Part shown: in pieces, positions 1 through 64,000 of the stretch
Layout of the letters: every line of letters starts with the position of its first letter
Numbering within the stretch: the stretch's first letter is position 1
Virus record (IMG/VR): IMGVR_UViG_3300015615_000629
Location: 432,711-496,710 of that record
Length of the DNA stretch: 64,000 nucleotides
Source: a virus
Taxonomy: Duplodnaviria; Heunggongvirae; Uroviricota; Caudoviricetes
Direction: 5' to 3' (one strand)
Program-made: the position numbers and the translations under genes
The notes under the pieces: generated by a model
Seen by the model: the letters and a program-made list of their open reading frames with translations, nothing else
What the model was told of the DNA's origin: nothing
Database searches by the model: none

Positions 1-660
1 ATCTTCATCGAAACTTTAATTAGGCCGGCATCTGCAATGTTTTTGTCATAAGTAGCGATTGGGTAAATGACTTTGTTTTTAATGACTTTGTTTTTAATGC
101 TTTTGTCCGAATTGATCCCCATTTCTAATAGTTCGGATTCATTAAATACCAAATGAACAAAAGCTTTATTTATTTGTTGATATAAATGTCCACCATGCCG
201 GCCACACCAAGGATGACATCTTAAATAAATTCTACCATTGTTCGCTAATAAAGATTTGGCATCTTTTAAAACCTGAACAGGGTCTTGCGAATGGTCTAAG
301 ACATCATACATTAAAATAATGTCATATGGCCCTCCATTTTTAATTGTCTCTAAACAAATTGACAAAAGAAAATTTTCTTGCTTTGTTTCCCAAACAAAAT
401 TTCGAGAATTCTGAATGTCGTATCCTGCGGAAAAAAGTGCTTGGGATGAAGCATATTTTGCCATATGCCCTTCACCACAACCAAAATCTAGGAATTTTTT
501 ATCTTTTAAAGAGCCATCTATAATAAAGTCGATTACTCCTTCTGCTCTTTCTGTTTTGTCTGCCTCGGAATTTTCATCGCAGATTTGGGAGTCCGAAATG
601 GCTTTAGGCCAATCTTCTGACTTCAACAGTCTCTTTAATTCATCAAATTCTGTAACCATG
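1..660 (-). CDS. Class I SAM-dependent methyltransferase; ATG at 660, runs off the window start
   Basis: The reverse complement of 415-660 translates to ...DKKFLDFGCGEGHMAKYA... (motif I), followed by an acidic motif II, ILMYDVLDH. It is antisense to the spurious + ORF 415..738. No stop is reached before position 1. Confidence 0.65.
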
Positions 661-670
661 TCCACCTCTA

Positions 671-1318
671 TTATAGTTTGGGGTATAAAATATCTGTTCT
701 CTCAAAAACTTCCAACTTTCCGCCAACCGTGGCATTAAAAACTTTTCTGTTGTGTGCCTTGTAATGTTCATCAATGTCTTTGTATATTTGGAACGGCTTT
801 CTCCAATCAAATCTAGGAAAATTGTCGGCTTGGCTGCCATCAAAATGATGCTGGCCCGAGTAATCGCAATCACATCCAACAAGATAAACCGTTTTGAACC
901 CCATATAAAAAGCCACTTCCAAGCAAAAAGTTATAATTGTTACGCCTGCGAAAGCCCCATTTTTTAAACTCCCCCATCCTGTGTGTTTGTTTTTATTGAA
1001 AAAATCAAGAGCTGGTATTTGTATCGCATCCGGATGGAATTCTAACCCATGTTTGAAAAACACTAAGTTGTTATCTTTAACGAACTTAAGTATGCCTTCT
1101 TTGTGGTTTCTCCAAACAATCGGGTCTGAAACACAAAAGTAGGTGCCCTTCAAGCCAAAATTATTCTTATACAAACCATTCGTTAGAAAACATATTTTGT
1201 CCTTCAAAAACTCAATATTCGTATTGTTCAAAGAAGGCCCTGTTCCTAGAATAAAGCAAGTTTCTCCGGAATGTAAATTTTTAAATTTTTTCAATTTTGG
1301 ACAAAAAGGAAACAACAT
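671..1318 (-). CDS. DUF115/Maf-like (MptE-like fold) putative nonulosonic-acid glycosyltransferase
   Basis: Motifs CFILGTGPSL...FLTNG...GVTIITFCLEVAFYMGFKTVYLVGCDCDY are typical of PF01973 motility-accessory-factor-type transferases. ATG at 1318-1316 was chosen; the track's longer ORF to 1600 would overlap the conserved N-terminus of the divergent gene. Confidence 0.55.
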   Translation of the reverse strand: MLFPFCPKLKKFKNLHSGETCFILGTGPSLNNTNIEFLKDKICFLTNGLYKNNFGLKGTYFCVSDPIVWRNHKEGILKFVKDNNLVFFKHGLEFHPDAIQIPALDFFNKNKHTGWGSLKNGAFAGVTIITFCLEVAFYMGFKTVYLVGCDCDYSGQHHFDGSQADNFPRFDWRKPFQIYKDIDEHYKAHNRKVFNATVGGKLEVFERTDILYPKL

Positions 1319-1976
1319 GATTATCGCAATAGTTCCAATGAAGGAAAATAACGAGCGATTGCCCAACAAAAATACCCTATTGTTAGGCGATAAACCCCTC
1401 TGTTGGTATCTATTAAACTCCCTAAACAACTCAAAAGTAGATAAAATTATTGTGGATGCAAATGGAGACTCAATCGTAAAAGCCGTCCAATCCTTAAATT
1501 TGTCGAAGATAGAGATTAGCGTTCGCCCTCCAGAATATTGCGATCCAAAGCTCGGCGGAAACGAACTTCTTAAAAGATTCGAGATGAAGCCCGAAAACAC
1601 TTACCTGCAATGCCATGTAACTTCGCCTTTTGTCGGTTCAGGTGTAATCAATGATGGATTGGAGGAAATGGACGAGTCTTTGTTTTCAGTAACAAAAATT
1701 CATCAAAGAGCGTGGAACCTATATAGGGAACCTTTAAACCATACTATTAATGGGCCTACCCAAAGAACTCAGGATATGGAGCCCATCTTTGTGGAAAATG
1801 GAGCTTTCTTCATGTTTACTGGAAAATTCTTTTTAGAGAATCAAAAACGCAATACAGAAAAGAGTCAACGTCTCGTACTTTCCTATCCGGAAACCATAGA
1901 AATTGATTATTTAGAAGATTTAGAAACAGCAAAAGCATACATAATGTATGCAGAATTTATGGCTTCAAAGAGATAA
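1317..1976 (+). CDS. Acylneuraminate cytidylyltransferase family (CMP-nonulosonic acid / CMP-sugar synthetase)
   Basis: MIIAIVPMKENNERLPNKNTLLLGDKPLCWYL and LQCHVTSPF match the NeuA/KdsB-type CTP_transf_3 N-terminus and its TSP motif. An AAAGGA SD sits upstream. The start ATG 1317-1319 shares the CATG tetranucleotide with the divergent gene's start. Confidence 0.75.
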   Translation: MIIAIVPMKENNERLPNKNTLLLGDKPLCWYLLNSLNNSKVDKIIVDANGDSIVKAVQSLNLSKIEISVRPPEYCDPKLGGNELLKRFEMKPENTYLQCHVTSPFVGSGVINDGLEEMDESLFSVTKIHQRAWNLYREPLNHTINGPTQRTQDMEPIFVENGAFFMFTGKFFLENQKRNTEKSQRLVLSYPETIEIDYLEDLETAKAYIMYAEFMASKR

Positions 1977-2394
1977 AGCAGAAAGCGTAAGAGACCTGTT
2001 TTTCTCACTATTACCATTCGAAGATGATGCAGAAGAAAGAGATTTTTCAGATTTAGGAATTGAGAAAAATCTTTATTTAAAAGGAATTCAGTTTTATTGC
2101 GATATAACAGCAGGATTTGACTTTGACACATTAATCTGTGGTGAAGATTTCCTTAATCTGTTGGAATTAACTGGATTGCTTACAAAACAAGATGATAGAT
2201 TCATAACCCATCCAGATAGTATTGACTATATCTCCTATCATGGAACCATAAACGAATCTATTACCGCCGACGTTTATACCGTTGATCCCTACAGTGAAAT
2301 TGTTCACCTGGGAAGTGTCGGAGACACTAAACCCAAATTCTGGTCGTATGTTCGTGTTTCCAATATTCCGGATGTATATCGAAGGAAAAATTAA
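1948..2394 (+). CDS. Hypothetical protein
   Basis: ATG-initiated ORF that overlaps the previous stop by 29 nt. No motif recognised. Confidence 0.4.
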   Translation: MQNLWLQRDKAESVRDLFFSLLPFEDDAEERDFSDLGIEKNLYLKGIQFYCDITAGFDFDTLICGEDFLNLLELTGLLTKQDDRFITHPDSIDYISYHGTINESITADVYTVDPYSEIVHLGSVGDTKPKFWSYVRVSNIPDVYRRKN

Positions 2395-2398
2395 TGAA

Positions 2399-2704
2399 AT
2401 GGATGTCAACAAATTCTTGGAAAGAATCTATCAATTAGTATATTTGGAAAAAATTGAAGCAGCCGTAGATACCATTTTTGACCAAATACAGTATCTAATG
2501 GATATCGGAAGAACCGATCTCTGCGATATCCTCTTAGGACACGCCGAACCAAATAAACTCCAAACCGACTCAATCGTGGCTTTTTTGACGACCACCAAGA
2601 CACTCAAAACAGAAAATCGACATATTTTTATAGAAAAAGCCAAAATTAGGATTGGAGAAATAAAAGGCAAAGAATATGCCGAAGAAATCCTGAAAAAATA
2701 CTAG
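2399..2704 (+). CDS. Hypothetical protein
   Basis: ATG at 2399 lies just after the upstream stop (TAA 2392-94). The track's ORF starts earlier, at 2282. Confidence 0.35.
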   Translation: MDVNKFLERIYQLVYLEKIEAAVDTIFDQIQYLMDIGRTDLCDILLGHAEPNKLQTDSIVAFLTTTKTLKTENRHIFIEKAKIRIGEIKGKEYAEEILKKY

Positions 2705-2712
2705 ATTAGTAC

Positions 2713-3048
2713 ATGCTTAAGAACACTTGGCTTCATGTCCGTATTGAATACGACTTTCAAGAAAATTACGAATGGCTCGATTCCTATGCCAAATTAAAGA
2801 GCACATATCTTTGTTTGGAGAAACCCTTTTTCCCTTCTCCTGAAGATTTTCATATTGCAAATACAGATAATGGGATGTATACAATACAATTACATGCTAG
2901 CGATCCAGAAAGCGGACGGATTGGTAATTTGGCATGGCCGCCATTAATTAACATTGATGGCAAACAAAAAACCTTCATGTTCTCCAACAAAAATAGAGAC
3001 ATTAAGGAAATGTTTGCCAAATTTGGAGAAACGCGGGTTTACTCATGA
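2713..3048 (+). CDS. Hypothetical protein
   Basis: ATG-initiated ORF, tightly packed in the same-strand gene array. Confidence 0.4.
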   Translation: MLKNTWLHVRIEYDFQENYEWLDSYAKLKSTYLCLEKPFFPSPEDFHIANTDNGMYTIQLHASDPESGRIGNLAWPPLINIDGKQKTFMFSNKNRDIKEMFAKFGETRVYS

Positions 3049-3260
3049 TTGCTATATCCTTTATAACGCTCTTTGCTTTGGTTGGAGTCCTTTCTTTTTG
3101 GGCGTTATTGGCACGGTCTATTATGATCAGCCTCCAAAGGCAAATCGATGAAGCTAACCAAGAAATCGACAGATTAAAGGAATCCGCTAACGACCCAAAA
3201 GTTAATTTAGATAAGATAAGAATAGCGTTGAATCATATGCACGAGAAAAATATGGAATAA
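3045..3260 (+). CDS. Small membrane-anchored coiled-coil protein
   Basis: ATGA overlap with the upstream stop. There is an N-terminal hydrophobic helix, IAISFITLFALVGVLSFWALLA, followed by a charged coiled-coil. Confidence 0.4.
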   Translation: MIAISFITLFALVGVLSFWALLARSIMISLQRQIDEANQEIDRLKESANDPKVNLDKIRIALNHMHEKNME

Positions 3261-3262
3261 TT

Positions 3263-3517
3263 ATGGAACATCAAAAGTTTAGAAACTATATGGCTGAAAA
3301 GGGTTATGAATTAAGGCCCGATGAAGCAAAAAATATTCTCAGTATTACAAAGAATTTTTGCAAATCTGTTTGCATGCTTAGCGAGGAATCCTTCTTGGAA
3401 ATGTTTGATGAAGATTCTGAAACCATTAAAAATCTTCGAGAAACAGGCTGTAACGAACAGCAAATCAGTGATTTTAGGAGGCTTTTAGTCACTGCGAGGG
3501 CTCAAAAACCCTACTAA
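3263..3517 (+). CDS. Hypothetical protein
   Basis: ATG-initiated ORF with no overlap. Confidence 0.4.
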   Translation: MEHQKFRNYMAEKGYELRPDEAKNILSITKNFCKSVCMLSEESFLEMFDEDSETIKNLRETGCNEQQISDFRRLLVTARAQKPY

Positions 3518-3572
3518 AAAATTGTAAGATCTAGCTGGATATATAAGGTGTCTAAAAAGGAATTTGACACCT

Positions 3573-4586
3573 ATGAAACCTAAAATTCTATTCATTTGCA
3601 AGAAAAGACTCAGCAGCTACGGAATTTCAGTCGGACTTTCAAATTCCGCTAAATTTGCTGCTAATTATTTAAATAAACACGGTATCGAAGCCAAAGTTGT
3701 CAACGTTGTCGATAACAACTGCATCGACCGTGAAGTAACCACCTATAACCCAACCCATGTAATTATTGAAGCTCTCTGGGTTGTGCCTCCTAAGTTTGAA
3801 ATCCTACTTCCTTTGCATAAAAATAGGAAGTGGTATGTCAGAATCCATAGTAAAGCCCCCTTCCTTGCCGGTGAAGGTATCGCTATGGATTGGATTAATG
3901 GTTATCGAGAAATTCACCAAAAACATAAGAACTTCCACATTTCCTGCAATAATTCAGAATTTAATGACGAATTAAACACCATTTTCCCAGACCTATGCAG
4001 CGTTTATCTGCCCAATGTCTACTGCGTCGAGGGAGAAGTTGAACAACATTGCCACCGCCATCACCACGATGTAAATATCGGTTGCTTCGGTGCTGTTAGA
4101 CCACTTAAAAACCAGTTAATTCAGGCTATGGCCGCTATCGCCTTCGCTGATGAAAATAACTTGAAACTTAAGTTTCACATGAACGGCGAAAGAATTGAAC
4201 ATGGTGAAAATATTATCAAAAATATTCGTGCTATGTTTGATGGAACCTGCCATAAATTAGTTGAACATCCTTGGATGCCGCATAATGAATTCCTTAAGTT
4301 GGTAGCCAAAATGGACTTAGGACTACAAGTAAGCCTTTCGGAAAGCTTTAATATTGTGAGTTCTGACTTTGTTCATTGTAACATCCCCCTTATTGTTTCA
4401 CCGGATATTTCTTGGATGCCTTGTATCTTCCAAGCCAATCCGAATTCAATGAAAAGTATTGTTTCAAAATTAAATTTCGCTTATTATACAAAAGACCTAT
4501 ATACCCACAAGGCAGCCAGCGTTGCCCTTTGGTGGTATAACCAAAAGGCCGGATTCGTCTGGCAAGATGTCCTTGGACTTTATTAA
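3573..4586 (+). CDS. Hypothetical protein; possible GT-B-like sugar-pathway enzyme
   Basis: The track begins at TTG 3564. The first ATG is at 3573, with AAAGGA upstream. N-terminal KILFICKK...YGISVG is reminiscent of a GT-B/PseG-like beta1-loop, but no decisive motif is present. Confidence 0.4.
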   Translation: MKPKILFICKKRLSSYGISVGLSNSAKFAANYLNKHGIEAKVVNVVDNNCIDREVTTYNPTHVIIEALWVVPPKFEILLPLHKNRKWYVRIHSKAPFLAGEGIAMDWINGYREIHQKHKNFHISCNNSEFNDELNTIFPDLCSVYLPNVYCVEGEVEQHCHRHHHDVNIGCFGAVRPLKNQLIQAMAAIAFADENNLKLKFHMNGERIEHGENIIKNIRAMFDGTCHKLVEHPWMPHNEFLKLVAKMDLGLQVSLSESFNIVSSDFVHCNIPLIVSPDISWMPCIFQANPNSMKSIVSKLNFAYYTKDLYTHKAASVALWWYNQKAGFVWQDVLGLY

Positions 4587-5200
4587 TGAGTTTCAGATTA
4601 TTTGTAGAGAAAACTTCTACATCCTATAGTTTTTCGTCGCTCCAATTCGACCTGCCGCAATTTCTGGCAGATAAAGTAATGGATTGGGGACAAAAACACA
4701 TCCCAGAAAAGAATGTCTTCACGGCCGAAAACAAATTTGGTCGTGAAGATAATATCCATCTTACCGTTCTCTACGGTATCCACGCCCAAGAACCACATAG
4801 AATTGTTAAGATTCTAAGAAGTTATCCTCAATTTAATATAAAGCTAGGCCCAATTTCACTTTTCACCACAGACGAACGTTTCGATGTTCTTAAAATCGAT
4901 GTCAAAAGTGAAGATTTAATGAAGTTAAATAAATTCATAAGAGACAGTATTCCGTACTCTACTAAGCATAAATCCTACCAACCACACATAACCATTGCCT
5001 ATATCAAAAAAGGCACCTGTAGGGATTTGGTAGGAAAACAGCCGTTCGATCAAGAGATAGAGGTTAAGAACCTTATCTTTAGTTCAAAGAACGGCTCAAA
5101 GAGCAAAATAAGGCTTACTAAGAGTAACTATTTACATGAAGCTTATATTGGCTATGGACTTAGTGAAAGACCAAATCAATGGTGTTTCAACTACAATTAA
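4586..5200 (+). CDS. 2H phosphoesterase superfamily protein (LigT / Acb1-like)
   Basis: Two H-x-T-x motifs, HLTVLYG and HITIAYI, lie about 90 aa apart, the hallmark of 2H cyclic phosphodiesterases. ATG at 4586. Confidence 0.6.
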   Translation: MSFRLFVEKTSTSYSFSSLQFDLPQFLADKVMDWGQKHIPEKNVFTAENKFGREDNIHLTVLYGIHAQEPHRIVKILRSYPQFNIKLGPISLFTTDERFDVLKIDVKSEDLMKLNKFIRDSIPYSTKHKSYQPHITIAYIKKGTCRDLVGKQPFDQEIEVKNLIFSSKNGSKSKIRLTKSNYLHEAYIGYGLSERPNQWCFNYN

Positions 5201-6137
5201 TGAACTAACTCCATACCTTAATGAACGTTTTGATGAAGTTAAAGTAATTTCCCCAAGCCTATTCAAAGTCTATAAGCCATATCTCTATCCGGAAGTCTCT
5301 CTGGCGTATGGTATTACAAATAGTAAACTTGCCGAAATAATTGGCCCAACTAAGTCCACCTGCATTCATATCTTTACGGAAGGCCCAATTGGACTTAAAG
5401 TTAGAAACTACTGCGTTAGAAATAAATTAAAATTTACAACTTCTTATCTCACACATTTTGCTGAACAGTTAAAGAACATTACGTACCTGCCAGAATGGCT
5501 CACATACGCCTATCTGCGTTGGTTTCATAGAGATTCCAACAAGATAATTGTGGCAACCAATACCATTAGAGACCATCTTAAAAGCAAGGGTTTCAAAAAT
5601 AAAATAGAACCATGTTCTAAAGGCGTAAACACCACGGTTTTTCATCCATATAAACGAGATAACACCACAAAGCCTTTAATCGCCTATGTGGGCAGGGTTT
5701 CTAAGGAAAAGAATATAGAAGCCTTCTTGGATTGTAAATTTGATTGTGATAAAGTAGTAATTGGCGATGGCCCATATAGAAAGACACTACAAAGCAACTA
5801 TCCGAATATTAAGTTCGTTGGTTATTTAAAAGGAAAGGATTTGGCTAAGGCATATTCCGATGCAGACGCAACTGTATTTCCTAGTTTAACTGATACCTTT
5901 GGTTTAACCATTATCGAATCGCTAGCATGCGGCACGCCCGTGGCGGCTTTTCCGGTAACTGGCCCTAAAGATATCTTAACTCCGGAAACCGGTGGTTTGG
6001 ATTGGGATATTGACGTAGCAATTTCCAAGGCTCTTAATTCCAATTCTCAGGATTGTATAGAATTGGCGGCTAAGTATTCATGGAGTGCTTGTGCAAATTG
6101 CTTCGTTAGAAACCTTATCATAACTAAAAATGGATGA
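5136..6137 (+). CDS. GT4-family (GT-B) glycosyltransferase
   Basis: VGRVSKEKN...VIGDGP...SDADATVFPSLTDTFGLTIIESLACGTPVAAF is the retaining GT-B E-X7-E region. ATG at 5136. Confidence 0.75.
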   Translation: MKLILAMDLVKDQINGVSTTINELTPYLNERFDEVKVISPSLFKVYKPYLYPEVSLAYGITNSKLAEIIGPTKSTCIHIFTEGPIGLKVRNYCVRNKLKFTTSYLTHFAEQLKNITYLPEWLTYAYLRWFHRDSNKIIVATNTIRDHLKSKGFKNKIEPCSKGVNTTVFHPYKRDNTTKPLIAYVGRVSKEKNIEAFLDCKFDCDKVVIGDGPYRKTLQSNYPNIKFVGYLKGKDLAKAYSDADATVFPSLTDTFGLTIIESLACGTPVAAFPVTGPKDILTPETGGLDWDIDVAISKALNSNSQDCIELAAKYSWSACANCFVRNLIITKNG

Positions 6138-6885
6138 TATAAGAAGTGTTTTTATCAGCGATGTACATCTTGGTTCATCTTATGCAAAACCTGATATTTT
6201 ACTTGAATTTCTAAAATCTGTTAAAAAACAAAAACCACTTTTTTTATACATTGTGGGTGACTTCATAGACGGCTGGAAAATGGGTCGTGGCTGGTGCTGG
6301 ACAAACACATCCACTCTTTTGATTAAAGAAATTTTAGATTTTGTCAATAATGGCACCCAAATTCTTGTCACCCCAGGAAATCACGACGAATTTATGCGTG
6401 ATTTTCTAGATACCTTCAAATCCCTTAATTTCGGAAATATAGAAATTAAAGAAGAATTCATCCACGTTTCCGCCACTGGCGAAAAACTTCTCGTTATGCA
6501 CGGCGACAGCTTCGATTTCGTAACTCGTTATGCTCCTTGGCTTTGCAAACTAGGCGATATTGGCTATGAAACCCTAATTATGTTAAACCATTTGATTGAC
6601 AAGATTAGGCGTGTATTTGGTAGAACCACCTATTATTCCATGAGTAAAGCCATTAAATCCAAGGTCAAACAAGCTGTCAATTATGTTGGCGACTTTGAAG
6701 CCTTCCTTGTAAAGTATGCAGAAGAGAAAGATTGTACCGGTGTAATTGCTGGACATATTCATACTGCTAACCTTAAGGAAATAAACGGGTTAAAGTATAT
6801 GAATTGTGGGGATTGGGTGGAAAGTTATACGGCAATTATCGAGAAGAATGACGGAACCTTTGAATTGTTTGATTACTACTCATAA
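6130..6885 (+). CDS. LpxH-like calcineurin-type metallophosphoesterase
   Basis: The full ordered motif set is present: ISDVHLG, GDFIDGW, GNHD, MHGD, GHIHT and NCGDW. It aligns with UDP-2,3-diacylglucosamine hydrolase family members. ATGGATGA overlap with the upstream stop. Confidence 0.7.
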   Translation: MDDIRSVFISDVHLGSSYAKPDILLEFLKSVKKQKPLFLYIVGDFIDGWKMGRGWCWTNTSTLLIKEILDFVNNGTQILVTPGNHDEFMRDFLDTFKSLNFGNIEIKEEFIHVSATGEKLLVMHGDSFDFVTRYAPWLCKLGDIGYETLIMLNHLIDKIRRVFGRTTYYSMSKAIKSKVKQAVNYVGDFEAFLVKYAEEKDCTGVIAGHIHTANLKEINGLKYMNCGDWVESYTAIIEKNDGTFELFDYYS

Positions 6886-6910
6886 ATAATAGTGAACATG
6901 GAGGTTCACT

Positions 6911-7543
6911 ATGAGTAAAAAGCGTTTAATCATTATTGTTGTAGTGTTTGTATTGGCTTGTTTTTGTGCCAAGACCTATGTCTTCGACCACAAAACACAG
7001 CCAATTCCTTCTATTCCTCATCATGAGAAATACGAACAATATGAGGAAGGCCCATCTTCTCCTTATGAATTACAGAAGATTGATCCTGTAATTGAGGAGT
7101 TGTTGGACGCCCATAATGCTGAAAGAAAGCGTCAAGGCAAATTAGAGTTAGCTGACGATCTTTGCGAAGCGGCTCAACAACACGCCGAATGGATGGCAAA
7201 ACACAACAATATGACCCATAAAGGATTTCAGCAAAGAATACCTTCTGGGTATTCTGGAGCAGGTGAAAATATTGCTATGGGACAGGATAGTGTTGAAGAA
7301 GTCGTAAATGCTTGGATGCATTCTTCAGGACACAGGGCTAATATACTAAATAGTAGCTTTAATTGTGTTGGATTTGGCGTAGCAGAATCAAATAACGGCA
7401 CTAAATATTGGTGTACAATGTTGGGGAACAAACAATGGACTTTAATGGATTCCTTGCAGAATCATCCTATAATCAATTATTTCAAAGAACTGTGGAATCA
7501 TTTCCTCAAACGACAGCCCGACAACACGCAACCCAGCAAATAA
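6911..7543 (+). CDS. CAP/SCP/PR-1 (YkwD-like) domain protein, signal-anchored
   Basis: GGAGG SD upstream. There is an N-terminal TM/signal, IIIVVVFVLACFCA, then LDAHNAERK, GENIAMG and AWMHSSGHRANILN motifs. Confidence 0.65.
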   Translation: MSKKRLIIIVVVFVLACFCAKTYVFDHKTQPIPSIPHHEKYEQYEEGPSSPYELQKIDPVIEELLDAHNAERKRQGKLELADDLCEAAQQHAEWMAKHNNMTHKGFQQRIPSGYSGAGENIAMGQDSVEEVVNAWMHSSGHRANILNSSFNCVGFGVAESNNGTKYWCTMLGNKQWTLMDSLQNHPIINYFKELWNHFLKRQPDNTQPSK

Positions 7544-7953
7544 AGACTTCTGGATTAGTAATTACACCGTTTTTGGGATTAAAGACGCTTTTCGTTAAAG
7601 CAATAGCACAAAATGAGAATCGTGAGAACACTGCTATCATTCTGTTTAAAAATATTGCTTACGACGGCAGCGGCCATAATCTGGTTCAATTTGTTGCTAG
7701 CGATGGTCATGATTACGTATTGGAGAGAATTTCGTTAGCAGAAAACGATGTTAATGTCCGTTGTACTTGTAAAGACTTCCAATGGAGATTCAATTATTTT
7801 GACCATCTAGACCATTCTCTATATGGCAAGAAGCGTAAGAAATATGAAGCCATTCATCGCCCTGGATCGGCAAACCCCAACGAAGCCGCTGGGGTTTGCA
7901 AACACATTATGGCTTTAGTCGAGCATCTGAAGGAATCGGGGTTGATTGGTTAA
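7435..7953 (+). CDS. SWIM zinc-finger protein
   Basis: CTCKDFQWRF...GVCKHIMALVEHL is a CxC...CxH SWIM signature. The track start is TTG 7408 and the first ATG is 7435. Either start overlaps the CAP-protein tail, so the start is uncertain. Confidence 0.45.
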   Translation: MDFNGFLAESSYNQLFQRTVESFPQTTARQHATQQIKTSGLVITPFLGLKTLFVKAIAQNENRENTAIILFKNIAYDGSGHNLVQFVASDGHDYVLERISLAENDVNVRCTCKDFQWRFNYFDHLDHSLYGKKRKKYEAIHRPGSANPNEAAGVCKHIMALVEHLKESGLIG

Positions 7954-9364
7954 AAACCATTTTAACGCCTAAAGAATTCGATTCTGATTGATTAAAGATT
8001 ATTTTTTCGCACTGTGAAACGGATAAGTTAGATTTTATTCGGTTACAATTGTTACATTTTAAATCATAATCGGAGGCTCCATATTTACTCTTAGGTTGTT
8101 TGTGATCAATTTGACAATTTTCTTCGTTTAATTTAATTCCACACATGGTACAGCGGCCATCTGATTCTAATTTGGCAATTGTTTTACTAATGCTTGGTAT
8201 GTCACGATTCTTTTTACTTAAATCAAAATTAGAAGCCAGTAATTCCTCCAATATTGTAAATCTATCTTCTATTGTTCCTGTATTGTCTTGATTTGATTTT
8301 AAATTTTGTTTATCTATACGCTTATAGAATTCTAGAATTACACTGTACATTTTATCCATGTTTTCTCTTATTTGAGAAATGGTTAAAACTTCTTCTTGTT
8401 GTTTTTTAACTAAAAATGCCAAAATATCTTTTAATGTATTTTGTTCAAGGATTTTGCCTATCTCATGTTTAAAGTCTAAAACATCCGAGACAACGTGACA
8501 CGTTCTCTTTAGAGTCTCAATGTTCTTCTTAATTTTAAGATCGTCAAGCATTATTTCTGTCACAAAACTTTTTTGATCATCTGTAATTTTTGAATTTTTT
8601 TCCAAATATTGCAGAATTTTATTGTCCAATTCTTTTATTGCTTCTTCTGCGACGATCTTTCTATAGCCGAATTTATCAGTAAAGGTAGGACCAAAACACA
8701 TATAACATACTGTATTGCACCACCTATATCCAGAGTATCTTCTGTTGTTGCTTAATTCTGCTCTTAAATGTTTTTTAAGAGGATTAAAGCAATAATTCCA
8801 AATATAATCCATTAAATTTTTTGTAAAAAAGTTATTGCAATATAAAGATTCATTCTTTTTCAGATTTTGCATAGCATTTATTCTTTCAAACAATGCACGT
8901 TGTTTCAACAAAGGCATTGGCTCCCATTGGACAACATTAACACCATAATTTACAAAAGGCAAATAATATTTTGTTTTAGCAATATCTCCGAATTTCATAA
9001 GTTTGTTTTCAATTTTTATTGCGAAAATATTATTGTAGAAATCTCGTATACATTGAAGCCTCTGTTTGCCATCCAATACATTGAATATAGTCGCTTCGGG
9101 AACTTCAATGTGTATGTTTTCACGAACTGTGGTTCGTGTTTGTGTAGTGCTTTGCTTGACCAAATGGCAGGTGCCGATAGGAATTCTATATAATATTGAT
9201 TCAATCAAATTAACTTTCATTGGTTTACTCCAGACATCATTTCCGCGTTGGTATGGAGTATCAAACTCACACAATGGGAACATTCCATGTAAGGTTGTAA
9301 TTGGAATTAGGCTTTGTTCTTGCTTTGATAAGTCTTCTGCTGTTAATAAATCGTCGATATTCAT
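7907..9364 (-). CDS. DUF262 (ParB/Srx-like, DGQQR) plus C-terminal HNH nuclease, GmrSD-like fusion
   Basis: VLDGKQRL is the DGQQR-type motif, and CTMCGIKLNEENCQIDHKQP...CNNCNRIKSN is an HNH motif near the C-terminus. ATG at 9364. It is the only minus-strand gene within a plus-strand block. Confidence 0.65.
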   Translation of the reverse strand: MNIDDLLTAEDLSKQEQSLIPITTLHGMFPLCEFDTPYQRGNDVWSKPMKVNLIESILYRIPIGTCHLVKQSTTQTRTTVRENIHIEVPEATIFNVLDGKQRLQCIRDFYNNIFAIKIENKLMKFGDIAKTKYYLPFVNYGVNVVQWEPMPLLKQRALFERINAMQNLKKNESLYCNNFFTKNLMDYIWNYCFNPLKKHLRAELSNNRRYSGYRWCNTVCYMCFGPTFTDKFGYRKIVAEEAIKELDNKILQYLEKNSKITDDQKSFVTEIMLDDLKIKKNIETLKRTCHVVSDVLDFKHEIGKILEQNTLKDILAFLVKKQQEEVLTISQIRENMDKMYSVILEFYKRIDKQNLKSNQDNTGTIEDRFTILEELLASNFDLSKKNRDIPSISKTIAKLESDGRCTMCGIKLNEENCQIDHKQPKSKYGASDYDLKCNNCNRIKSNLSVSQCEKIIFNQSESNSLGVKMVFNQSTPIPSDARLKP

Positions 9365-9426
9365 ATTTATTTTCTTCTCCTGTGTCTTATATTAGCACAC
9401 CTAAATTAAAAATCAACACATTTTTT

Positions 9427-9470
9427 ATAAAATTGTGTAAAATTCTATAAAATTGTATAAAATTTTACGA
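9427..9470. repeat. Imperfect 20-bp direct repeat, TATAAAATTGTGTAAAATTC / TATAAAATTGTATAAAATTT
   Basis: Read directly from the sequence. It gives four TATAAAAT (-10/late-promoter-like) cores in 44 bp, between divergent transcription units. Confidence 0.6.
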
Positions 9471-9523
9471 AAACCAGCACCAGTTCCCAGAAATCTTTAT
9501 TTATTTTAAGATGCTTAAATAAA

Positions 9524-9548
9524 ACTGGCACGCATAGTCCGCGTGCCA
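9524..9548 (+). promoter_or_regulatory. Perfect 9-bp stem / 7-nt loop hairpin (CTGGCACGC-atagtcc-GCGTGCCAG) directly abutting an AAAGGAG SD
   Basis: Read directly from the sequence. It is GC-rich within AT-rich DNA and ends 1 nt before the SD of the 23-aa ORF. Confidence 0.5.
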
Positions 9549-9561
9549 GAAAGGAGTTCAA

Positions 9562-9633
9562 ATGAACACAAAAGTTTATACTCTGGTTCTACTTGGTATA
9601 GTTTTTGCGATCTTGGCTTTAGCCATTTTGTAA
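9562..9633 (+). CDS. 23-aa hydrophobic peptide (MNTKVYTLVLLGIVFAILALAIL)
   Basis: Strong AAAGGAG SD 6 nt upstream of ATG. A single TM-length helix is followed by tandem terminators. The ORF is below the track's size cut-off. Confidence 0.4.
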   Translation: MNTKVYTLVLLGIVFAILALAIL

Positions 9634-9643
9634 GAATTAGGCT

Positions 9644-9700
9644 AAAACCGGCCTCCTATTTGAATAAGAAAAAATAGGGGGCCGGTTTACGGCCCCCTTA
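9644..9700. terminator. Two overlapping GC-rich hairpins (AAACCGGCCTCCTATTT..AAATAGGGGGCCGGTTT and GGGGGCCG-gttta-CGGCCCCC); bidirectional terminator between convergent genes
   Basis: Read directly from the sequence. It is flanked by A/T runs and lies between the + peptide ORF and the - gene 9749..10102. Confidence 0.55.
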
Positions 9701-9748
9701 GCACTTCTAAAAATCCACTTAGAAAGGAAAGGTCAAGTGCTAGATGTA

Positions 9749-10102
9749 TTAGAGCGAGCCCTTTGTAAAGATCGCGTAATCAATTACGTCAGTACCGTTG
9801 CCAGTAATAACGAACGAAACCCATGTGCCAGCACTGTCTGTGCGGGTCGTCACACGCGGCAAAGTCGTAGTAGCAGAAACGGCAGTCAACATAATCGTGT
9901 AGTGAGCATACCCACCAGGAAGAGCAGTCGTAAACGTAACAGTCTTCGTGCCACCCGAAAGGGTAACTTCATCAGTCATCACCAAATGCGGTGTAGTAAG
10001 AGGGGCTGTGGCCGGGGCGTAAATGTTACGTCCGTTGCCAGGACCAGTCTGCCCAGGATAAGCAGCACCCTTACCTTTGCCTGTTGCACTAGTTGCACTC
10101 AT
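9749..10102 (-). CDS. Small Thr/Gly-rich beta-rich protein with GC-rich codon usage
   Basis: GGAGATAAAAAT-ATG SD. The sequence is coherent (TKTVTFTTALPGGYAHYTIMLTAVSATTTL). The antisense + ORF 9737..10207 is R/S/C-rich junk. Third-position GC is clearly higher than in neighbouring genes. Confidence 0.5.
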   Translation of the reverse strand: MSATSATGKGKGAAYPGQTGPGNGRNIYAPATAPLTTPHLVMTDEVTLSGGTKTVTFTTALPGGYAHYTIMLTAVSATTTLPRVTTRTDSAGTWVSFVITGNGTDVIDYAIFTKGSL

Positions 10103-10196
10103 ATTTTTATCTCCTTGGGAATATCCCTTTGTGTTAACTTATCTAAACCACCCAAATATAAATTCTGGAATAATTTAATCCACACTACTATAGTGT

Positions 10197-10763
10197 ATGC
10201 ACGATAAAAATCCAGATTTTACAAAACGTCAATTACAAGTTATTCGAGGAACCATTTTAGGAGGTTCCTCTATAGTAAAACCCAAAGCAGGAACCAACTG
10301 TTATCTGTCCATACGCTCTAAAAACAAGACTTGGTTTGAATTTAAAATAGCAGAATTAGAGAATTTTTCAAGACAACATTCAATTCATTCGGATGTTACT
10401 TATCGCTGGCAATCTACCTGTTATCCTATCTTTAATGAATTTAGGGAAGAATTTTATCAAGAAAATGCCAGGAATTTAAAAATTGACAGTCTAAATGTAC
10501 TTACCGACGTTGCTATGGGGATTTGGGTAACAGATTCCGCCAAACTACTTAAAAACTCTCTAATACTTAAAACTAACATCTGGGGTAAAGATGGCACGGA
10601 AGTTATCAATGAATATTTTGGATTAATTGGATATAACTCTAAAGTTATACTGGAAAAAGGTTTATATCGAGTCCAACTCGATGAAGAATCAAGTGAAAAA
10701 GTTAAAAAACTAGTTTCTCCGCATTTAGCAATATTTTGGAGTAGATTACATGTCACCAGATGA
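10197..10763 (+). CDS. LAGLIDADG-family homing endonuclease (two-motif, single chain)
   Basis: VIRGTILGGSSI and LTDVAMGIWVTDSAKL resemble the two LAGLIDADG helices (LxGxxxGDGS / WxxDDG-type). ATG at 10197. Confidence 0.5.
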   Translation: MHDKNPDFTKRQLQVIRGTILGGSSIVKPKAGTNCYLSIRSKNKTWFEFKIAELENFSRQHSIHSDVTYRWQSTCYPIFNEFREEFYQENARNLKIDSLNVLTDVAMGIWVTDSAKLLKNSLILKTNIWGKDGTEVINEYFGLIGYNSKVILEKGLYRVQLDEESSEKVKKLVSPHLAIFWSRLHVTR

Positions 10764-12006
10764 AATAGTAAAGACTCTCAAAAAGAATGTCCTAATTCCA
10801 GAACAACCTTTTGTAGTGGATACTGACAAATCTATAGGCTCTTGGATATTTGATTCTGTAACAGCCAAATTTTATCTAGATTGCTTTTCTCAATATGGTT
10901 CCCAACCAATTGGTTGGAATCATCCTTTACTCCTAGCCAGAAAAGACGAAATAGCGGACGCTGCTATTCATAAAGTTGCCAATTCCGATATGCTCACTAA
11001 AGTTTATGCTCAGTTCATGAGTAGATTTTCTAAGATTACCAAAGATTTTAAAAACCACTTTTTCATTTGTGGTGGAGCTTTGGCAGTTGAAAACAGCCTA
11101 AAAGCAGCATTTGATTACAAGGCTCAAAAACTGAACCTATCAGAAAAACAAGTAAACAATTTAGATGTTGTTCATTTGAGAGATGCTTTTCATGGAAGAT
11201 CCGGTTATACATTGTCGCTAACAAACAACAGTAAAACTACCCTTAAAACAAAAAGATTTCCTAAATTCAATTGGACTACAGTTACAAATCCAAAAATTAC
11301 ATTTCCAATCGATGAAAATAAAGTTAAGAACCTGGAAACATCTAGTTTACTTGAAATCGAACACGCCCTTAAGAAAGGAAATGTAGCAGCCCTAATTGTG
11401 GAATTGATCCAATCTGAGGGAGGAGATCACCATTTCAGAAAAGAATACATTAAGGAGTTAAGGAAAATTACAAAAGACTATGATGTTATGTTTATAGTCG
11501 ATGAAGTTCAAACAGGGATGGGAATGACAGGTAAGTTATGGGCTTATCAACACTTTGACATTGTGCCTGATATGCTTGTATTTGGCAAAAAGACTCAAGT
11601 TTGTGGGTTCTGCTCTACAAATAAGATTAATGAGATAGAAGACAATGTCTTCAAAACAAGATATAGGATTAATTCTACATGGGGTGGCAATTCAACAGAT
11701 TTTGCTCGATCTACTATCTACATGGACATCATTGAATCCGAAGGATTAGTTGAAAATGCTAGAAGAAAAGGCGATCTGCTAAGAAAATTGCTGGCGAATT
11801 TTGAAGTTTCAAATATAAGGGGCAGAGGACTAATCTTAGCATTTGATCTAGAGAATGAAGAAGAAAGAGACAAATTCTTTAAGAAAATCAAGAAAAAGAT
11901 GCTTGTTCTGCCTTGTGGGGAGAAATCAATCCGCTTTAGACCACATCTAGACATCACTGAAGCAAATATCTTAAAAGCTGCCCAATTCGTTTCAGAATGT
12001 CTTTAA
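10750..12006 (+). CDS. Class-III PLP-dependent aminotransferase (lysine 6-aminotransferase-like)
   Basis: FIVDEVQTGMGMTGKLWAYQHFDIVPDMLVFGKKTQVCG contains the DEVQTG...GK signature and a PLP-lysine region. GGAG SD upstream. Confidence 0.75.
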   Translation: MSPDEIVKTLKKNVLIPEQPFVVDTDKSIGSWIFDSVTAKFYLDCFSQYGSQPIGWNHPLLLARKDEIADAAIHKVANSDMLTKVYAQFMSRFSKITKDFKNHFFICGGALAVENSLKAAFDYKAQKLNLSEKQVNNLDVVHLRDAFHGRSGYTLSLTNNSKTTLKTKRFPKFNWTTVTNPKITFPIDENKVKNLETSSLLEIEHALKKGNVAALIVELIQSEGGDHHFRKEYIKELRKITKDYDVMFIVDEVQTGMGMTGKLWAYQHFDIVPDMLVFGKKTQVCGFCSTNKINEIEDNVFKTRYRINSTWGGNSTDFARSTIYMDIIESEGLVENARRKGDLLRKLLANFEVSNIRGRGLILAFDLENEEERDKFFKKIKKKMLVLPCGEKSIRFRPHLDITEANILKAAQFVSECL

Positions 12007-12647
12007 TGAACTGGAGGTGCTCCAGGCATTTGCTGTGTTCCTGGCAATGACGGGGGTGTTGCTCCTGTTGGCTGTTGAAAATTAGCCTGTGTCATGGGCG
12101 TATGCGGCTGTTTCCAACCAGTTGAAGCATTTTGAGTAGTTTGAGCAGGGATGGCAGTTTGGCTCTGCATTAAAGTATTTTTTATTCCAAAAAGCCATTT
12201 TGTTAATAATTCTTTACCATCTGCTGTCCTCATTTGAGACATTTGTGGATCTTTCGATATGGTTTGAGATAGGCCATCTATTGCCTTTACAGCAGCAGAA
12301 AACCGTGCTTGGGGTCCGGTAAAATAATTCATAAACTGTTTGCCCATTGTTCCTAGAGCCGAGCCGGCCGTGTTTGCCATGTTTCCCATAGTTTGCCCGA
12401 AGCCTGGAGATGTTGGCATTTGAGGTTGCGAGGCCATTTGAGCCATTTGAGGAGCCAATTCATGAAAACGTCTCATTCCTTCGATTTGATCTTGAATAAG
12501 TGCGTCTTGTAAATTTTGATCTACATCGCCAGCCCAGTTAATTAACCATTCTTGAGGGTTTAATTCTTGTTCTACCATCATGGTGGCGATTTCATGAATT
12601 AAAGATTGCAGCGGACGAGATGATAAATAGGTATTGAAACTCTTCAT
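12003..12647 (-). CDS. Gln/Met-rich low-complexity protein
   Basis: No competing + ORF. The track start is TTG 12677 and the first ATG is 12647. It is divergent from 12678 (+). Confidence 0.35.
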   Translation of the reverse strand: MKSFNTYLSSRPLQSLIHEIATMMVEQELNPQEWLINWAGDVDQNLQDALIQDQIEGMRRFHELAPQMAQMASQPQMPTSPGFGQTMGNMANTAGSALGTMGKQFMNYFTGPQARFSAAVKAIDGLSQTISKDPQMSQMRTADGKELLTKWLFGIKNTLMQSQTAIPAQTTQNASTGWKQPHTPMTQANFQQPTGATPPSLPGTQQMPGAPPVH

Positions 12648-12677
12648 AGATTTATATATATAATTAGGGGAATTCAA

Positions 12678-13232
12678 ATGGACGATAAACTACAAAAATT
12701 TTTACCTTTTATAGTAGCTGGCTTGGCAGCTTTACTTATCTATGTTGCCATAGATAAAAATAAAACCAAGCCTATTTTAAAGAATTTGCCTGGACAACAT
12801 CATGAATGGAGTCCACAAGAATCTTGGGATTCAAAGCAGCAACCGGCTCCTGAAGAAGAACTTCCACCCGAAGAAACTTTACCTCCTGGTAAAGTTGTCA
12901 ACGATTACGAGGAAGCTTTAGCGGCTGCCAAAGAGAATAATCAACTAATTTTTCTTATTTTCCATACCAACACCTGTCCAAATTGCAGGACAATGGAAGA
13001 AACCCTAAATAACGACAATGTAAAAGCAGCAATGAAAAATGTAATCATTTGCTCTGTTGATGCAAATGCTGAGAAAAGATTATCAAGAAAATACAAGATT
13101 CAAGTAGTTCCAGCCTATTTTATGGTTGATGGAAACGAAACTATTCTAAACCACGGCACCGGAGCAGTATCGGAACAAGTCTTTGTAGATTGGTTAAATA
13201 GAAAATGGAGCGGCCACCACAGTTGGCGTTAA
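12678..13232 (+). CDS. Membrane-anchored thioredoxin-fold protein (CPNC active site)
   Basis: N-terminal TM helix, LPFIVAGLAALLIYVAI, then QLIFLIFHTNTCPNCRTMEETL (a Cys-x-x-Cys motif preceded by a beta-strand) and VVPAYFMVDG. Confidence 0.6.
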   Translation: MDDKLQKFLPFIVAGLAALLIYVAIDKNKTKPILKNLPGQHHEWSPQESWDSKQQPAPEEELPPEETLPPGKVVNDYEEALAAAKENNQLIFLIFHTNTCPNCRTMEETLNNDNVKAAMKNVIICSVDANAEKRLSRKYKIQVVPAYFMVDGNETILNHGTGAVSEQVFVDWLNRKWSGHHSWR

Positions 13233-13235
13233 TTT

Positions 13236-13418
13236 ATGATTTCAAGACAGTTGTTTAATTGGACAAAGAAAAAGAGAATTCGAAACTATACTCTTGAAGA
13301 AGTCGAGAACTTAATCGTCGAAATCAAGAAGTTCAATGCTGGCGTTATTGACAAATATCTAGACGCCCACGTAGACGAAGCCTTCGAAGAATGGCGTCGT
13401 AAACTCGAAAATTGTTAG
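13236..13418 (+). CDS. Hypothetical small protein
   Basis: ATG-initiated 60-aa ORF. Confidence 0.3.
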   Translation: MISRQLFNWTKKKRIRNYTLEEVENLIVEIKKFNAGVIDKYLDAHVDEAFEEWRRKLENC

Positions 13419-13473
13419 AAAAAAATATTCTCGCGTCACTAATCTAAGGTGATTTCTTTTAGTCGAGGATATT

Positions 13474-13662
13474 ATGTCTCAAAAAACCGTTAGAGAATTA
13501 GCTGTTCAAATAGCTAATTCTTTAAATTCCTATTGTTTATTTGACGGTGCCGCAGATACGTCACCAACCTCCTGGGCTATAAAAGAAAGTTCTAGAATAA
13601 TCGAGGAACACATTAAGGAATATCTTGAGCAAAATCAGACCCATCTTCAAAATCCAAGGTAG
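13474..13662 (+). CDS. Hypothetical small protein
   Basis: GAGGA SD 5 nt upstream of ATG. Confidence 0.4.
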   Translation: MSQKTVRELAVQIANSLNSYCLFDGAADTSPTSWAIKESSRIIEEHIKEYLEQNQTHLQNPR

Positions 13663-14398
13663 TAAACATTTGTTGGCTAGCTGGATAATTGACCATTTTC
13701 CTGAAAATTACGAAAATTTAAATTATTTGGAACCTTTCTGCGGCTCAGCAGGGGTGTTTTTTCATAAAACCCCCACCACAGAAGGGTTTACAGAGAATCT
13801 AAACGATGCAGATTCAGGGATAATTCAAATTTTTAGAGCCCTACGCGATGAACCTAAACTATTTACAAGTAGGATTAAAAGGATTCATTATACTGAACAA
13901 ACGTTCAAGCGAGCTAAAAACAGGGGTGAAGAATTTGAAGATTATATAGATTATGCGGTAAATGAGTTTGTTTTACGAAGGATGAGCCGCAATGGAGCAA
14001 AACAGAACTTTGCTTGGACGGAACGCCAGAGGGGTGGACAACCAAGTGATGTAAATGCCTGGGAAAGCATAACAGAGTACCTGCCAGAAGCCGCTCAACG
14101 TGTTAAAAGTATATTTCTTCTCAATAAAAATGCCATTAAAGTTATCCAAGCGTTCAATAGTGAAAATAGTTTAATCTATGTTGATCCACCCACGGACCCA
14201 ACTATTTCTAAAGAGCCATCTGAAATGGATTTAGATGCACATACGTTATTGGCTAAAATATTAAATCAAAGTAAAGCCAAAGTCTTGATTAGTGGATATG
14301 ACACGACATTTTATAAAAGGCTTTACAAAGAATGGAAGTGTTCTAAGAAAAGCAAGGACAAAAAGGTTAAAGCAGAATGTCTTTGGCGTAATTTCTAA
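13625..14398 (+). CDS. Dam-like DNA N6-adenine methyltransferase (D12 class) with atypical DPPT motif IV
   Basis: PIFKIQGSKHLL, EPFCGSAGVFF (motif I) and YVDPPT (motif IV, Y to T). The only in-frame start that includes the conserved N-terminus is TTG 13625, which overlaps the upstream ORF. Confidence 0.6.
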   Translation: MSKIRPIFKIQGSKHLLASWIIDHFPENYENLNYLEPFCGSAGVFFHKTPTTEGFTENLNDADSGIIQIFRALRDEPKLFTSRIKRIHYTEQTFKRAKNRGEEFEDYIDYAVNEFVLRRMSRNGAKQNFAWTERQRGGQPSDVNAWESITEYLPEAAQRVKSIFLLNKNAIKVIQAFNSENSLIYVDPPTDPTISKEPSEMDLDAHTLLAKILNQSKAKVLISGYDTTFYKRLYKEWKCSKKSKDKKVKAECLWRNF

Positions 14399-14409
14399 CT
14401 ATATAAAGA

Positions 14410-14580
14410 ATGGATTTCAGACAATGGTTAGAGAATGCTTGTGAGGTAAAATCTGCTCGTCTTTCTAATACGGCACAGGATTTAGATTTCTCCTTTTTAA
14501 AGAGCAAGTATCAATCTGGTACAAAAAAAGACCATCGTCGTCTTAATCCTGAGAAAACTTTTGGCAAACCGAATAAATAA
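14410..14580 (+). CDS. Unlisted 56-aa ORF in a 200-bp gap
   Basis: ATG...TAA reading MDFRQWLENACEVKSARLSN...; weak SD. Below the track cut-off. Confidence 0.2.
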   Translation: MDFRQWLENACEVKSARLSNTAQDLDFSFLKSKYQSGTKKDHRRLNPEKTFGKPNK

Positions 14581-14594
14581 TCTAAAGGAGAAAC

Positions 14595-14933
14595 ATGTCA
14601 CAAACTAATGATAGTCAACCGAACAATCCAGTAATTGTCTTCTCGGTTAATCTCACGCCTGTTACTGAAACTACGATTGGGCCGCTTACAAATAGTCGTA
14701 CAACGGGTATTTTATCGCCAGATCGTTTCCAATCCAGCCCAGATCAAGCCTTTATTGATATGGCCACTAGAGATAACTATATCTCAACTTGGCTTCCTGG
14801 CTTACTTGATGGAGAAAATAGAAAGCTCAAGGCAGGAGATACGTTTACTGTAAAAGGTGAAAAGGCTTACTATATTAAGCAACGATATACCACAGGCACG
14901 AATCCGATACTATCCGTTGTTTCGGAGTCCTAA
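14595..14933 (+). CDS. Hypothetical protein
   Basis: AAAGGAGAAAC-ATG, a strong SD. Confidence 0.5.
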   Translation: MSQTNDSQPNNPVIVFSVNLTPVTETTIGPLTNSRTTGILSPDRFQSSPDQAFIDMATRDNYISTWLPGLLDGENRKLKAGDTFTVKGEKAYYIKQRYTTGTNPILSVVSES

Positions 14934-15193
14934 TGAGCTTTTTAAAAGCCCTTGAATTAGCAGAGAACCAGGATCCGGCCATTGTGGCAATTCAAAAAGG
15001 AATTGACATTAGGCATCCTGGTTCTCCTGATTTTTGGGATGATTTTACAAGAATCTGTGCAAATCCTGAAGCCTTGGCTGCTCTATTAGACGTATCCAGG
15101 GACAAAGTTGCCAGCTGGCCGCAAAAAATTAAAACAATGAGGGCAAATCTCCCCAATAATGGGGATTACAATAAAATGATCAATACTGGTTAG
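14933..15193 (+). CDS. Hypothetical protein
   Basis: TAATG stop-start coupling. Confidence 0.4.
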   Translation: MSFLKALELAENQDPAIVAIQKGIDIRHPGSPDFWDDFTRICANPEALAALLDVSRDKVASWPQKIKTMRANLPNNGDYNKMINTG

Positions 15194-15196
15194 ATT

Positions 15197-16951
15197 ATGA
15201 ATAAAAAGAAAGTCGTAATAACTAAGAACACCAGGAAGTCAATAGCAGAACAAAATCATCAAAGGATTCAGGACGCACTAAAAGCAAAAAATACTCCTAA
15301 GAATTTTGTTGTTAAAAAAACAAACTTAGTCGGGGTTGGTGCAATGACACGACATAAAAAACTTCCCTTAACCGGAAATACAAAAAAGCCTGAAAAAGTT
15401 GATTTTGAGTCCCAACAAAGAGCTATTAACTGTGTCGAAATTGCTACTCCTAACTGGTTTCGTAATGACGGTCCTGTCGATGTTTCTATCATCGTTCCCA
15501 TGTTTCGAAGCCATGAGGTCATCAAAGACCAAATCAAATCTTGGCAATTAAATGATAATATCTCAAAAGAGATTATCTACGTAGACGATAATTGCCCGTT
15601 TAAATCGTTCCAGAGCGTTTTAGACACATGGGAGAAGCGTTTAGGGGACTTTGAGACACCTATCGGCAAAATAATTAAAAATAATCAAAATGGGGGCTTC
15701 GCCGAAGCCTGCAACGCAGGAGCTAAATACGCTTCTGGACAATATCTCGTCTTCCTTAATGCTGATTGCACCGTTACCGAAAATTGGCTACAACCCCTTT
15801 TAAATGCATTTAATTTAGGGGATGTGGGAATCGTAGGCAATATCCAGTTAAGACCTGATGGAGTTGTTTTATCTGCTGGTTCCGAATGGTTTCATGGTTA
15901 TTTTGCACATGTTGGCTTTGAAGTCTATAAAAGACAAAAATTGGTTAAGCCCCTTACGATGGAGAACTTGCCCAATGATCTTAAGGAGCTTAGAGAAGTC
16001 GAAATGACTACTGGCTGTTGTTTTGCCATTGAAAAGAAACTCTTTAATGCAGTTGGTGGTTTTGATACAAATTATAAAATTGGTTATTGGGAAGATACCG
16101 ATTTGAACATGAAGGTTCAAATGAGGGGCAAAAAAGTCTATGTCCAACCGGAATCAATTATTTATCATAAAATAGGACATTCTGGAGCTGGTGGACATGG
16201 CTATCTTACAAGAAACCGTGATAGATTTTACGAAAAGTGGGTTGACACCAAAGCCATCGAAATGTTTGTCAACAACAAAAACTCAAAAATAGACCAAACT
16301 AAAACAGTTGTTTATACTTCTATTTGTGGCGAATACGATGACCTTTCCGATAAACAAATCCAAGATGGAACCCAATTTATCGCTTTTATGGATAATGGAG
16401 TAGAATCCAAAATATGGGATATTTTACCAGTCCATAAAGAATTCAAGGACGCTAATCGTAATGCTAAGATACATAAGGTTTTAAGTCATAAATACTTCCC
16501 AGATAAAGAATATAGTTTATGGATTGATGGAAGTGTTGAACTACTTGCTCCATCATTTAAGATTATAGAGACTTTTATAAAAGATTATGATATTGTAGTT
16601 TTTAAACATCCACAACGTAAATGCATCTATGATGAAGCCGCCGTTTGCATAGAACGAAAATTAGATTTTAAAGATGTTATTGAAAAACAAATTAGAAGAT
16701 ATCAACACGAAAACTATCCTGCTAAAAATGGGCTAGTTGAAGCAACTATCCTTTTAAGAAGGCATAATTCAAGGGTGGCAGAATTTAATGAAATGTGGTG
16801 GAGAGAAATTTGTAAAGGCTCTAAAAGAGATCAAATAAGTTTCAATTATGTAGCAAGCAAAATGGGCGTTAAAATAGGCTACTTTCATGGAAGTTTAAGA
16901 AAGACGCAGAACGCTTTATTCCATAAAAGAGAACATAATAGAACGCGATGA
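15197..16951 (+). CDS. Two-domain glycosyltransferase (N-terminal GT2/GT-A plus a C-terminal second nucleotide-sugar-transferase-like domain)
   Basis: VSIIVPMF, YVDDNC and GGFAEACNAGAKYASGQYLVFLNADC form the GT-A motif set, with DxD read as NAD/DDN. The C-terminal 250 aa (TVVYTSICGEYDDL...SLWIDGSVEL) looks like a second transferase domain. Confidence 0.7.
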   Translation: MNKKKVVITKNTRKSIAEQNHQRIQDALKAKNTPKNFVVKKTNLVGVGAMTRHKKLPLTGNTKKPEKVDFESQQRAINCVEIATPNWFRNDGPVDVSIIVPMFRSHEVIKDQIKSWQLNDNISKEIIYVDDNCPFKSFQSVLDTWEKRLGDFETPIGKIIKNNQNGGFAEACNAGAKYASGQYLVFLNADCTVTENWLQPLLNAFNLGDVGIVGNIQLRPDGVVLSAGSEWFHGYFAHVGFEVYKRQKLVKPLTMENLPNDLKELREVEMTTGCCFAIEKKLFNAVGGFDTNYKIGYWEDTDLNMKVQMRGKKVYVQPESIIYHKIGHSGAGGHGYLTRNRDRFYEKWVDTKAIEMFVNNKNSKIDQTKTVVYTSICGEYDDLSDKQIQDGTQFIAFMDNGVESKIWDILPVHKEFKDANRNAKIHKVLSHKYFPDKEYSLWIDGSVELLAPSFKIIETFIKDYDIVVFKHPQRKCIYDEAAVCIERKLDFKDVIEKQIRRYQHENYPAKNGLVEATILLRRHNSRVAEFNEMWWREICKGSKRDQISFNYVASKMGVKIGYFHGSLRKTQNALFHKREHNRTR

Positions 16952-17883
16952 ACGTATTTTTTGGTCCGGTAAGAAATTATCCTTCTTGGAGTTGGGTCGG
17001 GGAAGATACAGTTAAAGAATTATCAAAATACATAGATATTCACACCTATCGAAACGAACATGTTCCCCCAAAATCCAAAGTAATTGTCGTAATAAAACAA
17101 CTTCCGAGCAAGAAATACTTTGATTTAGCAGATAGTTTTAAATCAAAAATAATCTACTGCCCAATTGATTATTTTCTAAGCGAAAAACACCTAAGAGGTT
17201 GTGGAGAACTCTTAAAAAGATGCTCTCTTGTCCTTTCTCATAGCGAACGCCTTTTGGAATATCTGAGAGATTATTGTAAAGCACAATATATCGACCATCA
17301 TGGGAAGTTTTTTCTAGAGCAACCTTCCTCTTATAAAGAAGAAGGATATGTGTTATGGGTCGGTGGACTACAATACACCCCATATTTGATAAATTGGCTA
17401 AACAGATTTCCTATAAAAGCACCAATTAAACTATTAACCGATTTAAGTAACGAAAGAGCAGAAGCCGCAGGAAATTCCATTTGTAAAAGATTCGACTTTA
17501 AACTTTCTATACAAAATGGTAAACTAAACGGCTACGAAGCAGAAGAATGGTCTGAATCTATTCAAACTAAGGCTTTAAAGGAAGCTAAAGCCGCAATTGA
17601 CATAAAAGGAACTGATTTTAACCAAGCACACAAACCACCTACAAAAGCACAAAAATATGTCTGCTCCGGCTTGCCTTTGGCAATGAACGAAGGCGAATCA
17701 GTAGAATATTTTAGAAATCGTGGATTTTATATCACTTCTCCAAGAAACCAAGCCGAATGGTTCTCTAGAGAATATTGGGAAAAAACTCAAGAAATAGGCA
17801 CAATACTAAAGCCCAAACTGGCGGTTGAGGCTATTGCACAAGAATTCTTAAAACATATTAATGGAATTTTACATGGGTCGTAA
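16948..17883 (+). CDS. Conserved hypothetical protein, paralog of 26456..27460
   Basis: Shares FGPVxNxPSWxWVG, KIIYxPxDYF, LTxLSN, SEAKAAIxIKxxDF, HKPPTKAQ and YWEKTQE blocks, in the same order, with the other copy. Confidence 0.5.
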   Translation: MNVFFGPVRNYPSWSWVGEDTVKELSKYIDIHTYRNEHVPPKSKVIVVIKQLPSKKYFDLADSFKSKIIYCPIDYFLSEKHLRGCGELLKRCSLVLSHSERLLEYLRDYCKAQYIDHHGKFFLEQPSSYKEEGYVLWVGGLQYTPYLINWLNRFPIKAPIKLLTDLSNERAEAAGNSICKRFDFKLSIQNGKLNGYEAEEWSESIQTKALKEAKAAIDIKGTDFNQAHKPPTKAQKYVCSGLPLAMNEGESVEYFRNRGFYITSPRNQAEWFSREYWEKTQEIGTILKPKLAVEAIAQEFLKHINGILHGS

Positions 17884-18547
17884 TAGAACAATTTGCACAA
17901 AAGCCTCCGTCATTATGCCGTGCTGTAATCGTTACGAAATTCTGGCAGAAAATCTAGAAATGGTTAGGGAACAAGCATATCCAGATATGGAAATGCTTGT
18001 CTGTGATGATAGCCATCCTTCTTATCTTAAAGAAAATCGCGGCGTATTGGAAAAGATACAGGCAATTCCAAGATTAAAATATTTCTATACGGCTAAATTT
18101 GATATAGAAGGAACTAAAACCTATGGTTTGGCAACCGCTAGAAATCATGGCGTAGTTAATGCTACAGGTTCTATTCTTGTCTTTTTGGACGAAAGAATCT
18201 GTCCTGCCAACAAAATGCTTGTTAGTATTTTTGCCGAAGAAATCCTTAAAGATGTAAAAAGGAAGATTTGGTTGTTCGGAGATAAAGGGGCACAAAAAAC
18301 CTCTTTTGTTGAGAATTGTTCGGCTATCTGGCGACAACATCTTATCGATGGAGGAATGTTCAACGAACAGATAAATAAGTACGGAGCCATGACTAGAGAA
18401 CTTTATACTAGATTCACCAGACAAGGCTTTGAATTTCTTTACTTGCCTGCCGCAAAAGCAACACCACTTGCTAAAAGCAGAGACAGAGAACGTAAAGAAA
18501 AAGAGATCGACGAATCAAGAGACTTTTTGAAGAGGATAGGTTACTAA
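17861..18547 (+). CDS. GT2-family (GT-A) glycosyltransferase
   Basis: ASVIMPCCNR, VCDDSH and YGLATARNHGVVNATGSILVFLDE. An alternative ATG lies at 17873. Confidence 0.6.
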   Translation: MEFYMGRNRTICTKASVIMPCCNRYEILAENLEMVREQAYPDMEMLVCDDSHPSYLKENRGVLEKIQAIPRLKYFYTAKFDIEGTKTYGLATARNHGVVNATGSILVFLDERICPANKMLVSIFAEEILKDVKRKIWLFGDKGAQKTSFVENCSAIWRQHLIDGGMFNEQINKYGAMTRELYTRFTRQGFEFLYLPAAKATPLAKSRDRERKEKEIDESRDFLKRIGY

Positions 18548-19233
18548 TGAATCATTTAGTTTTAGGACTCGGTGAAATCGGAACCGCTATGAAAACGGTT
18601 CTATCTGAAAAATATTCTTGTTCTGGAAGAGATATTCAAAGCGATTTAACCGGAAAATTCGACGTTTTACATGTCTGTTTCCCTTATTTCGTCAATTTCG
18701 TTGAAGTTGTCGAAATGTATAAAAAAGAATATGCGGCTGATAACGCTTTGGTAATCATCCATTCAACCGTTCCTATTGGGGTTTCTTCCCAATGTGCCGC
18801 CGTTCATTCACCAGTAAGAGGCATTCATCCGCATCTCGTTGATGGAATCAAGACATTCATTAAGTTCTTCGGTGGAGAAAGAGCCAAAGATGCCGCTAAA
18901 TTATTCCAAGACCTGGGAATTGGCACCATTACCACACCCAAATCCGAAACCACTGAAGCACTTAAATTGTGGGAAACTACCATTTACGCTTGGAATATTA
19001 TCTTGGAAAAAGAAATTTACCGTTATTGTCAAGAAAAAGAGATAGATTTTGACGTTGTTTACACAGATGCCAATAAGACCTATAATGAAGGTTATGAAGC
19101 ATTGGGACGACCAGAGTATAAGAAGTTTATTCTTAAGCATGTAGATGGCCCAATTGGCGGACATTGCTTAATTCCTAATGCTAAACTCTTAAGAAGCTGG
19201 GTGTGTGATACTATTTTAGAGAAAAACAAGTGA
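18547..19233 (+). CDS. Truncated UDP-glucose/GDP-mannose dehydrogenase-family protein (NAD-binding and central domains only)
   Basis: VLGLGEIGTAM Rossmann motif, the KLWETTIYAWNIILEKEIYRYCQEKEIDFDVV central helix, and the catalytic Cys region GGHCLIPN. It ends about 120 aa short of full-length enzymes. Confidence 0.55.
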   Translation: MNHLVLGLGEIGTAMKTVLSEKYSCSGRDIQSDLTGKFDVLHVCFPYFVNFVEVVEMYKKEYAADNALVIIHSTVPIGVSSQCAAVHSPVRGIHPHLVDGIKTFIKFFGGERAKDAAKLFQDLGIGTITTPKSETTEALKLWETTIYAWNIILEKEIYRYCQEKEIDFDVVYTDANKTYNEGYEALGRPEYKKFILKHVDGPIGGHCLIPNAKLLRSWVCDTILEKNK

Positions 19234-20042
19234 AAATATCATCTTATTTCATAGTTACCGAACCCGATAAAATGGGGTTCCCTTATCTGGAATGTGTCAA
19301 AGCCGCACTTTCTTTCTGTGATGAGGCTGTTGTAGTTTGCGGACGTAAAGAACAATCCAGCGAAGACAAACTCCTCAAACTAAGCAAAAATGTAAAAGTA
19401 ATCAACACTTACGGTTGGCCAGTTAAATGGAATTATGACCATATGCGGGATCATCTCCAAATAGGATTAAATAATTGTACAGGTGATTTTTGTCTCAAAA
19501 TTGATGCCGATTGTGTATTCAGAAACGAAAGAGCAAAAGACTATCGAGATTTATTTGAAGAAAACAAAGATATTCATAGAATCGATTTTGGCAGAGTTAA
19601 TTTCTTTTGCAAGAACATATTCTTCTTCAACAGAAAGAATCACGACATTTTCGCTCTAAACAAGACTCTTCTTAAGAAGGATGGAATTGATTACTTCATT
19701 GGAAATCGCAATCCCGACGGAAGTATCAACAGCACTCAGCCAGAGTTTAGCAAAGATATCACTACGATTCAAGTTTCTGATGGCGGTTTGTGGCCGATTA
19801 ATTATGACAATACATTTATGGATAAGGAACAAGTCATAGTAAAATGGATAAACTGGCATAAAGCAATTGGAAATGATGAGCAATCAAGAAATGATTGGGA
19901 AGCAGCCTATACGTCTTATATGGATAAAAAGAGAACTAAATCGAAGGCTGAAGCGAATTACCTCCATCCGGAAGTAATGACTGAAAGGATTAAGAATCTA
20001 AAACCCGAACATTGGGGATATAATAATTTTGGAGCGGTATGA
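19230..20042 (+). CDS. Hypothetical protein (possible GT-A-like fold)
   Basis: GTG start overlaps the upstream TGA (GTGA). An alternative ATG lies at 19272. No decisive motif. Confidence 0.35.
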   Translation: MKISSYFIVTEPDKMGFPYLECVKAALSFCDEAVVVCGRKEQSSEDKLLKLSKNVKVINTYGWPVKWNYDHMRDHLQIGLNNCTGDFCLKIDADCVFRNERAKDYRDLFEENKDIHRIDFGRVNFFCKNIFFFNRKNHDIFALNKTLLKKDGIDYFIGNRNPDGSINSTQPEFSKDITTIQVSDGGLWPINYDNTFMDKEQVIVKWINWHKAIGNDEQSRNDWEAAYTSYMDKKRTKSKAEANYLHPEVMTERIKNLKPEHWGYNNFGAV

Positions 20043-20560
20043 AAACTTTTGTAGTATTAGGATTTCCAAGAAGTGCTACTTCATTGATAGCCAAGGGATT
20101 ATTTAATGAAATTTATATGGGAGAAGACTTTCTGGAACCTAATGAATGGAACGTACACGGCTATTTTGAGAACAAAAAATTTCTCGATTTAAACAATAAA
20201 ATTCTAAAAGCAGCCGGTGGAGGTTGGAGAGACGTTCCTTCTGAAGCGGCAATTCTTGAAAAAGGTGCTAAATTCTCTAATGAAATTCAAGATTTAATCA
20301 AATCTGAGTCTGCTGGAAAAGACCATTGGGGCTGGAAAGAACCCAGAACCACTCTGACAATTAGACTTTATTTGCCTTATCTTGAAAATCCACATTTTAT
20401 TTTCTGTTTAAGAGACCCAAAAGAAGCCGCTTTGTCTTTAAATAAGTTTAAACATGTTCCCTTGGAAGAAGGGCTTAAATTAGCCGCTACTTACAACGAC
20501 CGTGCTCTTAATTTTTTAAGGGATTTCTCGAATGAAGAACATTTACATAGAAAACATTAG
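20039..20560 (+). CDS. Sulfotransferase-fold protein
   Basis: VVLGFPRSATSL is a PAPS 5'-phosphosulfate-binding loop (GxPRSGTT-like). FCLRDPKEAALS is a 3'-phosphate-binding RDP motif. Confidence 0.55.
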   Translation: MKTFVVLGFPRSATSLIAKGLFNEIYMGEDFLEPNEWNVHGYFENKKFLDLNNKILKAAGGGWRDVPSEAAILEKGAKFSNEIQDLIKSESAGKDHWGWKEPRTTLTIRLYLPYLENPHFIFCLRDPKEAALSLNKFKHVPLEEGLKLAATYNDRALNFLRDFSNEEHLHRKH

Positions 20561-21407
20561 TAAACAAACCCTTGGCGGTGGCTTTATCTTTCTTTCTAAC
20601 TTCAAAAAAGGTTCAGAAGGTAAAGCAGAGTTTGTCAAAAGTTGGCAAGAATCCCATTGCGTCTTCGTTGGAAGCGTTACAATGGCAAATAGAGACGAAT
20701 TAAGTACAGCCAAATCAAAAGGTAAAAGAATTCTACTTAGAATAGATAACATGCCTAAAGATAGCAGGAATCGCGGTACTGCATTCAGCCGTATGCGTGA
20801 TATTGCTAAAATGGCAGATGTTATTGTGTTTCAGAGCAAATGGGCCAAAGAATATGTAGGGACTTGGCTGGCAGACAAGCACGGCGTTGATTTAAGTAAA
20901 AGTAAAGTTATTTACAACGGCGTAGACCCTGAATTCTTCTATTGTAACAATAAGCCCACTTCTAGAGGGGAAACTTACCTGTTTTGCACTTACAATCGAG
21001 ATGAAAACAAACGTTTTCCCGAAGCGGCTTATGACTTTCATAAAAGACATGTCCAAGCCAGAAAAGAAGGCAGACAACCGCCTAAACTAAAGATAGTTGG
21101 CAACTTTTCTCCAGAAAATATGCAATATAACTTTGACTTTTTCGATGACGAAGTCATAGAACATATGGTTCCTATTGATAGCAGAAAACAAATGGGAAAT
21201 CTTTACCGTTCTTGTCAATATCTGTATTTCCCAGCCTTTGCAGATGCATCGCCTAACACCGTTTCAGAAGCACTAGCCTGTGGTTGTAAGATTTTACTGG
21301 CAAATGATATAGGTGGAACTAAAGAAGTAATCGAAGTATTTTCTAAAAGCACGATTACCATTCAAGAAATGGCCGACCAATACTTGGAGTTAGCCTTTGG
21401 AGATTAA
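20532..21407 (+). CDS. GT-B glycosyltransferase (GT4-like)
   Basis: C-terminal FPAFADASPNTVSEALACGCKILLANDIGG is a GT-B nucleotide-sugar binding region. Confidence 0.55.
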   Translation: MKNIYIENISKQTLGGGFIFLSNFKKGSEGKAEFVKSWQESHCVFVGSVTMANRDELSTAKSKGKRILLRIDNMPKDSRNRGTAFSRMRDIAKMADVIVFQSKWAKEYVGTWLADKHGVDLSKSKVIYNGVDPEFFYCNNKPTSRGETYLFCTYNRDENKRFPEAAYDFHKRHVQARKEGRQPPKLKIVGNFSPENMQYNFDFFDDEVIEHMVPIDSRKQMGNLYRSCQYLYFPAFADASPNTVSEALACGCKILLANDIGGTKEVIEVFSKSTITIQEMADQYLELAFGD

Positions 21408-22014
21408 ATCAAGTTGGGATGATGGAGCCAAAGAAGATATAAAACTGGCCGAATTACTCAAAAAATATAACATCAAATCCACTTTCTTTTGGACTGTGGC
21501 TATGAAACATTCCCTTCATATGGGTAAAGTTAAGGAATTCCTTGATGAGAAAGACCTAGAAACTATTGCCAAAGACTTTGAAATAGGTTCTCATGGCTGG
21601 AATCATTCCAGATTAACAGAAGTAGCAGACCACGACTTAAAGCGTGAAATAGTCCATTCAAGACAATATTGGCAGGATAAAGTCAAACAGCCTATCAATG
21701 AATTCTGTTATTCCAGGGGAAGAGCAAACGATAAAATAAAGAAGATGGTTAAAGATGCTGGATACACTTCTGCCCGCTCTACCGTAGTTGGTAATGTAAA
21801 GCAGTCTTTAGACCCATTTTGGATTGAAACTGCGGTCCATGTAGGAATTGATCGTCCCCAATATGATGGTATCCCTTGGCGGGAATTTGGAATAAAAATG
21901 TTTAAACAGGCTAAAGAAACTGATGGTGTTTTCCATTTCTTTGGGCATAGTTGGGAAATAGAGCAAAACAACCAGTGGAAAGCCCTTGAGGGCTTCTTAA
22001 AGGATATATCATGA
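21397..22014 (+). CDS. Polysaccharide deacetylase (NodB / CE4 family)
   Basis: SWDDG is CE4 motif 1 (TFDDG) and GSHGWNH is motif 2. A TTG start is needed to include motif 1. Confidence 0.55.
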   Translation: MEIKSSWDDGAKEDIKLAELLKKYNIKSTFFWTVAMKHSLHMGKVKEFLDEKDLETIAKDFEIGSHGWNHSRLTEVADHDLKREIVHSRQYWQDKVKQPINEFCYSRGRANDKIKKMVKDAGYTSARSTVVGNVKQSLDPFWIETAVHVGIDRPQYDGIPWREFGIKMFKQAKETDGVFHFFGHSWEIEQNNQWKALEGFLKDIS

Positions 22015-22535
22015 GCTTTTACAGAGAACAACTAGAGAAGTATCTATCTGAATTAAATATTAATGCAGAAACCGTCCTAGACGTTGGAGGAAGGCATAAA
22101 TCGGTGCAGGGAAGGACTAAATCTTGGAATGTAAAGAATTATTATGTTTTAGACCTTCCGGAGTACGATTTGGATGAAGAAATCAAGTTTGAACATAAGG
22201 GCGACCTTATCTTCTGTTTAGAAGTATTTGAATACCTAATTAATCCGCTTCAAGGGATGAGGAATATAGCAAGTTTGTTGAAAAAGGACGGCAAGGCTAT
22301 TATTAGTTTTCCTTTGGTCTACCCAGTTCACAATGAAGTTGAAAAGGATAGTTTAAGATTTACAGAAAGTGGAATTAGACGATTGGCGACCAAGGCTGGT
22401 TTGAACGTTTCAAAAGTTAATTACAGAAAGACGAAAAGTAATACATTGGTTCAGTATTTTCACGAAGATGGCATGAGAATGGCTAAAGGGGTCAATCATC
22501 ATGTAACTGGTTATATTTGCGAGATTAAGCACTAA
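22011..22535 (+). CDS. SAM-dependent methyltransferase (Methyltransf_11/23-like)
   Basis: VLDVGG motif I and DLIFCLEVFEYL motif II. ATGA coupling with the upstream stop. Confidence 0.45.
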   Translation: MSFYREQLEKYLSELNINAETVLDVGGRHKSVQGRTKSWNVKNYYVLDLPEYDLDEEIKFEHKGDLIFCLEVFEYLINPLQGMRNIASLLKKDGKAIISFPLVYPVHNEVEKDSLRFTESGIRRLATKAGLNVSKVNYRKTKSNTLVQYFHEDGMRMAKGVNHHVTGYICEIKH

Positions 22536-22542
22536 ATAAGAC

Positions 22543-22881
22543 ATGCTTACATTTGAAGATTGGCTAAAAGAACAACCTCAACATGAGGGATGGGTGAAAA
22601 ATTTAGCAATGACTGGAGCCTTAATGGGTTCTGCATTGGGCGGATACAAATATGCCAACACTAACAACAATCCCAGTAATATACAAAATCAATCTTATAC
22701 GAGTCCGGATGCCGCTGATTACCTTAGCGGTGTTTCTTTAGACGAGCCACAAACCAAACAATCTACAGGTCCATTTGCAGCGGCAAAGAGAAATCGAGAT
22801 GAATTAAGAAACAAAGCCAAGCAATTAAAATCTGCTGGTCGTAAAAGTGGGACATTTGTTCATGGGGAATTACAACCTTGA
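22543..22881 (+). CDS. Hypothetical protein
   Basis: ATG-initiated ORF at the end of the plus-strand block. Confidence 0.4.
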   Translation: MLTFEDWLKEQPQHEGWVKNLAMTGALMGSALGGYKYANTNNNPSNIQNQSYTSPDAADYLSGVSLDEPQTKQSTGPFAAAKRNRDELRNKAKQLKSAGRKSGTFVHGELQP

Positions 22882-22901
22882 CCAATTTCGTGGAGTTTGG
22901 A

Positions 22902-23564
22902 TTAAAGTAACTGGTCGAATTCTGGCCGAAAATATTTACCAATATTTTGCCGTGTTTCTTTTTCCCACTCTTCTGTGGCAAATTTAGGATGTTCTTTATA
23001 ATTGGCGTAAAACACTTTAAATTTATTATCTCCTACCCACGCTTCATGAAGTAATTTGTCGAACCAATCATTTGGTTTATTTCTGGTAGAAAGGATTGTT
23101 ACGTTTTTGGCGTAAGAACATGCCGGTAACAATGCCTTCCAATGTGTATCCATATCTTGTGCGAAAGACATTTCATCTAAAAACAAATAATCCATCGAAC
23201 GACCGCAACAAGATATTGGCGTGCCGAAGTATATTGTAGATCCATTATCAAATTCTACTTGATGATGGTTTGTGCTAACATCGCCCCTTTTTAAAGTCCA
23301 GCGAGCCGCCATACACATTCTATCTGTTTTTGTAACAAACATTGCCTTGGTGTTTGGAGTGCTCAAACAATTCCAATATAACCAATTGCTCATTGTTGTG
23401 GTGAAGCCGCCTTGTCTGAATTTACTGCCAACTACAAACCTGTTTTTACTACATGTTTCAATCAATCTCTTCTGGAAATCGAACAATTCAAATGGAACTT
23501 CTTTAGGGTAGTCTAACGTTACCTCATTCTTGCAATACTCAAAAAATTCTTCGTAATCATTCAT
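22902..23564 (-). CDS. Terminase-large-subunit ATPase-domain paralog (ATPase only, no nuclease domain)
   Basis: FQKRLIETCSKNRFVVGSKFRQGGFTTT (Walker A) and DYLFLDEMSF (Walker B) align block-by-block with the bona fide terminase at 47885..49690 (YQRKVIKDYQKYRFNIISKFRQGGLTTV...FLIIDEAAF...THWK). Confidence 0.6.
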   Translation of the reverse strand: MNDYEEFFEYCKNEVTLDYPKEVPFELFDFQKRLIETCSKNRFVVGSKFRQGGFTTTMSNWLYWNCLSTPNTKAMFVTKTDRMCMAARWTLKRGDVSTNHHQVEFDNGSTIYFGTPISCCGRSMDYLFLDEMSFAQDMDTHWKALLPACSYAKNVTILSTRNKPNDWFDKLLHEAWVGDNKFKVFYANYKEHPKFATEEWEKETRQNIGKYFRPEFDQLL

Positions 23565-24543
23565 TTTTATTCTCCAACATAATTTTAACTAATTCTTCAA
23601 AACTTGTTTTAGGTTCCCAGCCTAGTTTCTCTTTTGCCTTTTTTGAACATCCACGTAAAAATGGCACTTCATTAGGCCGCATAAACTTTTCAGATTCAAC
23701 TACGAAATCCTTCCAATTCAAATCATAATGCCCAAATGCAACCTCAAGGAAACGCTCGACTGTATTAGTCTCCCCAGTAGCTATTACGTAATCATCGCCC
23801 TTGTCTTGTGCCAACATCAATCGCATTGCTTCCACATAATCCTTGGCATATCCCCAATCTCTAGATGCATTTAAATTGCCGAGTTCAAGTTTGGGGTAAT
23901 TAGCAGGATCTAAACAACAACGATATCCCTGAATATAATTAACTATCTTTTGCGTTACAAAATTAGCCCCTCTTCTGGGACTTTCGTGGTTAAACAGTAT
24001 TCCTACACTAGCATGTAATTTATATGTATCTCGATACATCTTCACCATTTGATGAGCCGCTACTTTGGCTACCGCATAAGGAGATACAGGCTCAAACGGA
24101 GTAAGTTCATACTGGTAGTCTACTATCTCGCGGGCGAGATTTGTCCACGCTTTACCGAATTGTTCCGAAGAACCAGCTTGGTAAAAGCGTGCTTCGGGAC
24201 AAATATTGCGATACGCCTCAAGTAGATTAACACAGCCGGTAGCAGTTACTTCAAAGGTATATTTGGGATTCTCATAAGAGATGCCTACATGGGACTGAGC
24301 AGCCAGATTATAAATTTCATCTGGCTTGTACTTAGACAACAAGGCACATAAACAATTAGAATCCGTTACGTCACCATGTTCAAGAGTAAGTTTGGGATGA
24401 TTAACTACACTACTTAATCTCCACAATCCACCCGATGTGCTATGACGACGAATTAAACCAATGACTTCATGACCATCAGCCAAAAGAGATTCGGCTAGAT
24501 AAGAGCCATCCTGACCATTAATCCCTGTGCAAAGGACTTTCAT
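23557..24543 (-). CDS. gmd: GDP-mannose 4,6-dehydratase
   Basis: CTGINGQDGSYLAESLLADGHEV, LAAQSHV, SPYAVAKVAAHQM and FNHESPRRG are canonical Gmd (SDR-extended) motifs. Confidence 0.85.
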   Translation of the reverse strand: MKVLCTGINGQDGSYLAESLLADGHEVIGLIRRHSTSGGLWRLSSVVNHPKLTLEHGDVTDSNCLCALLSKYKPDEIYNLAAQSHVGISYENPKYTFEVTATGCVNLLEAYRNICPEARFYQAGSSEQFGKAWTNLAREIVDYQYELTPFEPVSPYAVAKVAAHQMVKMYRDTYKLHASVGILFNHESPRRGANFVTQKIVNYIQGYRCCLDPANYPKLELGNLNASRDWGYAKDYVEAMRLMLAQDKGDDYVIATGETNTVERFLEVAFGHYDLNWKDFVVESEKFMRPNEVPFLRGCSKKAKEKLGWEPKTSFEELVKIMLENKNE

Positions 24544-24920
24544 TTAACCTCTTGTCGCCCATGTGTTAAAGTTTTAAAGACACCCTTAACGTTTTCCATC
24601 CATGTGTTTGCCCAAGGTCCACGAAATGTTAAAACATAAGTTCTGCCAACACTGTTTACCTTATGAAAAGTATCACGTTTGGTAATAATAGGGAAAAGAG
24701 AAGGCTTATGTTCCTCTACCTCTCCGTCAAAGTGTTGTTCAACCAATTTGCCTGAAAATATCCAACTCACACAGTTGAAAGCATGGCTGTGATATGCTTC
24801 ACGTGTGCCATTTTCAAACCTGAGCAAGGCTATGCTAAATAAGGACTTAATTTCAACCAACCAAAAGCCCCAAACATACGATTCAGGGCCACCATCTTTA
24901 CCACGAGATAGTATTTTCAT
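24540..24920 (-). CDS. Hypothetical protein (possible small cupin / sugar ketoisomerase-like)
   Basis: HSHAFNCVSWIFSG resembles a cupin HxH...G metal site. It is adjacent to gmd. Confidence 0.3.
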   Translation of the reverse strand: MKILSRGKDGGPESYVWGFWLVEIKSLFSIALLRFENGTREAYHSHAFNCVSWIFSGKLVEQHFDGEVEEHKPSLFPIITKRDTFHKVNSVGRTYVLTFRGPWANTWMENVKGVFKTLTHGRQEVK

Positions 24921-25104
24921 TTTTTGTTCTCCATTTTAGACATTCAAGACTATAATCAAAAGTGTGATAAATAATAGTTGCCAATATAAAAAATGGCATA
25001 TCTCTCCATCCTAAATTATTAAATGTCCCACCACAATACAAAACCGCTACTATTACCAAAAAATTAAGCAAAAGGCTTCTTAGCAGGTTAATGAAGAATA
25101 TCAT
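24898..25104 (-). CDS. Small 2-TM membrane protein, paralog of 28777..28974
   Basis: Shares (A/T)V(L)YCGG.(F/I)N and LE(C/Y)(L/I)KW(R/T)K blocks with the other copy. Confidence 0.4.
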   Translation of the reverse strand: MIFFINLLRSLLLNFLVIVAVLYCGGTFNNLGWRDMPFFILATIIYHTFDYSLECLKWRTKNENTISW

Positions 25105-26033
25105 AAACTCTCATAAACCTTTCTATAAGACGCCGCACGTTCCTTACTAGAATGATCTTGAACCGTTCTAAACGCCTGATCTCGAATGGAATTCAGTCTA
25201 TCCCAATTGGCCAACGATTCTGTAATTCTAGTCTTAATTAACTCGACATCCTCATTGCTTCCCCTAATTAACTCCATGTTTTTGCCATTATACAAATCAG
25301 GTACATGCCCTACAAGACGAGATAATACAGGAATTCCACATGACATCGCTTCCAAAATAGGCATTGTGCCAGACTCAAAATTATCCACAGAATTACATAC
25401 ATGCAAAGTGGATTGGTGATAGTATTTAAGCAAATCCTTTTCTAAAACATCCTGATGAAAATCAACACTTCCCGTCTTTAAGACGCTGTTCATATAACCA
25501 CTATCAGAAATCCTTCCGACCAAACATAATCTTAAACCCAATTCCTTACACGCCTGTGCTACTTCCAAGACTCCCTTCTTCCCCTCAATTCTACTAACAG
25601 TCATGTTGATGATGTTACTGTTGGATAAATATGGCACCTTCTTGAAAGCCTCTAAATCAATACCCAAAGGGATGATTTCAGCACTAGGCAGTTCACTCTT
25701 TTGATAAGAATTTACTACAAAAACACGAAGATACTCCTCCCAAAGTTCTTCCTTGAGATTATAGGGATTGTAATGAGTTAAAATCTTCTTTTTGTTATCT
25801 GCCCAAAGTTCTGGAAATAGACTTTTAATCTTCGAAGCAGATTTCCAATACTGAGCATCGACAATATCTGCCCATTTTAGACCCTCCCGAGCCGCTTTCA
25901 TTTGGGCATCATCGGGCTTCTTAGGGTGAAAATAAAGAAGTTTGAAGTCTAAATCTTTATTGTATTTCTGAATGTCCAATGCAAGGGTAGTAATGGCCGT
26001 CTTGGGAGCGGGAACAATTTGTAATATTTTCAT
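25101..26033 (-). CDS. GT4-family (GT-B) glycosyltransferase
   Basis: NFESGTMPILEAMSCGIPVLS is the E-X7-E region. Confidence 0.7.
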   Translation of the reverse strand: MKILQIVPAPKTAITTLALDIQKYNKDLDFKLLYFHPKKPDDAQMKAAREGLKWADIVDAQYWKSASKIKSLFPELWADNKKKILTHYNPYNLKEELWEEYLRVFVVNSYQKSELPSAEIIPLGIDLEAFKKVPYLSNSNIINMTVSRIEGKKGVLEVAQACKELGLRLCLVGRISDSGYMNSVLKTGSVDFHQDVLEKDLLKYYHQSTLHVCNSVDNFESGTMPILEAMSCGIPVLSRLVGHVPDLYNGKNMELIRGSNEDVELIKTRITESLANWDRLNSIRDQAFRTVQDHSSKERAASYRKVYESL

Positions 26034-26086
26034 GAATTAATATAGTGTTTTCTGGTGACGTATAACAAATGTTTTGGTATTCTGCT

Positions 26087-26404
26087 TCATAATTTCTCAA
26101 CACGATAATACCTTTCAGTGATTAGTGCGTTTCTAACATACTCAGCAGCTTCGGCCATAGTGGGAAAAATCCTTTCAGGGCGGTCACTCATAGTTACTAC
26201 GACAGGCAGGGTATTTTGAACACGATAATCCGGAAGTAATGGCTTTCCGCGCAATAATCTAGACAGATGGCGTGGATAAACTCCATCTGCTTGTCTTATT
26301 GTTTCTATTTCTACTTTGTTCAGATCGGCAACCTTTACGTACTCCCTAGCATAATCTGTTTCCACAACATAATAGCAAAAGCATTCTGAAATACTATAAT
26401 TCAT
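26087..26404 (-). CDS. Hypothetical protein
   Basis: ATG-initiated ORF, divergent from 26456. Confidence 0.4.
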   Translation of the reverse strand: MNYSISECFCYYVVETDYAREYVKVADLNKVEIETIRQADGVYPRHLSRLLRGKPLLPDYRVQNTLPVVVTMSDRPERIFPTMAEAAEYVRNALITERYYRVEKL

Positions 26405-26455
26405 AAAATTTCTCCCTCTAATAAATAGTCTAGCAGTTCAATAGATAAAATCCAG

Positions 26456-27460
26456 ATGAAAAAAGTATTATTCGGCCCGGTTTCAAACGCACCTTCCTGG
26501 GAATGGGTAGGTAAAGATATTGCAGAATCCCTAAAAACACACTACGAGGTAGAATTTTTTACGGATAAAATCACCCCAGCAGATGCTATTTTTGTAATAA
26601 AAAAGCCTCTTAACGCCGGACAACTAAGAGACACCCACGGCTCTAAAATCATCTACATTCCAGTGGATTATTTCACCAGCCACGGACACATCTACTCACA
26701 CCGCAAATTCCTGCAAAGTTGCTCCATAATAGGCGTACATTGCGATAAACTTAAATCTCATTTAGGCAAATTCGCTCTTACCCATAACGTAGAACATTAC
26801 CTAAAATACCCAATAAACCCTACCCCTTACAAAGAAAATGGCTTTGTCCTTTGGATCGGCGTCTATGAAACCTTACCTTTCTTCATAAAATACCTTCAAA
26901 CCAATCCAATTGCAAATGATATCAAAATTCTTACCAATCTCTCCAATAAAAGTGCCGTAGGAAGATCGCACAAATTCCAAGCCCATTACAACATAGACCT
27001 GAATAATATACCATTCAAACTTTATGACTGGACGCCTGAATTACAAGCCCAAATGATGTCCGAAGCCAAAGCGGCTATCGAAATCAAAGATGGGGACTTT
27101 ATAGGCTCTCATAAACCACCTACTAAAGCCCAACAATTCATTGCAAATGGCATCCCATTAGCCTGTAAGGGTTATTACGCAACTAATTATTTTAAAAAAT
27201 ATGGTTTTTCAATTCCGGAACCTAACGACTATTGGCTTTCCAAAAAATATTGGGAGAAAACCCAAGAAATGGCCAAAGTCTTAAGGAGAGACCTGTCTTT
27301 AGAAAATGTAAGAAATAAATATATTCAATTTATAGAAGCAAACGAGCCGCAAATTAAGACTACAACGGTTATAACTAAGGATTCAAAGATTAAAAAGAAC
27401 GCACTTACAATGGAACAATGGAAAAGGATTCGGCGATCTTTGAAGCAACGTGGCGGTTAA
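26456..27460 (+). CDS. Conserved hypothetical protein, paralog of 16948..17883
   Basis: See the paralog for the shared blocks. ATG at 26456. Confidence 0.5.
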   Translation: MKKVLFGPVSNAPSWEWVGKDIAESLKTHYEVEFFTDKITPADAIFVIKKPLNAGQLRDTHGSKIIYIPVDYFTSHGHIYSHRKFLQSCSIIGVHCDKLKSHLGKFALTHNVEHYLKYPINPTPYKENGFVLWIGVYETLPFFIKYLQTNPIANDIKILTNLSNKSAVGRSHKFQAHYNIDLNNIPFKLYDWTPELQAQMMSEAKAAIEIKDGDFIGSHKPPTKAQQFIANGIPLACKGYYATNYFKKYGFSIPEPNDYWLSKKYWEKTQEMAKVLRRDLSLENVRNKYIQFIEANEPQIKTTTVITKDSKIKKNALTMEQWKRIRRSLKQRGG

Positions 27461-28250
27461 GCATATGCCCAGTTCGATAACCAGTTATTTTTCCTTCTAA
27501 TCTACAGCCCAACAACCCAAAATCTCCAATCATATCCAATACTTTATGTCTGGCAATTTCATTATCAGTCTTCATTTCTACCAAAAACTTATCCGTGTAA
27601 ATGATATAAGGGCTTTTCGAACAGTTTTTAGGCAATAATTTAAATTCCTTACGTTTCTTCTCCCACAATTTTCCTTCTTCGTCTAAAGGATAATGCAAAC
27701 AAGTCCTGCTCCAAGAGATTTCTTTCCTGTAAATCAATGGATCAATGGTAAAACCTGCAACTTGTGTCCCTAAAGCATTATCATAATCCATTACAGCAGA
27801 CATGGTTATACCGGAAACTGGAGAAGGCTCTACTTCAATATGTTTGTCATTTAAGTAAAACTTCTTTCTCTCCGAAATTCTTATTAAATTAACTGGTTTT
27901 TGAATTTCTAAAAAACCAGTTTTAGAAATTATTCGTGTAAAAATATCAGAACTAGCACAGAAGGGAACTTCCTCTTGATCTAATTCGATTAAAATATTAT
28001 CCAATCCAAGGCCGTATATGGCAGATAACAGGTGTTCAGTCATAATAACGCGAACACCATCTTTTTTAAGCGTTGTAGTCAAACCTACTTCTTCATGATC
28101 TATAAACTCCAACAAGGCTGGAATAAAGGTATCTTTTACCTTAAAAACAACGCCATTGTCATGAGGATGACAATGCATGGCTATTTTCTTCCCGCTTCTT
28201 AAGGCTCGTCCTTTAAGAGTAAACGAAGAAGATAGTGTGGTTTGTTTCAT
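27405..28250 (-). CDS. LpxC-family zinc deacetylase (UDP-3-O-acyl-GlcNAc deacetylase-like)
   Basis: MKQTTL...GRALRSGKKIAMHCHP...VRVIMTEHLLSAIYGLGLDNILIELDQEEVPF...HKVLDMIGDFGLLG...GYRTGHMLNRHV. This aligns along its whole length with E. coli LpxC, including the HKxLD and GH.LN motifs. Confidence 0.75.
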   Translation of the reverse strand: MKQTTLSSSFTLKGRALRSGKKIAMHCHPHDNGVVFKVKDTFIPALLEFIDHEEVGLTTTLKKDGVRVIMTEHLLSAIYGLGLDNILIELDQEEVPFCASSDIFTRIISKTGFLEIQKPVNLIRISERKKFYLNDKHIEVEPSPVSGITMSAVMDYDNALGTQVAGFTIDPLIYRKEISWSRTCLHYPLDEEGKLWEKKRKEFKLLPKNCSKSPYIIYTDKFLVEMKTDNEIARHKVLDMIGDFGLLGCRLEGKITGYRTGHMLNRHVASKIAESFSIVPL

Positions 28251-28756
28251 TTGGCAAAAATTCCCATCTTATTCTTGCCAGCAAATACGTTTAACTCCCA
28301 AGGATAAAGACTAGAGAATTCTTCATAAGTCCAACCGGAAATATGTTGTTCATTAATGTTGTCATAATGAATTTTTGCTGGACGGATTTCGCCGGAATTT
28401 TCACTTAAAGGGACAGATACAACCACATGATTATATCTGTTTAAGGCTTTAGAAAGAATTTCTTCGGCATCTTGTTTAGGAAGATGCTCAAGAATATCGC
28501 CGAAGATTATGCAGTCAGCAGTAGGTAATTCGACGAAACGAATGTCGCCGATAATGATTCTCTCGTAATACTGCTTTAGATTAAACTGCTCTACGTAAGG
28601 CTCCCAGATTTCAATAGCTATATAATGATATTCTGGGCCTAACAGGCGTGGATAGGTAGCAGAACCAGCCCCAACATCAACAATATACTTAATATCTGGC
28701 TGCTTCTGTAACCACTCTTTAATCTCTTGTTTACCTTGAACTACACTTCCTGGCAT
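28247..28756 (-). CDS. Class I SAM-dependent methyltransferase
   Basis: IVDVGAGSA motif I and IIFGDILEHL motif II/III. Confidence 0.6.
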   Translation of the reverse strand: MPGSVVQGKQEIKEWLQKQPDIKYIVDVGAGSATYPRLLGPEYHYIAIEIWEPYVEQFNLKQYYERIIIGDIRFVELPTADCIIFGDILEHLPKQDAEEILSKALNRYNHVVVSVPLSENSGEIRPAKIHYDNINEQHISGWTYEEFSSLYPWELNVFAGKNKMGIFAK

Positions 28757-28776
28757 GGAAGTATATATAACTATTT

Positions 28777-28974
28777 TTACTCCAATTTAGTCCATTTAAT
28801 ATATTCAAGCGTTAAATCTATGACAATGAAAGTAAAAATAACGGGAAAGAAAAACAGCCAAAACCTAAAGTTTATAGCATTTATGCCGCCGCAATAAACA
28901 GCAGTTGACATTACCAGCATCGAAAGAACGAACCCTCTTATAAATTCAATTTTGTTTCTTGTCATAATTGTCAA
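28777..28974 (-). CDS. Small 2-TM membrane protein, paralog of 24898..25104
   Basis: Hydrophobic. The first of three overlapping small TM ORFs. Confidence 0.35.
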   Translation of the reverse strand: MTIMTRNKIEFIRGFVLSMLVMSTAVYCGGINAINFRFWLFFFPVIFTFIVIDLTLEYIKWTKLE

Positions 28975-29188
28975 TTTTAAATAAAACCCAAGAAAGGAAA
29001 AGATACATTATACAACAAATTACGCACGATATAACTAGTTTTAAAGATACACTGCCCTCGGAAAAATAGGTAATCGCCAACGCAAATATCAAAAGCATCT
29101 CAAAACGAATTACCAGAGACATTATCGAATTTATATTAAAAAGAGATTCTGGTGCTTCTCCAAAATATTGATAAGGATTATCTTCCAT
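28946..29188 (-). CDS. Small 2-TM membrane protein
   Basis: Overlaps its neighbours by 29 nt and 11 nt. Confidence 0.3.
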   Translation of the reverse strand: MEDNPYQYFGEAPESLFNINSIMSLVIRFEMLLIFALAITYFSEGSVSLKLVISCVICCIMYLFLSWVLFKIDNYDKKQN

Positions 29189-29381
29189 CTGATCGTTTAA
29201 GAAATCTTAAATCCAAGGTAAGGAAAAAAGCGAACAAGAGCAATTGTAACATAAATGTTGACAAATTCGAGCCGAGTATAAAGAATGAAAAGATCATTCC
29301 TATAACACAGCCAATAGCAAAGGGAAATTTCAGCCAAATATCGAAAAGGTATTTCATTTTAAACCTTTCTTTTAAAAACAA
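29178..29381 (-). CDS. Small 2-TM membrane protein
   Basis: Hydrophobic ORF. Confidence 0.3.
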   Translation of the reverse strand: MFLKERFKMKYLFDIWLKFPFAIGCVIGMIFSFFILGSNLSTFMLQLLLFAFFLTLDLRFLKRSDGR

Positions 29382-29587
29382 TGACCGCTATCTATCGCTT
29401 CATAGAATCTATCGAGAAATTGAATCGGACTTACTCGCGAAGGATAAACGTAATAAATATCACTCGGCGAAGGCGGCTTAACCCATTTAGGGGAAATGGA
29501 ATCAACTTTTGTTGTTCCACTTCGCAATAATAACGATGCAGGTAACATCGATATTAAACCAGATATAAATGAACGTCTTGTGAGCAT
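29372..29587 (-). CDS. Small protein with a Tat-like N-terminus (TRRSFISG)
   Basis: AAGAAGG SD before ATG 29587. An S/T-R-R-x-F-L-like motif is followed by a hydrophobic stretch and ASLL. Confidence 0.35.
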   Translation of the reverse strand: MLTRRSFISGLISMLPASLLLRSGTTKVDSISPKWVKPPSPSDIYYVYPSRVSPIQFLDRFYEAIDSGHCF

Positions 29588-29639
29588 TTTACCTTCTTAA
29601 GATATTTATACATTAAATTAGAAGTCTCCATATACCTCC

Positions 29640-30635
29640 TTATATTTCCTTTACATAATTAATCACACCAAACATTTTACTTCCTTCACGTAATAGCTTC
29701 CTAATCATACATGTCCTCGACGGCAAATCCACCATGAAAGGTGAGAAAACATATCCATTGAGATAGTAATCAGATTTGGGCTTTGCTACAATTAATACCT
29801 TGTCTTTTGGCATATATGTCGAAGTGTATTCTAAAGAATCCGTCGAACCGCCAGATAAAACAAACTTATCCTCATGGAGTAGCACCTTGATTAAACAATC
29901 ATGATTGTCAGGATGCGTTAAAATACTAAAAGATAATTCTTCCTTATCAATATTGGTTTTTTCTAATATCTTCGCTTTTACAGAGTCAATCATGTTGCGA
30001 AGAGATGCATTACGAGTTATATGAAATTCTGTATCGAAAAGACTGTTCTCAGGACATGTATAATGATAAACCGTCCCACTCCAATTGATTAAATCTTCAA
30101 TCAAAAGCTTGTTTAACTCATCTATACCAGCGTCATATATGCCACAACAATAATTTTCACTCTCAAAAACCCATTTGTCACCTCTGTCCCTCTTGTAAAA
30201 AATAAGACCATTTTGATCAACAAGCGGAGTACAACCTAAAAGGTATGGACTGATTATTTGCGACAATTTAGATTTAATCCTGTCTATATCAAAATCCGTC
30301 TCAAGAAATTCGCTAAAACTCTTTTGATTCTCCAATATTATTGCCACACATTGCTCAGTCCAAATTCCACAGGATAAATCTGCTTTATCTTTCCACTTGC
30401 TATGAATCGCCTCTACTTCTCGCTCTGCCAAATATTTGTAATAATCTATCGGCCAGTAAAAAACAGATCTCTCATACTTCTCATTATTCATGAAATCAAA
30501 AATTACTTTTTGATTATACCTCCGATGCCCACCCTCCGTCTTAATTACCTTTAACTTGTCATCCCACTTCCTCAATGTCTGAGGTGAAACTTGCAATAAA
30601 GTTGCAACGTCCTTTAATGTCAATAATTGCTCCAT
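29640..30635 (-). CDS. MerR/excisionase-type HTH DNA-binding protein with a large C-terminal domain
   Basis: LTLKDVATLLQVSPQTLRKWDDKLKVIKTEGGHRRY is an HTH_17/MerR N-terminal signature. Confidence 0.55.
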   Translation of the reverse strand: MEQLLTLKDVATLLQVSPQTLRKWDDKLKVIKTEGGHRRYNQKVIFDFMNNEKYERSVFYWPIDYYKYLAEREVEAIHSKWKDKADLSCGIWTEQCVAIILENQKSFSEFLETDFDIDRIKSKLSQIISPYLLGCTPLVDQNGLIFYKRDRGDKWVFESENYCCGIYDAGIDELNKLLIEDLINWSGTVYHYTCPENSLFDTEFHITRNASLRNMIDSVKAKILEKTNIDKEELSFSILTHPDNHDCLIKVLLHEDKFVLSGGSTDSLEYTSTYMPKDKVLIVAKPKSDYYLNGYVFSPFMVDLPSRTCMIRKLLREGSKMFGVINYVKEI

Positions 30636-30682
30636 AAATCTCCTAAAAATTGATAAAACCTACTAAAATGTTATAGTAAGAT

Positions 30683-31093
30683 TTATTTAAATTTTGGCAA
30701 AATTTCTTTTTCAATATAATCGGCAATTTCTGCAAAAGATTTACCATCATTGTCATTTAGAATAGCGAGCCTAACTTGATAAGACTCTTTCAGTCCTGAA
30801 GCCTCAAAATCTTCCCTAAGAAAGTCTATGCCGATTGGGTATTGAGCAACATCATTGTAGTATTTTACGTCAACGGGAGCCCCATTTGGTTCTCCTAAAA
30901 AATGACCTATACTAGACTGTTTAATCTCTTCTTTTAAATTACCATAAATCTCCTGCCACAACTCACAAGCTACCCCCAAACAACAATATTTCCATTCTTC
31001 GCCATCTTTACAAGCCAACGCTTTCCGTCCCTGCACATACTTGCCAGAACGTAATGCCTCTATCCACTTTATGATAAACTCTCTATCTGTCAT
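30683..31093 (-). CDS. Hypothetical protein
   Basis: ATG-initiated ORF, tightly spaced in the minus-strand operon. Confidence 0.4.
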   Translation of the reverse strand: MTDREFIIKWIEALRSGKYVQGRKALACKDGEEWKYCCLGVACELWQEIYGNLKEEIKQSSIGHFLGEPNGAPVDVKYYNDVAQYPIGIDFLREDFEASGLKESYQVRLAILNDNDGKSFAEIADYIEKEILPKFK

Positions 31094-31094
31094 A

Positions 31095-31559
31095 TTACTT
31101 TTTCTTTTTAATGTTTGCTATCGTTGTTTTGTTGGCACTTTTTGGAACAAATCTGAAATAAACTGAATCGAACTTAATTTCTTCCGCCACCGCAGAACTA
31201 AAACGAGTCTGCCAGAAACGAGAAACAACCTCCTCACACAAATCTACCGGACTCTTAAAAGGAATTTCATCAATAAAAGAAGCCCCACCACCCAAACAAA
31301 CATATCCACAATCTGTATTCGGAAGCCGTGGCGTAAAACCATCAGATTTCCTTTCTATATGCAATTCATAGAAAAATAATCGCCCTTCATATTTTGAAAA
31401 ATATACATAGAAATACATTTCTGGAAGTTCGACATGTTTTTGCCCACGCTTGCCAAACAATGTCCGCCCACTAGCAGGGATCGTCACCCTTCCAAAAAAA
31501 CTATCCCTGCCATGCTTAAAGAATTCAATTTTCAGTTTTTTCTTTTTCATGACCTTCAT
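31095..31559 (-). CDS. Hypothetical protein
   Basis: ATG-initiated ORF. Confidence 0.4.
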   Translation of the reverse strand: MKVMKKKKLKIEFFKHGRDSFFGRVTIPASGRTLFGKRGQKHVELPEMYFYVYFSKYEGRLFFYELHIERKSDGFTPRLPNTDCGYVCLGGGASFIDEIPFKSPVDLCEEVVSRFWQTRFSSAVAEEIKFDSVYFRFVPKSANKTTIANIKKKK

Positions 31560-31571
31560 ATAAAATATTCC

Positions 31572-32417
31572 TTATTTCTCTATTTGAACAGGAGCCTTCT
31601 GAACAGGTACAGTAACCAACGGCATTATTCCACCACTTCCCACAAACTGTGGCGAAATTCCATTCCACTTTTGAACCATGCCATATTGAATCAACTCGGG
31701 CGTTATACTCTCAGCCAATATCTTGTTAGCCTTAGCCTGTGCCTCCGCTACCATCAATATCGACTGTGCTTCACCTTCCGCTTCCGCAATTTGCTGCCGT
31801 GCTTCAGCCTCTGATTGCTTCACCTTGTTCTCAGCCTTAATCGCCAACTGTGAAGCCTCAATTGTCGCATTAATAGAAGCTTCTACGGACTGATCCACAC
31901 GTAATTTGCCCACAATCGCTATCGTATCAAATACAAATCCATCCTTCTCTAACTTAATCTGTAAATCAGACTTGATCTGCTCCAACAAGTCCTGCCGCAT
32001 TACCCCAAAAATATCCATCACCTTCATCTTGCTGGCATGAATCGTAAACGCATCCCTCACCTGCTGCCGCAAATATTGATGAGATACGTACTCTATATCC
32101 TTACGTAAATCTACAAAAATATGAGCAACCTTATCTTCCCGAATCCGGTAACTAACACTCACATCACACTCAACACGAGTACCTTCTACCGAGTTAAATG
32201 TAATAGCCTCTTCCCCAACCCAATTTACCATATTTAAAAATGTAGGGAATTTATACACTTCAGTCGTGAAAGGATTATACCAAACCCGTCCCGTCTTTAA
32301 GGGGAAATCTTCAACACCCTTTTGATTGCCATATTGATTTACCTTGATACCTACATATCCAGGCTCAACCTTCGCACAACCAGCCAACACCAAAACACCA
32401 ATCAACAAATAACGCAT
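31572..32417 (-). CDS. SPFH/Band-7 (stomatin/prohibitin/HflC-like) lipoprotein
   Basis: Lipobox LVLAGC. VEPGYVGIKV...LKTGRVWYNPF...VECDVSVSYRI is an SPFH-domain N-terminal pattern. A C-terminal A/E/Q-rich coiled-coil follows. Confidence 0.65.
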   Translation of the reverse strand: MRYLLIGVLVLAGCAKVEPGYVGIKVNQYGNQKGVEDFPLKTGRVWYNPFTTEVYKFPTFLNMVNWVGEEAITFNSVEGTRVECDVSVSYRIREDKVAHIFVDLRKDIEYVSHQYLRQQVRDAFTIHASKMKVMDIFGVMRQDLLEQIKSDLQIKLEKDGFVFDTIAIVGKLRVDQSVEASINATIEASQLAIKAENKVKQSEAEARQQIAEAEGEAQSILMVAEAQAKANKILAESITPELIQYGMVQKWNGISPQFVGSGGIMPLVTVPVQKAPVQIEK

Positions 32418-32614
32418 TACTTTCCTTTATAGAAAAATTTTGAACTCTTTATACAAATCAAAACACTAACAAAAAACCAACCCACCAAAACTACTAAACC
32501 GTAAATCACCGATTCAGTATTCGGTTCAGTTATCAAATCAAGGCTGTTAGTTAGGACTGGCATTGTAACTAAAAACCATATTATCGCAATAGTAACCAAA
32601 ATAAGGTATTTCAT
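32417..32614 (-). CDS. Small 2-TM membrane protein immediately upstream of the SPFH gene (NfeD-position partner)
   Basis: Hydrophobic. Its stop overlaps the SPFH start. Confidence 0.4.
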   Translation of the reverse strand: MKYLILVTIAIIWFLVTMPVLTNSLDLITEPNTESVIYGLVVLVGWFFVSVLICIKSSKFFYKGK

Positions 32615-32642
32615 TTTTTCTCCTCCACACTATAATGATTTC

Positions 32643-33500
32643 ATGATTATTGAAACAGATTTAGGCCACGATCCAGATGACTTCTTTACTATCTGCTATC
32701 TCGCCGCCGTCAACGTAGAAATAGAGTCTATCCTAATTACTCCAGGCGATCCAGATCAAATTGCCATCGCTAAATTCCTCTGTAAAGAATTAGGACTAAA
32801 TATCCCAATCGGTGTCTCTCGCCCAGATAGAAATAAATCTTCCTGCCGTGGCATTCATACTGATGTTCTTAACAAATACAAGTTCCCACTAACCGCAAAA
32901 CCCGATGGATTGGGAATTGACATTCTTAAAGAGATCGTAAACGAAAAAACCGAATTTTTAATTATTGGACCCGTTGAGAGTATAGGTAAATATCTGGCGG
33001 AAAATCCAGATAAAACCATTAAAAAAGCCACCATGCAAGGCGGCTTCCTCGGATACAATTTACACAATTACGATTGTGTTAAAATAGATAAATTTGAAAA
33101 TACTATCTGGCAGCCAACTTTTAATCTAAACGGCAACAGAAAAGCAGGTGTTGACTTTTTAAACGCAAATATAAAAGAACGTAGAATGGTAGGTAAGAAT
33201 GTTTGTCATACTATTGTGTATGATAAAGATGTTTTAAGTAATACAAATCCACCCCCAAATAGAGCCGCAGAAATATTCTATGAAACTATGTCCATGTATC
33301 TAGAAAAACATGAACACAAGAAGTTTCATGATCCAACCGCTGCGATCTGTCACCTAAACCCAGAAATAGGCCAATGGGTTCGTGGTAAAACAGTTAAAAT
33401 GGAATCCGGTTGGGGAACCGTCTTAGATGATAATGGAGATTATATATTGGCAAACATTGACCAAAATACTCTATGGGAACACATTACACAATGGAAATAA
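32643..33500 (+). CDS. Inosine-uridine-preferring nucleoside hydrolase (IUNH) family-like protein
   Basis: N-terminal IIETDLGHDPDDFFTICYL matches the DxDxGxDD aspartate cluster of nucleoside hydrolases. A C-terminal His-containing region is present. Confidence 0.5.
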   Translation: MIIETDLGHDPDDFFTICYLAAVNVEIESILITPGDPDQIAIAKFLCKELGLNIPIGVSRPDRNKSSCRGIHTDVLNKYKFPLTAKPDGLGIDILKEIVNEKTEFLIIGPVESIGKYLAENPDKTIKKATMQGGFLGYNLHNYDCVKIDKFENTIWQPTFNLNGNRKAGVDFLNANIKERRMVGKNVCHTIVYDKDVLSNTNPPPNRAAEIFYETMSMYLEKHEHKKFHDPTAAICHLNPEIGQWVRGKTVKMESGWGTVLDDNGDYILANIDQNTLWEHITQWK

Positions 33501-33501
33501 A

Positions 33502-33672
33502 TTAGCACTTTTCTCTCAAATCTTTTAATATCTCGTTGTTAATCTCTTTCCGGACTTCTAATTTGATAAGTTCATCAAGTTCTTCTGCTAGCGGATCCAA
33601 TTCTGGATTCAACTCGGAAATTACTAAATCATCCTGCCATTTATCAAAAAGGTCATCTTGGGATAAATTCAT
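33502..33672 (-). CDS. Hypothetical small acidic protein
   Basis: The track start is TTG 33732. The first ATG is 33672. Confidence 0.3.
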   Translation of the reverse strand: MNLSQDDLFDKWQDDLVISELNPELDPLAEELDELIKLEVRKEINNEILKDLREKC

Positions 33673-33854
33673 TTTATTCTTCGCTAATTTGTATAGCTTT
33701 CCATAAATTACGGTGATATTCAACTTCTTCAACTAATTCCTTGACAAAGTATGCCAAACGAGATTCACGCTTCTCTTGCCAACGATCATTGTGAGTTTCT
33801 TCTGCTAGCCTTTTGACCTCTTCAATCTGTTCATTTGTTAGCATATATAATGAT

Positions 33855-34079
33855 ATGAATAAAACTGTTTTGTGGATTGTAATTGTGGTTTTAGCAGGTT
33901 TTGGATTTTATATCTACTCAGATAAAATACTTGACCGAGTTATCGATAAAGCCATCGACCGTATGGACCACGAAAAAATAGTCGATAAAGTTTATGATAA
34001 ATTCAAAGAAGAATACCCAAACTTCCACCGCATTTCTAAAGATTTGGATCAAAGGTTCTATAGAAACGAACGACCTTAA
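33855..34079 (+). CDS. Small signal-anchored protein
   Basis: The track start is TTG 33813. ATG 33855 gives MNKTVLWIVIVVLAGFGFYIY (a TM helix), then a charged tail. Confidence 0.35.
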   Translation: MNKTVLWIVIVVLAGFGFYIYSDKILDRVIDKAIDRMDHEKIVDKVYDKFKEEYPNFHRISKDLDQRFYRNERP

Positions 34080-34360
34080 CGTCTTTCCACCAATTCAAGA
34101 TATTTTTGATTCGCAAGTTTTATCTCGTCTCCCCTTTGAATGTATACTTGATCGAACTCGTCGAAAGAAATAACTTTCCAAGGGGGCTGCCCTTTACCGC
34201 TAAATTTGTAATGCCCTGTTATGGTATCTCCTACTCGCAGCCATACACGATTATTGTCGGCTGTCCAAGCAGCACACGCAAATAAACTGAATTCTCTAAC
34301 TGCCGCAAAGAAAGCAGAAATAAATACAAAAAGCAATAGCAATTCTTTTAGAGAGCACAT
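34076..34360 (-). CDS. Small secreted protein
   Basis: N-terminal signal-like LLLLFVFISAFFAAV. Confidence 0.4.
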   Translation of the reverse strand: MCSLKELLLLFVFISAFFAAVREFSLFACAAWTADNNRVWLRVGDTITGHYKFSGKGQPPWKVISFDEFDQVYIQRGDEIKLANQKYLELVERR

Positions 34361-34708
34361 TTAAATCAGGCTTTTTATTAATTGATCTGTAGTATTTAGC
34401 ACTTCATCCATTTCTTCCGTTCGATCCGTCACCAAAGTCAATTCTCCCTCGCGAGCAATTACATAAACCATATTTCCTACAGCGGTTTCATCTTCCCATT
34501 CTTTTAGGGCTCTTGCATCTTTGTATACAAATAACTCTTGTACCTGCCCAAATGGTACTGCCTCGTAGGTTGTGTAGATTTCTGCGGTTTCAGTATTTTC
34601 AATTACACAATTTGGCCAACGCTCCCTAAGAAACCGCACTACTGCTGCTAATGCGGTTTCTGGCTTAGCTGTTATTTCCCAAATGGTATCTCTTCCGCCA
34701 ATTTCCAT
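34361..34708 (-). CDS. Hypothetical protein
   Basis: ATG-initiated ORF. Confidence 0.4.
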   Translation of the reverse strand: MEIGGRDTIWEITAKPETALAAVVRFLRERWPNCVIENTETAEIYTTYEAVPFGQVQELFVYKDARALKEWEDETAVGNMVYVIAREGELTLVTDRTEEMDEVLNTTDQLIKSLI

Positions 34709-34929
34709 AATAGTATTGTAGCAAATCTAAAAATATAGTAAAGTGAAAATGTCTCTAGATAGTATCTCCCCGCAAGAGAGATTATAGATAAGGATAGGAT
34801 TAATTTATGGTTTTGTACTACGCTTATCCGATTATTTGCAAAATTATTGGCTGGATTAGTGTATTTTTTGCTATTAGCAGTTATCGGGGTTATGATGTAT
34901 TTTCACGAACCATACGACGATGAGGGGTA

Positions 34930-36345
34930 CTAAATTGTTTTTATATATCTCAAATGCCCTGCATCCCAAATTCTATCATAGCCATTTAACTTCATAATCT
35001 CATATTCCGGCAAGTCGGTAGAATACCCCTCCATTTTAACCAGTTTATGCTTTTGAAACTTCATCCTGTTAAAAAATTGTTTGTTCTTTATATTGTAATA
35101 CCCATATCCAGGTGAAGTTATCCCATCTAATTTAAATCCAATCTTTTCATACAAACCACCAATAGAATACCTTCGATCAGCATAAGACATAATGCTCTTT
35201 ACATCAAAACACTTCAACAATTTGCTAGCACCTCCAACAATATTCACTCCAAGTCTAGAACAATATCTTTTTAATTCATATCCATATTGTTTGTTCGGTA
35301 CAAGAGTCATGCAGGCGACTAATTCTCCATCGTGATACAAACCATATGCTAACTTAGAGTTGTCACTGCCTTGTAAGTGATTGATATTTAGAAAATTATT
35401 CTTTTCTTCAAACGACAACTCCTTTGACACCGTCTGGCGAGCATAAATTACAGCATTTGTTCTTAAATAGCCAGACAAACGGGATTTAACAATATCTTGT
35501 TTGTTTTCCCATTCATTCTCATATATCTGAATCAGGCGTATACCTAATTTGTCTGCAATTTCGGCTTTTTGAAAATGTAGTTTTTTACCAACTACAGACT
35601 CGGTGTGCCAATACATTCCATGATATTCTACCCCAAGTTTTAGTTCTGGAAGATAAATATCTATTTCTTTATAGTCTAACAAACGCTGATTAGTCTGTAT
35701 TTCACCGGAATGTTTAGTTTTAATGAAATCAGCAATCTCACGTTCACCTCTAGATTGGGACATCTCCCCAACACAACCGGGGCAGGCCAAATCAGACTTA
35801 AGATGTGTATAAGCAGCCTGTTCAAAGTCGCCATGTTTTTTACAAGTTATCTTAATTTTATCATGGGCTTTTGTGTAGTCGCCGTGATAAGTGAATTTGC
35901 CGCCATGCGTTTCAGTTGCTAGTTTCTCGAATGTTTGAACATTATAAGCCACGCCACCTTTACATTTCGGACAACCATTTTTAATGTTTATATGATTTGT
36001 TGCCGATTGGATAAATTCTCCATGATTAGGACAAATTATGGTTACTTTAGTGTAGATTCCATTAACGAGATCAACTTTAGAATAGTCATAAAAATCTCCA
36101 TGAACTTCTCTGGCACGTTTGATAAAAGTTTCTTTGGTGTGCTTGCCTACACCTCTACCAGCACAATGAGGGCAGCCACATTTTAAATGTCGATATGGAT
36201 ACTGTTCTACATCACCATGCCTTGGGCATTTGTAGAGAATCTTGGTAACTTTGTTGACATAAACGGTTTCTGAATAATCGTATTTGTCGCCATGTTTGGC
36301 GGTGGCTTTAACAAAAAACTTGGCTGGACTGGCTTTGCTAGACAT
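34930..36345 (-). CDS. Composite homing-endonuclease-like protein: three tandem Cys/His zinc-ribbon modules, a DUF559/Vsr-like PD-(D/E)xK nuclease and a GNAT-like tail
   Basis: Three repeats of HGDKYDYS..V......CP.HG.F.Q.......GCP.C. GVEYHGMYWHTE...IRLIQIYENEW is a DUF559-type motif. The C-terminal VGGASKLL...LYEKIGFKL resembles acyltransferase motifs A/B. Confidence 0.5.
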   Translation of the reverse strand: MSSKASPAKFFVKATAKHGDKYDYSETVYVNKVTKILYKCPRHGDVEQYPYRHLKCGCPHCAGRGVGKHTKETFIKRAREVHGDFYDYSKVDLVNGIYTKVTIICPNHGEFIQSATNHINIKNGCPKCKGGVAYNVQTFEKLATETHGGKFTYHGDYTKAHDKIKITCKKHGDFEQAAYTHLKSDLACPGCVGEMSQSRGEREIADFIKTKHSGEIQTNQRLLDYKEIDIYLPELKLGVEYHGMYWHTESVVGKKLHFQKAEIADKLGIRLIQIYENEWENKQDIVKSRLSGYLRTNAVIYARQTVSKELSFEEKNNFLNINHLQGSDNSKLAYGLYHDGELVACMTLVPNKQYGYELKRYCSRLGVNIVGGASKLLKCFDVKSIMSYADRRYSIGGLYEKIGFKLDGITSPGYGYYNIKNKQFFNRMKFQKHKLVKMEGYSTDLPEYEIMKLNGYDRIWDAGHLRYIKTI

Positions 36346-36382
36346 GGTGCTATTATAGCAGAAAATTTGATATTGACAAACA

Positions 36383-36422
36383 AAAAAACCTCGCGTGGAC
36401 TCAAATCCACGCGAGGTTTTTA
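36383..36422 (-). terminator. Rho-independent terminator just downstream of the major capsid gene (11-bp perfect stem CCTCGCGTGGA / TCCACGCGAGG, 6-nt loop, U-tract)
   Basis: Read directly from the sequence. A-run on one side and T-run on the other, so it may work in both directions. Confidence 0.7.
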
Positions 36423-36441
36423 TTCAATTTTCATTCTTCCG

Positions 36442-37884
36442 TTAGATTACAAAGTTAGCAATCGAGAGACGGGCATAGAACTTAGCACCTTCACGCAAGA
36501 GCTTTTTACCATATCGGGTAATTAAACCTTTACGAGGACAGAATCCATCTGGGTCTAATACAACCGGAGTTTGTGTAAGCGGCACATACGGGCAGAAGAA
36601 GTAACCCGAATCCATATAAGAATCACCTTTATAACCTAATAACATTTGGTTAGTTGGGAACAAAGGATCCTTATACAAACGCCAACGGGTATTAACCGTT
36701 CCCACGTACTGAACACCAAGCGAGCTGGTGAAGGTTTCAGACGGGGCTGGGGCGAAACCAGCGGTAGCGGTTTCAAACATCGAGGCAACTTCCGGAGAAG
36801 TTACGATCCAGTTAGCACCACCACGCAAGGTCTTACGGTGAACTTGGTTCGAAATTTCAACAGTCTTTACGAACAAAGATTCATACTTTTCTTTAATCGT
36901 GTCACCGAGGGCCGTGTTGAAATCCCAAGACGAAACAGTACCAGCACTGGTACGCAAGTCACTGAGAACTTCACGGTCGATTTCAAGATTAACTTCCTGA
37001 GCCAAAACAGCGGTCAATTCTTGTTCGGCATCAAGGTTATGCTGCGAACGAATATCTTGCTGGGCTTCGTAGCTCCAAACGGCTTTCAACTTACGGCTCT
37101 TAGCGACAATTTCTTCGCTTTCGATAACCATGTTGATTTCCGGGAGGTCTTGATTACACTCCATATTGTATTCATAGGATACAATTGCATAATTCGTGCT
37201 AGGAGTACCACCAGTCCAAGCAATGGTCAATTCACCCGTGGTGACGTTAACCGTGCTACCGGCCTGAAGACCCTTAACAGTCGGAGTTCCGATATCGACA
37301 AACGTAACTGTGCCACCTTCAGAAACGCTGAAAGTTTGAACAGCCGTAGCCGATTCATACAACGTTCCCGTAATGGTTCCGGCAAAAACCGGCGTGTGCT
37401 TGAACGGTTCGAAGACCGTGGTCGAGGCACCACCTGCATCGCTAGCCAAGGTTTCGTTCTGGACGAACGAGCTTGAGTAATAGATGTCAAGGTTTGCATC
37501 ACCAGAAGCGGTCTGCATCAAGCTTCTTGAATCATCACCTGGGAATCCGGAATTGCTTGCACCGAGGGTAGCACCCTTGTCGCTTCCGTAACGGAAACGG
37601 AGGTAGTACACCAAGCCGGTCGGGCCGAGCAACGGCTGAACCGACACAACTTTATTGGCAATCAACTGCGGATAAATACGACGAACAAGCGGAATACTAA
37701 TACGCTTGAAGTTTGCTACGTCAGAACTATCAGTAGCGGTTTCATTCATTAATCTCTGGTTTTCGAGAAGGACAGCTGCGCATGATCGGGTAAAGCGATC
37801 ATTGATGCCTTCCAGCAAACCAGTCGGTGCCCAGAGTGATTCACACTCTTTGGCTTCATTTAAGAATCTAGAATTTCCTTCCAT
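36442..37884 (-). CDS. Major capsid protein, T4 gp23-like
   Basis: LLENQ...ISIPLVRRIYPQLIANKVVSVQPLLGPTGLVYYLRFRY is a conserved gp23-family N-terminal region. The gp21/gp22 neighbours agree, as do the GC-richer codon usage and the terminator. Confidence 0.75.
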   Translation of the reverse strand: MEGNSRFLNEAKECESLWAPTGLLEGINDRFTRSCAAVLLENQRLMNETATDSSDVANFKRISIPLVRRIYPQLIANKVVSVQPLLGPTGLVYYLRFRYGSDKGATLGASNSGFPGDDSRSLMQTASGDANLDIYYSSSFVQNETLASDAGGASTTVFEPFKHTPVFAGTITGTLYESATAVQTFSVSEGGTVTFVDIGTPTVKGLQAGSTVNVTTGELTIAWTGGTPSTNYAIVSYEYNMECNQDLPEINMVIESEEIVAKSRKLKAVWSYEAQQDIRSQHNLDAEQELTAVLAQEVNLEIDREVLSDLRTSAGTVSSWDFNTALGDTIKEKYESLFVKTVEISNQVHRKTLRGGANWIVTSPEVASMFETATAGFAPAPSETFTSSLGVQYVGTVNTRWRLYKDPLFPTNQMLLGYKGDSYMDSGYFFCPYVPLTQTPVVLDPDGFCPRKGLITRYGKKLLREGAKFYARLSIANFVI

Positions 37885-37909
37885 ATCTTCCTCTATTTAA
37901 ATTTGCTGG

Positions 37910-38845
37910 TTATTCAGACTTTGTTACGCCCGAAAGAATTCTCATATTCTTCAATTCTTCTGGGCTGATTGCTTCCACCAACGTGGTGTTAGCAGCGGCT
38001 ACTTCTTTAACTTCTGCCTTCGGCTTATCAACCGTTTCAGCAATAAGTTCTTTATTAGTAACCTTACGGCCTTTACCCTCTACATGCTGTGCTTTCTCTT
38101 CACGCAATTCTCTCTTCTCTTCAACCTTTTGAGTCTTTTGTTCAGTCAAAAGATTGTGTGATTTCTTAACCTCTTCGTTAAGTTTCTGATTGTCCATAGC
38201 CAAACGAATGTTCTTGGCTTCAACAATCTTCAAACGTCCGCTGAGGTCTTCAATATGCTTATTGGATTCTTCCAATTTCTTGCTTGTAGCAAGGCTATAT
38301 TCTTCGTCAGAAATGTAATTGGCAACCGTATCAACAATGTGATCCAAGGCAACCTTGTGTTCAGCCATTGTTGGGTCGTTAAGAACATCACGACGGGCTT
38401 GTTCGTAATAGGTGCGTCCCTTGAGCTTCAAGAACTGATCCAATTTATCAATCATGTTCTCTTCAAGTTCGGCATACTTCTTGTCATATTCTTCATAAAG
38501 ACGAGTTTCTAAATCGCCACTCTTGGATTGTTCGTCTTCGAGCATCTTGGCAGCAATGCTATACTGTTCATTCTGGAAACTTTCAAACTCATTACGTTGG
38601 GTTTCCAAACGATTACGAAGTTCTTCGATAATCGTGGCGGCTTGCTCGTAGCCTTTAGTAGCGGTTGCTTCAGCTTCCTTAAGTTGGCCAGCGAAACCTT
38701 CATAAGCTTCATCCAATTTTTCCTGATATTCAGCTTCGAGTTCAGTCTTTGCTTCATTCAAAGCTTCATCTACAGCAGAAGTGACTTCCTTAAGAGTATC
38801 TTCAGGGAGAATAGAACTTAATGCTTCGACAATTTTATTAGGCAT
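37910..38845 (-). CDS. Prohead scaffold protein, gp22-like
   Basis: Highly charged, E/K-rich and helical (coiled-coil). It sits between the protease and the MCP. Confidence 0.6.
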   Translation of the reverse strand: MPNKIVEALSSILPEDTLKEVTSAVDEALNEAKTELEAEYQEKLDEAYEGFAGQLKEAEATATKGYEQAATIIEELRNRLETQRNEFESFQNEQYSIAAKMLEDEQSKSGDLETRLYEEYDKKYAELEENMIDKLDQFLKLKGRTYYEQARRDVLNDPTMAEHKVALDHIVDTVANYISDEEYSLATSKKLEESNKHIEDLSGRLKIVEAKNIRLAMDNQKLNEEVKKSHNLLTEQKTQKVEEKRELREEKAQHVEGKGRKVTNKELIAETVDKPKAEVKEVAAANTTLVEAISPEELKNMRILSGVTKSE

Positions 38846-38853
38846 TTCTTTAT

Positions 38854-39570
38854 TTACCTCGTTTTAATCTTTCGTGTTTGCTCTGAAACAATCCCGCTTA
38901 AGCAAGCCTTTAATAGTTGCTTGTTTTTATATATGCTGGACGGTTCATTTTTTACGGATAAATTTTCGTTATATCCTGGTGTGATAACGCTTTCACGCTT
39001 TGGACTAACGACTTTTTCTTGAAAAGCAGCATACGTGCTTGGATCGGCAACGGCATCAAACGTAATAAGTTTGTAACCTTCACCAATTACCAAAACACCT
39101 TCTTCATTCACGCTTCCATTACCAACGCCACGGCTACTAATTCCAACTCTAACGCCGGAATCAATAAGTCCTTTAAGAATTTTTCCATAAGGGGTTGGAA
39201 GAATTTCTCCTTCGCCCATTAAGGATTTACCTTCCCACCACAATTTGGTAATTTTGTGGGAAACGTTAGCAAAGTGAACAATAGAATCTGTTGGATGATC
39301 AAGTTCTCCGACCAAGCCCCCAGACTTAATAGCTTCTTGTAATTTCTTTACATTTCCATCAAGAATACCGAATGGATAACTTCTTTTATTTTTGTTAATC
39401 GCATCGGCTTCTTGAAATTTGCCACGGAACCTAACGAGTTTATAACCGGTATCCGTGGTGGATTCGGAGATAACCATTTCGTTTAAAACGGCTCCGCATT
39501 CCCCATAGATTAGGTACTGTTCCCCGTAGGTAATTCCGTTGGAAATTAAATCTTCAGTTAGTAATCGCAT
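38854..39570 (-). CDS. Prohead core protease, T4 gp21-like
   Basis: AAAGGAG SD upstream. GKFQEADAINKNKRSYP...VGELDHP...SHKI resemble the gp21 His/Ser regions. Synteny with the scaffold and MCP. Confidence 0.65.
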   Translation of the reverse strand: MRLLTEDLISNGITYGEQYLIYGECGAVLNEMVISESTTDTGYKLVRFRGKFQEADAINKNKRSYPFGILDGNVKKLQEAIKSGGLVGELDHPTDSIVHFANVSHKITKLWWEGKSLMGEGEILPTPYGKILKGLIDSGVRVGISSRGVGNGSVNEEGVLVIGEGYKLITFDAVADPSTYAAFQEKVVSPKRESVITPGYNENLSVKNEPSSIYKNKQLLKACLSGIVSEQTRKIKTR

Positions 39571-39578
39571 TTTCTCCT

Positions 39579-41396
39579 TTAGAGATTCGCTACTGCGTCT
39601 GCTTCTTTGCCCTTGTTAAGTTGCGGTACAACAGACTTAGGAACGTAAGGATTCTGCAATGTTGGCCAAGTATCTCCCTGATCCGTGGCCAATTGATCTG
39701 AATCGGAATCGATATCCTTTTCACCTTTAATCTTAAATTCGCCGGCCTTTGGAACGTAAGGGTTACTTAAACTTGGATAGGCGTCTTCGCCACCAATATT
39801 TCCCCAACTGTTTCCACGCATTTCATCGGCTAAGCCACCTTTGTAGCTCTTACCATCGCTAACCGGTGCTGGGTCGCCCCAATCGCCACTTCCATCGGCG
39901 GCTGGGCTATAACCCTTTTTGGCAAGTTCGGCCATCTTTGGATGGTCGCCATTAAGCGTAGTGTGAACACTACCGCTTGGGTTCCAATCACTTGTTTCCA
40001 AATTAGTTTCAACTAATTCTGTCAGCCAATCGACAGCAGATTCAACTACTGTAACTTCTGGCTCGACATGGCCACGAATAATAGAAGCCAATTCATTTAA
40101 ATGATTAGCGGCTTCGGTGGCTACTAAAGTGTTATCATCTGCCTGAGCGGCTTCATAAACTTCTCTAATAGCAGAATATAAATCAACAAATACTTGCATT
40201 TCCAACTTGTGAGTTTCATCCAGTGTCGGATAGAAAACATCAACCATTTCGGCAAAGCCAAGATAAGCATCATCTCCTTCTGGTGTTTTATTACCAGAAA
40301 GTCTGACAACACGATTAACTTTGTCCGTATAAGTGTTGTGAGCAAGTCTTAAAATTCCTTCTGCCATGAATTCGCAAGTTTGGTCATCGAAATGAACCGC
40401 ACCAGCAGTTTCCAGGCAGGATTTAATGCTCTTGGCCAATTCGCTCTGAGTGAGATAAATTACTTCTGGCCAACGACTTACGATTTCTTCGCAAGCCTCT
40501 TCCATAGCATTATTATCAGAAAAACCATTCTGACGCTTGAAGTCGGCTATTTTCTTAATGAAATCGGTATCTTCGTTAAGTTTCTTAGCGTTTCCACGAA
40601 GAACTTTAACGTCTGTATTAAGAGTTTTCCAATTAAAAGTAAGAATCTTGGCTTCGTTACGGGCATGATAGGTAGGCAATTTCAAGAATACGACATTGCC
40701 TTCGTTATCGTGTCTGGCGACGGATTCTTTAATAACGTTTCCGTGTTCGAGAATTCCAAGATAATCATTAACGGTTTCGCAAAGATTAGCCCATTCACCA
40801 ATTTGACGAGTGATACGTTGTCTCTTAAGTCTCAAAAGATTCTTCTGACTAGGAGAACGCTTTCTGAAATTAATCTTTTTGGCACGCATACGACGAGCGG
40901 TAACGGCTGGAGATTCGCGGTGTCTCGGCGTGGTTTGCCAGCGAACCTTTTTGTAGCCAACAATCTTGCCATTTTTACGGATAGGAGCAGAACGTAATTT
41001 CTTTTCTTCAAAGAAAACTCTCTTAACCGACGGAAGATTCAAATATTCTTCGAAGCAAACATCGGCTTGCTTATCATTTCCTTCTAGGACAGATTCGAGC
41101 ATTTTACGTAAAACGCCACGTGATTTTTCTCCTTCACTTGTTTCATCAATCACAAGTTGTTCAATATTTTCAAAAGCGACAGCACCTTCTTTAATTACGT
41201 AATTGACATGAACATAAGTTCCGTCATTACATTCATAAAGTGCATTTTCGCCACCATAACAACTTAATTGAAGGCTTTCCAAGCCCAAGGCTCTCGCAAG
41301 AATGGGAGCCGATTCAGTTAATTCTAATTCCGAATTTGAAAGAGATTCGCTTTGAAGTTTTTCAAAAGCATCAAACTTAATGAGCTTTCTTTTCAT
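39579..41396 (-). CDS. Large prohead-core / internal virion protein with a C-terminal tandem repeat
   Basis: Position upstream of gp21-22-23. The acidic C-terminus carries two (Y/W)P(S/T)L(S/Q)NPYVPK repeats. Confidence 0.45.
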   Translation of the reverse strand: MKRKLIKFDAFEKLQSESLSNSELELTESAPILARALGLESLQLSCYGGENALYECNDGTYVHVNYVIKEGAVAFENIEQLVIDETSEGEKSRGVLRKMLESVLEGNDKQADVCFEEYLNLPSVKRVFFEEKKLRSAPIRKNGKIVGYKKVRWQTTPRHRESPAVTARRMRAKKINFRKRSPSQKNLLRLKRQRITRQIGEWANLCETVNDYLGILEHGNVIKESVARHDNEGNVVFLKLPTYHARNEAKILTFNWKTLNTDVKVLRGNAKKLNEDTDFIKKIADFKRQNGFSDNNAMEEACEEIVSRWPEVIYLTQSELAKSIKSCLETAGAVHFDDQTCEFMAEGILRLAHNTYTDKVNRVVRLSGNKTPEGDDAYLGFAEMVDVFYPTLDETHKLEMQVFVDLYSAIREVYEAAQADDNTLVATEAANHLNELASIIRGHVEPEVTVVESAVDWLTELVETNLETSDWNPSGSVHTTLNGDHPKMAELAKKGYSPAADGSGDWGDPAPVSDGKSYKGGLADEMRGNSWGNIGGEDAYPSLSNPYVPKAGEFKIKGEKDIDSDSDQLATDQGDTWPTLQNPYVPKSVVPQLNKGKEADAVANL

Positions 41397-41495
41397 AATA
41401 TTTTTTGACTCCTCTTTAAACTATATAAAGCCGTACCGACACTTTCGGTTAACATATAGATATGCATGAGTTTATAGTTTTTATCGGAGTTTATT

Positions 41496-41834
41496 ATGAA
41501 AACCTTTGTTGACTATCAAAAACTACGTGAAATGAGTGCTTTAGACGTAGGGAAAAGTGCAGTTGGAGGCACTGCATTAAGCAACGATGAAGAGGGAGAA
41601 ATGGGTTCTTTGTTTAAAGTAGCCAGATTGGGCTGGGACAGATACCGAGGAGAAATGGTATCGTTTTTGCAAAAGTTGGCTCACAAAGACCCAGATATCC
41701 AAGAAGAATTTAGCAAGATTAAAGACTCTGGATTTGGCAAATTATCAAGTGCTGTTAGGAGAATCAAACCCGAACCTGACATAGTAGGTCGTCCACAATC
41801 AGATTTTGGTGCAAGTGATCTTGACCAAGAATAA
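41496..41834 (+). CDS. Hypothetical protein
   Basis: GGAG SD, ATG. Confidence 0.4.
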   Translation: MKTFVDYQKLREMSALDVGKSAVGGTALSNDEEGEMGSLFKVARLGWDRYRGEMVSFLQKLAHKDPDIQEEFSKIKDSGFGKLSSAVRRIKPEPDIVGRPQSDFGASDLDQE

Positions 41835-41856
41835 AAACTTTGTTAAATAACTCCTT

Positions 41857-42447
41857 ATGAGTTTTATAACATTTTTCTCTAACAACAAGAATGAAGTAGC
41901 ATCAATTATCTTTAGAGCCGATGTTACTACACCGCAACTACTTAGGACTGCTGAGAATAGATTTGCTACTGACAAGCCTGTTCGTCAAATGCTTTGTAGG
42001 CTTTTGCCTGAGTTCTTTTCTATCCTAGATAGTTGTCGCTCAGACCTCTTATTTCGTCCTTATCAAGAAGGGATTTCCCTTAAACGTATGGATGAAATTT
42101 TTCCTAGACCTAAATTAGTTGGTCGTGGCAAAACTTGTACTCGGCCGATAGTTATTATCAATAGTTTAGGCAAATCTACTTCTATGTCCTTTGATGCGGA
42201 CTATTTATTAGCTTATCAGCCGGCGTCAAGAGTACAGAGATTCTCTGTCGGAATAATGCATGGCTCTAAAGTTACTAAATTGTGTCAGAAAATTGGCGAT
42301 CAATGGAAAATGAGTCATAAACTTTCTGATTGGGATTTTTTTCACGAATTCCCTTTTACCCTGTCTTTTTCGAATAAAGATAAGGTTAATGACATCTGGA
42401 CTTTGGGCATAGCAAAGATTATAGACGAATGTTATGCTTGTTTTTAA
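41857..42447 (+). CDS. Hypothetical protein
   Basis: ATG-initiated ORF. Confidence 0.4.
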   Translation: MSFITFFSNNKNEVASIIFRADVTTPQLLRTAENRFATDKPVRQMLCRLLPEFFSILDSCRSDLLFRPYQEGISLKRMDEIFPRPKLVGRGKTCTRPIVIINSLGKSTSMSFDADYLLAYQPASRVQRFSVGIMHGSKVTKLCQKIGDQWKMSHKLSDWDFFHEFPFTLSFSNKDKVNDIWTLGIAKIIDECYACF

Positions 42448-43402
42448 TTCAGATTGTATTACTCAAAATTATCTACCCGATGCTTCGGTAGACCTGCTAA
42501 TCTGCGATCCCCCTTTTGGCATTGATGAAACCACGTTTCATAAGCATTACAAAAGGGATGAATCGTATGTAATTAATGGCTACGTTGAAGCTCCCTCGGA
42601 TTATTATCAATTTTCACTTGATTGGTTGACTCAAGCAAAGAGAGTCATGAAAAAAGACGCAACTCTTTACATTATATCGGGTTGGACAAATTTAAGGCAT
42701 ATATTAAATGCAGTTGAAAAAACCGGTTTTTCAACAATTAATCATTTAATTTGGAAATTTAATTTTGGCGTGGCAACCAAGAACAAGTATGTAAGTTCTC
42801 ATTATCACATACTTTATGTCACAACAGGCAAGCCAAAATTTAATACGTATTGCAGATTTGGTTCGCAAGAGAAGGCATTGGGTAAGTCCTTATTGTATCA
42901 GGACTTAGAAGATGTATTTGTGATAAACAAGGAATACATGCCAGGGAGCGTAAAGAATAAGAACAAGTTACCTGATGCTTTGGTGGAGAAGTTGGTACTT
43001 TATTCATCGTCTGTGGGGGATGTGGTTGGGGATTTCTTTTTAGGGAGTTTTACAACGGCATTCGTAGCTAAAAAGTTAGGGCGTATTCCTGTAGGATTTG
43101 AGGTTAACCCTGAGAGTTTCAATCATTACTTAGCAGAATTGGATGCTTTAGAATTAGGAAGTGGGTTAGATTCATTAAAGAAGGTTGTGAATACTATTCC
43201 TGTAAACCAGGGGAAGAGGATTAGTATTGCGGAAAGGGAAGCGATATTGACTGATTATCAGACTGGGATTGGTACGAAGAAGGAGATTATTGCTTATTTG
43301 TGTGATAAGTATGGAAGAGGACGTTTTGCGATAAAGAACATCTTGGATGAAAGTCTTAATTCTGATAATGCTGATCACAATAATATTGGAACTTCTATTT
43401 AG
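42434..43402 (+). CDS. DNA N6-adenine / N4-cytosine methyltransferase (beta class, N6_N4_Mtase)
   Basis: FNSDCITQNYLPDASVDLLICDPPFG (motif IV, DPPF) precedes GDVVGDFFLGSFTTAFVAKKLGR (motif I). The IV-before-I order marks beta-class amino-MTases. Confidence 0.7.
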   Translation: MLVFNSDCITQNYLPDASVDLLICDPPFGIDETTFHKHYKRDESYVINGYVEAPSDYYQFSLDWLTQAKRVMKKDATLYIISGWTNLRHILNAVEKTGFSTINHLIWKFNFGVATKNKYVSSHYHILYVTTGKPKFNTYCRFGSQEKALGKSLLYQDLEDVFVINKEYMPGSVKNKNKLPDALVEKLVLYSSSVGDVVGDFFLGSFTTAFVAKKLGRIPVGFEVNPESFNHYLAELDALELGSGLDSLKKVVNTIPVNQGKRISIAEREAILTDYQTGIGTKKEIIAYLCDKYGRGRFAIKNILDESLNSDNADHNNIGTSI

Positions 43403-43425
43403 GTCGATATGGCATAAATAGGTTT

Positions 43426-43695
43426 GTGAGTAATCTTTATCAATATGGTCCTGATTTAGTTGCGTTATTGCGAGACAATGGCAATAAAGCATTAGTTAAA
43501 GTATTAAAAAGCAACAGGTATAAGTCTGGTGCTTTGTTTGATGTTTCTTGGAATGACTTAAGAAAACAGAAAGAAAAAAGAATTATTCCACGATTTGAAG
43601 ACCCATGTCCGACTTGTGGAACTGGCGGACATATGAGTGGCATAGAATGTCCAGGATGTGGATTTAAAGAATGGTATTCTCTATATTCTTTATGA
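43426..43695 (+). CDS. Small zinc-ribbon protein
   Basis: CPTCGTGGH...CPGCG. GTG start; no ATG available. Confidence 0.35.
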   Translation: MSNLYQYGPDLVALLRDNGNKALVKVLKSNRYKSGALFDVSWNDLRKQKEKRIIPRFEDPCPTCGTGGHMSGIECPGCGFKEWYSLYSL

Positions 43696-43758
43696 TATTT
43701 TTAACCATCTATACGTTGGCAATGGCTGGAATATTGTGGTTTTTATTTGTCACAATTC

Positions 43759-44223
43759 CTAGATGGTTCCGCAAAGATTAACTAAATGATCGACTTCTGC
43801 GTAATTAATGGTGACTTCTCCATCTTTAAACTCTAGATGGCTCAATATAATTCCCTTTGGGAAATCTTCTAAAATCCCCTCACAAAGTTCTTCTGAGAGA
43901 ATAACTGTAAAATCGCATTCTTTATCTAGCCGGCTGCTTGCTAATGGCAGTTGTTCGTATGACCTAACCTTATATGTTTTATAATTACTTAATGTTTTGC
44001 CTGAAGTAATTATAAGCATTTCATCCTGTAAACGGTTATAAATTCTTGTCAGCAAAGGAATGCTTATTCTATTGAAAAGAGGGTCGTCTCCCCAGCAGAA
44101 AATGGTATTATAATCTACCTGAGATTGTAACAATACTGCCAATGCTGTTTTATCACCAGCCGCTTCTAAGAGTCCTGTTTGTTCCCAATTTTCTCTTATT
44201 TCCCAATTTTTGTCTAATTCCAT
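43759..44223 (-). CDS. Hypothetical protein downstream of the portal
   Basis: ATG-initiated ORF. Confidence 0.45.
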   Translation of the reverse strand: MELDKNWEIRENWEQTGLLEAAGDKTALAVLLQSQVDYNTIFCWGDDPLFNRISIPLLTRIYNRLQDEMLIITSGKTLSNYKTYKVRSYEQLPLASSRLDKECDFTVILSEELCEGILEDFPKGIILSHLEFKDGEVTINYAEVDHLVNLCGTI

Positions 44224-44226
44224 AAT

Positions 44227-46767
44227 TTATCCTAAATCTGAATAATCAATTTCTTCTTGATCTTGTTGCTTGCTGTAAGATTGTATTTCAAGATCGTATT
44301 TCTTAATTTCTTCTTTAGAAGGTTCTGCCAATTCTGGCGAGTTTCTTTGTTGCGGTTGGTTTTGATCTTGCGGCTGTCCTTGAGGTTGTCCAATTTGGTC
44401 TTGTGGAATTCCCTCTTCCGGAGGTTGTTCGGGAGTTGGTTGGTTTTGGTTTTGATCAGGAGCGAGCATGGGGTTAGGGCCACCTGCTTCTGAGCCGATT
44501 TCTGTTTCACCTTGACCAGGAGTACCGAAGCCGAGGATGCCTGGATTGCTAGCGATAATTTGCATTCTAAGTTGTTCATATTGTTGCAATTTATTCCTAG
44601 AAATCTTAAGTTCCGCTTCTTTTTCTGGGATTCTTAGGAAATCTATCATGAGATCGAAATCCGAGAAGATGCCAGCGGATTTAAGAGCGGTAGCGTTTTG
44701 AATTCTATTATTCGTAACCTCTTGCATGCTAAGTTCTTGCCACCAAGAGGGAATTGTCATCTTGATGTTGAGGTCGCGGTATAATTGTTTTGGATAACCA
44801 AGCAACGTTAAATGACGTTCTGCTATGGCGTACAATCCATCTTCAACAGAGAGTTGAATTCTACGGATCATTTTGGCGAACTTAACGTCTCTGACTGAGA
44901 GGGTTATTCTCGTTGCATTAGGGTCTGTATTGGAGAAATAATCGTTAGGAAAGTTGAGTGCGGTATAAAGTTTATTTCGGAAATATAACGCATCGTCGAT
45001 TTCGCTCATATTCTGAGCCCCTGGCAAAGTATCAATTCTTGTTTGAGAATTTGCCCGTGTTGGCACCCAAATATCTTCATCGGCAGACGGAGCGAACCAA
45101 CGTTCTTCGGTAGCACTTGCTCCCTGCCCTGTTCCCCTCATAGTAGGAACCTTCTTCTTGCGATACAGCGATTTAATTCTTTCTAAATATGCTTCCGCTT
45201 TACCAGGAGGAAGATTTCCTACATCGATATAGAAAACACGGCGTTCAGGAGCCCTAACCAAACGCATAACAAGCATAGAGTCTTCCATCAATCTCAACTG
45301 ATGGGCTGGCCCTCTAGCTGGCTCGATTAAACTCTGTCCGTAAGGATAGAAAGTATTCCTATCATCGCCGATTCTAAAGTGAATAATTTGATTGGGGGCA
45401 AAGCGAATAGCCGAACTTTGATTCAATTCTTCTTCAGTGGCTTTAGTAACATCTGCTTTAGACAATGCCTGATAATCTGGGCCTTCGGGACTTTGTTGAA
45501 ATTCAACCAGTTTACCTTTGGTGGTTTCAATACGATAAACGCTTTCAGTAGCCAAATCGGCCAACTTAAAGATTCCTGCTTTTGGTTCATTTGGATCAAT
45601 AACTATTTCTAGGAATTTATCGCCATTAATGCAGAGTTGCTTTGTCCATTTCCACAAATTTCTATCAATGTTGAGACGGTCGCGAGCGAAGAAGAAATCT
45701 TCCAATTCTTTTGTCACTTCATCATTTTTACATTTTATTGTAAATAAATGGTCGTTTTCACCGGATTGGCAATTGTGTAAAATAAGGGATTTGGTGGCGA
45801 AGCACTTTAGTTTATCTACAGAAAGGTCATAAACTCTTATTTTTGAATTTTTACGGACGCCAACAACTTTTCGATAATCTTTCTTTTTAGCCAACCAGAA
45901 CATTTCGTCGGTGTGGTAGCCTTTGGTTTTTAGATGGTATCTGATTCCTTCCCATCCTCTGTCGAGCATTTGTTCAATTTGTTTTGTGGTTAAGCCTGCT
46001 TTGAGGCTTTTCATTACTTTGGCGACAAGTTCATCCTCTGGCTTCTTGGTTTCGTCTCTCCATTGGTTGATAAATGTTCTTTCAGATATCCAACTGTCCT
46101 CGAATGTAAAGATTCTTGGAAAAACGTTCTTTCTCAAAGGATTTAGGAGTGTATTTGGTTCCAATCTATAGAAAGGCATTAGGTGATCGCCAACTTTAAG
46201 ATCGCCACCTGCTCTCCAGGTTTCGTCACGCATTAGAACTAAATGGTCTTCTGTAATTACTTCGAAGCTGCCATCGTCTAATGATATTTTTATGGTTTCT
46301 TCGTCTTTAACATATCTTGGATTTTTGGCCCAACCAATGGAATAATCATGTTTTTCGTGGTCATAACCATAGACTAGGAAAGGCTCATCTTTCTTATTTT
46401 CTGCAAGCCATTCGATAGATTTATGTCCAAAATAGACTGTTTGAACGGGTGTATTAGCAGCAAAACATGCTTCATCGGCAATAACCGTCATTACATTTTC
46501 AATTTCAGGAACATTTCTTAATCTTTCATATTCCTTCATTCTGGATTGACGATTGGTAATACTGCTTAGATCAATAAAGTCGCTGCTATCTCTAAGGCGG
46601 ATGGTGCCTTGGGTGCCGCCGAAGGTTCCATCTTGACGGATATCCCGTATAACGTCGGGTCTTAGAACTCCAGCACCTGTCAAATCTTGAGATTTTTGAC
46701 GTTTGGAGATGGGATCATCTTCAGCAGCGTATGTGAATAACTTAAATAAATCAGCCCAGAATGGCAT
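44227..46767 (-). CDS. Portal protein, T4 gp20-like, interrupted by a mini-intein
   Basis: MSEIDDALYFRNKLYTALNFP, SLIEPA and other gp20-like blocks, at about 846 aa against about 520-580 aa expected. An insert with intein blocks A, B, F and G is present. The QNQ/PE-rich C-terminal tail is low-complexity. Confidence 0.75.
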   Translation of the reverse strand: MPFWADLFKLFTYAAEDDPISKRQKSQDLTGAGVLRPDVIRDIRQDGTFGGTQGTIRLRDSSDFIDLSSITNRQSRMKEYERLRNVPEIENVMTVIADEACFAANTPVQTVYFGHKSIEWLAENKKDEPFLVYGYDHEKHDYSIGWAKNPRYVKDEETIKISLDDGSFEVITEDHLVLMRDETWRAGGDLKVGDHLMPFYRLEPNTLLNPLRKNVFPRIFTFEDSWISERTFINQWRDETKKPEDELVAKVMKSLKAGLTTKQIEQMLDRGWEGIRYHLKTKGYHTDEMFWLAKKKDYRKVVGVRKNSKIRVYDLSVDKLKCFATKSLILHNCQSGENDHLFTIKCKNDEVTKELEDFFFARDRLNIDRNLWKWTKQLCINGDKFLEIVIDPNEPKAGIFKLADLATESVYRIETTKGKLVEFQQSPEGPDYQALSKADVTKATEEELNQSSAIRFAPNQIIHFRIGDDRNTFYPYGQSLIEPARGPAHQLRLMEDSMLVMRLVRAPERRVFYIDVGNLPPGKAEAYLERIKSLYRKKKVPTMRGTGQGASATEERWFAPSADEDIWVPTRANSQTRIDTLPGAQNMSEIDDALYFRNKLYTALNFPNDYFSNTDPNATRITLSVRDVKFAKMIRRIQLSVEDGLYAIAERHLTLLGYPKQLYRDLNIKMTIPSWWQELSMQEVTNNRIQNATALKSAGIFSDFDLMIDFLRIPEKEAELKISRNKLQQYEQLRMQIIASNPGILGFGTPGQGETEIGSEAGGPNPMLAPDQNQNQPTPEQPPEEGIPQDQIGQPQGQPQDQNQPQQRNSPELAEPSKEEIKKYDLEIQSYSKQQDQEEIDYSDLG
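45772..46467 (-). other. Hint-domain mini-intein (232 aa) within the portal gene
   Basis: Intein residue 1 is Cys in CFAANTPVQTV (block A). Block B is TxxH, in SFEVITEDHLVLM. The C-terminus is KIRVYDLSVDKLKCFATKSLILHN followed by +1 Cys (HNC). No LAGLIDADG/HNH endonuclease domain fits in the middle. Confidence 0.6.
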
Positions 46768-46822
46768 CGTAACCTTTTAACCTTTCTCAACTTATCTATT
46801 GCTAACGTAACTATTTTATTAT

Positions 46823-47365
46823 ATGAGAAACACAGTATTTGTCATAAGTCACGTAGGAGCAGACGCCGAAACGTTTGTTTCAATACTAAATGAGAACAGC
46901 CGTATAAAAATAGAAAAAAGAAATATAGTTTATAAACATCCTGAAGATTTACAAAATCTCTGGGAAACCAAACATAAAAACGCCAGTTCGTTAGCCGTCT
47001 ATGGAGATTTGATACTTTACAACCAACAATTCCTTTGTAAGAAAATTTATAATTTAGCCAAATTCATTTATCTGGTTAGGGAACCAGCCGGAACGTTAGG
47101 AAACATTTCAATGGCGACCCCAGAACTCTACTACAGATTTAGATTAAGACGCATGTGCGAGATGGCCAAAGAAACTCCCAATGCGTTGTTAATCACACAT
47201 CAGGACTTAGTTCTAGGGAAAGATTTAGGCTTGAGAAATTTCCTAAACCTAAGAGAGGAAATAACTTACGAATTTAAACCTTCCGAGAATTCGGTAAAAG
47301 TAGACAAATCTTGCGAGGAGTGTTACGAGAGATATTTGTATTATTTGAAGGAATATATAAAATGA
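46823..47365 (+). CDS. Hypothetical protein (weak sulfotransferase-fold resemblance)
   Basis: The VFVISHVGADAETF P-loop-like stretch and LVREP are the only hints. Confidence 0.35.
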   Translation: MRNTVFVISHVGADAETFVSILNENSRIKIEKRNIVYKHPEDLQNLWETKHKNASSLAVYGDLILYNQQFLCKKIYNLAKFIYLVREPAGTLGNISMATPELYYRFRLRRMCEMAKETPNALLITHQDLVLGKDLGLRNFLNLREEITYEFKPSENSVKVDKSCEECYERYLYYLKEYIK

Positions 47366-47586
47366 AATTAAAATGGGAAATTATTGCAGACGGGTGGACC
47401 TCGATTAGAACATTATGTTTGTTAAACAAAAGAGGCTTGGTGATTTGGCGATCTAAAGATCATTTACATCAGATTAATCAAGAACAATTTGATAATGATT
47501 TCAAGTTTCTTGTGGGAAGATACGGAATAAACGAAAGTTCTAAATTCGACATCGAAGAAAGCGTAATTAACGGTAGAGTAACATGA
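47362..47586 (+). CDS. Hypothetical protein
   Basis: ATGA coupling at 47362. The track starts earlier, at a non-ATG codon. Confidence 0.35.
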   Translation: MKLKWEIIADGWTSIRTLCLLNKRGLVIWRSKDHLHQINQEQFDNDFKFLVGRYGINESSKFDIEESVINGRVT

Positions 47587-47590
47587 TATG

Positions 47591-47881
47591 TTAATCGTTT
47601 AACTGAGTATCTGTTGGTTGGGTTAGAGAGTTTATCTTATCTCTCTCTTCTTTAATCATTTTTTCAAGCATCTCTAATGACTTATGTGGATTAATACTAG
47701 CCATGATTTGAAGTTGTGGGTCGGCAATTTTTTGTTTTGGCTGTGGTTTTTCTACATTTTCTTTTGTAATTTCGAAAAGAGCCCTTTGGATATGGATGCG
47801 GATGCTGGATAAGGAAACATTGTAAGGTAATTTCCTAAGAGCCATTTCCAGTAATTTTTTAGATTCATCTAGTTTATTCAT
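47591..47881 (-). CDS. Hypothetical protein downstream of the terminase
   Basis: ATG-initiated ORF. Confidence 0.4.
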   Translation of the reverse strand: MNKLDESKKLLEMALRKLPYNVSLSSIRIHIQRALFEITKENVEKPQPKQKIADPQLQIMASINPHKSLEMLEKMIKEERDKINSLTQPTDTQLND

Positions 47882-47884
47882 TTT

Positions 47885-49690
47885 TTACCAGTTAAATTCT
47901 CTTAGTAATTTATCATATTTTCTTCTAAATTGGAACTCCGGTGGAAGATTTTCATCATAAGAATCCAATTTTGGGTCAAATACAGGTTCTTCAACAACTT
48001 CAGGCAATCCTTCTCTAATTGCTGCGTGGATTTCGGCCATTAAATCTGGTGTAATTTGTGGTTTTAGAACTTCATGAGAAATATTTGCTCCAACCGGAAG
48101 ATTTCTATAATTCGTATTTATAGCATACATGGACATTGCCATAGCCATAATAGCATCGTCGTGCTTCCCTTTTTGAGCTTGGGCTTTCTTGGTTCTGGCA
48201 TTAAACAAGAAACTTCTTAGTTCTTCTGTAAATCTGTAACTTCTAATTAATAGCGATTTATTGAGAAGTCTAGACTGAAGTGCTTCTAGGAAAACAGGTC
48301 TGTTTGCCGATGAGGTTTTTACGCCAGGAGCGACTTTTTTACTTTTATTTTCATCATAGAAAATAGATTCATATTGAAGATCATGTTCTAAGTAACTTAA
48401 AACAGCGGCACCATAAGAACTTTGTTCAACAATAACTAGGGCTGTGTTGTAGTAAAGTCCCATGCTTCTTAGGTTTATGGCAAATTCTCTGGATGGAATT
48501 GTGTTGCTATAAAATTCTGCCACTTGTTCCATTTTGTTAATATCGATAATTTGATAGCAACTATTATCGGCAGGGCCACCAGTTCCTTCGGCACAGTCTG
48601 CTCCAATAACGTATTCATGTCCTTCTATTGGCTCTTTCCAAATCCACAAGGCTCCTATATCCCATTCATGTTTTTGGGCTGTGGCGTTACGCCATTCTTT
48701 CATAAGAATTCTAGCGGGTATAATTTCAGATACTTCCCTTGATAGTTGAACGATTAGGTCGGATGGAAAGAAGGTAGAACCGGAACCGATAAAACTTCTA
48801 AGAATTTCTTGTTTCCAGCCTTGTTCACCAAGCATTGCCTTGGTGTCGTTTACCCATTTTTTATCTGAATATTGCGGGTGTTCCCAGTAATCTAAATCAA
48901 TTACATGGAACGGACCTTGGCCTGATTCTGCTTTATGATAGGTTTCTTCATACCAGTTACCTACGCCATTAACCGTGGAAACAACGATACATTTACCACC
49001 GGTAGCGATAGTAGGATAAAGTGATTTCCAATGGGTTTCCATATCAGCGACGAATGCAGCTTCGTCGATGATTAGAAAGGTCATAGATTTACCACGAGCG
49101 GCTTCAGGAGTATAAAACTGAAGTCTGGAGCTGGTTTCTTTGAATAATTTTTCGTGTTTTGTGGGCGGTTCAACTTTCTTGTCATACATCCAAAGAGGGA
49201 GATGTTCTAACATTCTGTCAACAATTTCACCGGCTGACATGGCTTCACGGTCGGTTTTAGAAGCAACAAGCAGCTGTTGGTCTTTTTTGTACATACATCG
49301 CCACGCACCCCAAATAACGGTAACAGTGGTTAATCCACCTTGACGGAATTTGCTGATTATATTAAACCTATACTTTTGGTAGTCCTTGATTACCTTGCGT
49401 TGATATTTATAAGGGATAAAGGGAACCATACCGAAAGCTGGATGCATGATTTTTACGTAACGGTGACAGAAGTAGGGGAAACTTTTTACACATTTCTCTA
49501 TTTCTTGATATTGTCGTTCGGCTGAGAATTTTTCTGGATTTTCGTTCCAATCAATTTCTAGCTCGTATTTGTCAAATTCGTAAAATTTAGAATAGGCTTC
49601 CCATTCCGGAGTACGAACAATATCTTTAACCCTTGTGAATTTTCTGTAAAATTCTTCAAACGGTTCTGGTAAACTTTCTAAGTGGTCCAT
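47885..49690 (-). CDS. Terminase large subunit, T4 gp17-like
   Basis: Walker A is ISKFRQGGLTT, Walker B is FLIIDEAAF, and a C-terminal RNaseH-like nuclease region is present (DCAEG...D). Confidence 0.85.
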   Translation of the reverse strand: MDHLESLPEPFEEFYRKFTRVKDIVRTPEWEAYSKFYEFDKYELEIDWNENPEKFSAERQYQEIEKCVKSFPYFCHRYVKIMHPAFGMVPFIPYKYQRKVIKDYQKYRFNIISKFRQGGLTTVTVIWGAWRCMYKKDQQLLVASKTDREAMSAGEIVDRMLEHLPLWMYDKKVEPPTKHEKLFKETSSRLQFYTPEAARGKSMTFLIIDEAAFVADMETHWKSLYPTIATGGKCIVVSTVNGVGNWYEETYHKAESGQGPFHVIDLDYWEHPQYSDKKWVNDTKAMLGEQGWKQEILRSFIGSGSTFFPSDLIVQLSREVSEIIPARILMKEWRNATAQKHEWDIGALWIWKEPIEGHEYVIGADCAEGTGGPADNSCYQIIDINKMEQVAEFYSNTIPSREFAINLRSMGLYYNTALVIVEQSSYGAAVLSYLEHDLQYESIFYDENKSKKVAPGVKTSSANRPVFLEALQSRLLNKSLLIRSYRFTEELRSFLFNARTKKAQAQKGKHDDAIMAMAMSMYAINTNYRNLPVGANISHEVLKPQITPDLMAEIHAAIREGLPEVVEEPVFDPKLDSYDENLPPEFQFRRKYDKLLREFNW

Positions 49691-49703
49691 CTCTATTATC
49701 TAT

Positions 49704-49856
49704 ATGCCGCAGAAACGCAAATTTTACGATCCAATAGTTATTGCTGGTGTTTTAACTGTAAGTTTTACGATTTTAAAAGAAGTTGGAAAAGCCATTGTTA
49801 GCTTTGTAACATATACATTGCTCAAAAAGTGGTGGGAGAAAAGAGATAAAAAATGA
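49704..49856 (+). CDS. 50-aa membrane peptide
   Basis: ATG...TGA overlapping the start of the M28 peptidase gene (ATGA). Central TM helix IVIAGVLTVSFTIL. Confidence 0.3.
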   Translation: MPQKRKFYDPIVIAGVLTVSFTILKEVGKAIVSFVTYTLLKKWWEKRDKK

Positions 49857-51028
49857 ATGATAAAAGACTTATTTTAGTTGTTATCTGTTTGTCGTTAGTT
49901 GGTGGATTTATTGTTTACAATAAATTTTATGAAAAACCACATTTTTCAAATTTACCTGAAGATGCCCCTTCAACGCCTTTCTCTCTACCAGACAAAGAAG
50001 AAGATCCGCTAGAATCCATTAAAGAGTCTGAACTTACAGAGATGCTTAATTATTTGGCTTCTGATGAATTAGAAGGGCGAATGAGCGGCAAAAAGGGGAA
50101 TGTGGTAGCGGCTGAGTTTATAAAGAAGAAATTCGAAGAATTTGGTTTGCCAACGGAATATGACAAATTTAGGATTAGTAGAGAAAATCCAGGCCCTAAA
50201 AATGAGACTGGGGATGACTTTACTCAAAACATTTACGCTTGGATAGAAGGTAACGACCCGAATCTAAAAGATGAAGTTGTAATCATAGGGGCTCATATGG
50301 ATCATATTGGGTATGGCCCTTCTATGAGTAGAGCCCCAAATCGTCGAGAAGTACATAATGGTGCTGACGATAATGGGAGCGGGACGGTTGCACTAATTGA
50401 AATTGCAGAAGCATTTTCATGTGTTAAAGATAAGGTTAAGAGAACTGTAGTGTTTCAGGCATATTCTGCGGAAGAGATGGGTTTGATTGGTTCTCGTCAT
50501 TATTGCGATAATCCTAAGTTTCCGAGAGATAAGCCTGATATTAAGAAGACAGTCATGATGTGCAACCTCGATATGGTTGGATATTTGAATAAAGGTGTTT
50601 ATTCTCTAGCTTGGGGTGCTGGGGATAGTTCTTTGGACATTAGCCGAATAATTGAAGAGTTAAATGAGAAATACACTTTTGCTAGAAAAGTGACTAGTAG
50701 GGGAAGTGGCGGTAGTGATCATGCTAGTTTTTACAACAAAAGGGTTCCGGTGGCTTTCCTTCATACTGGATTACACCCTTACTACCACACACCAGATGAT
50801 GATGTAGATAAGATTAATTTTCAGGGCATGGAACAAATAGCCAAATATGCTTTTGAATTGGCGTGGAAAGTGTGCCAAGGTGAAACGCCGCCAAAATTCA
50901 ATCTTGCTACTTTTAAGGAAATGGAATATACCCATGACCACGGACATCCTGATGTAGAATCTGAAATTCATAGCTATCATAAGCATGAACATGAACACGG
51001 GCACAATCATTCACACGAGGAAAAGTAA
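49853..51028 (+). CDS. M28-family zinc aminopeptidase, membrane-anchored, with a His-rich C-terminal tail
   Basis: All five metal-ligand blocks are present: GAHMDHIG, GADDNGSG, EEMGLIGS, CNLDMVGY and GGSDHASF. N-terminal TM helix. The tail is HDHGHPDVESEIHSYHKHEHEHGHNHSHEEK. Confidence 0.7.
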   Translation: MNDKRLILVVICLSLVGGFIVYNKFYEKPHFSNLPEDAPSTPFSLPDKEEDPLESIKESELTEMLNYLASDELEGRMSGKKGNVVAAEFIKKKFEEFGLPTEYDKFRISRENPGPKNETGDDFTQNIYAWIEGNDPNLKDEVVIIGAHMDHIGYGPSMSRAPNRREVHNGADDNGSGTVALIEIAEAFSCVKDKVKRTVVFQAYSAEEMGLIGSRHYCDNPKFPRDKPDIKKTVMMCNLDMVGYLNKGVYSLAWGAGDSSLDISRIIEELNEKYTFARKVTSRGSGGSDHASFYNKRVPVAFLHTGLHPYYHTPDDDVDKINFQGMEQIAKYAFELAWKVCQGETPPKFNLATFKEMEYTHDHGHPDVESEIHSYHKHEHEHGHNHSHEEK

Positions 51029-51471
51029 TGGATTTAAACAAACTAGTTGAGAAATTGAACGAAGATTTGAACCGTGAATACATGCATATGCATTTTTATT
51101 TGCATGCTGCATCGACTATTTCCGGTACGGATCGGGAAGAATACCGAGAATTTCTATTAGATGCAGCTAAAAGCGAGCTGAATCATATCCATGAATTTAC
51201 CGATATGATTATCGGTCTTGGATATATTCCAACTCCCGAAACCCTGAGTTACCCCACCAACTTAACTAGGGTTAGGGAAATTCTTGAGTATGCCTTACAA
51301 ATAGAAGACGAGGTAGTTGAAAGATATGTCCAACGGATGGATGATGCCGAAGAATTAGAGAAAGAGGGTGGATTGAATAAAGTTCATGGAAGGTTTATTC
51401 ATATTTTTCTAGAAAACCAAATTATGGATTCACGTACCGACGCAGACAATATTCGAAGAATGTTGAGGTGA
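51028..51471 (+). CDS. Ferritin-like (Dps/bacterioferritin-like four-helix-bundle) protein
   Basis: LNEDLNREYMHMHFYLHAA and AKSELNHIHEFTDMI (E..H pairs) fit a ferritin-like di-metal site. Confidence 0.45.
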   Translation: MDLNKLVEKLNEDLNREYMHMHFYLHAASTISGTDREEYREFLLDAAKSELNHIHEFTDMIIGLGYIPTPETLSYPTNLTRVREILEYALQIEDEVVERYVQRMDDAEELEKEGGLNKVHGRFIHIFLENQIMDSRTDADNIRRMLR

Positions 51472-51474
51472 GCC

Positions 51475-52056
51475 ATTCCCACAGAAAATGAATTTAAATA
51501 TGTTCTAGACATAAAAACCGAACATATTTTTGCCAATTTAGTAGGAACACATCATTATCTTATCAAACAAGGTTATCTTGCTTCTAAAAAAGGCTTAACC
51601 TTACGCATTAGGCAATCTTGTTGTATTAGTGGCAAACATACAAAACAGATTTTATGTTTTAAGCAGAAAACCAATGGAAGGGTTATAGAAATAGAAAAAA
51701 ATATAGATAAAAGGGATTTTAGAGATTTATGGAAAATCTGTAAAAGTAAAGTTTATAAAGTAAGGCACGAGTTAGTATTTAAGGCGGATGGCATTTGGGA
51801 AGTTGATTTTTTCAAGAAAGTGGGGAATAAAAAGGCAATATTAGAAGGGGAAACGTACTTTGCAATGGCAGAACACGAAGCCCCAGAAGGTAAAACAAAG
51901 CCAGATTTTGTACCTGAATTAATTTCTCAAAATTCAATTTATATTCCTTCTCAGGATGACGATAGATTTAGTAGTAAAAAATTATCGAATATTTATTATG
52001 CAACTGATCTTTACAAAGAATTAGAAAAAGATATATTAGCGGTAACAGAAAGGTAA
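51475..52056 (+). CDS. CYTH-like (triphosphate tunnel metalloenzyme) domain protein with no ATG/GTG/TTG start
   Basis: The ORF is open from the codon after the ferritin-like gene's TGA, and in the same frame. ENEFKYVL is the ExExK beta-strand 1 of CYTH, followed by LRIR, GRVIEIEKNI and WEVDFFKKVGNKKAILEGE. The only candidate starts are ATT 51475 (GAGGTG SD 4 nt upstream) or TGA readthrough. The track's GTG 51820 would cut the domain in half. Confidence 0.4.
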   Translation: MPTENEFKYVLDIKTEHIFANLVGTHHYLIKQGYLASKKGLTLRIRQSCCISGKHTKQILCFKQKTNGRVIEIEKNIDKRDFRDLWKICKSKVYKVRHELVFKADGIWEVDFFKKVGNKKAILEGETYFAMAEHEAPEGKTKPDFVPELISQNSIYIPSQDDDRFSSKKLSNIYYATDLYKELEKDILAVTER

Positions 52057-52061
52057 TTAAA

Positions 52062-52364
52062 ATGACTTATTCAATTACAAAAAACCTACCAGTTGCTCGT
52101 TTCTATTACAAGGGAAACCATTCTCATCCGGTTAAGAGAACGATTTTAATCATTGAGTCTAATGAGAAATGGCTAAGGGGCTATGAATTACGAGAAGGAA
52201 GTGAAACTCGCTCATTTTCGGCCGCCCCTATTAAGACATATTCCCGTTGCAAAGTTGCCAGGATGGTAAATTGTCGCTTCAAGAAAGAAGTTAAAAAGAA
52301 GGAACTTAATAAGAGCACCCTTAAAAGGACAACTTTAATTGATTTAATTACAAATGGAATCTAA
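52062..52364 (+). CDS. Hypothetical basic protein
   Basis: AAAGG SD, ATG. Confidence 0.4.
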   Translation: MTYSITKNLPVARFYYKGNHSHPVKRTILIIESNEKWLRGYELREGSETRSFSAAPIKTYSRCKVARMVNCRFKKEVKKKELNKSTLKRTTLIDLITNGI

Positions 52365-52962
52365 ATTAGAAACAGGGGGCAAAATTGATATTGGCACTAG
52401 AGTTATCGGTATTTTGCTAATTTTAATACTGATAGCTGTGGTTAGTTGGATGGCTTACGAAAAACATGTCAACAACCAAATTCTCTGGATAACGCCCGAA
52501 GACAGGCAAAAAGAGGTAGATCGTTCTTACAACAGGGAAGTTGGGGCAATTTCGGAAAAATATAATGAACTAAAGACTTCTGTAGATGGTTTAAAGGATT
52601 TATCCAACGCCCTTAGTGAACTGAATGGAAAATTCACTAAATTAGAAGATATCCTAAAATTGATGAACATGGAGGAATATGCAAAAAAATTAGGCGAAAT
52701 GTCTGGAGAATTGGCGTCAACTAAAAAGCAATGGGAGCATATATTCCAGACTTCTACGGGAGAATTTGTAAGAAAAGGCGAGATTGGCTTTAGCAAGTGG
52801 GAAATAGAGGTAATGCAAGTTAACCTTAAAAATGCCGAATCTAGAATCAAGGATTTAGAACATCAATTTGAAGAAGTTAATAAAAGGTTGTTAGAATTAG
52901 GGGCAGAACCAATTCAAATTCCAGAAGAAGACACTCCTGAAGAAGAAAAAGTACCACTCTAG
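52354..52962 (+). CDS. Membrane-anchored coiled-coil protein
   Basis: TM helix VIGILLILILIAVVSWMAY, then a heptad-rich stretch. Confidence 0.45.
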   Translation: MESKLETGGKIDIGTRVIGILLILILIAVVSWMAYEKHVNNQILWITPEDRQKEVDRSYNREVGAISEKYNELKTSVDGLKDLSNALSELNGKFTKLEDILKLMNMEEYAKKLGEMSGELASTKKQWEHIFQTSTGEFVRKGEIGFSKWEIEVMQVNLKNAESRIKDLEHQFEEVNKRLLELGAEPIQIPEEDTPEEEKVPL

Positions 52963-52977
52963 ACCCTAAATAAACTC

Positions 52978-54033
52978 ATGTTCTTTCAAAATCCATTCAA
53001 AGAAGACTTCAAAGGTAATTGGGTACTAGGAGATCGCCAGCAAAGTATTACTTTCACATGTCCAGCCAATAAGGGGCGTGGCGACGAGCATATGTGTACC
53101 TGGGCGGTTGGTCCGTATGATCTTAGCGGAAACGATGACGATGGCGTCTCTGAAGCTAATCTAACTCTTTATTACGCCTATGACCCAAACTATAAGTTCT
53201 TTACACCTATTACAATTGACGTAAGTGCCGGTGCCGCTTCAACTTCAGCCGTTACCGTTAGGGAAATTATTGCGGCATTAAATGCCAATACAACATTTTT
53301 CTCTTTATTTGAAGCATCGTTAATGAACGATGTAAAAGTGCTTATTAGGCATAAACGTGCGAGTATGAAGTCCTATGTTTCTAATAACGGTGCGGAAACT
53401 AAATTAAAGTTTAATGGTCGTGCTGGTGTTGCCGAATTGCCTATATATTTCTTGAGACACACCATCGGCAATAGATTTACCTATACGGATTGCACCGCCT
53501 CTTTAGTCCCATTAAACCATTTGATTACAGCGATTTCACAGGCTAGTCCTGCTGCTGTTACATCGGCTGGTCATGGTTTGACAACTGGACAGCAAATAAT
53601 TATCACTGGCACGAATTCAGATGCTGTCATTGATGGCACTAGAACGATTACGTCCACAGGCACGGACACGTTCACAGCGGCAGCAAATGCGGCTACGGCT
53701 GCGGGTAACCGAGGTCGTTATTCTACCTTGGTAGAGGCTGCAATTATTAACAATGCCGTTGATAAGGATGGTAATACTTTAGGCTATAGTGCTTCTAGCG
53801 TCAAAGACGACTGGACACTGCTTGATGGTCGTTCTGGATTGTTTCTTTTCAAGAAAAATACCATAGATGGCAGTAGTCGAGTTACTGTTTCTATTCAATA
53901 TCCGGCAGGTGCTGGGGTTGGAGATTTGGCTAAAATGATTAAGAATACCTACACTGGTGCCGCAACTGAACCGACAAACAGCACCGAATTTCCCTATGTT
54001 TTGACAAGCGGAGATTTGATAACTCCATTTTAA
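52978..54033 (+). CDS. Putative virion structural protein (Thr/Ala/Gly-rich beta protein)
   Basis: GC-richer codon usage like the capsid genes. No motif recognised. Confidence 0.4.
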   Translation: MFFQNPFKEDFKGNWVLGDRQQSITFTCPANKGRGDEHMCTWAVGPYDLSGNDDDGVSEANLTLYYAYDPNYKFFTPITIDVSAGAASTSAVTVREIIAALNANTTFFSLFEASLMNDVKVLIRHKRASMKSYVSNNGAETKLKFNGRAGVAELPIYFLRHTIGNRFTYTDCTASLVPLNHLITAISQASPAAVTSAGHGLTTGQQIIITGTNSDAVIDGTRTITSTGTDTFTAAANAATAAGNRGRYSTLVEAAIINNAVDKDGNTLGYSASSVKDDWTLLDGRSGLFLFKKNTIDGSSRVTVSIQYPAGAGVGDLAKMIKNTYTGAATEPTNSTEFPYVLTSGDLITPF

Positions 54034-54056
54034 TGAATTAATCACTATATAATGAT

Positions 54057-54563
54057 ATGGAAGACTTCAAAGTAGAATCTATTATTCTTGATGATGGTCG
54101 TCGCGGCGAGAAACGTGTCAAAGACAGCGAAAACGAACACGTTGTTGAAATTCACATCGAGCCGGAACGCCCGAAATATCTTGGCAAACGTATTGTGGAA
54201 ACAAAGCGTCCTTGTGTTGTTCGCCGTCAAGTTGAAACTTTCAACGAAAAAGGTGAAGTTGTTGACACCAAGGTCGAAGCCTTAAACTCAGAAGAAAAGT
54301 TTTACAATGTAACTCCACAACCTTCTCCAGAATATGTAACAAAAGCAGATCTGAATGAATTTGCTGAAAAAGTACGTGCTGGGATTGTGGCTGCTGTAAC
54401 CACTTCCCAAGAACCAGTTAAATCTATGTCACCGAAGAAATCGCCTTATAATTTGGCGGCTCCGGTAGATGTTCCTGCTGATAAACCAAAAAGCAATAAA
54501 ATGTTCTGGATACTGCTTATTGTTGGACAGTTGGCCGCCTTATGGTATCTGTGGCAGATGTAA
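54057..54563 (+). CDS. C-terminally TM-anchored protein
   Basis: C-terminal MFWILLIVGQLAALWYLW helix. Confidence 0.4.
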   Translation: MEDFKVESIILDDGRRGEKRVKDSENEHVVEIHIEPERPKYLGKRIVETKRPCVVRRQVETFNEKGEVVDTKVEALNSEEKFYNVTPQPSPEYVTKADLNEFAEKVRAGIVAAVTTSQEPVKSMSPKKSPYNLAAPVDVPADKPKSNKMFWILLIVGQLAALWYLWQM

Positions 54564-54698
54564 ATTGGAATTTTGTTTTACATAATTCAATCGGTTGTGA
54601 AATTCTGGTTAAAGTTCCTATAAAGGAAACAATTATAAAACCAGATTTTAGAAGATTACAGGAACCGATTGAGAAGTATGCTGAGTTTTACGAGTTGT

Positions 54699-55295
54699 TT
54701 AAATTCCCCAAAGGCGTTTAAAGTCGGCTAACCATCCCTTACGTTCTTTTTCTTGAATGGTTCTGTTTTCATCGGTTCTGGCTTTGCTTTTTATCTTTGT
54801 TTTTTCAAGGGCGGTTGGATATAAGCGTTCTATCCATAATTCCCATTCATTATTTGGAACATAAGATTCTAGTTCAGTTCTCAGTTCTCTATAGACTTGA
54901 TATCCTTTTGCTAAAACTTTAATTTCTAGAGGGTCTGGATAGAGATAAATTTCTAGATGCATGCCGCGATTTAATCCATCAAAATGGTAGCAATGTAAGG
55001 TTTTAGATACCTCTTGTATATTTGGTCTCTCATCGCCCCATTCTGGGTATCCTGCTAAATCTGGATATGCTTCTTCGTCTATGTTTTTGGTAGGAATTAG
55101 TTCTTCTTCGGCGAAATAATCATCTAGAAACCTTTGGTCTACAAAAGAGCCGCCATCATACTGTTCATAAACAGGCTGTCCCATACCTCGAACGATGATG
55201 GCAATCTTGCCATTTAGCCCCATAAAGTTCTTTTTAGTTGCTTCTATTGTTCTTTGATCTCGGATTCTTTTTTGGAAGTCGTCTAGGTTTGCCAT
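54699..55295 (-). CDS. Hypothetical protein
   Basis: ATG at 55295 overlaps the MscL gene's end by 62 nt. An alternative ATG lies at 55223. Confidence 0.4.
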   Translation of the reverse strand: MANLDDFQKRIRDQRTIEATKKNFMGLNGKIAIIVRGMGQPVYEQYDGGSFVDQRFLDDYFAEEELIPTKNIDEEAYPDLAGYPEWGDERPNIQEVSKTLHCYHFDGLNRGMHLEIYLYPDPLEIKVLAKGYQVYRELRTELESYVPNNEWELWIERLYPTALEKTKIKSKARTDENRTIQEKERKGWLADFKRLWGI

Positions 55296-55725
55296 TTATC
55301 ACTCTTTCACCACAGTAGCAACATTTTTTACTTAACCAATAGATATCTTTATAACAAGATTCACAAATTCTCGTATCGAGACATTCAATTTTCGGTTTTT
55401 GAAAAGTTCCGAATATCTTTTTGTATATTATGTACAAGACTAGAGAGATTATTATAAAATCTATAAAAGAGCCAACCAGATAGCCAACTTCTAGATTTAA
55501 GCCTTGAATTGGCGAGTAATTGATATTACGCCAGTTATTTCCAGTTGTGCCAATAATATAATTAAGAATTGGCATAAAGAGATTGCTTGTCAAAGCGGTT
55601 ACTACTTTTTGAAAAGCAGAGCCGATAATAAAGGCTATGGCCACATCGACCATTCTATTTTTGAAAGCAAACTCTTTATATTGATGAAATTCTCGTTCTA
55701 GAGCATATTTTCCGTGGAGGTGCAT
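55234..55725 (-). CDS. MscL-family large-conductance mechanosensitive channel with a C-terminal Cys-rich zinc-ribbon extension
   Basis: FHQYKEFAFKNRMVDVAIAFIIGSAFQKVVTALTSNLFMPIL matches the MscL N-terminal amphipathic helix and TM1 (KEFxxRGNVVDLAVGVIIGAAF...IMP). A second TM follows. The tail is CESCYKD...CCYCG. The track start is TTG 55782; ATG 55725 was chosen. Confidence 0.6.
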   Translation of the reverse strand: MHLHGKYALEREFHQYKEFAFKNRMVDVAIAFIIGSAFQKVVTALTSNLFMPILNYIIGTTGNNWRNINYSPIQGLNLEVGYLVGSFIDFIIISLVLYIIYKKIFGTFQKPKIECLDTRICESCYKDIYWLSKKCCYCGERVINGKPRRLPKKNPRSKNNRSN

Positions 55726-55846
55726 TAAATAGTATAGTAACAGAAAGGCTTTAATGTTTTTATTGGTTAAAAGTTTATTCAACAGGTTGATAGGTTATGC
55801 CGGAGCCGAAAAACAAGATTTTTTGCATCTTACCGGCAACATTAGC

Positions 55847-57256
55847 ATGCAGCTAAATGACCCGACCACGCCGGATTTAAGGGTTCAGGTTTCATTGCCT
55901 TCTATGAGCAAATATCTGGGCTTTGCTGTAGCAGGATTTACTGGAGATTTAACCCCAGGAACCGCCTCTGCACAGGCTGCTAATTGCTATTACACTTTGG
56001 CCAAATCTATTGAATTTACCCAAAGCTCCATTGGAAAATTTAAAGAACCTTTGAAAAAATGGTCAGCAGTTGACAAATTGGCTATTTTCCCCCGTGCTGG
56101 TAAAGATTTTAATGCCTATTACGACAGGCAAGCCTTAAGGTTCTTCTATGAGAAAGACCCTTCTACCAGTAGAACCATCTATACTGCGGACAGCATGGAC
56201 ATTGTTGCTCATGAATTGGGACACGGCTTACTTGATACCATGCGTCCTGATTTCTGGAATGTCCAGGCTTTAGAAATTTGGGCGTTTCATGAATCTTTTG
56301 GTGATATCAATGCCATGATTACGCTTATGCACTTCGATAAGGTAATTGAAAAAGCCCTTGCTGAAACTAATGGCGATTTAAGAAAATCCAATACAATTTC
56401 CAGATTAGCTGAAGAATTGGGTTCTGCTATTTACCATTTAACCGGTGGTCGAGATGGCAGCAAGCCAGATGCGTTACGAAATGCGGTAAACGACTTCACT
56501 TATGTAAAACCTGAAACATTGCCTGAAATTGCTCCTAACGATCAATTGGCTGGGGAACCACATAGTTTTAGTAGGGTGTTTACGGGTACGTGGTATGACA
56601 TGTTCGTTAGGATTTACGAGAAAAATGTCAGTAGCGGGATTAATCCTGTAGATTCTGTTAAGAATGCCAGGGATGTATCTGGTTTGTATATTTTACAGGC
56701 TATCTCTCAATGTCCGAGAACGGCACGTTTAATGGACGCTTTGGCCAGAAACATGCTTTTAATTGACAAAAATTCTGGTGGTGTGCATCAAGAAATTTTA
56801 CACGATGTTTTCAAGGCCAGAAAAATCCTTTCTCCATCTAACAAATTAATGGGTAACGAATTAACCCTAGAACAAATGAAAAGCACAATGGGGGGAACCG
56901 ACGAAATCGTTCATAGCAGGGGCTTAACAGCAGTCATTAAGAGGGACGCTCAAACAATTAAGTTATCAGAAGGGATGCGTTCATTAAATGCAATTTCTGC
57001 CAACGGTTTTGACTTAAACACCTTAGAATTAGAAATCCCAACAGACTCATATTACGAGTTCAACGATGCTGGAAAAATGGTTTATTCTCTTGTGGCTCAA
57101 GAAGATGAAGCGATTGAAGCCGCCAAGGCATGTGCTAATGTCATTTATATTACCGAGGATATCGGTGCAGACAATAAAACCAGTTGGGATGCCATTGATG
57201 GCAAACTAATTAGGAGCAGTATCGGGGGCTGCTTTGGCTTTCACTCTGCCGGTTGA
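55847..57256 (+). CDS. Gluzincin metalloprotease, thermolysin (M4)-like HEXXH+ExxxD
   Basis: VAHELGHGLLD, then 22 residues, then HESFGD (E-x-x-x-D). An alternative upstream ATG lies at 55754. Confidence 0.6.
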   Translation: MQLNDPTTPDLRVQVSLPSMSKYLGFAVAGFTGDLTPGTASAQAANCYYTLAKSIEFTQSSIGKFKEPLKKWSAVDKLAIFPRAGKDFNAYYDRQALRFFYEKDPSTSRTIYTADSMDIVAHELGHGLLDTMRPDFWNVQALEIWAFHESFGDINAMITLMHFDKVIEKALAETNGDLRKSNTISRLAEELGSAIYHLTGGRDGSKPDALRNAVNDFTYVKPETLPEIAPNDQLAGEPHSFSRVFTGTWYDMFVRIYEKNVSSGINPVDSVKNARDVSGLYILQAISQCPRTARLMDALARNMLLIDKNSGGVHQEILHDVFKARKILSPSNKLMGNELTLEQMKSTMGGTDEIVHSRGLTAVIKRDAQTIKLSEGMRSLNAISANGFDLNTLELEIPTDSYYEFNDAGKMVYSLVAQEDEAIEAAKACANVIYITEDIGADNKTSWDAIDGKLIRSSIGGCFGFHSAG

Positions 57257-57646
57257 GTCGAATTCAATCGTATTGACATTGATATCGATTTGTTTGTAGA
57301 CTAGCTCCGCATAAGGCTTATCTCCCATTATGTCCACTCGAATGTCAACTCGGGATATGTTTTCTTCTATTTGTTTTATTTCAATAGCTAGCTTTTTATT
57401 CGACTTCACGGTGGTGATTTTGTAGGTATTGTTTTTTTCGTGTTTTTCTTGTAAAATCTTTAAATCTAGCTCTTTTAGGGCGTGTTTGGTGGACAAATAA
57501 ACATGTTTGGCTTGAAATGGGTAATATTTTTGTGCTTCCCCGTCTTTCCACATAATAATTCCATTAACTAGTGGAGTAACTAAGACATCGGCTGTGGAAC
57601 AGCCGATAAATGCTAAAGACATGAGCAAAAGTATAAATTTACGCAT
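57206..57646 (-). CDS. Lipoprotein (lipobox LAFIGCS)
   Basis: Signal peptide plus Cys. Convergent 51-nt overlap with the metalloprotease gene. Confidence 0.45.
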   Translation of the reverse strand: MRKFILLLMSLAFIGCSTADVLVTPLVNGIIMWKDGEAQKYYPFQAKHVYLSTKHALKELDLKILQEKHEKNNTYKITTVKSNKKLAIEIKQIEENISRVDIRVDIMGDKPYAELVYKQIDINVNTIEFDSTGRVKAKAAPDTAPN

Positions 57647-57655
57647 AATTTATTT

Positions 57656-57910
57656 ATGAGGTTAAAAATGTTAATTAGTGATTTTCCCAATGAATTTATG
57701 GTTGCTATTTCTGACTTCCTTGCCAGAAATCAACTCATTATGTCCGATGATGAAGATTTAGATGACTTGGAAGAAGACGACGATGATGATACTGACGAAG
57801 ATTGGGAAGATGAAGATTTAGACGATGACGATTACGACGATTTTGATGAAGACGAAGACGACGAAGATGATGATTGGGATATAGATATCGACGAAGAGGA
57901 CGATGAATAA
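57656..57910 (+). CDS. Hyper-acidic small protein (D/E-rich C-terminal two-thirds)
   Basis: DDEDLDDLEEDDDDDTDEDWEDEDLDDDDYDDFDEDEDDEDDDWDIDIDEEDDE. Its stop is TAATG-coupled to the next gene. The antisense ORF is R/H/L-rich junk. Confidence 0.5.
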   Translation: MRLKMLISDFPNEFMVAISDFLARNQLIMSDDEDLDDLEEDDDDDTDEDWEDEDLDDDDYDDFDEDEDDEDDDWDIDIDEEDDE

Positions 57911-58287
57911 TGGGAGTTGGCATTTGTTTTGGTGAAACTTTTTCTGGAATGTCGAATGCATGGGGACATACCTATGGCTCACGGCAAGTTGTTCAAAAGG
58001 AGAATAAAAAAGAACCGCCTCCTCCTAATCCAAACCCTTCAAAATATAAGATTTTAAAAAAGAAAATAGTAGGAAAATTCCTAGTAGTTGAGATTGCTTA
58101 TGACGGTTGCACGAACTACGAGGGCAAGAAGATATTAGTATTTAAAGACGTTTCGTATCAAAAGTTAATGGAACAACAATCAATAGACCCGCATTTTTCT
58201 GAAAATAAAGATTTAATTTCTCCAATTGCTCGCTTTGAGCCCACCAAACGTGGTTGGAAATTGGCTATTAGTTTTGCATCTATTTAA
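57910..58287 (+). CDS. Hypothetical protein
   Basis: TAATG coupling. Confidence 0.4.
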   Translation: MGVGICFGETFSGMSNAWGHTYGSRQVVQKENKKEPPPPNPNPSKYKILKKKIVGKFLVVEIAYDGCTNYEGKKILVFKDVSYQKLMEQQSIDPHFSENKDLISPIARFEPTKRGWKLAISFASI

Positions 58288-59053
58288 ACAACAATCTTCT
58301 ATGTATTGGTAATTTCTTGATGCTTGTCTTAACCTTAAAAGGTGAAGGCATAGGAATTTTAGGATCACGCCTTAAGTTGTGATCGATAATCGGCAATTTG
58401 TACGGAGCCTTGCTGGTCTTTGCCGGAATAATGTCGTTGTCGGCGTAAATAACACAGGCCCAGGAATCCCATCGCTTTTTGAATCTTTCCACGTTCATGG
58501 TCTGAACTTTAAGGCTGTAGTCGCTATTATCCACCCATTTAACAACATCCTTTTCTTCATCAAAGTGGACAAGTACCATAGCATGCCCTGGCACGCCGAA
58601 TAAGCAACCTCTGCCTTCTTCCATTGCCCTACGGATTAATTCTAATCCTTGCTCTCTGTCTTGATAGCTTTGTTCAAACTTGACTTCTAATTTAGTTAAA
58701 ACACTTTTTACCAACGACGGAGAAGAATATGTAGAACATTCTTTTCGGCTGGTAAGTGGTGGCTCAGTTAATTTTGGTTCTTCAGCCCAACGACCGAGCA
58801 TTTCAATAGAAGACCAAACACATTGGGTTCCTGTGTGATTTTTTACTCTATCTTTCTCAGGAATAGGGCATTGAATATCGCTGGGCGCGGTTTCGCCGCC
58901 CATTGAAATGTACGGAGCAGTATAGTCTGTCGTATAATTTGATGGATCGCGTTCAAGAGGCGACAGTTGTTCTTCTGGGGATTTGAAGTGCTTGTAAAGA
59001 AAAACAAATCCGGCGAACAACAAGAAACTTAGTAGGAATCCTTTCCAGTGCAT
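58280..59053 (-). CDS. Membrane-anchored papain-fold cysteine peptidase (C39/transglutaminase-like)
   Basis: N-terminal TM helix. HTGTQCVWSSIEMLG places a Cys at a helix N-terminus, and GHAMVLVHFDEE supplies the His. Confidence 0.45.
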   Translation of the reverse strand: MHWKGFLLSFLLFAGFVFLYKHFKSPEEQLSPLERDPSNYTTDYTAPYISMGGETAPSDIQCPIPEKDRVKNHTGTQCVWSSIEMLGRWAEEPKLTEPPLTSRKECSTYSSPSLVKSVLTKLEVKFEQSYQDREQGLELIRRAMEEGRGCLFGVPGHAMVLVHFDEEKDVVKWVDNSDYSLKVQTMNVERFKKRWDSWACVIYADNDIIPAKTSKAPYKLPIIDHNLRRDPKIPMPSPFKVKTSIKKLPIHRRLLFK

Positions 59054-60423
59054 CTTTATCTGCTTTCTAAAACATTTTTAGTTCTTGCTTCGACCAATCG
59101 ACTTAATTAATCAAAAATATTAACCAGAGGCCAACTGTCCACAAGCGTAATTTCCCGAATAGCCTTCGGTAAGTATATTTTTTGCTGCGTTTATATCTCT
59201 ATCAATGCTAACGCTACACTGATCACAAACATAAACTCTTTCACTCAATGGCATTTTCTGTTTGTTTCCGCAATTACTACATAATTGACTACTTGGAAAA
59301 AAACGTCCTACTTTGTAGACTTCATTATTCCAAATGTCTTTTTTATAGTCTAATTGACGATAAAACTCTCCTAAACCTACATCTGCCAATGTGAAACTTA
59401 GCGAACGATTCTTAAGCATGCCTTTGACGTTTAAATCTTCAATACACATAATTTGGTTTTCATTACATAATTTTGAAGTAATTTTATGCCAAAAATCTTG
59501 TCTAATATTACTTAGTTTTAAGTGTGCTCTTTGCAATTTAATAATTTGCTTTTTGCTATTATTGCTTCCTTTTTGTTTTCTTGATAAACGTCTATAAAGT
59601 TTGGCAATTTTTTTCTTTTGTTGTTTGAAGGGCCGTGGCGGCTTTATTTGCAAACCATCACTAGTGGTAATTGCCTCGTTAATCCCTAAATCTACACCGA
59701 TAACACTCTCGCCAGATCGTTCTTTTGAATAATTATCAACGTCAACACGAACAGAAACGAACCATTGGCTAGCGCGGCAGCAGATAGTACCTGATATTAT
59801 TTTACCTTTTAATCTCAAATTTTCAGAAACTTTAATTCGCCCTATTTTTTGAATTTTTATTTGTTTATTTCCAAATACAAATCTATCATTAGAAACATAA
59901 AATGAGTCTTTTTTGCCTTTCTTTTTGAAAGTTGGATATTTGGATAATTTCTTGAAAAATCTTTGAAAAGCATTGTTTAGATTAACGAATGGTTGTTGGT
60001 TGGCATCTTTTGGGCTTTCGTAGACCCATTTAGGCTTTTCTTTATTCCATAATTTTTTCAACTCGTTTGCTGTAGGTTTTTGTCCTTGTTTATACAAGTC
60101 AGTCCATTTTGCCAATGCCCAGTTGTACGTAAATCTAGCCGTTCCACAAGCTTTTTTAAGCATAGTGGTTTGTTCTTTGTTTGGATAGATTTGTATTTTG
60201 TGGGTCAATATCAAAATTTATCTCCGTATTATTTTTTTCTTCCTTTTAACAGGCGGCAACTGATCAGATCCAGGTGTGTGAACATCATTCCAGGCACCTA
60301 TCGATTGCCCCTTGCCTGGATCGGGATCAACAGGATTTTGTTTTGGAGGTTCCAAACCTCCACCCAAAACCTGTGATTCCAACCAATTCTTAAAACCAAT
60401 ACCGTTCACAGAGTTATATATCG
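59054..60423 (-). mobile_element. IS200/IS605-family insertion (tnpB-only, IS1341-like), about 1.37 kb
   Basis: It contains tnpB. The upstream ~200 bp, 60215-60423, is GC-rich. It carries subterminal hairpins, CCAGGCA-16 nt-TGCCTGG and GGAGGTT-cca-AACCTCC, which are LE-like. The short 3' segment 59054-59119 would be the RE/omega-RNA region. Boundaries are approximate. Confidence 0.55.
59120..60214 (-). CDS. tnpB: TnpB (IS605 OrfB-family RuvC-like RNA-guided nuclease)
   Basis: N-terminal KIQIYPNKEQTTMLKKACGTARFTYNWAL. RuvC-I motif IGVDLGI. C-terminal zinc finger CSNCG...CDQC. RuvC-III DRDINAAKNI. TTG start. Confidence 0.8.
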   Translation of the reverse strand: MILTHKIQIYPNKEQTTMLKKACGTARFTYNWALAKWTDLYKQGQKPTANELKKLWNKEKPKWVYESPKDANQQPFVNLNNAFQRFFKKLSKYPTFKKKGKKDSFYVSNDRFVFGNKQIKIQKIGRIKVSENLRLKGKIISGTICCRASQWFVSVRVDVDNYSKERSGESVIGVDLGINEAITTSDGLQIKPPRPFKQQKKKIAKLYRRLSRKQKGSNNSKKQIIKLQRAHLKLSNIRQDFWHKITSKLCNENQIMCIEDLNVKGMLKNRSLSFTLADVGLGEFYRQLDYKKDIWNNEVYKVGRFFPSSQLCSNCGNKQKMPLSERVYVCDQCSVSIDRDINAAKNILTEGYSGNYACGQLASG

Positions 60424-60921
60424 TTAATTACAAAAGGAATCAGTCAGATCTTCCATTTTCTTAATTTCTAGATAATGTCTGATGGGATATGGATATTCAT
60501 CCCCTTCTTCGATGACATTCATTTTTAAGAATTCATTACCGCCATCTTTATAATCCAGAAGATTTGTGGCTGTAATGGGTCTTATGTTTGCCCGATACCA
60601 AATATCTTTTTGAAGTGGCGTCATTTTACGCCATGTATCATTAGAGAGATTATTTGGTTTATAACCATTTGGTTTTTGGGGCAGATTTATATGATATCCA
60701 TTTTCCAGACTGTGAATAAAACTATCAGAATTCCCGTTATTAACTAGGAAATATTTACAAAATACCTCTTCTCCTGGTTCAGAAGTTGTTCCTTTGAAAA
60801 ACCAGATTGGGATACTTACCCCGACAACTTCGATATCTTTACCTTCGTGTAAATCATATCTTTCTTGTTTGGTCAGGTAAACATTGTGACATACAGATAA
60901 TACTAAACTTTGAGGTGCCAT
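60424..60921 (-). CDS. Hypothetical protein
   Basis: The track start is TTG 60951. The first ATG is 60921. Confidence 0.4.
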   Translation of the reverse strand: MAPQSLVLSVCHNVYLTKQERYDLHEGKDIEVVGVSIPIWFFKGTTSEPGEEVFCKYFLVNNGNSDSFIHSLENGYHINLPQKPNGYKPNNLSNDTWRKMTPLQKDIWYRANIRPITATNLLDYKDGGNEFLKMNVIEEGDEYPYPIRHYLEIKKMEDLTDSFCN

Positions 60922-60953
60922 ACGGATATATAATATGAAGGGATTTGCCAATT

Positions 60954-61898
60954 ATGCACAAAACATGGAAGTCAATCAAGATCATAGCAGCAACAGTTGC
61001 AGTTCTTTTTTCTATATTTCTAGTATCTTACGAGCCTGTGCATGAGCCAATTATTCTTGTGCCTGCTCAGGGGCCTCTTCCAATGCCTTTGGTATTGGAT
61101 ACTAACCCCCTTACAGCAAACAAGTTATACGGCGACCCCAGACCACAAAGAGACGTAGAATACAGAGAATATTTGTGTGCTTCGTTGAAGATTTCTGTGA
61201 GTGGGGCAAGCGGCTCAGGAACTATTGTTTATTATGACCACGAAAAGAACGAAGCCTATGTGGCATCTTGTGGTCACTTGTGGAGCGGCAGCCGAGATGC
61301 CAAAGACATTAAATCTCCAGTAACTTGCAAAGTGATAACTTGGTATCATAATGACGAAAAGTTAAAAGAACCGAAATCATATCCGGCCGAAGTCCTTTTC
61401 TGGTCGAATAATAGCGGTTTCGATACCAGTTTACTTAAATTTAAGCCTGATTGGGTTCCTAATTACTTCCCAATTGCTCCGGAAGATTACAAGCTAGAAG
61501 AAGGAATGCATTTGCATTCTTGTGGCTGTGACCATGCCGAAGAGGTTGCTCATTATGACGTTGAGGTTGTTGGCTATGAAGGCAAAAACCTAGTTACTAA
61601 ACTCAACAGCCCTCGTCCTGGTCGTTCTGGTGGTGGTTTAATGAGCGATGATGGTTTTTATGTAGGAACTTGCTGGGGGACTAGCGATACTAGTGGTAAT
61701 GGCGTTGGTTATTTTACAACTTTGAAGGCAATTACTACTGTTTATACAAGAAATGACTATAAATGGCTTCTAGAAGTCGGCCCAAGTGGAGTTGCCAGAC
61801 AAATTCCTATGAGAAGATGGTCTAGAATTGAAGATTTTGATTCCAATAAAATTCCAATGCCTGGACGGGGGAGTTTGCCAGCACCGTTATCTCGCTAG
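60954..61898 (+). CDS. Membrane-anchored chymotrypsin-fold serine peptidase
   Basis: TM helix IIAATVAVLFSIFLV. GASGSGTIV and GRSGGGLM (a GDSGG-like catalytic Ser motif). The track start is TTG 60945; ATG 60954. Confidence 0.5.
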   Translation: MHKTWKSIKIIAATVAVLFSIFLVSYEPVHEPIILVPAQGPLPMPLVLDTNPLTANKLYGDPRPQRDVEYREYLCASLKISVSGASGSGTIVYYDHEKNEAYVASCGHLWSGSRDAKDIKSPVTCKVITWYHNDEKLKEPKSYPAEVLFWSNNSGFDTSLLKFKPDWVPNYFPIAPEDYKLEEGMHLHSCGCDHAEEVAHYDVEVVGYEGKNLVTKLNSPRPGRSGGGLMSDDGFYVGTCWGTSDTSGNGVGYFTTLKAITTVYTRNDYKWLLEVGPSGVARQIPMRRWSRIEDFDSNKIPMPGRGSLPAPLSR

Positions 61899-62657
61899 AT
61901 TGAAAGCACAAATGCTTTTATAATCACATCTGGAACAGTGTCGGCCAACATTACCTATTACTGTATCGGGGTTGGAACGCTCGATTTCCATATAGGCTTT
62001 TAAAAGAATCTGTTCTGCTTCTATGAGCGATTTTTCTGTGAATCTAACAGGAACAAGATTAGCTCCATCTAGGTAATACAAAGCACCCCTGATATCCGAT
62101 GGGTCTACATTAAATTCTTTTTGAATTACTCTCGCATAGCACCTAAGTTGCAAATCACCTACGATGGATATTTCATCTTTCCTCCAGGAGCCCTTCTTGG
62201 TGGTTTTATAGTCGATTAGGAAATACTTTCCATTCTTATTAATGATTCGGTCGATAAAACCTGTAACAAAACGGTTGTTGGGAGGGTCTAAATCATATGA
62301 GAACTTATATTCTACAATTCCTTCAAGTCCAACCTTTTCTGTCAGTAATTCCAACGCTTGAACATGTTCTGGGAGTTTTGCCTTGTAATCTTTGGGAATC
62401 GCAGGTACAAAGATATCCTGTCCTTCTGGAGTTTGTTCAATAGGGATACGTCCCAATAAAACATCAGCACACACCTCTTTTAATGGCTTTTTCGAAACAA
62501 CATAATGTTCAGCAATTTTGTGAACTATTTTCCCATAAGTGAAATAAAATGGGGTAGGTTCTGGAGACGGAACATTCAGGTGGTAGCGAAATTTATACTT
62601 TTGAGCACATTCGTCCCAGACCCCCTTGCGTGAAATAGAAATAGCATTTATATTCAT
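61887..62657 (-). CDS. PD-(D/E)xK nuclease, Cas4/RecB-like, with a C-terminal Cys cluster
   Basis: YFLIDYKTTKK (D-x-K). C-terminal CSRCDYKSIC plus an upstream Cys, a likely Fe-S cluster as in Cas4/AddB. Confidence 0.6.
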   Translation of the reverse strand: MNINAISISRKGVWDECAQKYKFRYHLNVPSPEPTPFYFTYGKIVHKIAEHYVVSKKPLKEVCADVLLGRIPIEQTPEGQDIFVPAIPKDYKAKLPEHVQALELLTEKVGLEGIVEYKFSYDLDPPNNRFVTGFIDRIINKNGKYFLIDYKTTKKGSWRKDEISIVGDLQLRCYARVIQKEFNVDPSDIRGALYYLDGANLVPVRFTEKSLIEAEQILLKAYMEIERSNPDTVIGNVGRHCSRCDYKSICAFNLAR

Positions 62658-62686
62658 TGCCTAGTTTATGTCCTTAAAATTAAGTT

Positions 62687-63694
62687 ATGTCAATATCATT
62701 TGATAAGTTTGTTTCTTGGGCCGAGTCAAGATTTGGCGACGTTATAATCCAAGATAATGAAGTAAAGTTAAACTCAATTTTCACGGAAGACTACAAACAT
62801 CATCTTTGGTGCAATCCTTCAGGAGGCATCAATGAACGAGAAAATGGAGTCTTTCATTGTTGGAAAACAGACAAAAATGGCACACTTACCACCTTAGTAA
62901 TGTTGGTAGACAAGTGTGGCTATGAAGAAGCCTTATCTAAATTGGGCGGCTCTGATTTTGAGTTGCAAAACATAGAAGAACAACTAGAAGAATTGTTCTA
63001 TAAACCAAAGCCAAGAGAAGCACTTAACGGGGTAGTGGTTAAGAACTTAGAGCTTCCTCCAAGCAGTTATTTAATATCGGATTTGAAGCCTGGAAACTAC
63101 CATCGGATGGCTGCTGAGACGTATCTTTCTCAAAGGCAAATTTCCATAAACAACCTGTATATCTGTACGGGAGGAGATTATAGAAATAGGATTGTTATTC
63201 CTTATTACGACAATCAGAAGAATTTGATTTATTTCAATGCAAGATATTTTGGTTCTAACAAGAACGTACCAAAATATTATGGGCCAAGTAAAACATCTGG
63301 AGTCGGAAAGGGCGATGTAGTTTACATGCCCGTATGGCCAGAAATTGGTTCAAGAATTAACTTCTGCGAGGGAGAATTTAACGCTTTGTCAATTGTGAGG
63401 GCTGGCCTCTTGGCTGGTGCCTTTGGTGGCAAGAATATGACCGACAAACAGGCCAACTTAATTGCAAAATACAAAATCACACTAGCCTTTGACAATGATA
63501 GTGCCGGCCGAGCAGCCACGTACAGAACAGCTAAACTATTGGAATCCAAAGGGGTTAGCGATATAAGATTTGTTCCGCCGCCGAACAGCGTTAATGACTG
63601 GAATGAATTTCTTGTTAAATATGGCCCTACAATTCTCAGAGAATACTTGAGAATCCAAGCAAAGCCGTTTGATGAAATCCAATTTAGTGTTTAA
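62687..63694 (+). CDS. DNA primase (CHC2 zinc finger plus Toprim), T4 gp61-like
   Basis: HHLWCNPSGGINERENGVFHCWKTDKNG is a CHC2 zinc finger. FCEGEFNALSI is the Toprim Glu and LAFDNDSAG the Toprim DxD. Confidence 0.7.
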   Translation: MSISFDKFVSWAESRFGDVIIQDNEVKLNSIFTEDYKHHLWCNPSGGINERENGVFHCWKTDKNGTLTTLVMLVDKCGYEEALSKLGGSDFELQNIEEQLEELFYKPKPREALNGVVVKNLELPPSSYLISDLKPGNYHRMAAETYLSQRQISINNLYICTGGDYRNRIVIPYYDNQKNLIYFNARYFGSNKNVPKYYGPSKTSGVGKGDVVYMPVWPEIGSRINFCEGEFNALSIVRAGLLAGAFGGKNMTDKQANLIAKYKITLAFDNDSAGRAATYRTAKLLESKGVSDIRFVPPPNSVNDWNEFLVKYGPTILREYLRIQAKPFDEIQFSV

Positions 63695-63710
63695 TTTACT
63701 CTGATAATTC

Positions 63711-64000
63711 ATGCTAGAATATTTTAAGAATAAGTTCTGTACGGTTTTCACAACACCCATAAACAGGAACTTTAAAGAAGAAAATCCTGGTACTTATCCA
63801 AAGCAGATATTTACCTATTTTGCAGGAATGGTAGAAGACGTATCTCCAGAAGGAATTATGTTAACCCAATTTAATACAGGGCTAAAGACATTTCTTTTTA
63901 AGAGCCATATTGTTGGGATTGCTGAAGAACAAATGTTGGATCCAGATGATCCTCAACATAAGGAAATTATAGAGAAATTCAAGCAGGAAAGTAATACAGC
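63711..64000 (+). CDS. Hypothetical protein (runs past the window end)
   Basis: ATG 63711, open to the end of the window. Confidence 0.3.
   Translation, partial: MLEYFKNKFCTVFTTPINRNFKEENPGTYPKQIFTYFAGMVEDVSPEGIMLTQFNTGLKTFLFKSHIVGIAEEQMLDPDDPQHKEIIEKFKQESNT

What the first reader, a model, noticed from the sequence alone, without database searches (positions are those of the whole stretch)
1..30000. 30-kb glycan biosynthesis/modification island in a T4-type phage
Glycan-pathway genes are packed almost contiguously across the first 30 kb. They include a CMP-nonulosonic acid synthetase, a Maf-like transferase, GDP-mannose 4,6-dehydratase and a truncated UDP-sugar dehydrogenase. There are at least six GT2/GT4 glycosyltransferases and a sulfotransferase. 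The cluster also carries a CE4 deacetylase, LpxC-like and LpxH-like enzymes, a class-III aminotransferase, three SAM methyltransferases and a secreted thioredoxin-like protein. T4-type phages normally carry at most one or two DNA glucosyltransferases. This has the gene content of a complete heteropolysaccharide or lipo-oligosaccharide pathway, with sulfation, methylation and de-N-acetylation. Candidate roles are glycosylation of virion proteins, seroconversion of the host surface, or DNA hypermodification, given the two DNA methyltransferases and the nucleases also present. Nothing in the sequence distinguishes these.
Basis: partly seen in the sequence, partly recalled or inferred. Interest (0 to 1): 0.75.

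Follow-up and report, generated by a model that had tools for sequence, protein, structure and literature searches.

The report
Sugar-enzyme gene clusters in a huge phage
A very large T4-like phage (about 0.57 Mb) carries two clusters of about 20 sugar-handling genes copied from bacterial cell-surface pathways; they probably redecorate the infected cell's surface or the virus particle, which is a known habit of big T4-like phages with some new enzymes here.

Summary
The gene list is real. HMM, fold and homologue evidence support 19 glycan-related genes, plus 2 candidates. They include 8 glycosyltransferase-like proteins (plus one weak candidate), GDP-mannose dehydratase, a CMP-ulosonic-acid synthetase paired with a sialyltransferase/Maf-fold transferase, LpxC-like and LpxH-like enzymes, a CE4 deacetylase, a sulfotransferase-like protein and SAM methyltransferases.

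They are not contiguous. There are two clusters (1-6,885 and 15,197-28,756) separated by 8.3 kb of phage backbone and selfish elements. The class-III aminotransferase is lysine-6-transaminase-like and belongs to that backbone.

The DNA is phage, not host. Composition is uniform, T4-type head genes adjoin it, its proteins map to a 572-kb contig, and its nearest relative is the 595-kb phage LR756511.1, where no homologue of the island's other glycan genes lies next to the head module or the GMD gene.

It is not a complete pathway. There is no initiating transferase, flippase, polymerase, ligase or exporter, and every enzyme is soluble.

Large T4-like cyanophages already carry up to 13 glycosyltransferases, GMD and LpxH-like genes, so the kind is known. 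New here are a divergent LpxC, the sialyltransferase-type module, and an unannotated GT-B family linked to TOD1/MUCI70.

The most likely role is decoration of host lipid-linked envelope glycans (0.45). Virion glycosylation is the main rival (0.28). DNA hypermodification is unlikely.

The parts
3..665 (-). SAM methyltransferase (C-terminus lies beyond the window edge). It is part of the ulosonic-acid module.
   Evidence: Methyltransf_23 E 5e-13. A 41%-identical homologue co-occurs with the MptE-like and CTP_transf_3 homologues on phage-like contigs L006/L007.
671..1318 (-). 215-aa MptE-like/DUF115 protein with a sialyltransferase/Maf fold. It is the candidate CMP-ulosonic-acid transferase.
   Evidence: PF01973 E 1e-12. 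The family profile hits Cst-II GT42 sialyltransferase at E 9e-6 and Maf 5mu5 at E 0.004. The AF2 model has pLDDT 89.5; Foldseek top hits are Maf (E 2e-6), then the pterin kinase MptE/HPPK (8sd5, E 1e-4), then Cst-II, Cst-I and ST6GALNAC2. A 100%-identical protein lies on a 572,167-bp JGI contig.
1317..1976 (+). CMP-ulosonic-acid (NeuA/PseF/KdsB-type) cytidylyltransferase.
   Evidence: CTP_transf_3 E 7e-14. PseF is the best NCBIfam model, below its cut-off. NeuA gives the best PDB hits. The gene is paired with the MptE-like gene in L006-L010.
3564..4586 (+). Candidate GT-B-like protein (weak evidence).
   Evidence: Only a phrog_2170 'glycosyltransferase' hit at E 1e-3. Homologues at 39-45% identity occur in jumbo Ralstonia phages RsoM2USA and phiRSL1, annotated as hypothetical.
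5136..6137 (+). GT4 glycosyltransferase.
   Evidence: Glycos_transf_1 E 3.5e-19 and Glyco_transf_4 E 5.5e-10.
6130..6885 (+). LpxH-like metallophosphoesterase. It overlaps the stop codon of the GT4 gene.
   Evidence: Metallophos E 2e-13. NCBIfam LpxH 50.9 bits, below the cut-off of 134. The best PDB hits are LpxH 5k8k/5b49 over the full length. Homologues occur in Pelagibacter phage Mosig, Synechococcus phage S-SRM01 and LR756511.1.
15197..16951 (+). Two-domain glycosyltransferase: GT2 fused to TOD1/MUCI70.
   Evidence: PF00535 E 2e-21 and PF04765 E 1e-26. The TOD1 part is 40-49% identical to bacterial genes that precede family X.
16948..17883 (+). Family X copy 1: an unannotated glycosyltransferase-like protein with a GT-B fold.
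   Evidence: 36% identical to copy 2, E 5e-69. No Pfam, PHROG or PDB-sequence hit. The fold of copy 2 is GT-B. The conserved gene order is TOD1 then X.
17861..18547 (+). GT2 glycosyltransferase.
   Evidence: PF00535 E 6e-13.
18547..19233 (+). Short NDP-sugar dehydrogenase-like protein lacking the C-terminal domain.
   Evidence: TIGR03026 E 3e-7. UDPG_MGDP_dh E 2.5e-3. GxGxxG and GGHC motifs are seen in the sequence.
19230..20042 (+). Divergent GT2-like glycosyltransferase.
   Evidence: No direct Pfam hit. 28 of 60 homologues hit PF00535 (best E 6.5e-17), and D92/D94 are near-invariant.
20039..20560 (+). Small sulfotransferase-like protein.
   Evidence: Sulfotransfer_3 E 5e-4, below the cut-off. 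5'-PSB-like GFPRSATS and 3'-PB-like LRDPKEAALS motifs are seen by eye.
20532..21407 (+). GT4-like glycosyltransferase (weak evidence).
   Evidence: Glycos_transf_1 E 1e-5, Glyco_trans_1_4 E 3e-5 and Glyco_transf_4 E 3e-4. All three are just under their gathering scores.
21397..22014 (+). CE4 polysaccharide de-N-acetylase.
   Evidence: Polysacc_deac_1 E 1.4e-16.
22011..22535 (+). SAM methyltransferase. It overlaps the stop codon of the CE4 gene.
   Evidence: Methyltransf_23 E 2e-8.
23557..24543 (-). GDP-mannose 4,6-dehydratase.
   Evidence: PF16363 E 1e-107. TIGR01472 352.6 bits against a cut-off of 415. About 47-49% identical to the GMD of cyanophages and huge phages.
24540..24920 (-). 126-aa cupin translationally coupled to GMD. 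It may act on a 4-keto-6-deoxy sugar (inference).
   Evidence: phrog_4786 E 2e-18. No Pfam or PDB-sequence hit. An HxH cupin motif is seen in the sequence.
25101..26033 (-). GT4 glycosyltransferase.
   Evidence: Glycos_transf_1 E 1.7e-12.
26456..27460 (+). Family X copy 2: GT-B fold.
   Evidence: The AF2 model has pLDDT 88.4 and pTM 0.82. Foldseek top hits are SenB, SdgB, Gtf3, GtfC and AviGT4, with E down to 2e-9 and TM about 0.6. Only 13 homologues were found in the 5.8-billion-protein index.
27405..28250 (-). Divergent LpxC-family zinc deacetylase.
   Evidence: PF03331 E 1e-49. TIGR00325 118 bits, below the cut-off of 187. E-H, HKxxD..D and the distal H are conserved against P. aeruginosa LpxC. 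The nearest homologues are only 30-31% identical and are ordinary bacterial lpxC genes.
28247..28756 (-). SAM methyltransferase-like gene. It lies upstream of, and overlaps, the LpxC-like gene.
   Evidence: Methyltransf_23 E 8.5e-6, 26 bits against a cut-off of 27.
6886..15196 (.). Non-glycan spacer between the two clusters. It carries a CAP-domain protein, a DUF262/HNH nuclease, a LAGLIDADG endonuclease, a lysine-6-transaminase-like aminotransferase, a membrane-anchored thioredoxin and a Dam methylase.
   Evidence: The aminotransferase, LAGLIDADG endonuclease, Dam methylase and the 14933-15193 ORF are conserved in LR756511.1.

Best explanation
**What it is (shown).** The first ~29 kb of the window is a variable accessory arm of a roughly 0.57-Mb phage with T4-type head genes. 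It lies beside the head-morphogenesis module.

It carries two clusters of soluble, cytoplasmic glycan enzymes. These fall into sub-modules whose closest relatives sit in bacterial surface-polysaccharide loci:
1. A CMP-ulosonic-acid synthetase, a 215-aa sialyltransferase/Maf-fold transferase and a methyltransferase.
2. A GT4 and an LpxH-like phosphoesterase.
3. A tightly packed nine-gene operon: GT2-TOD1/MUCI70, GT-B family X, GT2, a short NDP-sugar dehydrogenase-like protein, a GT2-like protein, a sulfotransferase-like protein, a GT4-like protein, a CE4 deacetylase and a methyltransferase.
4. A cupin and GMD with a GT4; a second copy of family X; and a methyltransferase with a divergent LpxC.

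**How it most likely works (inferred).** The island makes at least two activated sugars: a GDP-6-deoxyhexose precursor and a CMP-ulosonic acid. It then uses 8-9 transferases plus de-N-acetylation, methylation and sulfation to extend and cap an acceptor that it cannot itself initiate, flip, polymerise or export.

The most likely acceptors are the host's own lipid-linked envelope glycans, meaning lipid A/core, LOS, or O-antigen or capsule intermediates at the cytoplasmic face of the inner membrane of a diderm host. The infected cell's surface would then be re-decorated. The probable payoff is receptor masking or superinfection exclusion and envelope maintenance during a long infection.
For: **Gene identities:**

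**Phage, not host:**
- gp23 major capsid protein, gp21-type protease, gp20 portal and TerL are adjacent.
- The capsid protein is 70% identical to that of the 595-kb phage LR756511.1, with a syntenic head module.
- Island proteins map at 100% identity to one 572,167-bp contig.
- Composition is uniform.

**Add-on rather than complete pathway:** no transmembrane segment in any enzyme and no multi-pass membrane protein in 1-29 kb. No PGT, Wzx, Wzy, WaaL or ABC family appears in any Pfam scan.

**Envelope target:**
- LpxC and LpxH are families known only from lipid A synthesis. The LpxC-like protein keeps all catalytic residues, and its nearest relatives are canonical lpxC genes next to lpxK/waaA or fabZ-lpxA.
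- The transferase family matches the LOS sialyltransferases Cst-II and Cst-I by sequence profile better than it matches Maf.
- In a Chloroflexota MAG, the MptE-like/CTP_transf_3 pair sits beside a Wzt O-antigen ABC ATPase and a KdsA-type synthase.
- The TOD1-X pair sits in a Phycisphaerae polysaccharide locus with an ABC exporter. It recurs in 16 of 28 diderm genomes.
- Neighbouring phage genes encode envelope-directed proteins: CAP and thioredoxin with signal anchors, an SPFH lipoprotein, MscL and DUF3568.

**Precedent:** T4-like cyanophages carry comparable gene sets, interpreted as host-surface modification (PMC12801897). Huge phages encode surface-directed proteins proposed to affect superinfection (PMC7162821).
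Against: - No experiment exists for this or any comparable phage cluster. The acceptor is inferred only.
- Soluble GTs are equally compatible with cytoplasmic protein glycosylation.
- By fold, the best hit of the transferase is Maf, a protein glycosyltransferase. Many top structural neighbours of family X are protein O-glycosyltransferases such as SdgB, Gtf3 and GtfC.
- The island abuts the head genes.
- The LpxC-like protein is only 30% identical to any LpxC. Its insert-II (acyl-tunnel) stretch is divergent and charged, and the LpxC-like and LpxH-like genes are 20 kb apart without lpxA/D/B. Both may therefore be re-purposed.
- The related phage LR756511.1 has no homologue of the island's other glycan genes beside its head module or its GMD gene. 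Only GMD and a 26%-identical LpxH-like gene were found, at other loci. The cluster is therefore dispensable for the lineage.
- Only about 11% of the genome is visible.
Confidence: 0.45

Rival explanations
1. **Virion protein glycosylation.** The soluble GTs, including the Maf-fold transferase and the GT-B family X, glycosylate capsid, tail or fibre proteins in the cytoplasm with a methylated or sulfated oligosaccharide capped by an ulosonic acid. This would be analogous to mycobacteriophages and giant viruses, and would shield the particle or mediate adhesion.
For: - All enzymes are soluble and no export machinery is present.
- The island lies about 8 kb from the major capsid gene.
- The top fold hit of the 215-aa transferase is Maf, a flagellin O-glycosyltransferase.
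- Structural neighbours of family X include the protein O-GTs SdgB, Gtf3 and GtfC.
- In a 271-kb contig the same MptE-like/CTP_transf_3 pair lies near an STT3/AglB oligosaccharyltransferase.
- Phage virion glycosylation is documented in the literature: Freeman et al. 2023, as cited in PMC12619734 and PMC12801897.
Against: - The protein lacks the N- and C-terminal domains of Maf (215 aa against about 630). By sequence profile it is nearer the LOS sialyltransferases.
- LpxC-like and LpxH-like enzymes have no known role in protein glycosylation.
- Bacterial homologues of both conserved modules sit in polysaccharide/ABC-transporter loci.
- No acceptor motif or Ser/Thr-rich extension was identified on a structural protein. 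This was not systematically tested.
- The T4 late-promoter motif is not enriched, so co-expression with structural genes could not be shown.
Confidence: 0.28
2. **No single target.** The arm is a mosaic of independently acquired auxiliary genes that act on different substrates: a lipid A flux booster, nucleotide-sugar pool manipulation, and separate small glycan modifications. Some genes may be decaying.
For: - The clusters are split by 8.3 kb of backbone and selfish elements.
- Genes lie on both strands in at least six transcription blocks.
- The related phage LR756511.1 has only GMD and an LpxH-like gene, at other loci.
- Several members are truncated or score below family cut-offs: the dehydrogenase-like, sulfotransferase-like and GT4-like proteins.
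- GMD lacks a partner reductase in the window.
Against: - Nine glycan genes from 15,197 to 22,535 are co-directional with overlapping stops and starts, which argues for one operon and one product.
- The module orders GT2-TOD1-X-GT2 and MptE-like/CTP/MT are conserved elsewhere.
- All ORFs are intact.
Confidence: 0.17
3. **DNA hypermodification.** The GTs attach sugars to hydroxymethylated bases of phage DNA, as with T4 Agt/Bgt or the MT+TET+GT clusters of Pyle et al.
For: - Phage GTs related to LPS enzymes have been shown to glycosylate 5hmC (bioRxiv 10.1101/2023.12.21.572611).
- Two DNA methyltransferases and a DUF262/HNH nuclease are present in the window.
Against: - Both methyltransferases are N6-adenine or N4/N6 types, not C5.
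- No TET/5mYOX, dCMP/dUMP hydroxymethylase, or Agt/Bgt family appears in any of the 70 window ORFs scanned against Pfam.
- Sulfotransferase, CE4, LpxC/LpxH and CMP-ulosonic-acid enzymes have no precedent in DNA modification.
- The absence covers only 64 of about 572 kb.
Confidence: 0.05
4. **Host DNA, a prophage/host junction, or an assembly chimera** rather than phage genes.
For: Most island genes have their closest characterised relatives in bacteria.
Against: - GC is 0.36-0.40 and tetranucleotide correlation is 0.88-0.98 across all window segments, against 0.3-0.55 to the bacterial loci L012/L013 that carry the TOD1-X pair.
- Phage backbone genes shared with LR756511.1, homing endonucleases and a TerL paralogue are interleaved with the glycan genes.
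- Identity to the bacterial homologues detected is only about 22-49%.
- The contig length of 572 kb is close to that of the 595-kb relative.
Confidence: 0.02

Closest known systems
Cell-surface/LPS gene clusters of large T4-like cyanomyoviruses (P-SSM2, S-SCSM1, S-SCSM2R, S-SRM01; Kyanoviridae)
   Same: - T4-type head genes.
- Many soluble GTs (up to 13), GMD or sugar epimerases, CMP-Kdo-type synthetases, LpxH-like genes and Dam.
- No export machinery.
- Function is unproven and usually read as host-surface modification (PMC12801897).
   Different: - The genome is 2-3 times larger and the capsid protein is only about 30% identical.
- The gene families differ: there is no GT11 or GT25.
- Present here but absent, or present only as contaminants, among 50,697 phage records: an LpxC homologue, a sialyltransferase/Maf-fold transferase, a NeuA/PseF-like synthetase and GT-B family X.
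Huge phage LR756511.1 (595 kb, Al-Shayeb et al. 2020 data set)
   Same: - Capsid protein 70% identical.
- Syntenic primase-TerL-portal-protease-capsid module.
- Shared aminotransferase, Dam, LAGLIDADG endonuclease and 2H phosphoesterase.
- It also has GMD and an LpxH-like gene.
   Different: Its GMD and LpxH-like genes lie at other loci. No homologue of the other island genes was found within about 70 kb of the capsid gene or 20 kb of GMD.
Campylobacter LOS sialyltransferases Cst-I/Cst-II (GT42) with NeuA
   Same: - A sialyltransferase-fold domain with an N-terminal GxGPS motif.
- Similar size, about 215-290 aa.
- Partnered with a CMP-sugar synthetase.
   Different: - Only remote similarity (E 9e-6 by profile, 17-18% identity by fold).
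- The sugar and the acceptor are unknown.
- No NeuB/NeuC genes are in the window.
Maf flagellin nonulosonic-acid glycosyltransferases
   Same: Central MptE-like domain. Maf is the top fold hit (5mu5, E 2e-6).
   Different: - Lacks Maf's N- and C-terminal domains (215 aa against 632-666).
- No flagellar context.
- Sequence-profile similarity is weaker than to GT42.
Raetz lipid A enzymes LpxC and LpxH
   Same: Full-length family matches. The LpxC catalytic Glu-His, HKxxD..D and distal His are conserved, and LpxH metallophosphoesterase motifs are present.
   Different: - Both score below the NCBIfam equivalog cut-offs.
- The LpxC-like protein is 30% identical at best, with a divergent insert II.
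- No lpxA/D/B/K genes are nearby, and the genes are phage-encoded.
Mycobacteriophage virion glycosylation cassettes and giant-virus glycan machinery (chlorovirus GMD, mimivirus)
   Same: Virus-encoded soluble GTs and nucleotide-sugar enzymes without export genes, located near structural genes.
   Different: No sequence relationship was shown, and no glycosylated acceptor has been identified here. The inferred host is a diderm bacterium.
Phage DNA sugar-hypermodification clusters (T4 Agt/Bgt; MT+5mYOX+GT clusters of Pyle et al.)
   Same: Phage GTs of LPS-enzyme ancestry, with DNA methyltransferases nearby.
   Different: The window has no C5-MT, TET/5mYOX, base hydroxymethylase or Agt/Bgt family.

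Membership tests
T4-like (gp23-lineage) myovirus | gp23-type major capsid protein, gp20 portal and gp21 prohead protease in one module | tested here: met
   PF07068 E 2e-84, PF07230 E 6e-71 and PF03420 E 4e-26. The module is syntenic with LR756511.1.
T4-like (gp23-lineage) myovirus | T4-type late promoter TATAAATA upstream of late genes | tested here: not met
   3 matches against 6.2 expected, and none upstream of head genes.
Self-sufficient surface polysaccharide/LOS pathway (Wzx/Wzy or ABC type) | Initiating phosphoglycosyltransferase (WecA/WbaP type) | tested here: not met
   No such Pfam family and no multi-pass membrane protein in 1-29 kb. The rest of the 572-kb genome was not visible.
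Self-sufficient surface polysaccharide/LOS pathway (Wzx/Wzy or ABC type) | Flippase or ABC exporter, polymerase, ligase | tested here: not met
   None found in the window.
Maf flagellin glycosyltransferase | Central MptE-like/sialyltransferase-fold domain | tested here: met
   PF01973 E 1e-12. Foldseek top hit is 5mu5 at E 2e-6.
Maf flagellin glycosyltransferase | Multi-domain architecture of about 600 aa with N- and C-terminal substrate-binding domains | tested here: not met
   The protein is 215 aa, and the gene caller of the source contig agrees. TM-score normalised to Maf is 0.24.
GT42-type CMP-sialic-acid transferase | Sequence and fold similarity to Cst-I/Cst-II, with the N-terminal nucleotide-binding G-x-G-P-S motif | tested here: met
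   Profile hit to 2x63 at E 9e-6. Fold hits to 1ro8 and 2p56. T26-G27-P28-S29 are invariant in 49 homologues.
GT42-type CMP-sialic-acid transferase | Catalytic His and activity with a CMP-nonulosonate donor | not testable with these tools
   Needs residue-level structural superposition and an enzyme assay.
CMP-nonulosonic/Kdo synthetase (NeuA/PseF/KdsB) | CTP_transf_3 domain above the Pfam threshold | tested here: met
   52.5 bits against a cut-off of 22.6.
CMP-nonulosonic/Kdo synthetase (NeuA/PseF/KdsB) | Equivalog-level assignment to one sugar (Pse, Neu5Ac, Leg or Kdo) | tested here: not met
   PseF 55.7 bits against a cut-off of 205.7. KdsB about 19 bits.
LpxC (UDP-3-O-acyl-GlcNAc deacetylase) | Full-length LpxC domain with zinc ligands and catalytic Glu/His | tested here: met
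   170 bits over profile positions 1-267 of 268. EH, HKxxD..D and GH align with P. aeruginosa LpxC.
LpxC (UDP-3-O-acyl-GlcNAc deacetylase) | Equivalog score and conserved acyl-chain tunnel (insert II) | tested here: not met
   TIGR00325 118.4 bits against a cut-off of 187.25. The insert-II stretch aligns poorly and is charged.
LpxH (UDP-2,3-diacylglucosamine diphosphatase) | Metallophosphoesterase core plus the LpxH-specific insertion, aligned over the full length | tested here: inconclusive
   The best PDB hits are LpxH over residues 6-241 at E 1e-7. NCBIfam gives 50.9 bits against a cut-off of 134.
GDP-mannose 4,6-dehydratase | GDP_Man_Dehyd domain over the full length | tested here: met
   360.7 bits. 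TIGR01472 gives 352.6 bits, slightly under its equivalog cut-off of 415.
Phage DNA sugar-hypermodification cluster | Source of a hydroxymethylated base (dNMP hydroxymethylase, or C5-MT plus TET/5mYOX) near the GTs | tested here: not met
   None among the 70 window ORFs scanned against Pfam. Only 64 of about 572 kb were visible.
Phage DNA sugar-hypermodification cluster | Agt/Bgt-type DNA glucosyltransferase | tested here: not met
   No such Pfam family was hit.
Virion glycosylation cassette | Glycan detected on a structural protein, or a recognisable acceptor extension | not testable with these tools
   Needs virions and mass spectrometry. Acceptor motifs were not systematically searched.
GT-B glycosyltransferase superfamily (family X) | Two Rossmann-like domains with a GT-B topology | tested here: met
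   pLDDT 88.4. 86 PDB matches at E<=1e-3, and all 50 listed are GT-B-fold proteins, nearly all glycosyltransferases.

The most novel reading that the evidence does not exclude
Two readings would be new, and either or both could hold.

1. The island gives a huge, T4-like phage of a Gram-negative host a self-encoded glycan coat on its virion proteins. The coat would be a sulfated, methylated oligosaccharide capped with a sialic-acid-like sugar. That would be the first such case outside actinobacteriophages and giant eukaryotic viruses.
2. The divergent phage LpxC/LpxH pair lets the phage take over the committed step of lipid A synthesis.

Separately, family X together with TOD1/MUCI70 would define a previously unrecognised two-component glycosyltransferase system in diderm bacteria.
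Probability: 0.25. Interest if true: 0.7.

Novelty: new variant of a known kind. Interest (0 to 1): 0.45.

Why it matters
Glycan gene clusters are common in large T4-like and huge phages, yet none has an experimentally established target. This example is unusually rich, with 8-9 transferases plus sulfation, methylation and two de-N-acetylases.

It adds enzyme families that are essentially unseen among 50,697 deposited phage genomes. These are an LpxC homologue, a sialyltransferase/Maf-fold transferase with its CMP-sugar synthetase, and a new GT-B family.

If the acceptor is the host envelope, this would be a lytic-phage route to serotype or receptor change. If the acceptor is the virion, it would extend phage glycosylation to huge phages of diderm hosts.

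The TOD1/MUCI70-family X pairing is also a concrete lead for annotating bacterial polysaccharide loci.

Tried and rejected
**Finding the source or close relatives**
- Megablast of 1-25,000 against phages found no match.
- An exact 40-mer search of viral contigs found nothing.
- The search for related loci found no relatives with the LpxC-like protein or GT2-TOD1 in viral contigs, or with the MptE-like protein in metagenome contigs.
The capsid protein is found only on ~3-kb JGI contigs. The left boundary of the island therefore remains unknown.

**Expression timing**
- The T4 late-promoter motif is not enriched.
- Sigma-70 and terminator scans were at background. No early or late assignment could be made.

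**Assigning individual ORFs**
- PDB sequence searches of family X, the 3564-4586 ORF, the cupin and the single MptE-like sequence found nothing.
- hhalign of 3564-4586 against family X was negative.
- The methyltransferases are not close paralogues, so a duplicated 'deacetylase + methyltransferase' cassette is rejected.

**Readings rejected**
- The class-III aminotransferase as a sugar aminotransferase: it is LAT-like, and sugar aminotransferases belong to the DegT family.
- A prophage/host junction.

**Literature:** searches for phage-encoded LpxC or nonulosonic acids on virions found nothing relevant.

Full report
**1. What the window is**

ORF calling and Pfam scans place a T4-type head module on the right side of the finding. 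It comprises:
- a gp23 major capsid protein at 36,442-37,884(-), E 2e-84;
- a prohead protease at 38,854-39,570(-);
- a gp20 portal interrupted by an intein at 44,227-46,767(-);
- a large terminase at 47,885-49,690(-);
- a primase at 62,687-63,694.

The capsid protein is 70% identical to that of LR756511.1, a 595-kb 'uncultured phage' record. All cultured T4-like phages are near 30%. The whole primase-to-capsid module is syntenic with that record.

Three island proteins are each 100% identical to proteins recorded on a single JGI contig of 572,167 bp. These are the MptE-like protein, family X copy 2 and the LpxC-like protein. The window is therefore about 11% of a huge phage genome, not an ordinary 170-kb T4-type phage.

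GC is 0.36-0.40 throughout. Tetranucleotide profiles of all window segments correlate at 0.88-0.98. Phage backbone genes, homing endonucleases and a TerL paralogue are interleaved with the glycan genes.

**2. Checking the observation**

Four Pfam calls over the 38 larger ORFs of 1-30 kb, plus NCBIfam, confirm most of the named classes.

*Strong:*
- MptE-like, 671-1318(-)
- CTP_transf_3, 1317-1976(+)
- GT4, 5136-6137
- Metallophosphoesterase, 6130-6885. Its best PDB and NCBIfam matches are LpxH over the full length.
- GT2 fused to TOD1/MUCI70, 15197-16951
- GT2, 17861-18547
- CE4, 21397-22014
- GMD, 23557-24543(-), 361 bits
- GT4, 25101-26033(-)
- LpxC, 27405-28250(-), 170 bits
- Two clear SAM methyltransferases, plus one marginal

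*Weak but plausible:*
- A short NDP-sugar dehydrogenase-like protein at 18547-19233. It has GxGxxG and GGHC motifs but no C-terminal domain.
- A 173-aa sulfotransferase-like protein at 20039-20560 with both PAPS-binding motifs.
- A GT4-like protein at 20532-21407.

*Three ORFs with no direct Pfam hit were resolved:*
- 19230-20042 has 225 relatives in the 1.84-billion representative set. Of 60 sampled, 28 match Glycos_transf_2, and a DxD motif is near-invariant.
- 16948-17883 and 26456-27460 are paralogues (36% identity, E 5e-69). They belong to a family with only 13 indexed relatives and no annotation. The AlphaFold model (pLDDT 88.4, pTM 0.82) is an unambiguous GT-B fold. Its top PDB neighbours are SenB, SdgB, Gtf3, GtfC, AviGT4 and BshA.

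The count is thus 8 GT-like proteins carrying 9 GT-like domains, plus one weak candidate at 3564-4586.

*Corrections to the observation:*
1. The genes form two clusters, not one continuous 30-kb island. The 19 genes cover 53% of 1-28,756 and 85% of 15,197-28,756. The 8.3 kb between 6,886 and 15,196 holds no glycan gene.
2. The class-III aminotransferase scores 463 bits on the L-lysine 6-transaminase model. It is 50% identical to a gene of LR756511.1 that sits in a backbone block with a Dam methylase and a LAGLIDADG endonuclease and no glycan genes. Sugar aminotransferases belong to the DegT family. It should be removed from the pathway.
3. The 'Maf-like' protein is only 215 aa.

**3. Anatomy and origin of the modules**

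*Module 1 (3-1976).*
- The 215-aa MptE-like gene and the 219-aa cytidylyltransferase are divergent. Their start codons overlap at CATG, 1316-1319.
- Their closest relatives (47% and 42% identity) lie on phage-like ENA contigs that also encode a PhoH with a LAGLIDADG insertion. There the two genes are co-directional and accompanied by a homologue of the 3-665 methyltransferase.
- The pair recurs in a Chloroflexota MAG beside a Wzt O-antigen ABC ATPase, a KdsA-family synthase and O-methyltransferases. It also recurs in a 271-kb contig with GT2s, a SIS isomerase and an STT3/AglB homologue.
- A profile of 49 family members hits the Campylobacter LOS sialyltransferases Cst-II (E 9e-6) and Cst-I, and Maf (E 0.004).
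- The predicted structure (pLDDT 89.5) finds Maf first, then the archaeal pterin kinase MptE/HPPK, then Cst-II, Cst-I and human ST6GALNAC2.
- The consistent reading is 'activate an ulosonic acid with CTP and transfer it'. Which sugar is involved is undetermined: PseF 56 bits, NeuA the best PDB hit, KdsB 19 bits, all below equivalog cut-offs.

*Module 2 (5136-6885).*
- A GT4 gene whose stop overlaps the start of the LpxH-like gene.
- LpxH-like homologues exist in the T4-like Kyanoviridae phages Mosig (37%) and S-SRM01 (32%). In S-SRM01 the gene lies about 6 kb downstream of a run of fucosyltransferase, GT2 and GT25 genes. LR756511.1 also has one (26%).

*Module 3 (15,197-22,535).*
- Nine co-directional genes with overlapping stops and starts.
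- The order GT2 / TOD1-MUCI70 / X / GT2 is reproduced in a JGI contig. TOD1-X adjacency is found in a Phycisphaerae polysaccharide locus with an ABC exporter, a GT10 and a GMD-like SDR.
- A scan of species-representative genomes found family X in 28 genomes. Every one with a phylum-level assignment is from a diderm phylum.
- A TOD1 homologue lies within 4 kb in 16 of the 28, and directly upstream in 11.

*Module 4 (22,902-28,756).*
- A GT4, a small membrane ORF, and a 126-aa cupin translationally coupled to GMD.
- Unexpectedly, a 220-aa stand-alone paralogue of the TerL ATPase domain (31% identity, E 1e-39).
- Family X copy 2.
- A methyltransferase overlapping the LpxC-like gene.

*The LpxC-like protein.*
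- It conserves the Glu-His pair, the HKxxD..D zinc/catalytic motif and the distal His of P. aeruginosa LpxC. The stretch corresponding to insert II, which forms the acyl tunnel, is divergent and charged.
- Its nearest relatives are only 30-31% identical. They are ordinary bacterial lpxC genes next to lpxK/waaA or fabZ-lpxA.

**4. What is missing**

- None of the enzymes has a predicted transmembrane segment. The only hydrophobic ORFs in 1-29 kb are small, or are signal-anchored CAP and thioredoxin proteins.
- No phosphoglycosyltransferase, Wzx, Wzy, WaaL, Wzm/Wzt or other exporter family appears in any scan.
- GMD has no partner reductase in the window, and the synthetase has no NeuB/KdsA partner.
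- The cluster therefore cannot, from what is visible, initiate, flip, polymerise or export a glycan. 'Complete pathway' is not supported. The left boundary lies beyond the window and 89% of the genome is unseen.

**5. Mechanism**

The committed reading is that these soluble enzymes supply activated sugars and extend, cap and decorate an acceptor made by something else.

*Evidence favouring host lipid-linked envelope glycans:*
- two lipid-A-specific families with intact catalytic residues;
- profile similarity of the transferase to LOS sialyltransferases;
- both conserved modules having bacterial counterparts in ABC-transporter polysaccharide loci;
- a neighbourhood rich in envelope-directed phage proteins, namely an SPFH lipoprotein with an LAGC lipobox, MscL, DUF3568, CAP and thioredoxin;
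- the standing interpretation of similar clusters in T4-like cyanophages (PMC12801897) and of surface-directed proteins in huge phages (PMC7162821).

*Evidence favouring virion glycosylation:*
- soluble enzymes without export genes;
- proximity to the head genes;
- Maf and protein O-GTs among the structural neighbours;
- an STT3 homologue near the same module elsewhere.

I rate these readings 0.45 and 0.28. A mosaic with several targets rates 0.17.

DNA hypermodification rates 0.05:
- the two DNA methyltransferases are N6A/N4 types;
- no C5-MT, TET/5mYOX, base hydroxymethylase or Agt/Bgt family is present in the window;
- the known DNA-glycan clusters require such a base source (bioRxiv 10.1101/2023.12.21.572611).

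**6. Comparison with what is known, and novelty**

The kind is known:
- GMD occurs in 89 phage records, including P-SSM2, the ACG-2014f cyanophages and the 735-kb and 595-kb huge phages.
- S-SCSM2R carries 22 cell-wall genes, including 13 GTs and KdsA/KdsB (PMC12801897).
- Glycosyltransferases and a UDP-sugar SDR are among the ten most abundant structural clusters of huge phages (bioRxiv 10.1101/2025.02.27.640493).

The premise that T4-type phages carry at most one or two GTs holds for T-even coliphages only.

What is unusual is the enzyme set:
- LpxC homologues occur in only 5 of 50,697 phage records. The three annotated matches are ordinary lpxC genes, one of them on a Salmonella contig, which points to bacterial contamination. 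The two short unannotated faecal contigs were not examined.
- The MptE-like protein has no match.
- The synthetase has one match, a bacterial contaminant.
- Family X has no match.
- The related phage LR756511.1 has no homologue of the island's other glycan genes within about 70 kb of its capsid gene or 20 kb of its GMD. The rest of its 595 kb was not scanned for most of them. On this evidence the cluster is a lineage-specific acquisition in a variable arm.

I file it as a new variant of a known kind.

**7. Verdict**

It is a phage glycan island with an unknown target. It overstates completeness, contiguity and exceptionality.
- Interest is moderate at 0.45.
- The most useful by-products are the sialyltransferase-type module, the divergent phage LpxC, and the TOD1/MUCI70-family X pairing as leads for experiment.

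Noticed in passing
window 16948-17883 and 26456-27460; loci L012, L013, L019-L046: An unannotated GT-B-fold protein family ('X'). It is present twice in the phage and in 28 species-representative genomes, and every one with a phylum-level assignment is from a diderm phylum. A TOD1/MUCI70 (DUF616) gene lies within 4 kb in 16 of the 28, directly upstream in 11. This is a candidate two-component glycosyltransferase system.
   Followed up: yes
window 22902-23564 (-): A stand-alone 220-aa paralogue of the large-terminase ATPase domain. It is 31% identical to TerL residues 74-289 (E 1e-39), lacks a nuclease domain, and is translationally coupled to the GMD gene.
   Followed up: partly
window 44227-46767 (-): The T4-type portal protein (gp20) is interrupted by an intein. 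An Intein_splicing domain spans residues 153-332, ahead of the Portal_T4 domain at 348-719.
   Followed up: no
window 4586-5200 (+): A 2H phosphoesterase with a near-threshold Acb1 (anti-CBASS) match. It is 42% identical to a gene of LR756511.1 that lies between TerL and the portal gene.
   Followed up: partly
window 7907-9364 (-): A 485-aa DUF262 (GmrSD_N)-HNH nuclease. It matches PADLOC NsnA at E 2e-10 and sits in the spacer between the glycan clusters. It may be a homing endonuclease or an anti-competitor nuclease.
   Followed up: partly
window 10750-12006 (+): An L-lysine 6-transaminase-like class-III aminotransferase (463 bits). It is conserved at 50% identity in LR756511.1 and overlaps the stop of a LAGLIDADG endonuclease gene (10197-10763). 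It looks like an amino-acid-metabolism gene whose role in the phage is unknown.
   Followed up: partly
window 1316-1319: The start codons of the divergent MptE-like (-) and cytidylyltransferase (+) genes overlap in a CATG palindrome. This leaves no intergenic space for promoters. In relatives the two genes are co-directional.
   Followed up: partly
window 59120-60214 (-): An intact TnpB (IS605 OrfB / Cas12f-like TNB) gene inside the phage genome. A 30%-identical copy with a Y1 transposase sits on contig L013 next to the TOD1-X module.
   Followed up: no
window 31572-32417 (-), 55234-55782 (-), 57206-57646 (-), 6911-7543 (+), 12678-13232 (+), 49853-51471 (+): A concentration of host-like envelope and stress genes. 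They are an SPFH/Band-7 lipoprotein (LAGC lipobox), MscL, DUF3568, a signal-anchored CAP-domain protein, a membrane-anchored thioredoxin, an M28 peptidase and a ferritin-like protein.
   Followed up: partly
window 3564-4586 (+): A 340-aa protein with 39-45% identical 'hypothetical' homologues only in the jumbo Ralstonia phages RsoM2USA and phiRSL1 among phage records. It has a weak PHROG glycosyltransferase hit.
   Followed up: partly
window 12003-12677 (-): A 224-aa Gln/Pro/Met/Thr-rich low-complexity protein with no family match. It is conceivably a glycosylation substrate or a structural linker.
   Followed up: no
window 36384-36421: A perfect 17-bp-stem bidirectional terminator immediately downstream of the major capsid gene. 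It is followed by the best sigma-70-like promoter in the region (TTGTCA-16-TATAAT, 36379-36352, minus strand).
   Followed up: no
window 61887-62657 (-) and 32643-33500 (+): A Cas4-like PD-(D/E)XK nuclease next to the primase (53% identical in LR756511.1), and an inosine-uridine-type nucleoside hydrolase homologue.
   Followed up: no

Follow-up and report, generated by a model that had tools for sequence, protein, structure and literature searches.

Phage 2H phosphodiesterases are emerging as general erasers of bacterial nucleotide alarm signals, including those of CBASS and type III CRISPR and the decoys of Panoptes. Acb1 protects phage from CBASS, with 3'3'-cGAMP, cUA, cAAA and cAAG as substrates that it cleaves 3' of adenosine; its base-stacking aromatics are Y12, W74 and F107, E141 contacts adenine N6, and residues 145-152, with W147, form a C-terminal lid. 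The base-stacking role of W74 is documented (PMC9117128). According to a recent survey of viral 2H enzymes, PDE-9 (9Q2G) cleaves cGAMP and is a member of the Acb1 structural group, substrate range varies among structural groups, and five of the seven phage groups tested cleave immune messengers, while the other two cleaved none of 18 (Doherty et al. 2025). Iyer, Burroughs and Aravind (2017) described a 2H module that occurs in the polyvalent proteins of phages and conjugative elements and also in solo form; they never saw this type linked to (ATP-grasp) RNA ligases and predicted, without biochemistry, that it acts either as an RNase or against nucleotide signals, as a degrader of defence nucleotides. 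Here we examine a 2H gene in a 64-kb stretch of phage DNA, hereafter the window. The original prediction for this gene was a 2H phosphoesterase, possibly an Acb1-type anti-CBASS nuclease, with a LigT-like RNA enzyme as the alternative. The gene and its main segments are:

4586..5200, plus strand: 2H phosphoesterase gene, 204 aa, conserved domain at about aa 12-177
4736..4750, plus strand: FGRED motif (aa 51-55), family-specific, directly before catalytic motif 1; G52, R53 and E54 are invariant in the alignment
4757..4768, plus strand: catalytic motif 1, H58-L-T60-V, read from the sequence and aligned to Acb1 H44/T46 by hhalign
4862..4864, plus strand: invariant F93, paired with the base-stacking W74 of Acb1 (hhalign, SLFTT/EVWKT)
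4985..4996, plus strand: catalytic motif 2, H134-I-T136-I, with Y131 and P133 ahead of it, aligned to Acb1 Y110-x-P-H113-x-T115
5078..5101, plus strand: FSSKNGSK motif (aa 165-172), family-specific and C-terminal, sitting where Acb1 carries its E141 region
5117..5197, plus strand: C-terminal tail (aa 178-204), aromatic-rich and non-conserved, pLDDT 52-63, missing in relatives

That the gene encodes a 2H phosphoesterase is borne out. The 204-aa product carries two H-x-T/S-x motifs at the spacing of about 70-80 residues that the superfamily requires, and the histidine and threonine of both HLTV (aa 58-61) and HITI (aa 134-137) are invariant across an alignment of 43 homologues. A significant Pfam match accompanies a confident structure model with the 2H fold, in which a bilobed alpha+beta protein is predicted to turn both motifs toward one cleft. 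By hhalign the Acb1 tetrad H44/T46/H113/T115 corresponds to H58/T60/H134/T136, and Acb1 Y110-x-P-H to Y131-x-P-H. The product is thus a stand-alone 2H phosphodiesterase with an intact tetrad, predicted from its sequence to be catalytically competent. The aromatic tail at aa 178-204 is probably incidental read-through. We considered it as an Acb1-like lid and rejected it, as it is missing in relatives and the closest relative ends at aa 192; its apparent conservation arises because it overlaps the N-terminus of a downstream glycosyltransferase gene (GT4), the first 26 residues of which are identical in both phages.

The T4-family setting envisaged at the outset needs correcting, because this phage, a megaphage of ~572 kb with a T4-type head module, lies outside the T4 family as narrowly understood. 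Its accessory surroundings were rightly called: the gene lies among glycan-biosynthesis genes, and RNA-repair genes were not found nearby. The neighbours and the head module in the window are:

3564..4586, plus strand: upstream glycosyltransferase-like gene, its stop overlapping the 2H start (TAATG), with weak GT4-conflict and PHROG glycosyltransferase matches
5136..6137, plus strand: downstream GT4 glycosyltransferase (Pfam Glycos_transf_1, 69 bits), overlapping the 2H gene by 65 nt
36442..37884, minus strand: T4 gp23-type major capsid protein (Pfam Gp23, 284.6 bits)
38854..39570, minus strand: T4 gp21-type prohead protease, S77 (Peptidase_S77, 92.3 bits)
44227..46767, minus strand: T4-type portal (gp20) with an intein-like insertion (Portal_T4, 239.9 bits; Intein_splicing, 34 bits against a cutoff of 35.8)
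46823..47365, plus strand: orthologue of the 2H-flanking gene of relatives (BLASTP to the flanking genes of L002, L003, L005, L007 and L011)
47885..49690, minus strand: large terminase (46-51% identity to relatives' Terminase_6N genes; Pfam Terminase_6N, 16.7 bits, under the cutoff of 22)

The island also encodes a cytidylyltransferase, an aminotransferase, a GDP-mannose dehydratase and a calcineurin-type phosphoesterase, and the overlap of the 2H and GT4 genes recurs in the contig of the closest relative (downstream gene in L014 76% identical). The orthologues of seven relatives, among them the published 595-kb phage LR756511, sit in the terminase-portal module without glycan genes; the glycan linkage is therefore recent and not conserved. 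The gene at 46823..47365 marks the ancestral terminase-portal slot, which now has no 2H gene. We infer that the 2H gene has been vertically inherited in a clade with T4-type heads, normally between terminase and portal, and that in this genome it was transposed into the glycan-synthesis island. Scans for regulatory signals gave little: the T4 late-promoter motif TATAAATA occurs at 3 sites in the window against 6.2 expected, none of them near the 2H gene, and sigma-70 and terminator scans near the gene stayed below shuffled expectation. The first 20 kb of the window had no megablast match among 50,697 phage records. The 2H gene is a conserved, syntenic head-module gene of its clade and lacks the sporadic, accessory character that is usual for anti-defence genes, and this weighs against the counter-defence role discussed below.

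A profile search placed 5,036 representative clusters (50% identity clusters) in the family at E<=1e-10, and the 204-aa protein belongs to this very large, phage-only clade, which is a sister group of Acb1 and not Acb1. About half of the top 150 family representatives are multidomain proteins (300-5,614 aa), in which profile positions ~7-179 are matched at 180-210 bits. The full-length 2H domain occurs within polyvalent proteins of 1,000-5,600 aa and scores there as well as in stand-alone members, so that the same domain is found both in polyvalent proteins that bear LPD domains and on its own in phages. Its partners in the multidomain members are LPD1, LPD5, LPD23, LPD38, SLT and ddrB-ParB, and further fusions join it to Tad3, an inhibitor of Thoeris, and to nucleotide-binding domains of NDT-like type. 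PDE-11 reaches 86.8 bits with the family HMM, and in a search of a viral structure library with the 204-aa model it ranks third (TMt 0.73). The 204-aa sequence alone found nothing significant among PDB sequences; PDB chains of Acb1/PDE-9 and LigT type were reached by the family profile only.

The explanation that we favour, and to which we would give about an even chance, is that the protein is an Acb1-sister 2H phosphodiesterase that serves counter-defence against host nucleotide signals and whose gene has moved from the terminase-portal module to the glycan island. The 2H fold, the intact tetrad, the membership of this clade, the kinship with Acb1 and the lack of RNA-ligation partners in the loci searched are observed; counter-defence is by analogy the most likely role. 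The polyvalent-protein modules, the Tad3 and NDT-like fusions and the absence of RNA-repair partners where these were searched all count in its favour, as do the five of seven 2H groups reported by Doherty et al. (2025) to cleave immune messengers. By analogy with Acb1 the enzyme would bind a small host nucleotide messenger, and the leading candidates would be the cyclic oligonucleotides of CBASS or type III CRISPR, or 2'-5'-linked or 2',3'-cyclic species. Both histidines would then provide metal-independent acid-base catalysis: the ribose 2'-OH would attack the adjacent phosphodiester to give a 2',3'-cyclic phosphate intermediate, and hydrolysis of this intermediate would leave a linear product no longer able to activate its effector. 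The sub-threshold Acb1 score, the missing counterparts of the lid, W147 and E141, and the two inactive groups of Doherty et al. weigh against this explanation.

Profile comparison makes Acb1 the nearest of the characterised families (hhalign probability 97.1%, E 7.5e-11), and the best PDB profile match of the family is 9Q2G, PDE-9. Against the Pfam Acb1 model (PF23474), however, the 204-aa protein reaches 25.4 bits where the cutoff is 27, and its match is confined to the catalytic core (positions 32-131 of the 144 in the model); the same model gives T4 Acb1 202.7 bits over positions 1-144 and PDE-9 56.4 bits. Nearly all family members (42 of 43) match the model, and some relatives exceed its cutoff (P0020 at 41.8 bits, P0003 at 33.0 bits). 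Of the other base-stacking aromatics, Acb1 F107 aligns to H128, a Tyr in the family consensus, and Y12 to a non-conserved position where the register of beta1 is uncertain. The profile alignment ends just past the second HxT, and no counterpart of the C-terminal lid (145-152), W147 or E141 could be identified. In family members the last strand is directly followed by an FSSKNGxK motif, with which the proteins end, and no aromatic is conserved there; F165, S166, G170 and K172 of this region are nearly invariant in the family, and the region cannot be aligned to Acb1. In the viral structure library the first Acb1-labelled protein appears only at rank 22. The suggestion of an Acb1-type enzyme is thus right as to kinship, the family being nearer to Acb1 than to LigT/ThpR, and wrong as to bona fide membership. 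A strict Acb1 orthologue, that is, an anti-CBASS nuclease with the substrate range of Acb1, is a narrower form of the favoured explanation and is included in the chance we gave it; the nearest-family result, the two relatives above the Pfam cutoff and the conserved tetrad with its W74 and Y110 equivalents speak for it, but the core-only, sub-threshold match, the different C-terminal ending, the low rank of Acb1-labelled structures and the variation of substrate range among 2H groups reported by Doherty et al. (2025) make it decidedly unlikely. A somewhat stronger contender, though still an improbable one, is RNA end-healing, in which a 2',3'-cyclic phosphodiesterase like LigT/ThpR or the Trl1 CPD domain would open, for religation or clearance, the cyclic phosphate ends that metal-independent RNases such as host anticodon nucleases leave on tRNA or mRNA. 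The beta1-alpha1 segment (DLPxxLAxxIxxWG) is ThpR-like, and this weighs against the favoured explanation. By hhalign the family reaches ThpR at 82.5% (E 1e-5), Acb1 reaches ThpR at 1.2%, and the ThpR HMM gives the 204-aa protein 5.6 bits, all with a ThpR reference profile that was built from close enterobacterial relatives only and thereby understates distant similarity. Pfam LigT_PEase (PF02834) gives 16.4 bits, under its cutoff of 23.3. The protein is therefore not a LigT/ThpR orthologue, and profile comparison places the family closer to Acb1 (97%) than to ThpR (82%). In the comparison of structures that had been proposed as a check, TM-scores normalised by size are the same for Acb1/PDE-9 as for LigT, which counts against end-healing. 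An RNA ligase, RtcB, polynucleotide kinase or Tpt1 partner was found neither among the ORFs of the window (64 kb of the ~572-kb genome; Pfam-scanned or matched to relatives) nor in 8 homologue loci or 47 multidomain members, in keeping with the absence of RNA ligases around this 2H type in Iyer et al. (2017). A tRNA scan of the window found none, and there is therefore no tRNA-repair context.

Two further readings put the enzyme to other uses. It might be an offensive RNase of the Usb1/Mpn1-like 2H kind, trimming or cutting the RNA of the host early in infection and leaving 2',3'-cyclic phosphate ends, but the protein has no RNA-binding accessory domain, its sequence kinship is with Acb1 and not Usb1, and the Tad3 and NDT-like fusions point to signalling defences, so that we find this highly unlikely. 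The glycan island itself would suggest an accessory enzyme that processes a phosphodiester-linked sugar or a nucleotide-sugar by-product. In an operon-style packing in which stop and start codons overlap, the gene lies between two glycosyltransferases and the calcineurin-type phosphoesterase, the cytidylyltransferase, aminotransferase and GDP-mannose dehydratase are in the same island, and the closest relative has this layout too, but the terminase-portal position of the orthologues in seven relatives, with no glycan genes, leaves the idea barely credible. To our knowledge, no known 2H enzyme acts on glycans.

The stand-alone enzymes may reach the cell together with the phage DNA. Two ORFs of the window bear on this:

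4586..4609, plus strand: N-terminal leader of the 2H protein, MSFRLFVE (aa 1-8), disordered in the model (pLDDT 39)
3263..3517, plus strand: 84-aa ORF starting MEHQKFRNYMAEK, the second ORF of the window with the leader pattern, no Pfam match

The leader follows the pattern aromatic-[RK]-x-aromatic-hydrophobic-Glu and is a candidate T4-type capsid-targeting sequence, or else a candidate N-terminal lid. In T4, gp21-type protease removes capsid-targeting leaders, and the head genes listed above (Peptidase_S77, Gp23 and Portal_T4 scores) show that this phage has a T4-type head. T4 IPI starts MKTFKEF, and IPII and IPIII start MKTYQEFIAE; the aromatics at positions 4 and 7 of the T4 leader drive targeting, and Ile/Leu 8 and Glu 10 are needed for processing. 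Exact fits to this pattern occur in P0011 (MKTFKQFLIE) and in P0017 and P0007 (..KTFRxFLAE|A), and the 204-aa protein keeps the aromatic spacing, with its Glu one residue early relative to T4. The motif is present in 16 of 46 family members and in none of 73 multidomain versions; an N-terminal aromatic-[RKQ]-x-aromatic element, which the family has in common with 20 of 68 Acb1 proteins and 0 of 120 ThpR proteins, speaks for kinship with Acb1. Beyond the two family members that defined it, the motif turned up in 2 independent ORFs against ~0.4 expected from the internal motif rate in real ORFs, a weak excess. T4 Acb1 has a similar, Glu-less aromatic element, and the leader may instead be an element of the enzyme. 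T4 Acb1 adjoins ipI and has its aromatics at positions 4 and 7, and it might therefore share a vestige of the same route. We speculate, while thinking it doubtful, that the stand-alone 2H enzymes of the clade are T4-style internal proteins, whose leader M-K-T-F-[RK]-x-F-[LIV]-x-E would load them into the prohead and be removed by a gp21-type protease before the enzymes are injected with the DNA. Such a route would place a signal-degrading phosphodiesterase in the cell ahead of any phage gene expression, would make the stand-alone enzymes single-domain equivalents of the 2H modules that polyvalent proteins bring in by injection, and would let the ancestral terminase-portal position reflect status as a head component. 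A real leader would make this a case of a signal-degrading enzyme that is pre-loaded and injected, and would serve as a simple signature by which further injected anti-defence proteins could be found in phages whose heads are T4-type.

For megaphage genes of this kind the choice between Acb1 and LigT is too narrow. This gene belongs to a third clade, far larger than Acb1 proper (>5,000 clusters at 50% identity) and linked to injected polyvalent proteins and, by fusion, to an anti-Thoeris inhibitor, and the substrate of one member would annotate thousands of phage proteins together. That substrate could be a messenger yet undescribed, because two groups were inactive on all 18 known messengers in Doherty et al. 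(2025).

Set beside the known systems, the 204-aa protein has the 2H fold and the HxT/HxT tetrad in common with Acb1 (T4 gp57B and Erwinia phage FBB1 Acb1) and PDE-9. Relative to Acb1, F93 and Y131 stand for W74 and Y110 and an N-terminal aromatic-K/R-x-aromatic element is retained, but its core is larger (~165 residues against 140), with an extra insertion of ~17 residues carrying the invariant FGRED. LigT/ThpR enzymes (E. coli ThpR 4QAK/5LDM, Deinococcus CPDase 5H7F, PH0099) share 15-19% sequence identity with it and are cellular housekeeping or repair enzymes, not phage proteins, without an N-terminal leader. The likeness to T4 IPI, IPII and IPIII is read from the leader sequence alone, with MKTFKQFLIE and KTFRQFLAE|A in family members and MSFRLFVE|K in the 204-aa protein; the mature parts are unrelated, the T4 proteins being small basic inhibitors and not enzymes. 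PDE-11 (Maribacter phage Colly_1 gp180, YP_010357429) belongs to the same broad family: it too is encoded by a phage as a free-standing protein, its tetrad is complete, and the G-x-E, YG and PH-x-T-x-AY motifs are conserved. Its 35% identity is limited to aa 52-146, its 161 aa make it the shorter protein, its beta1-alpha1 region is reduced and the FGRED arginine is lacking, and its gene lies among small hypothetical genes of a 124-kb phage, not in a head module. Doherty et al. (2025) have catalogued it among the viral 2H PDEs and purified it. With the polyvalent-protein module of Iyer et al. (2017) the protein shares the same full-length domain and, in the loci and multidomain members searched, likewise no association with RNA ligases, and it is the solo version of that module.

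By its sequence, the product of the gene under study is an intact 2H phosphodiesterase of a polyvalent-type phage clade, and the two H-x-T-x motifs and size of about 200 aa on which the original prediction was built hold up:

4586..5200 (+), 2H phosphoesterase gene, 204 aa, an ATG-to-stop ORF
4757-4768 (+), first motif, HLTV, aa 58-61, read from the sequence
4985-4996 (+), second motif, HITI, aa 134-137, read from the sequence

The protein matches the Pfam 2H/"2'-5' RNA ligase" superfamily model PF13563 at 33.9 bits (cutoff 27, E 4e-8), and its PHROGs match is phrog_755, labelled "RNA ligase". A search of a 5.8-billion-protein collection yielded 46 homologues; G52, R53, E54, H58, T60, F93, V101, P133, H134 and T136, which include the His and Thr of both motifs, are invariant in a 43-sequence alignment. 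Conservation is confined to residues ~12-177, with residues 1-11 disordered and residues 178-204 forming a low-confidence tail.

Is this enzyme closer to Acb1 or to LigT? When solved structures are searched with the family profile, the top relative is PDE-9 (PDB 9Q2G; E 2e-6), a cGAMP-cleaving Acb1-group enzyme, followed by the archaeal LigT-like PH0099 (1e-4) and FBB1 Acb1 (5e-4). In profile-profile comparison the family matches Acb1 at 97.1% (E 7.5e-11, 117 columns) and enterobacterial ThpR, whose profile is narrow, at 82.5% (E 1e-5), while Acb1 against this same narrow profile reaches only 1.2%. Reciprocal HMM scoring gives the query 20 bits with the Acb1 HMM (relatives at most 34) and 5.6 bits with the narrow ThpR HMM. 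Because of these scores we place the family as a bridge between Acb1 and ThpR, nearer to Acb1 as far as the narrow ThpR profile allows. The structural comparison that the original prediction proposed was run with Foldseek; TM-scores of the query model, normalised by target length since Acb1 and PDE-9 are the smaller targets, are equal (LigT 0.58-0.66, Acb1 0.56-0.60, PDE-9 0.60-0.62), so fold does not discriminate between Acb1 and LigT.

The main value of the gene is as an entry point into a very large family, together with a hypothesis about its N-terminal leader. Against 1.84 billion representative proteins, the family profile finds 6,491 clusters at E<=1e-3, 5,036 of them at E<=1e-10. Among the 150 top-scoring matches, about half have a complete 2H domain inside a protein of 300-5,614 aa, and these embedded domains score on par with stand-alone proteins. 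Their partners are LPD1, LPD5, LPD23, LPD38 (LPD denoting "large polyvalent protein-associated domains"), SLT lytic transglycosylase, ddrB-ParB and low-molecular-weight phosphatase. An NDT-like nucleotide-binding domain recurs in five proteins. A recurrent architecture of ~405-446 aa has such a domain N-terminal to 2H (homologues P0255, P0283 and P0366; Nuc_deoxyri_tr2 at a sub-threshold 24-25 bits), and one 339-aa homologue, P0263, joins 2H to Tad3 (105 bits), with which phages inhibit Thoeris by binding its TIR protein ThsB. The family is the 2H module of Iyer, Burroughs and Aravind (2017), who described it both as part of polyvalent proteins and as stand-alone phage proteins, never with RNA ligases, and predicted that it either cleaves RNA or degrades defence nucleotides.

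The gene seems to have left its ancestral position. Six homologue contigs (40-181 kb) share the order ferritin, (M28 peptidase), large terminase, one to three small ORFs and the 2H gene, with a T4-type portal next in 4 of the 6, and the identical order is found in LR756511.1, a published phage of 595 kb. Orthologues of these neighbours are present in the window (terminase 46-51%, portal 47-51%, M28 peptidase 49-65% identical), as is that of the small gene flanking 2H in relatives:

46823..47365 (+), orthologue of the small flanking gene, by similarity to relatives

These usual neighbours stay 42 kb from the 2H gene, which resembles its relatives about as closely (38-50% identity) as the terminase does; for these reasons it looks vertically inherited and then relocated. 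At both ends the 2H gene shares sequence with a neighbour: its start with the stop of a GT-like gene, its 3' end with a GT4 gene. That the arrangement is real is clear from the closest relative, P0002, which is 64% identical, comes from an independent ENA assembly and has the same overlap with GT4. The accessory region that had been predicted proves to be a glycan/nucleotide-sugar island spanning ~1100..27000:

1143..1976, cytidylyltransferase
3564, 5136, 15197, 20532 and 25101, glycosyltransferases, at least five
10750..12006, class III aminotransferase
23557..24543, GDP-mannose 4,6-dehydratase

The island may act in glycosylating DNA or virions or in modifying the host surface, but says little about 2H function because relatives lack the glycan linkage. 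Directly downstream of the GT4 gene lies a calcineurin-like metallophosphoesterase (6130..6885, +), a type that Iyer et al. name as a possible counter-nucleotide enzyme in jumbo phages, and then a gene whose product has a CAP/SCP domain and a hydrophobic segment at its N-terminus (6911..7543, +). A LAGLIDADG homing endonuclease gene (10197..10763, +; 61 bits) sits directly upstream of the aminotransferase gene and overlaps it. The 485-aa product of 7907..9364 (-), with a GmrSD_N-like domain (33.0 bits, cutoff 33.2) and an HNH nuclease, is by its domains a phage-encoded type IV restriction-like enzyme. T4 IPI* inhibits GmrSD. Outside the island, 32643..33500 (+) encodes an inosine-uridine-preferring nucleoside hydrolase homologue (44 bits).

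What, then, might the enzyme do? We give roughly even chances to counter-defence, in which it would degrade a host nucleotide messenger through the usual 2H chemistry. This reading is the best supported because the family is fused to anti-defence and injected-protein modules, is akin to Acb1, has shown no RNA-ligation partners and has several sister groups of published activity. Doherty et al. found that 2H substrate range follows structural group, with broad activity in groups 3, 7 and 8, narrow activity in 2 and 5, and none on 18 messengers in 1 and 6. An RNA end-healing enzyme is a serious rival, albeit an unlikely one, as RNA ligase, RtcB and polynucleotide kinase domains occur in 0 of the 47 multidomain members scanned, and neither RNA-repair genes nor tRNAs were seen in the 64-kb window, in keeping with the original prediction.

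The source phage is a megaphage whose head is T4-like, without being a T4 relative in the strict sense. A protein 100% identical to the query (P0001, a JGI cluster) occurs on contigs of up to 572,167 bp, the top phage matches are metagenomic genomes of the "huge phage" kind, 480-640 kb in size, and the T4-type head module is complete in the window; it is on these grounds that we make the assignment.

36442..37884 (-), gp23 capsid protein, 285 bits
38854..39570 (-), S77/gp21 prohead protease, 92 bits
44227..46767 (-), gp20 portal, 240 bits, with an intein-like insertion (Intein_splicing 34 bits, cutoff 35.8)
47885..49690 (-), large terminase, by orthology to relatives' terminases

The portal insertion is shared with four related contigs and LR756511.1. 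Ferritin-like and M28 aminopeptidase genes (49853..51471, +; also in loci L002-L007) adjoin the terminase clade-wide and diverge from it, unusual fixed neighbours for a packaging module. A 220-aa ORF at 22902..23564 (-) matches the N-terminal (ATPase) portion of the clade's large terminase at 30-35% identity (Terminase_6N weakly, 19 bits); this second, truncated terminase-like gene lies 25 kb from the real one.

Many stand-alone members open with a leader, M-(K)-T-F-[RK]-x-F-[LIV]-x-E (MKTFKQFLIE, ..KTFRQFLAE|A, ..FRKFLE|M), that resembles T4 internal-protein starts (IPII and IPIII MKTYQEFIAE|A; IPI MKTFKEF..); in the query, MSFRLFVE|K, the Glu comes one residue early. For capsid targeting, IPIII needs no more than its first ten residues, of which 4 and 7 are important for targeting and 8 and 10 for gp21 cleavage. 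We tentatively speculate, as a somewhat doubtful hypothesis drawn from these sequences, that the leader loads stand-alone 2H enzymes into the capsid. The full motif occurs in 16 of 46 close family members, 7 of 74 stand-alone and 0 of 73 multidomain representatives, and outside the family in 1 of 68 Acb1 and 0 of 120 ThpR proteins; some "leaderless" members have miscalled starts and others start right after the predicted cleavage Glu. Two small ORFs carry such a leader:

3263..3517 (+), 84-aa ORF beginning MEHQKFRNYMAEK, no Pfam match, 1 kb upstream of 2H on the same strand
14206..14421 of homologue contig L007, small ORF with the same leader

The start MEHQKFRNYMAEK reads aromatic-R-x-aromatic-hydrophobic-A-E, as in the T4 targeting sequence, and the product is a candidate small internal protein; two such ORFs against about 0.4 expected is a weak enrichment. 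The aromatic core without Glu is found in 20 of 68 Acb1 proteins (MMEFKDFSTG), and could be an element of the ancestral enzyme or else a lid, like the N-terminal one of PDE-9 (Doherty et al.). In T4 itself, acb1 (57B) directly adjoins ipI (L008 1592..2411 = T4 73591..74410), and Acb1 starts MMEFKDF, with aromatics at the IPIII targeting positions 4 and 7 and without the cleavage Glu.

Of the proposed Acb1-type anti-CBASS nuclease, the kinship is supported by sequence and the membership is not. The Pfam Acb1 model scores the query at 25.4 bits (cutoff 27) over model positions 32-131 only and family members at 17 to 42, compared with 202.7 for T4 Acb1 (whole model), 56.4 for PDE-9 and 27.6 for Colly_1 PDE-11. 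Among the defining residues of Hobbs et al. 2022 (PMC9117128), the catalytic tetrad aligns in the query, W74 pairs with the invariant F93, Y110-x-P-H with Y131-x-P-H, and F107 with H128 (Tyr in the family consensus); the equivalent of Y12 is uncertain. For the stretch of Acb1 that carries E141, W147 and the C-terminal lid, the aligned family has no identifiable counterpart. The clade is thus neither Acb1 nor a LigT orthologue but a sister to Acb1, and where Acb1 has its E141 region, family members end in a conserved FSSKNGxK motif that is the family's own.
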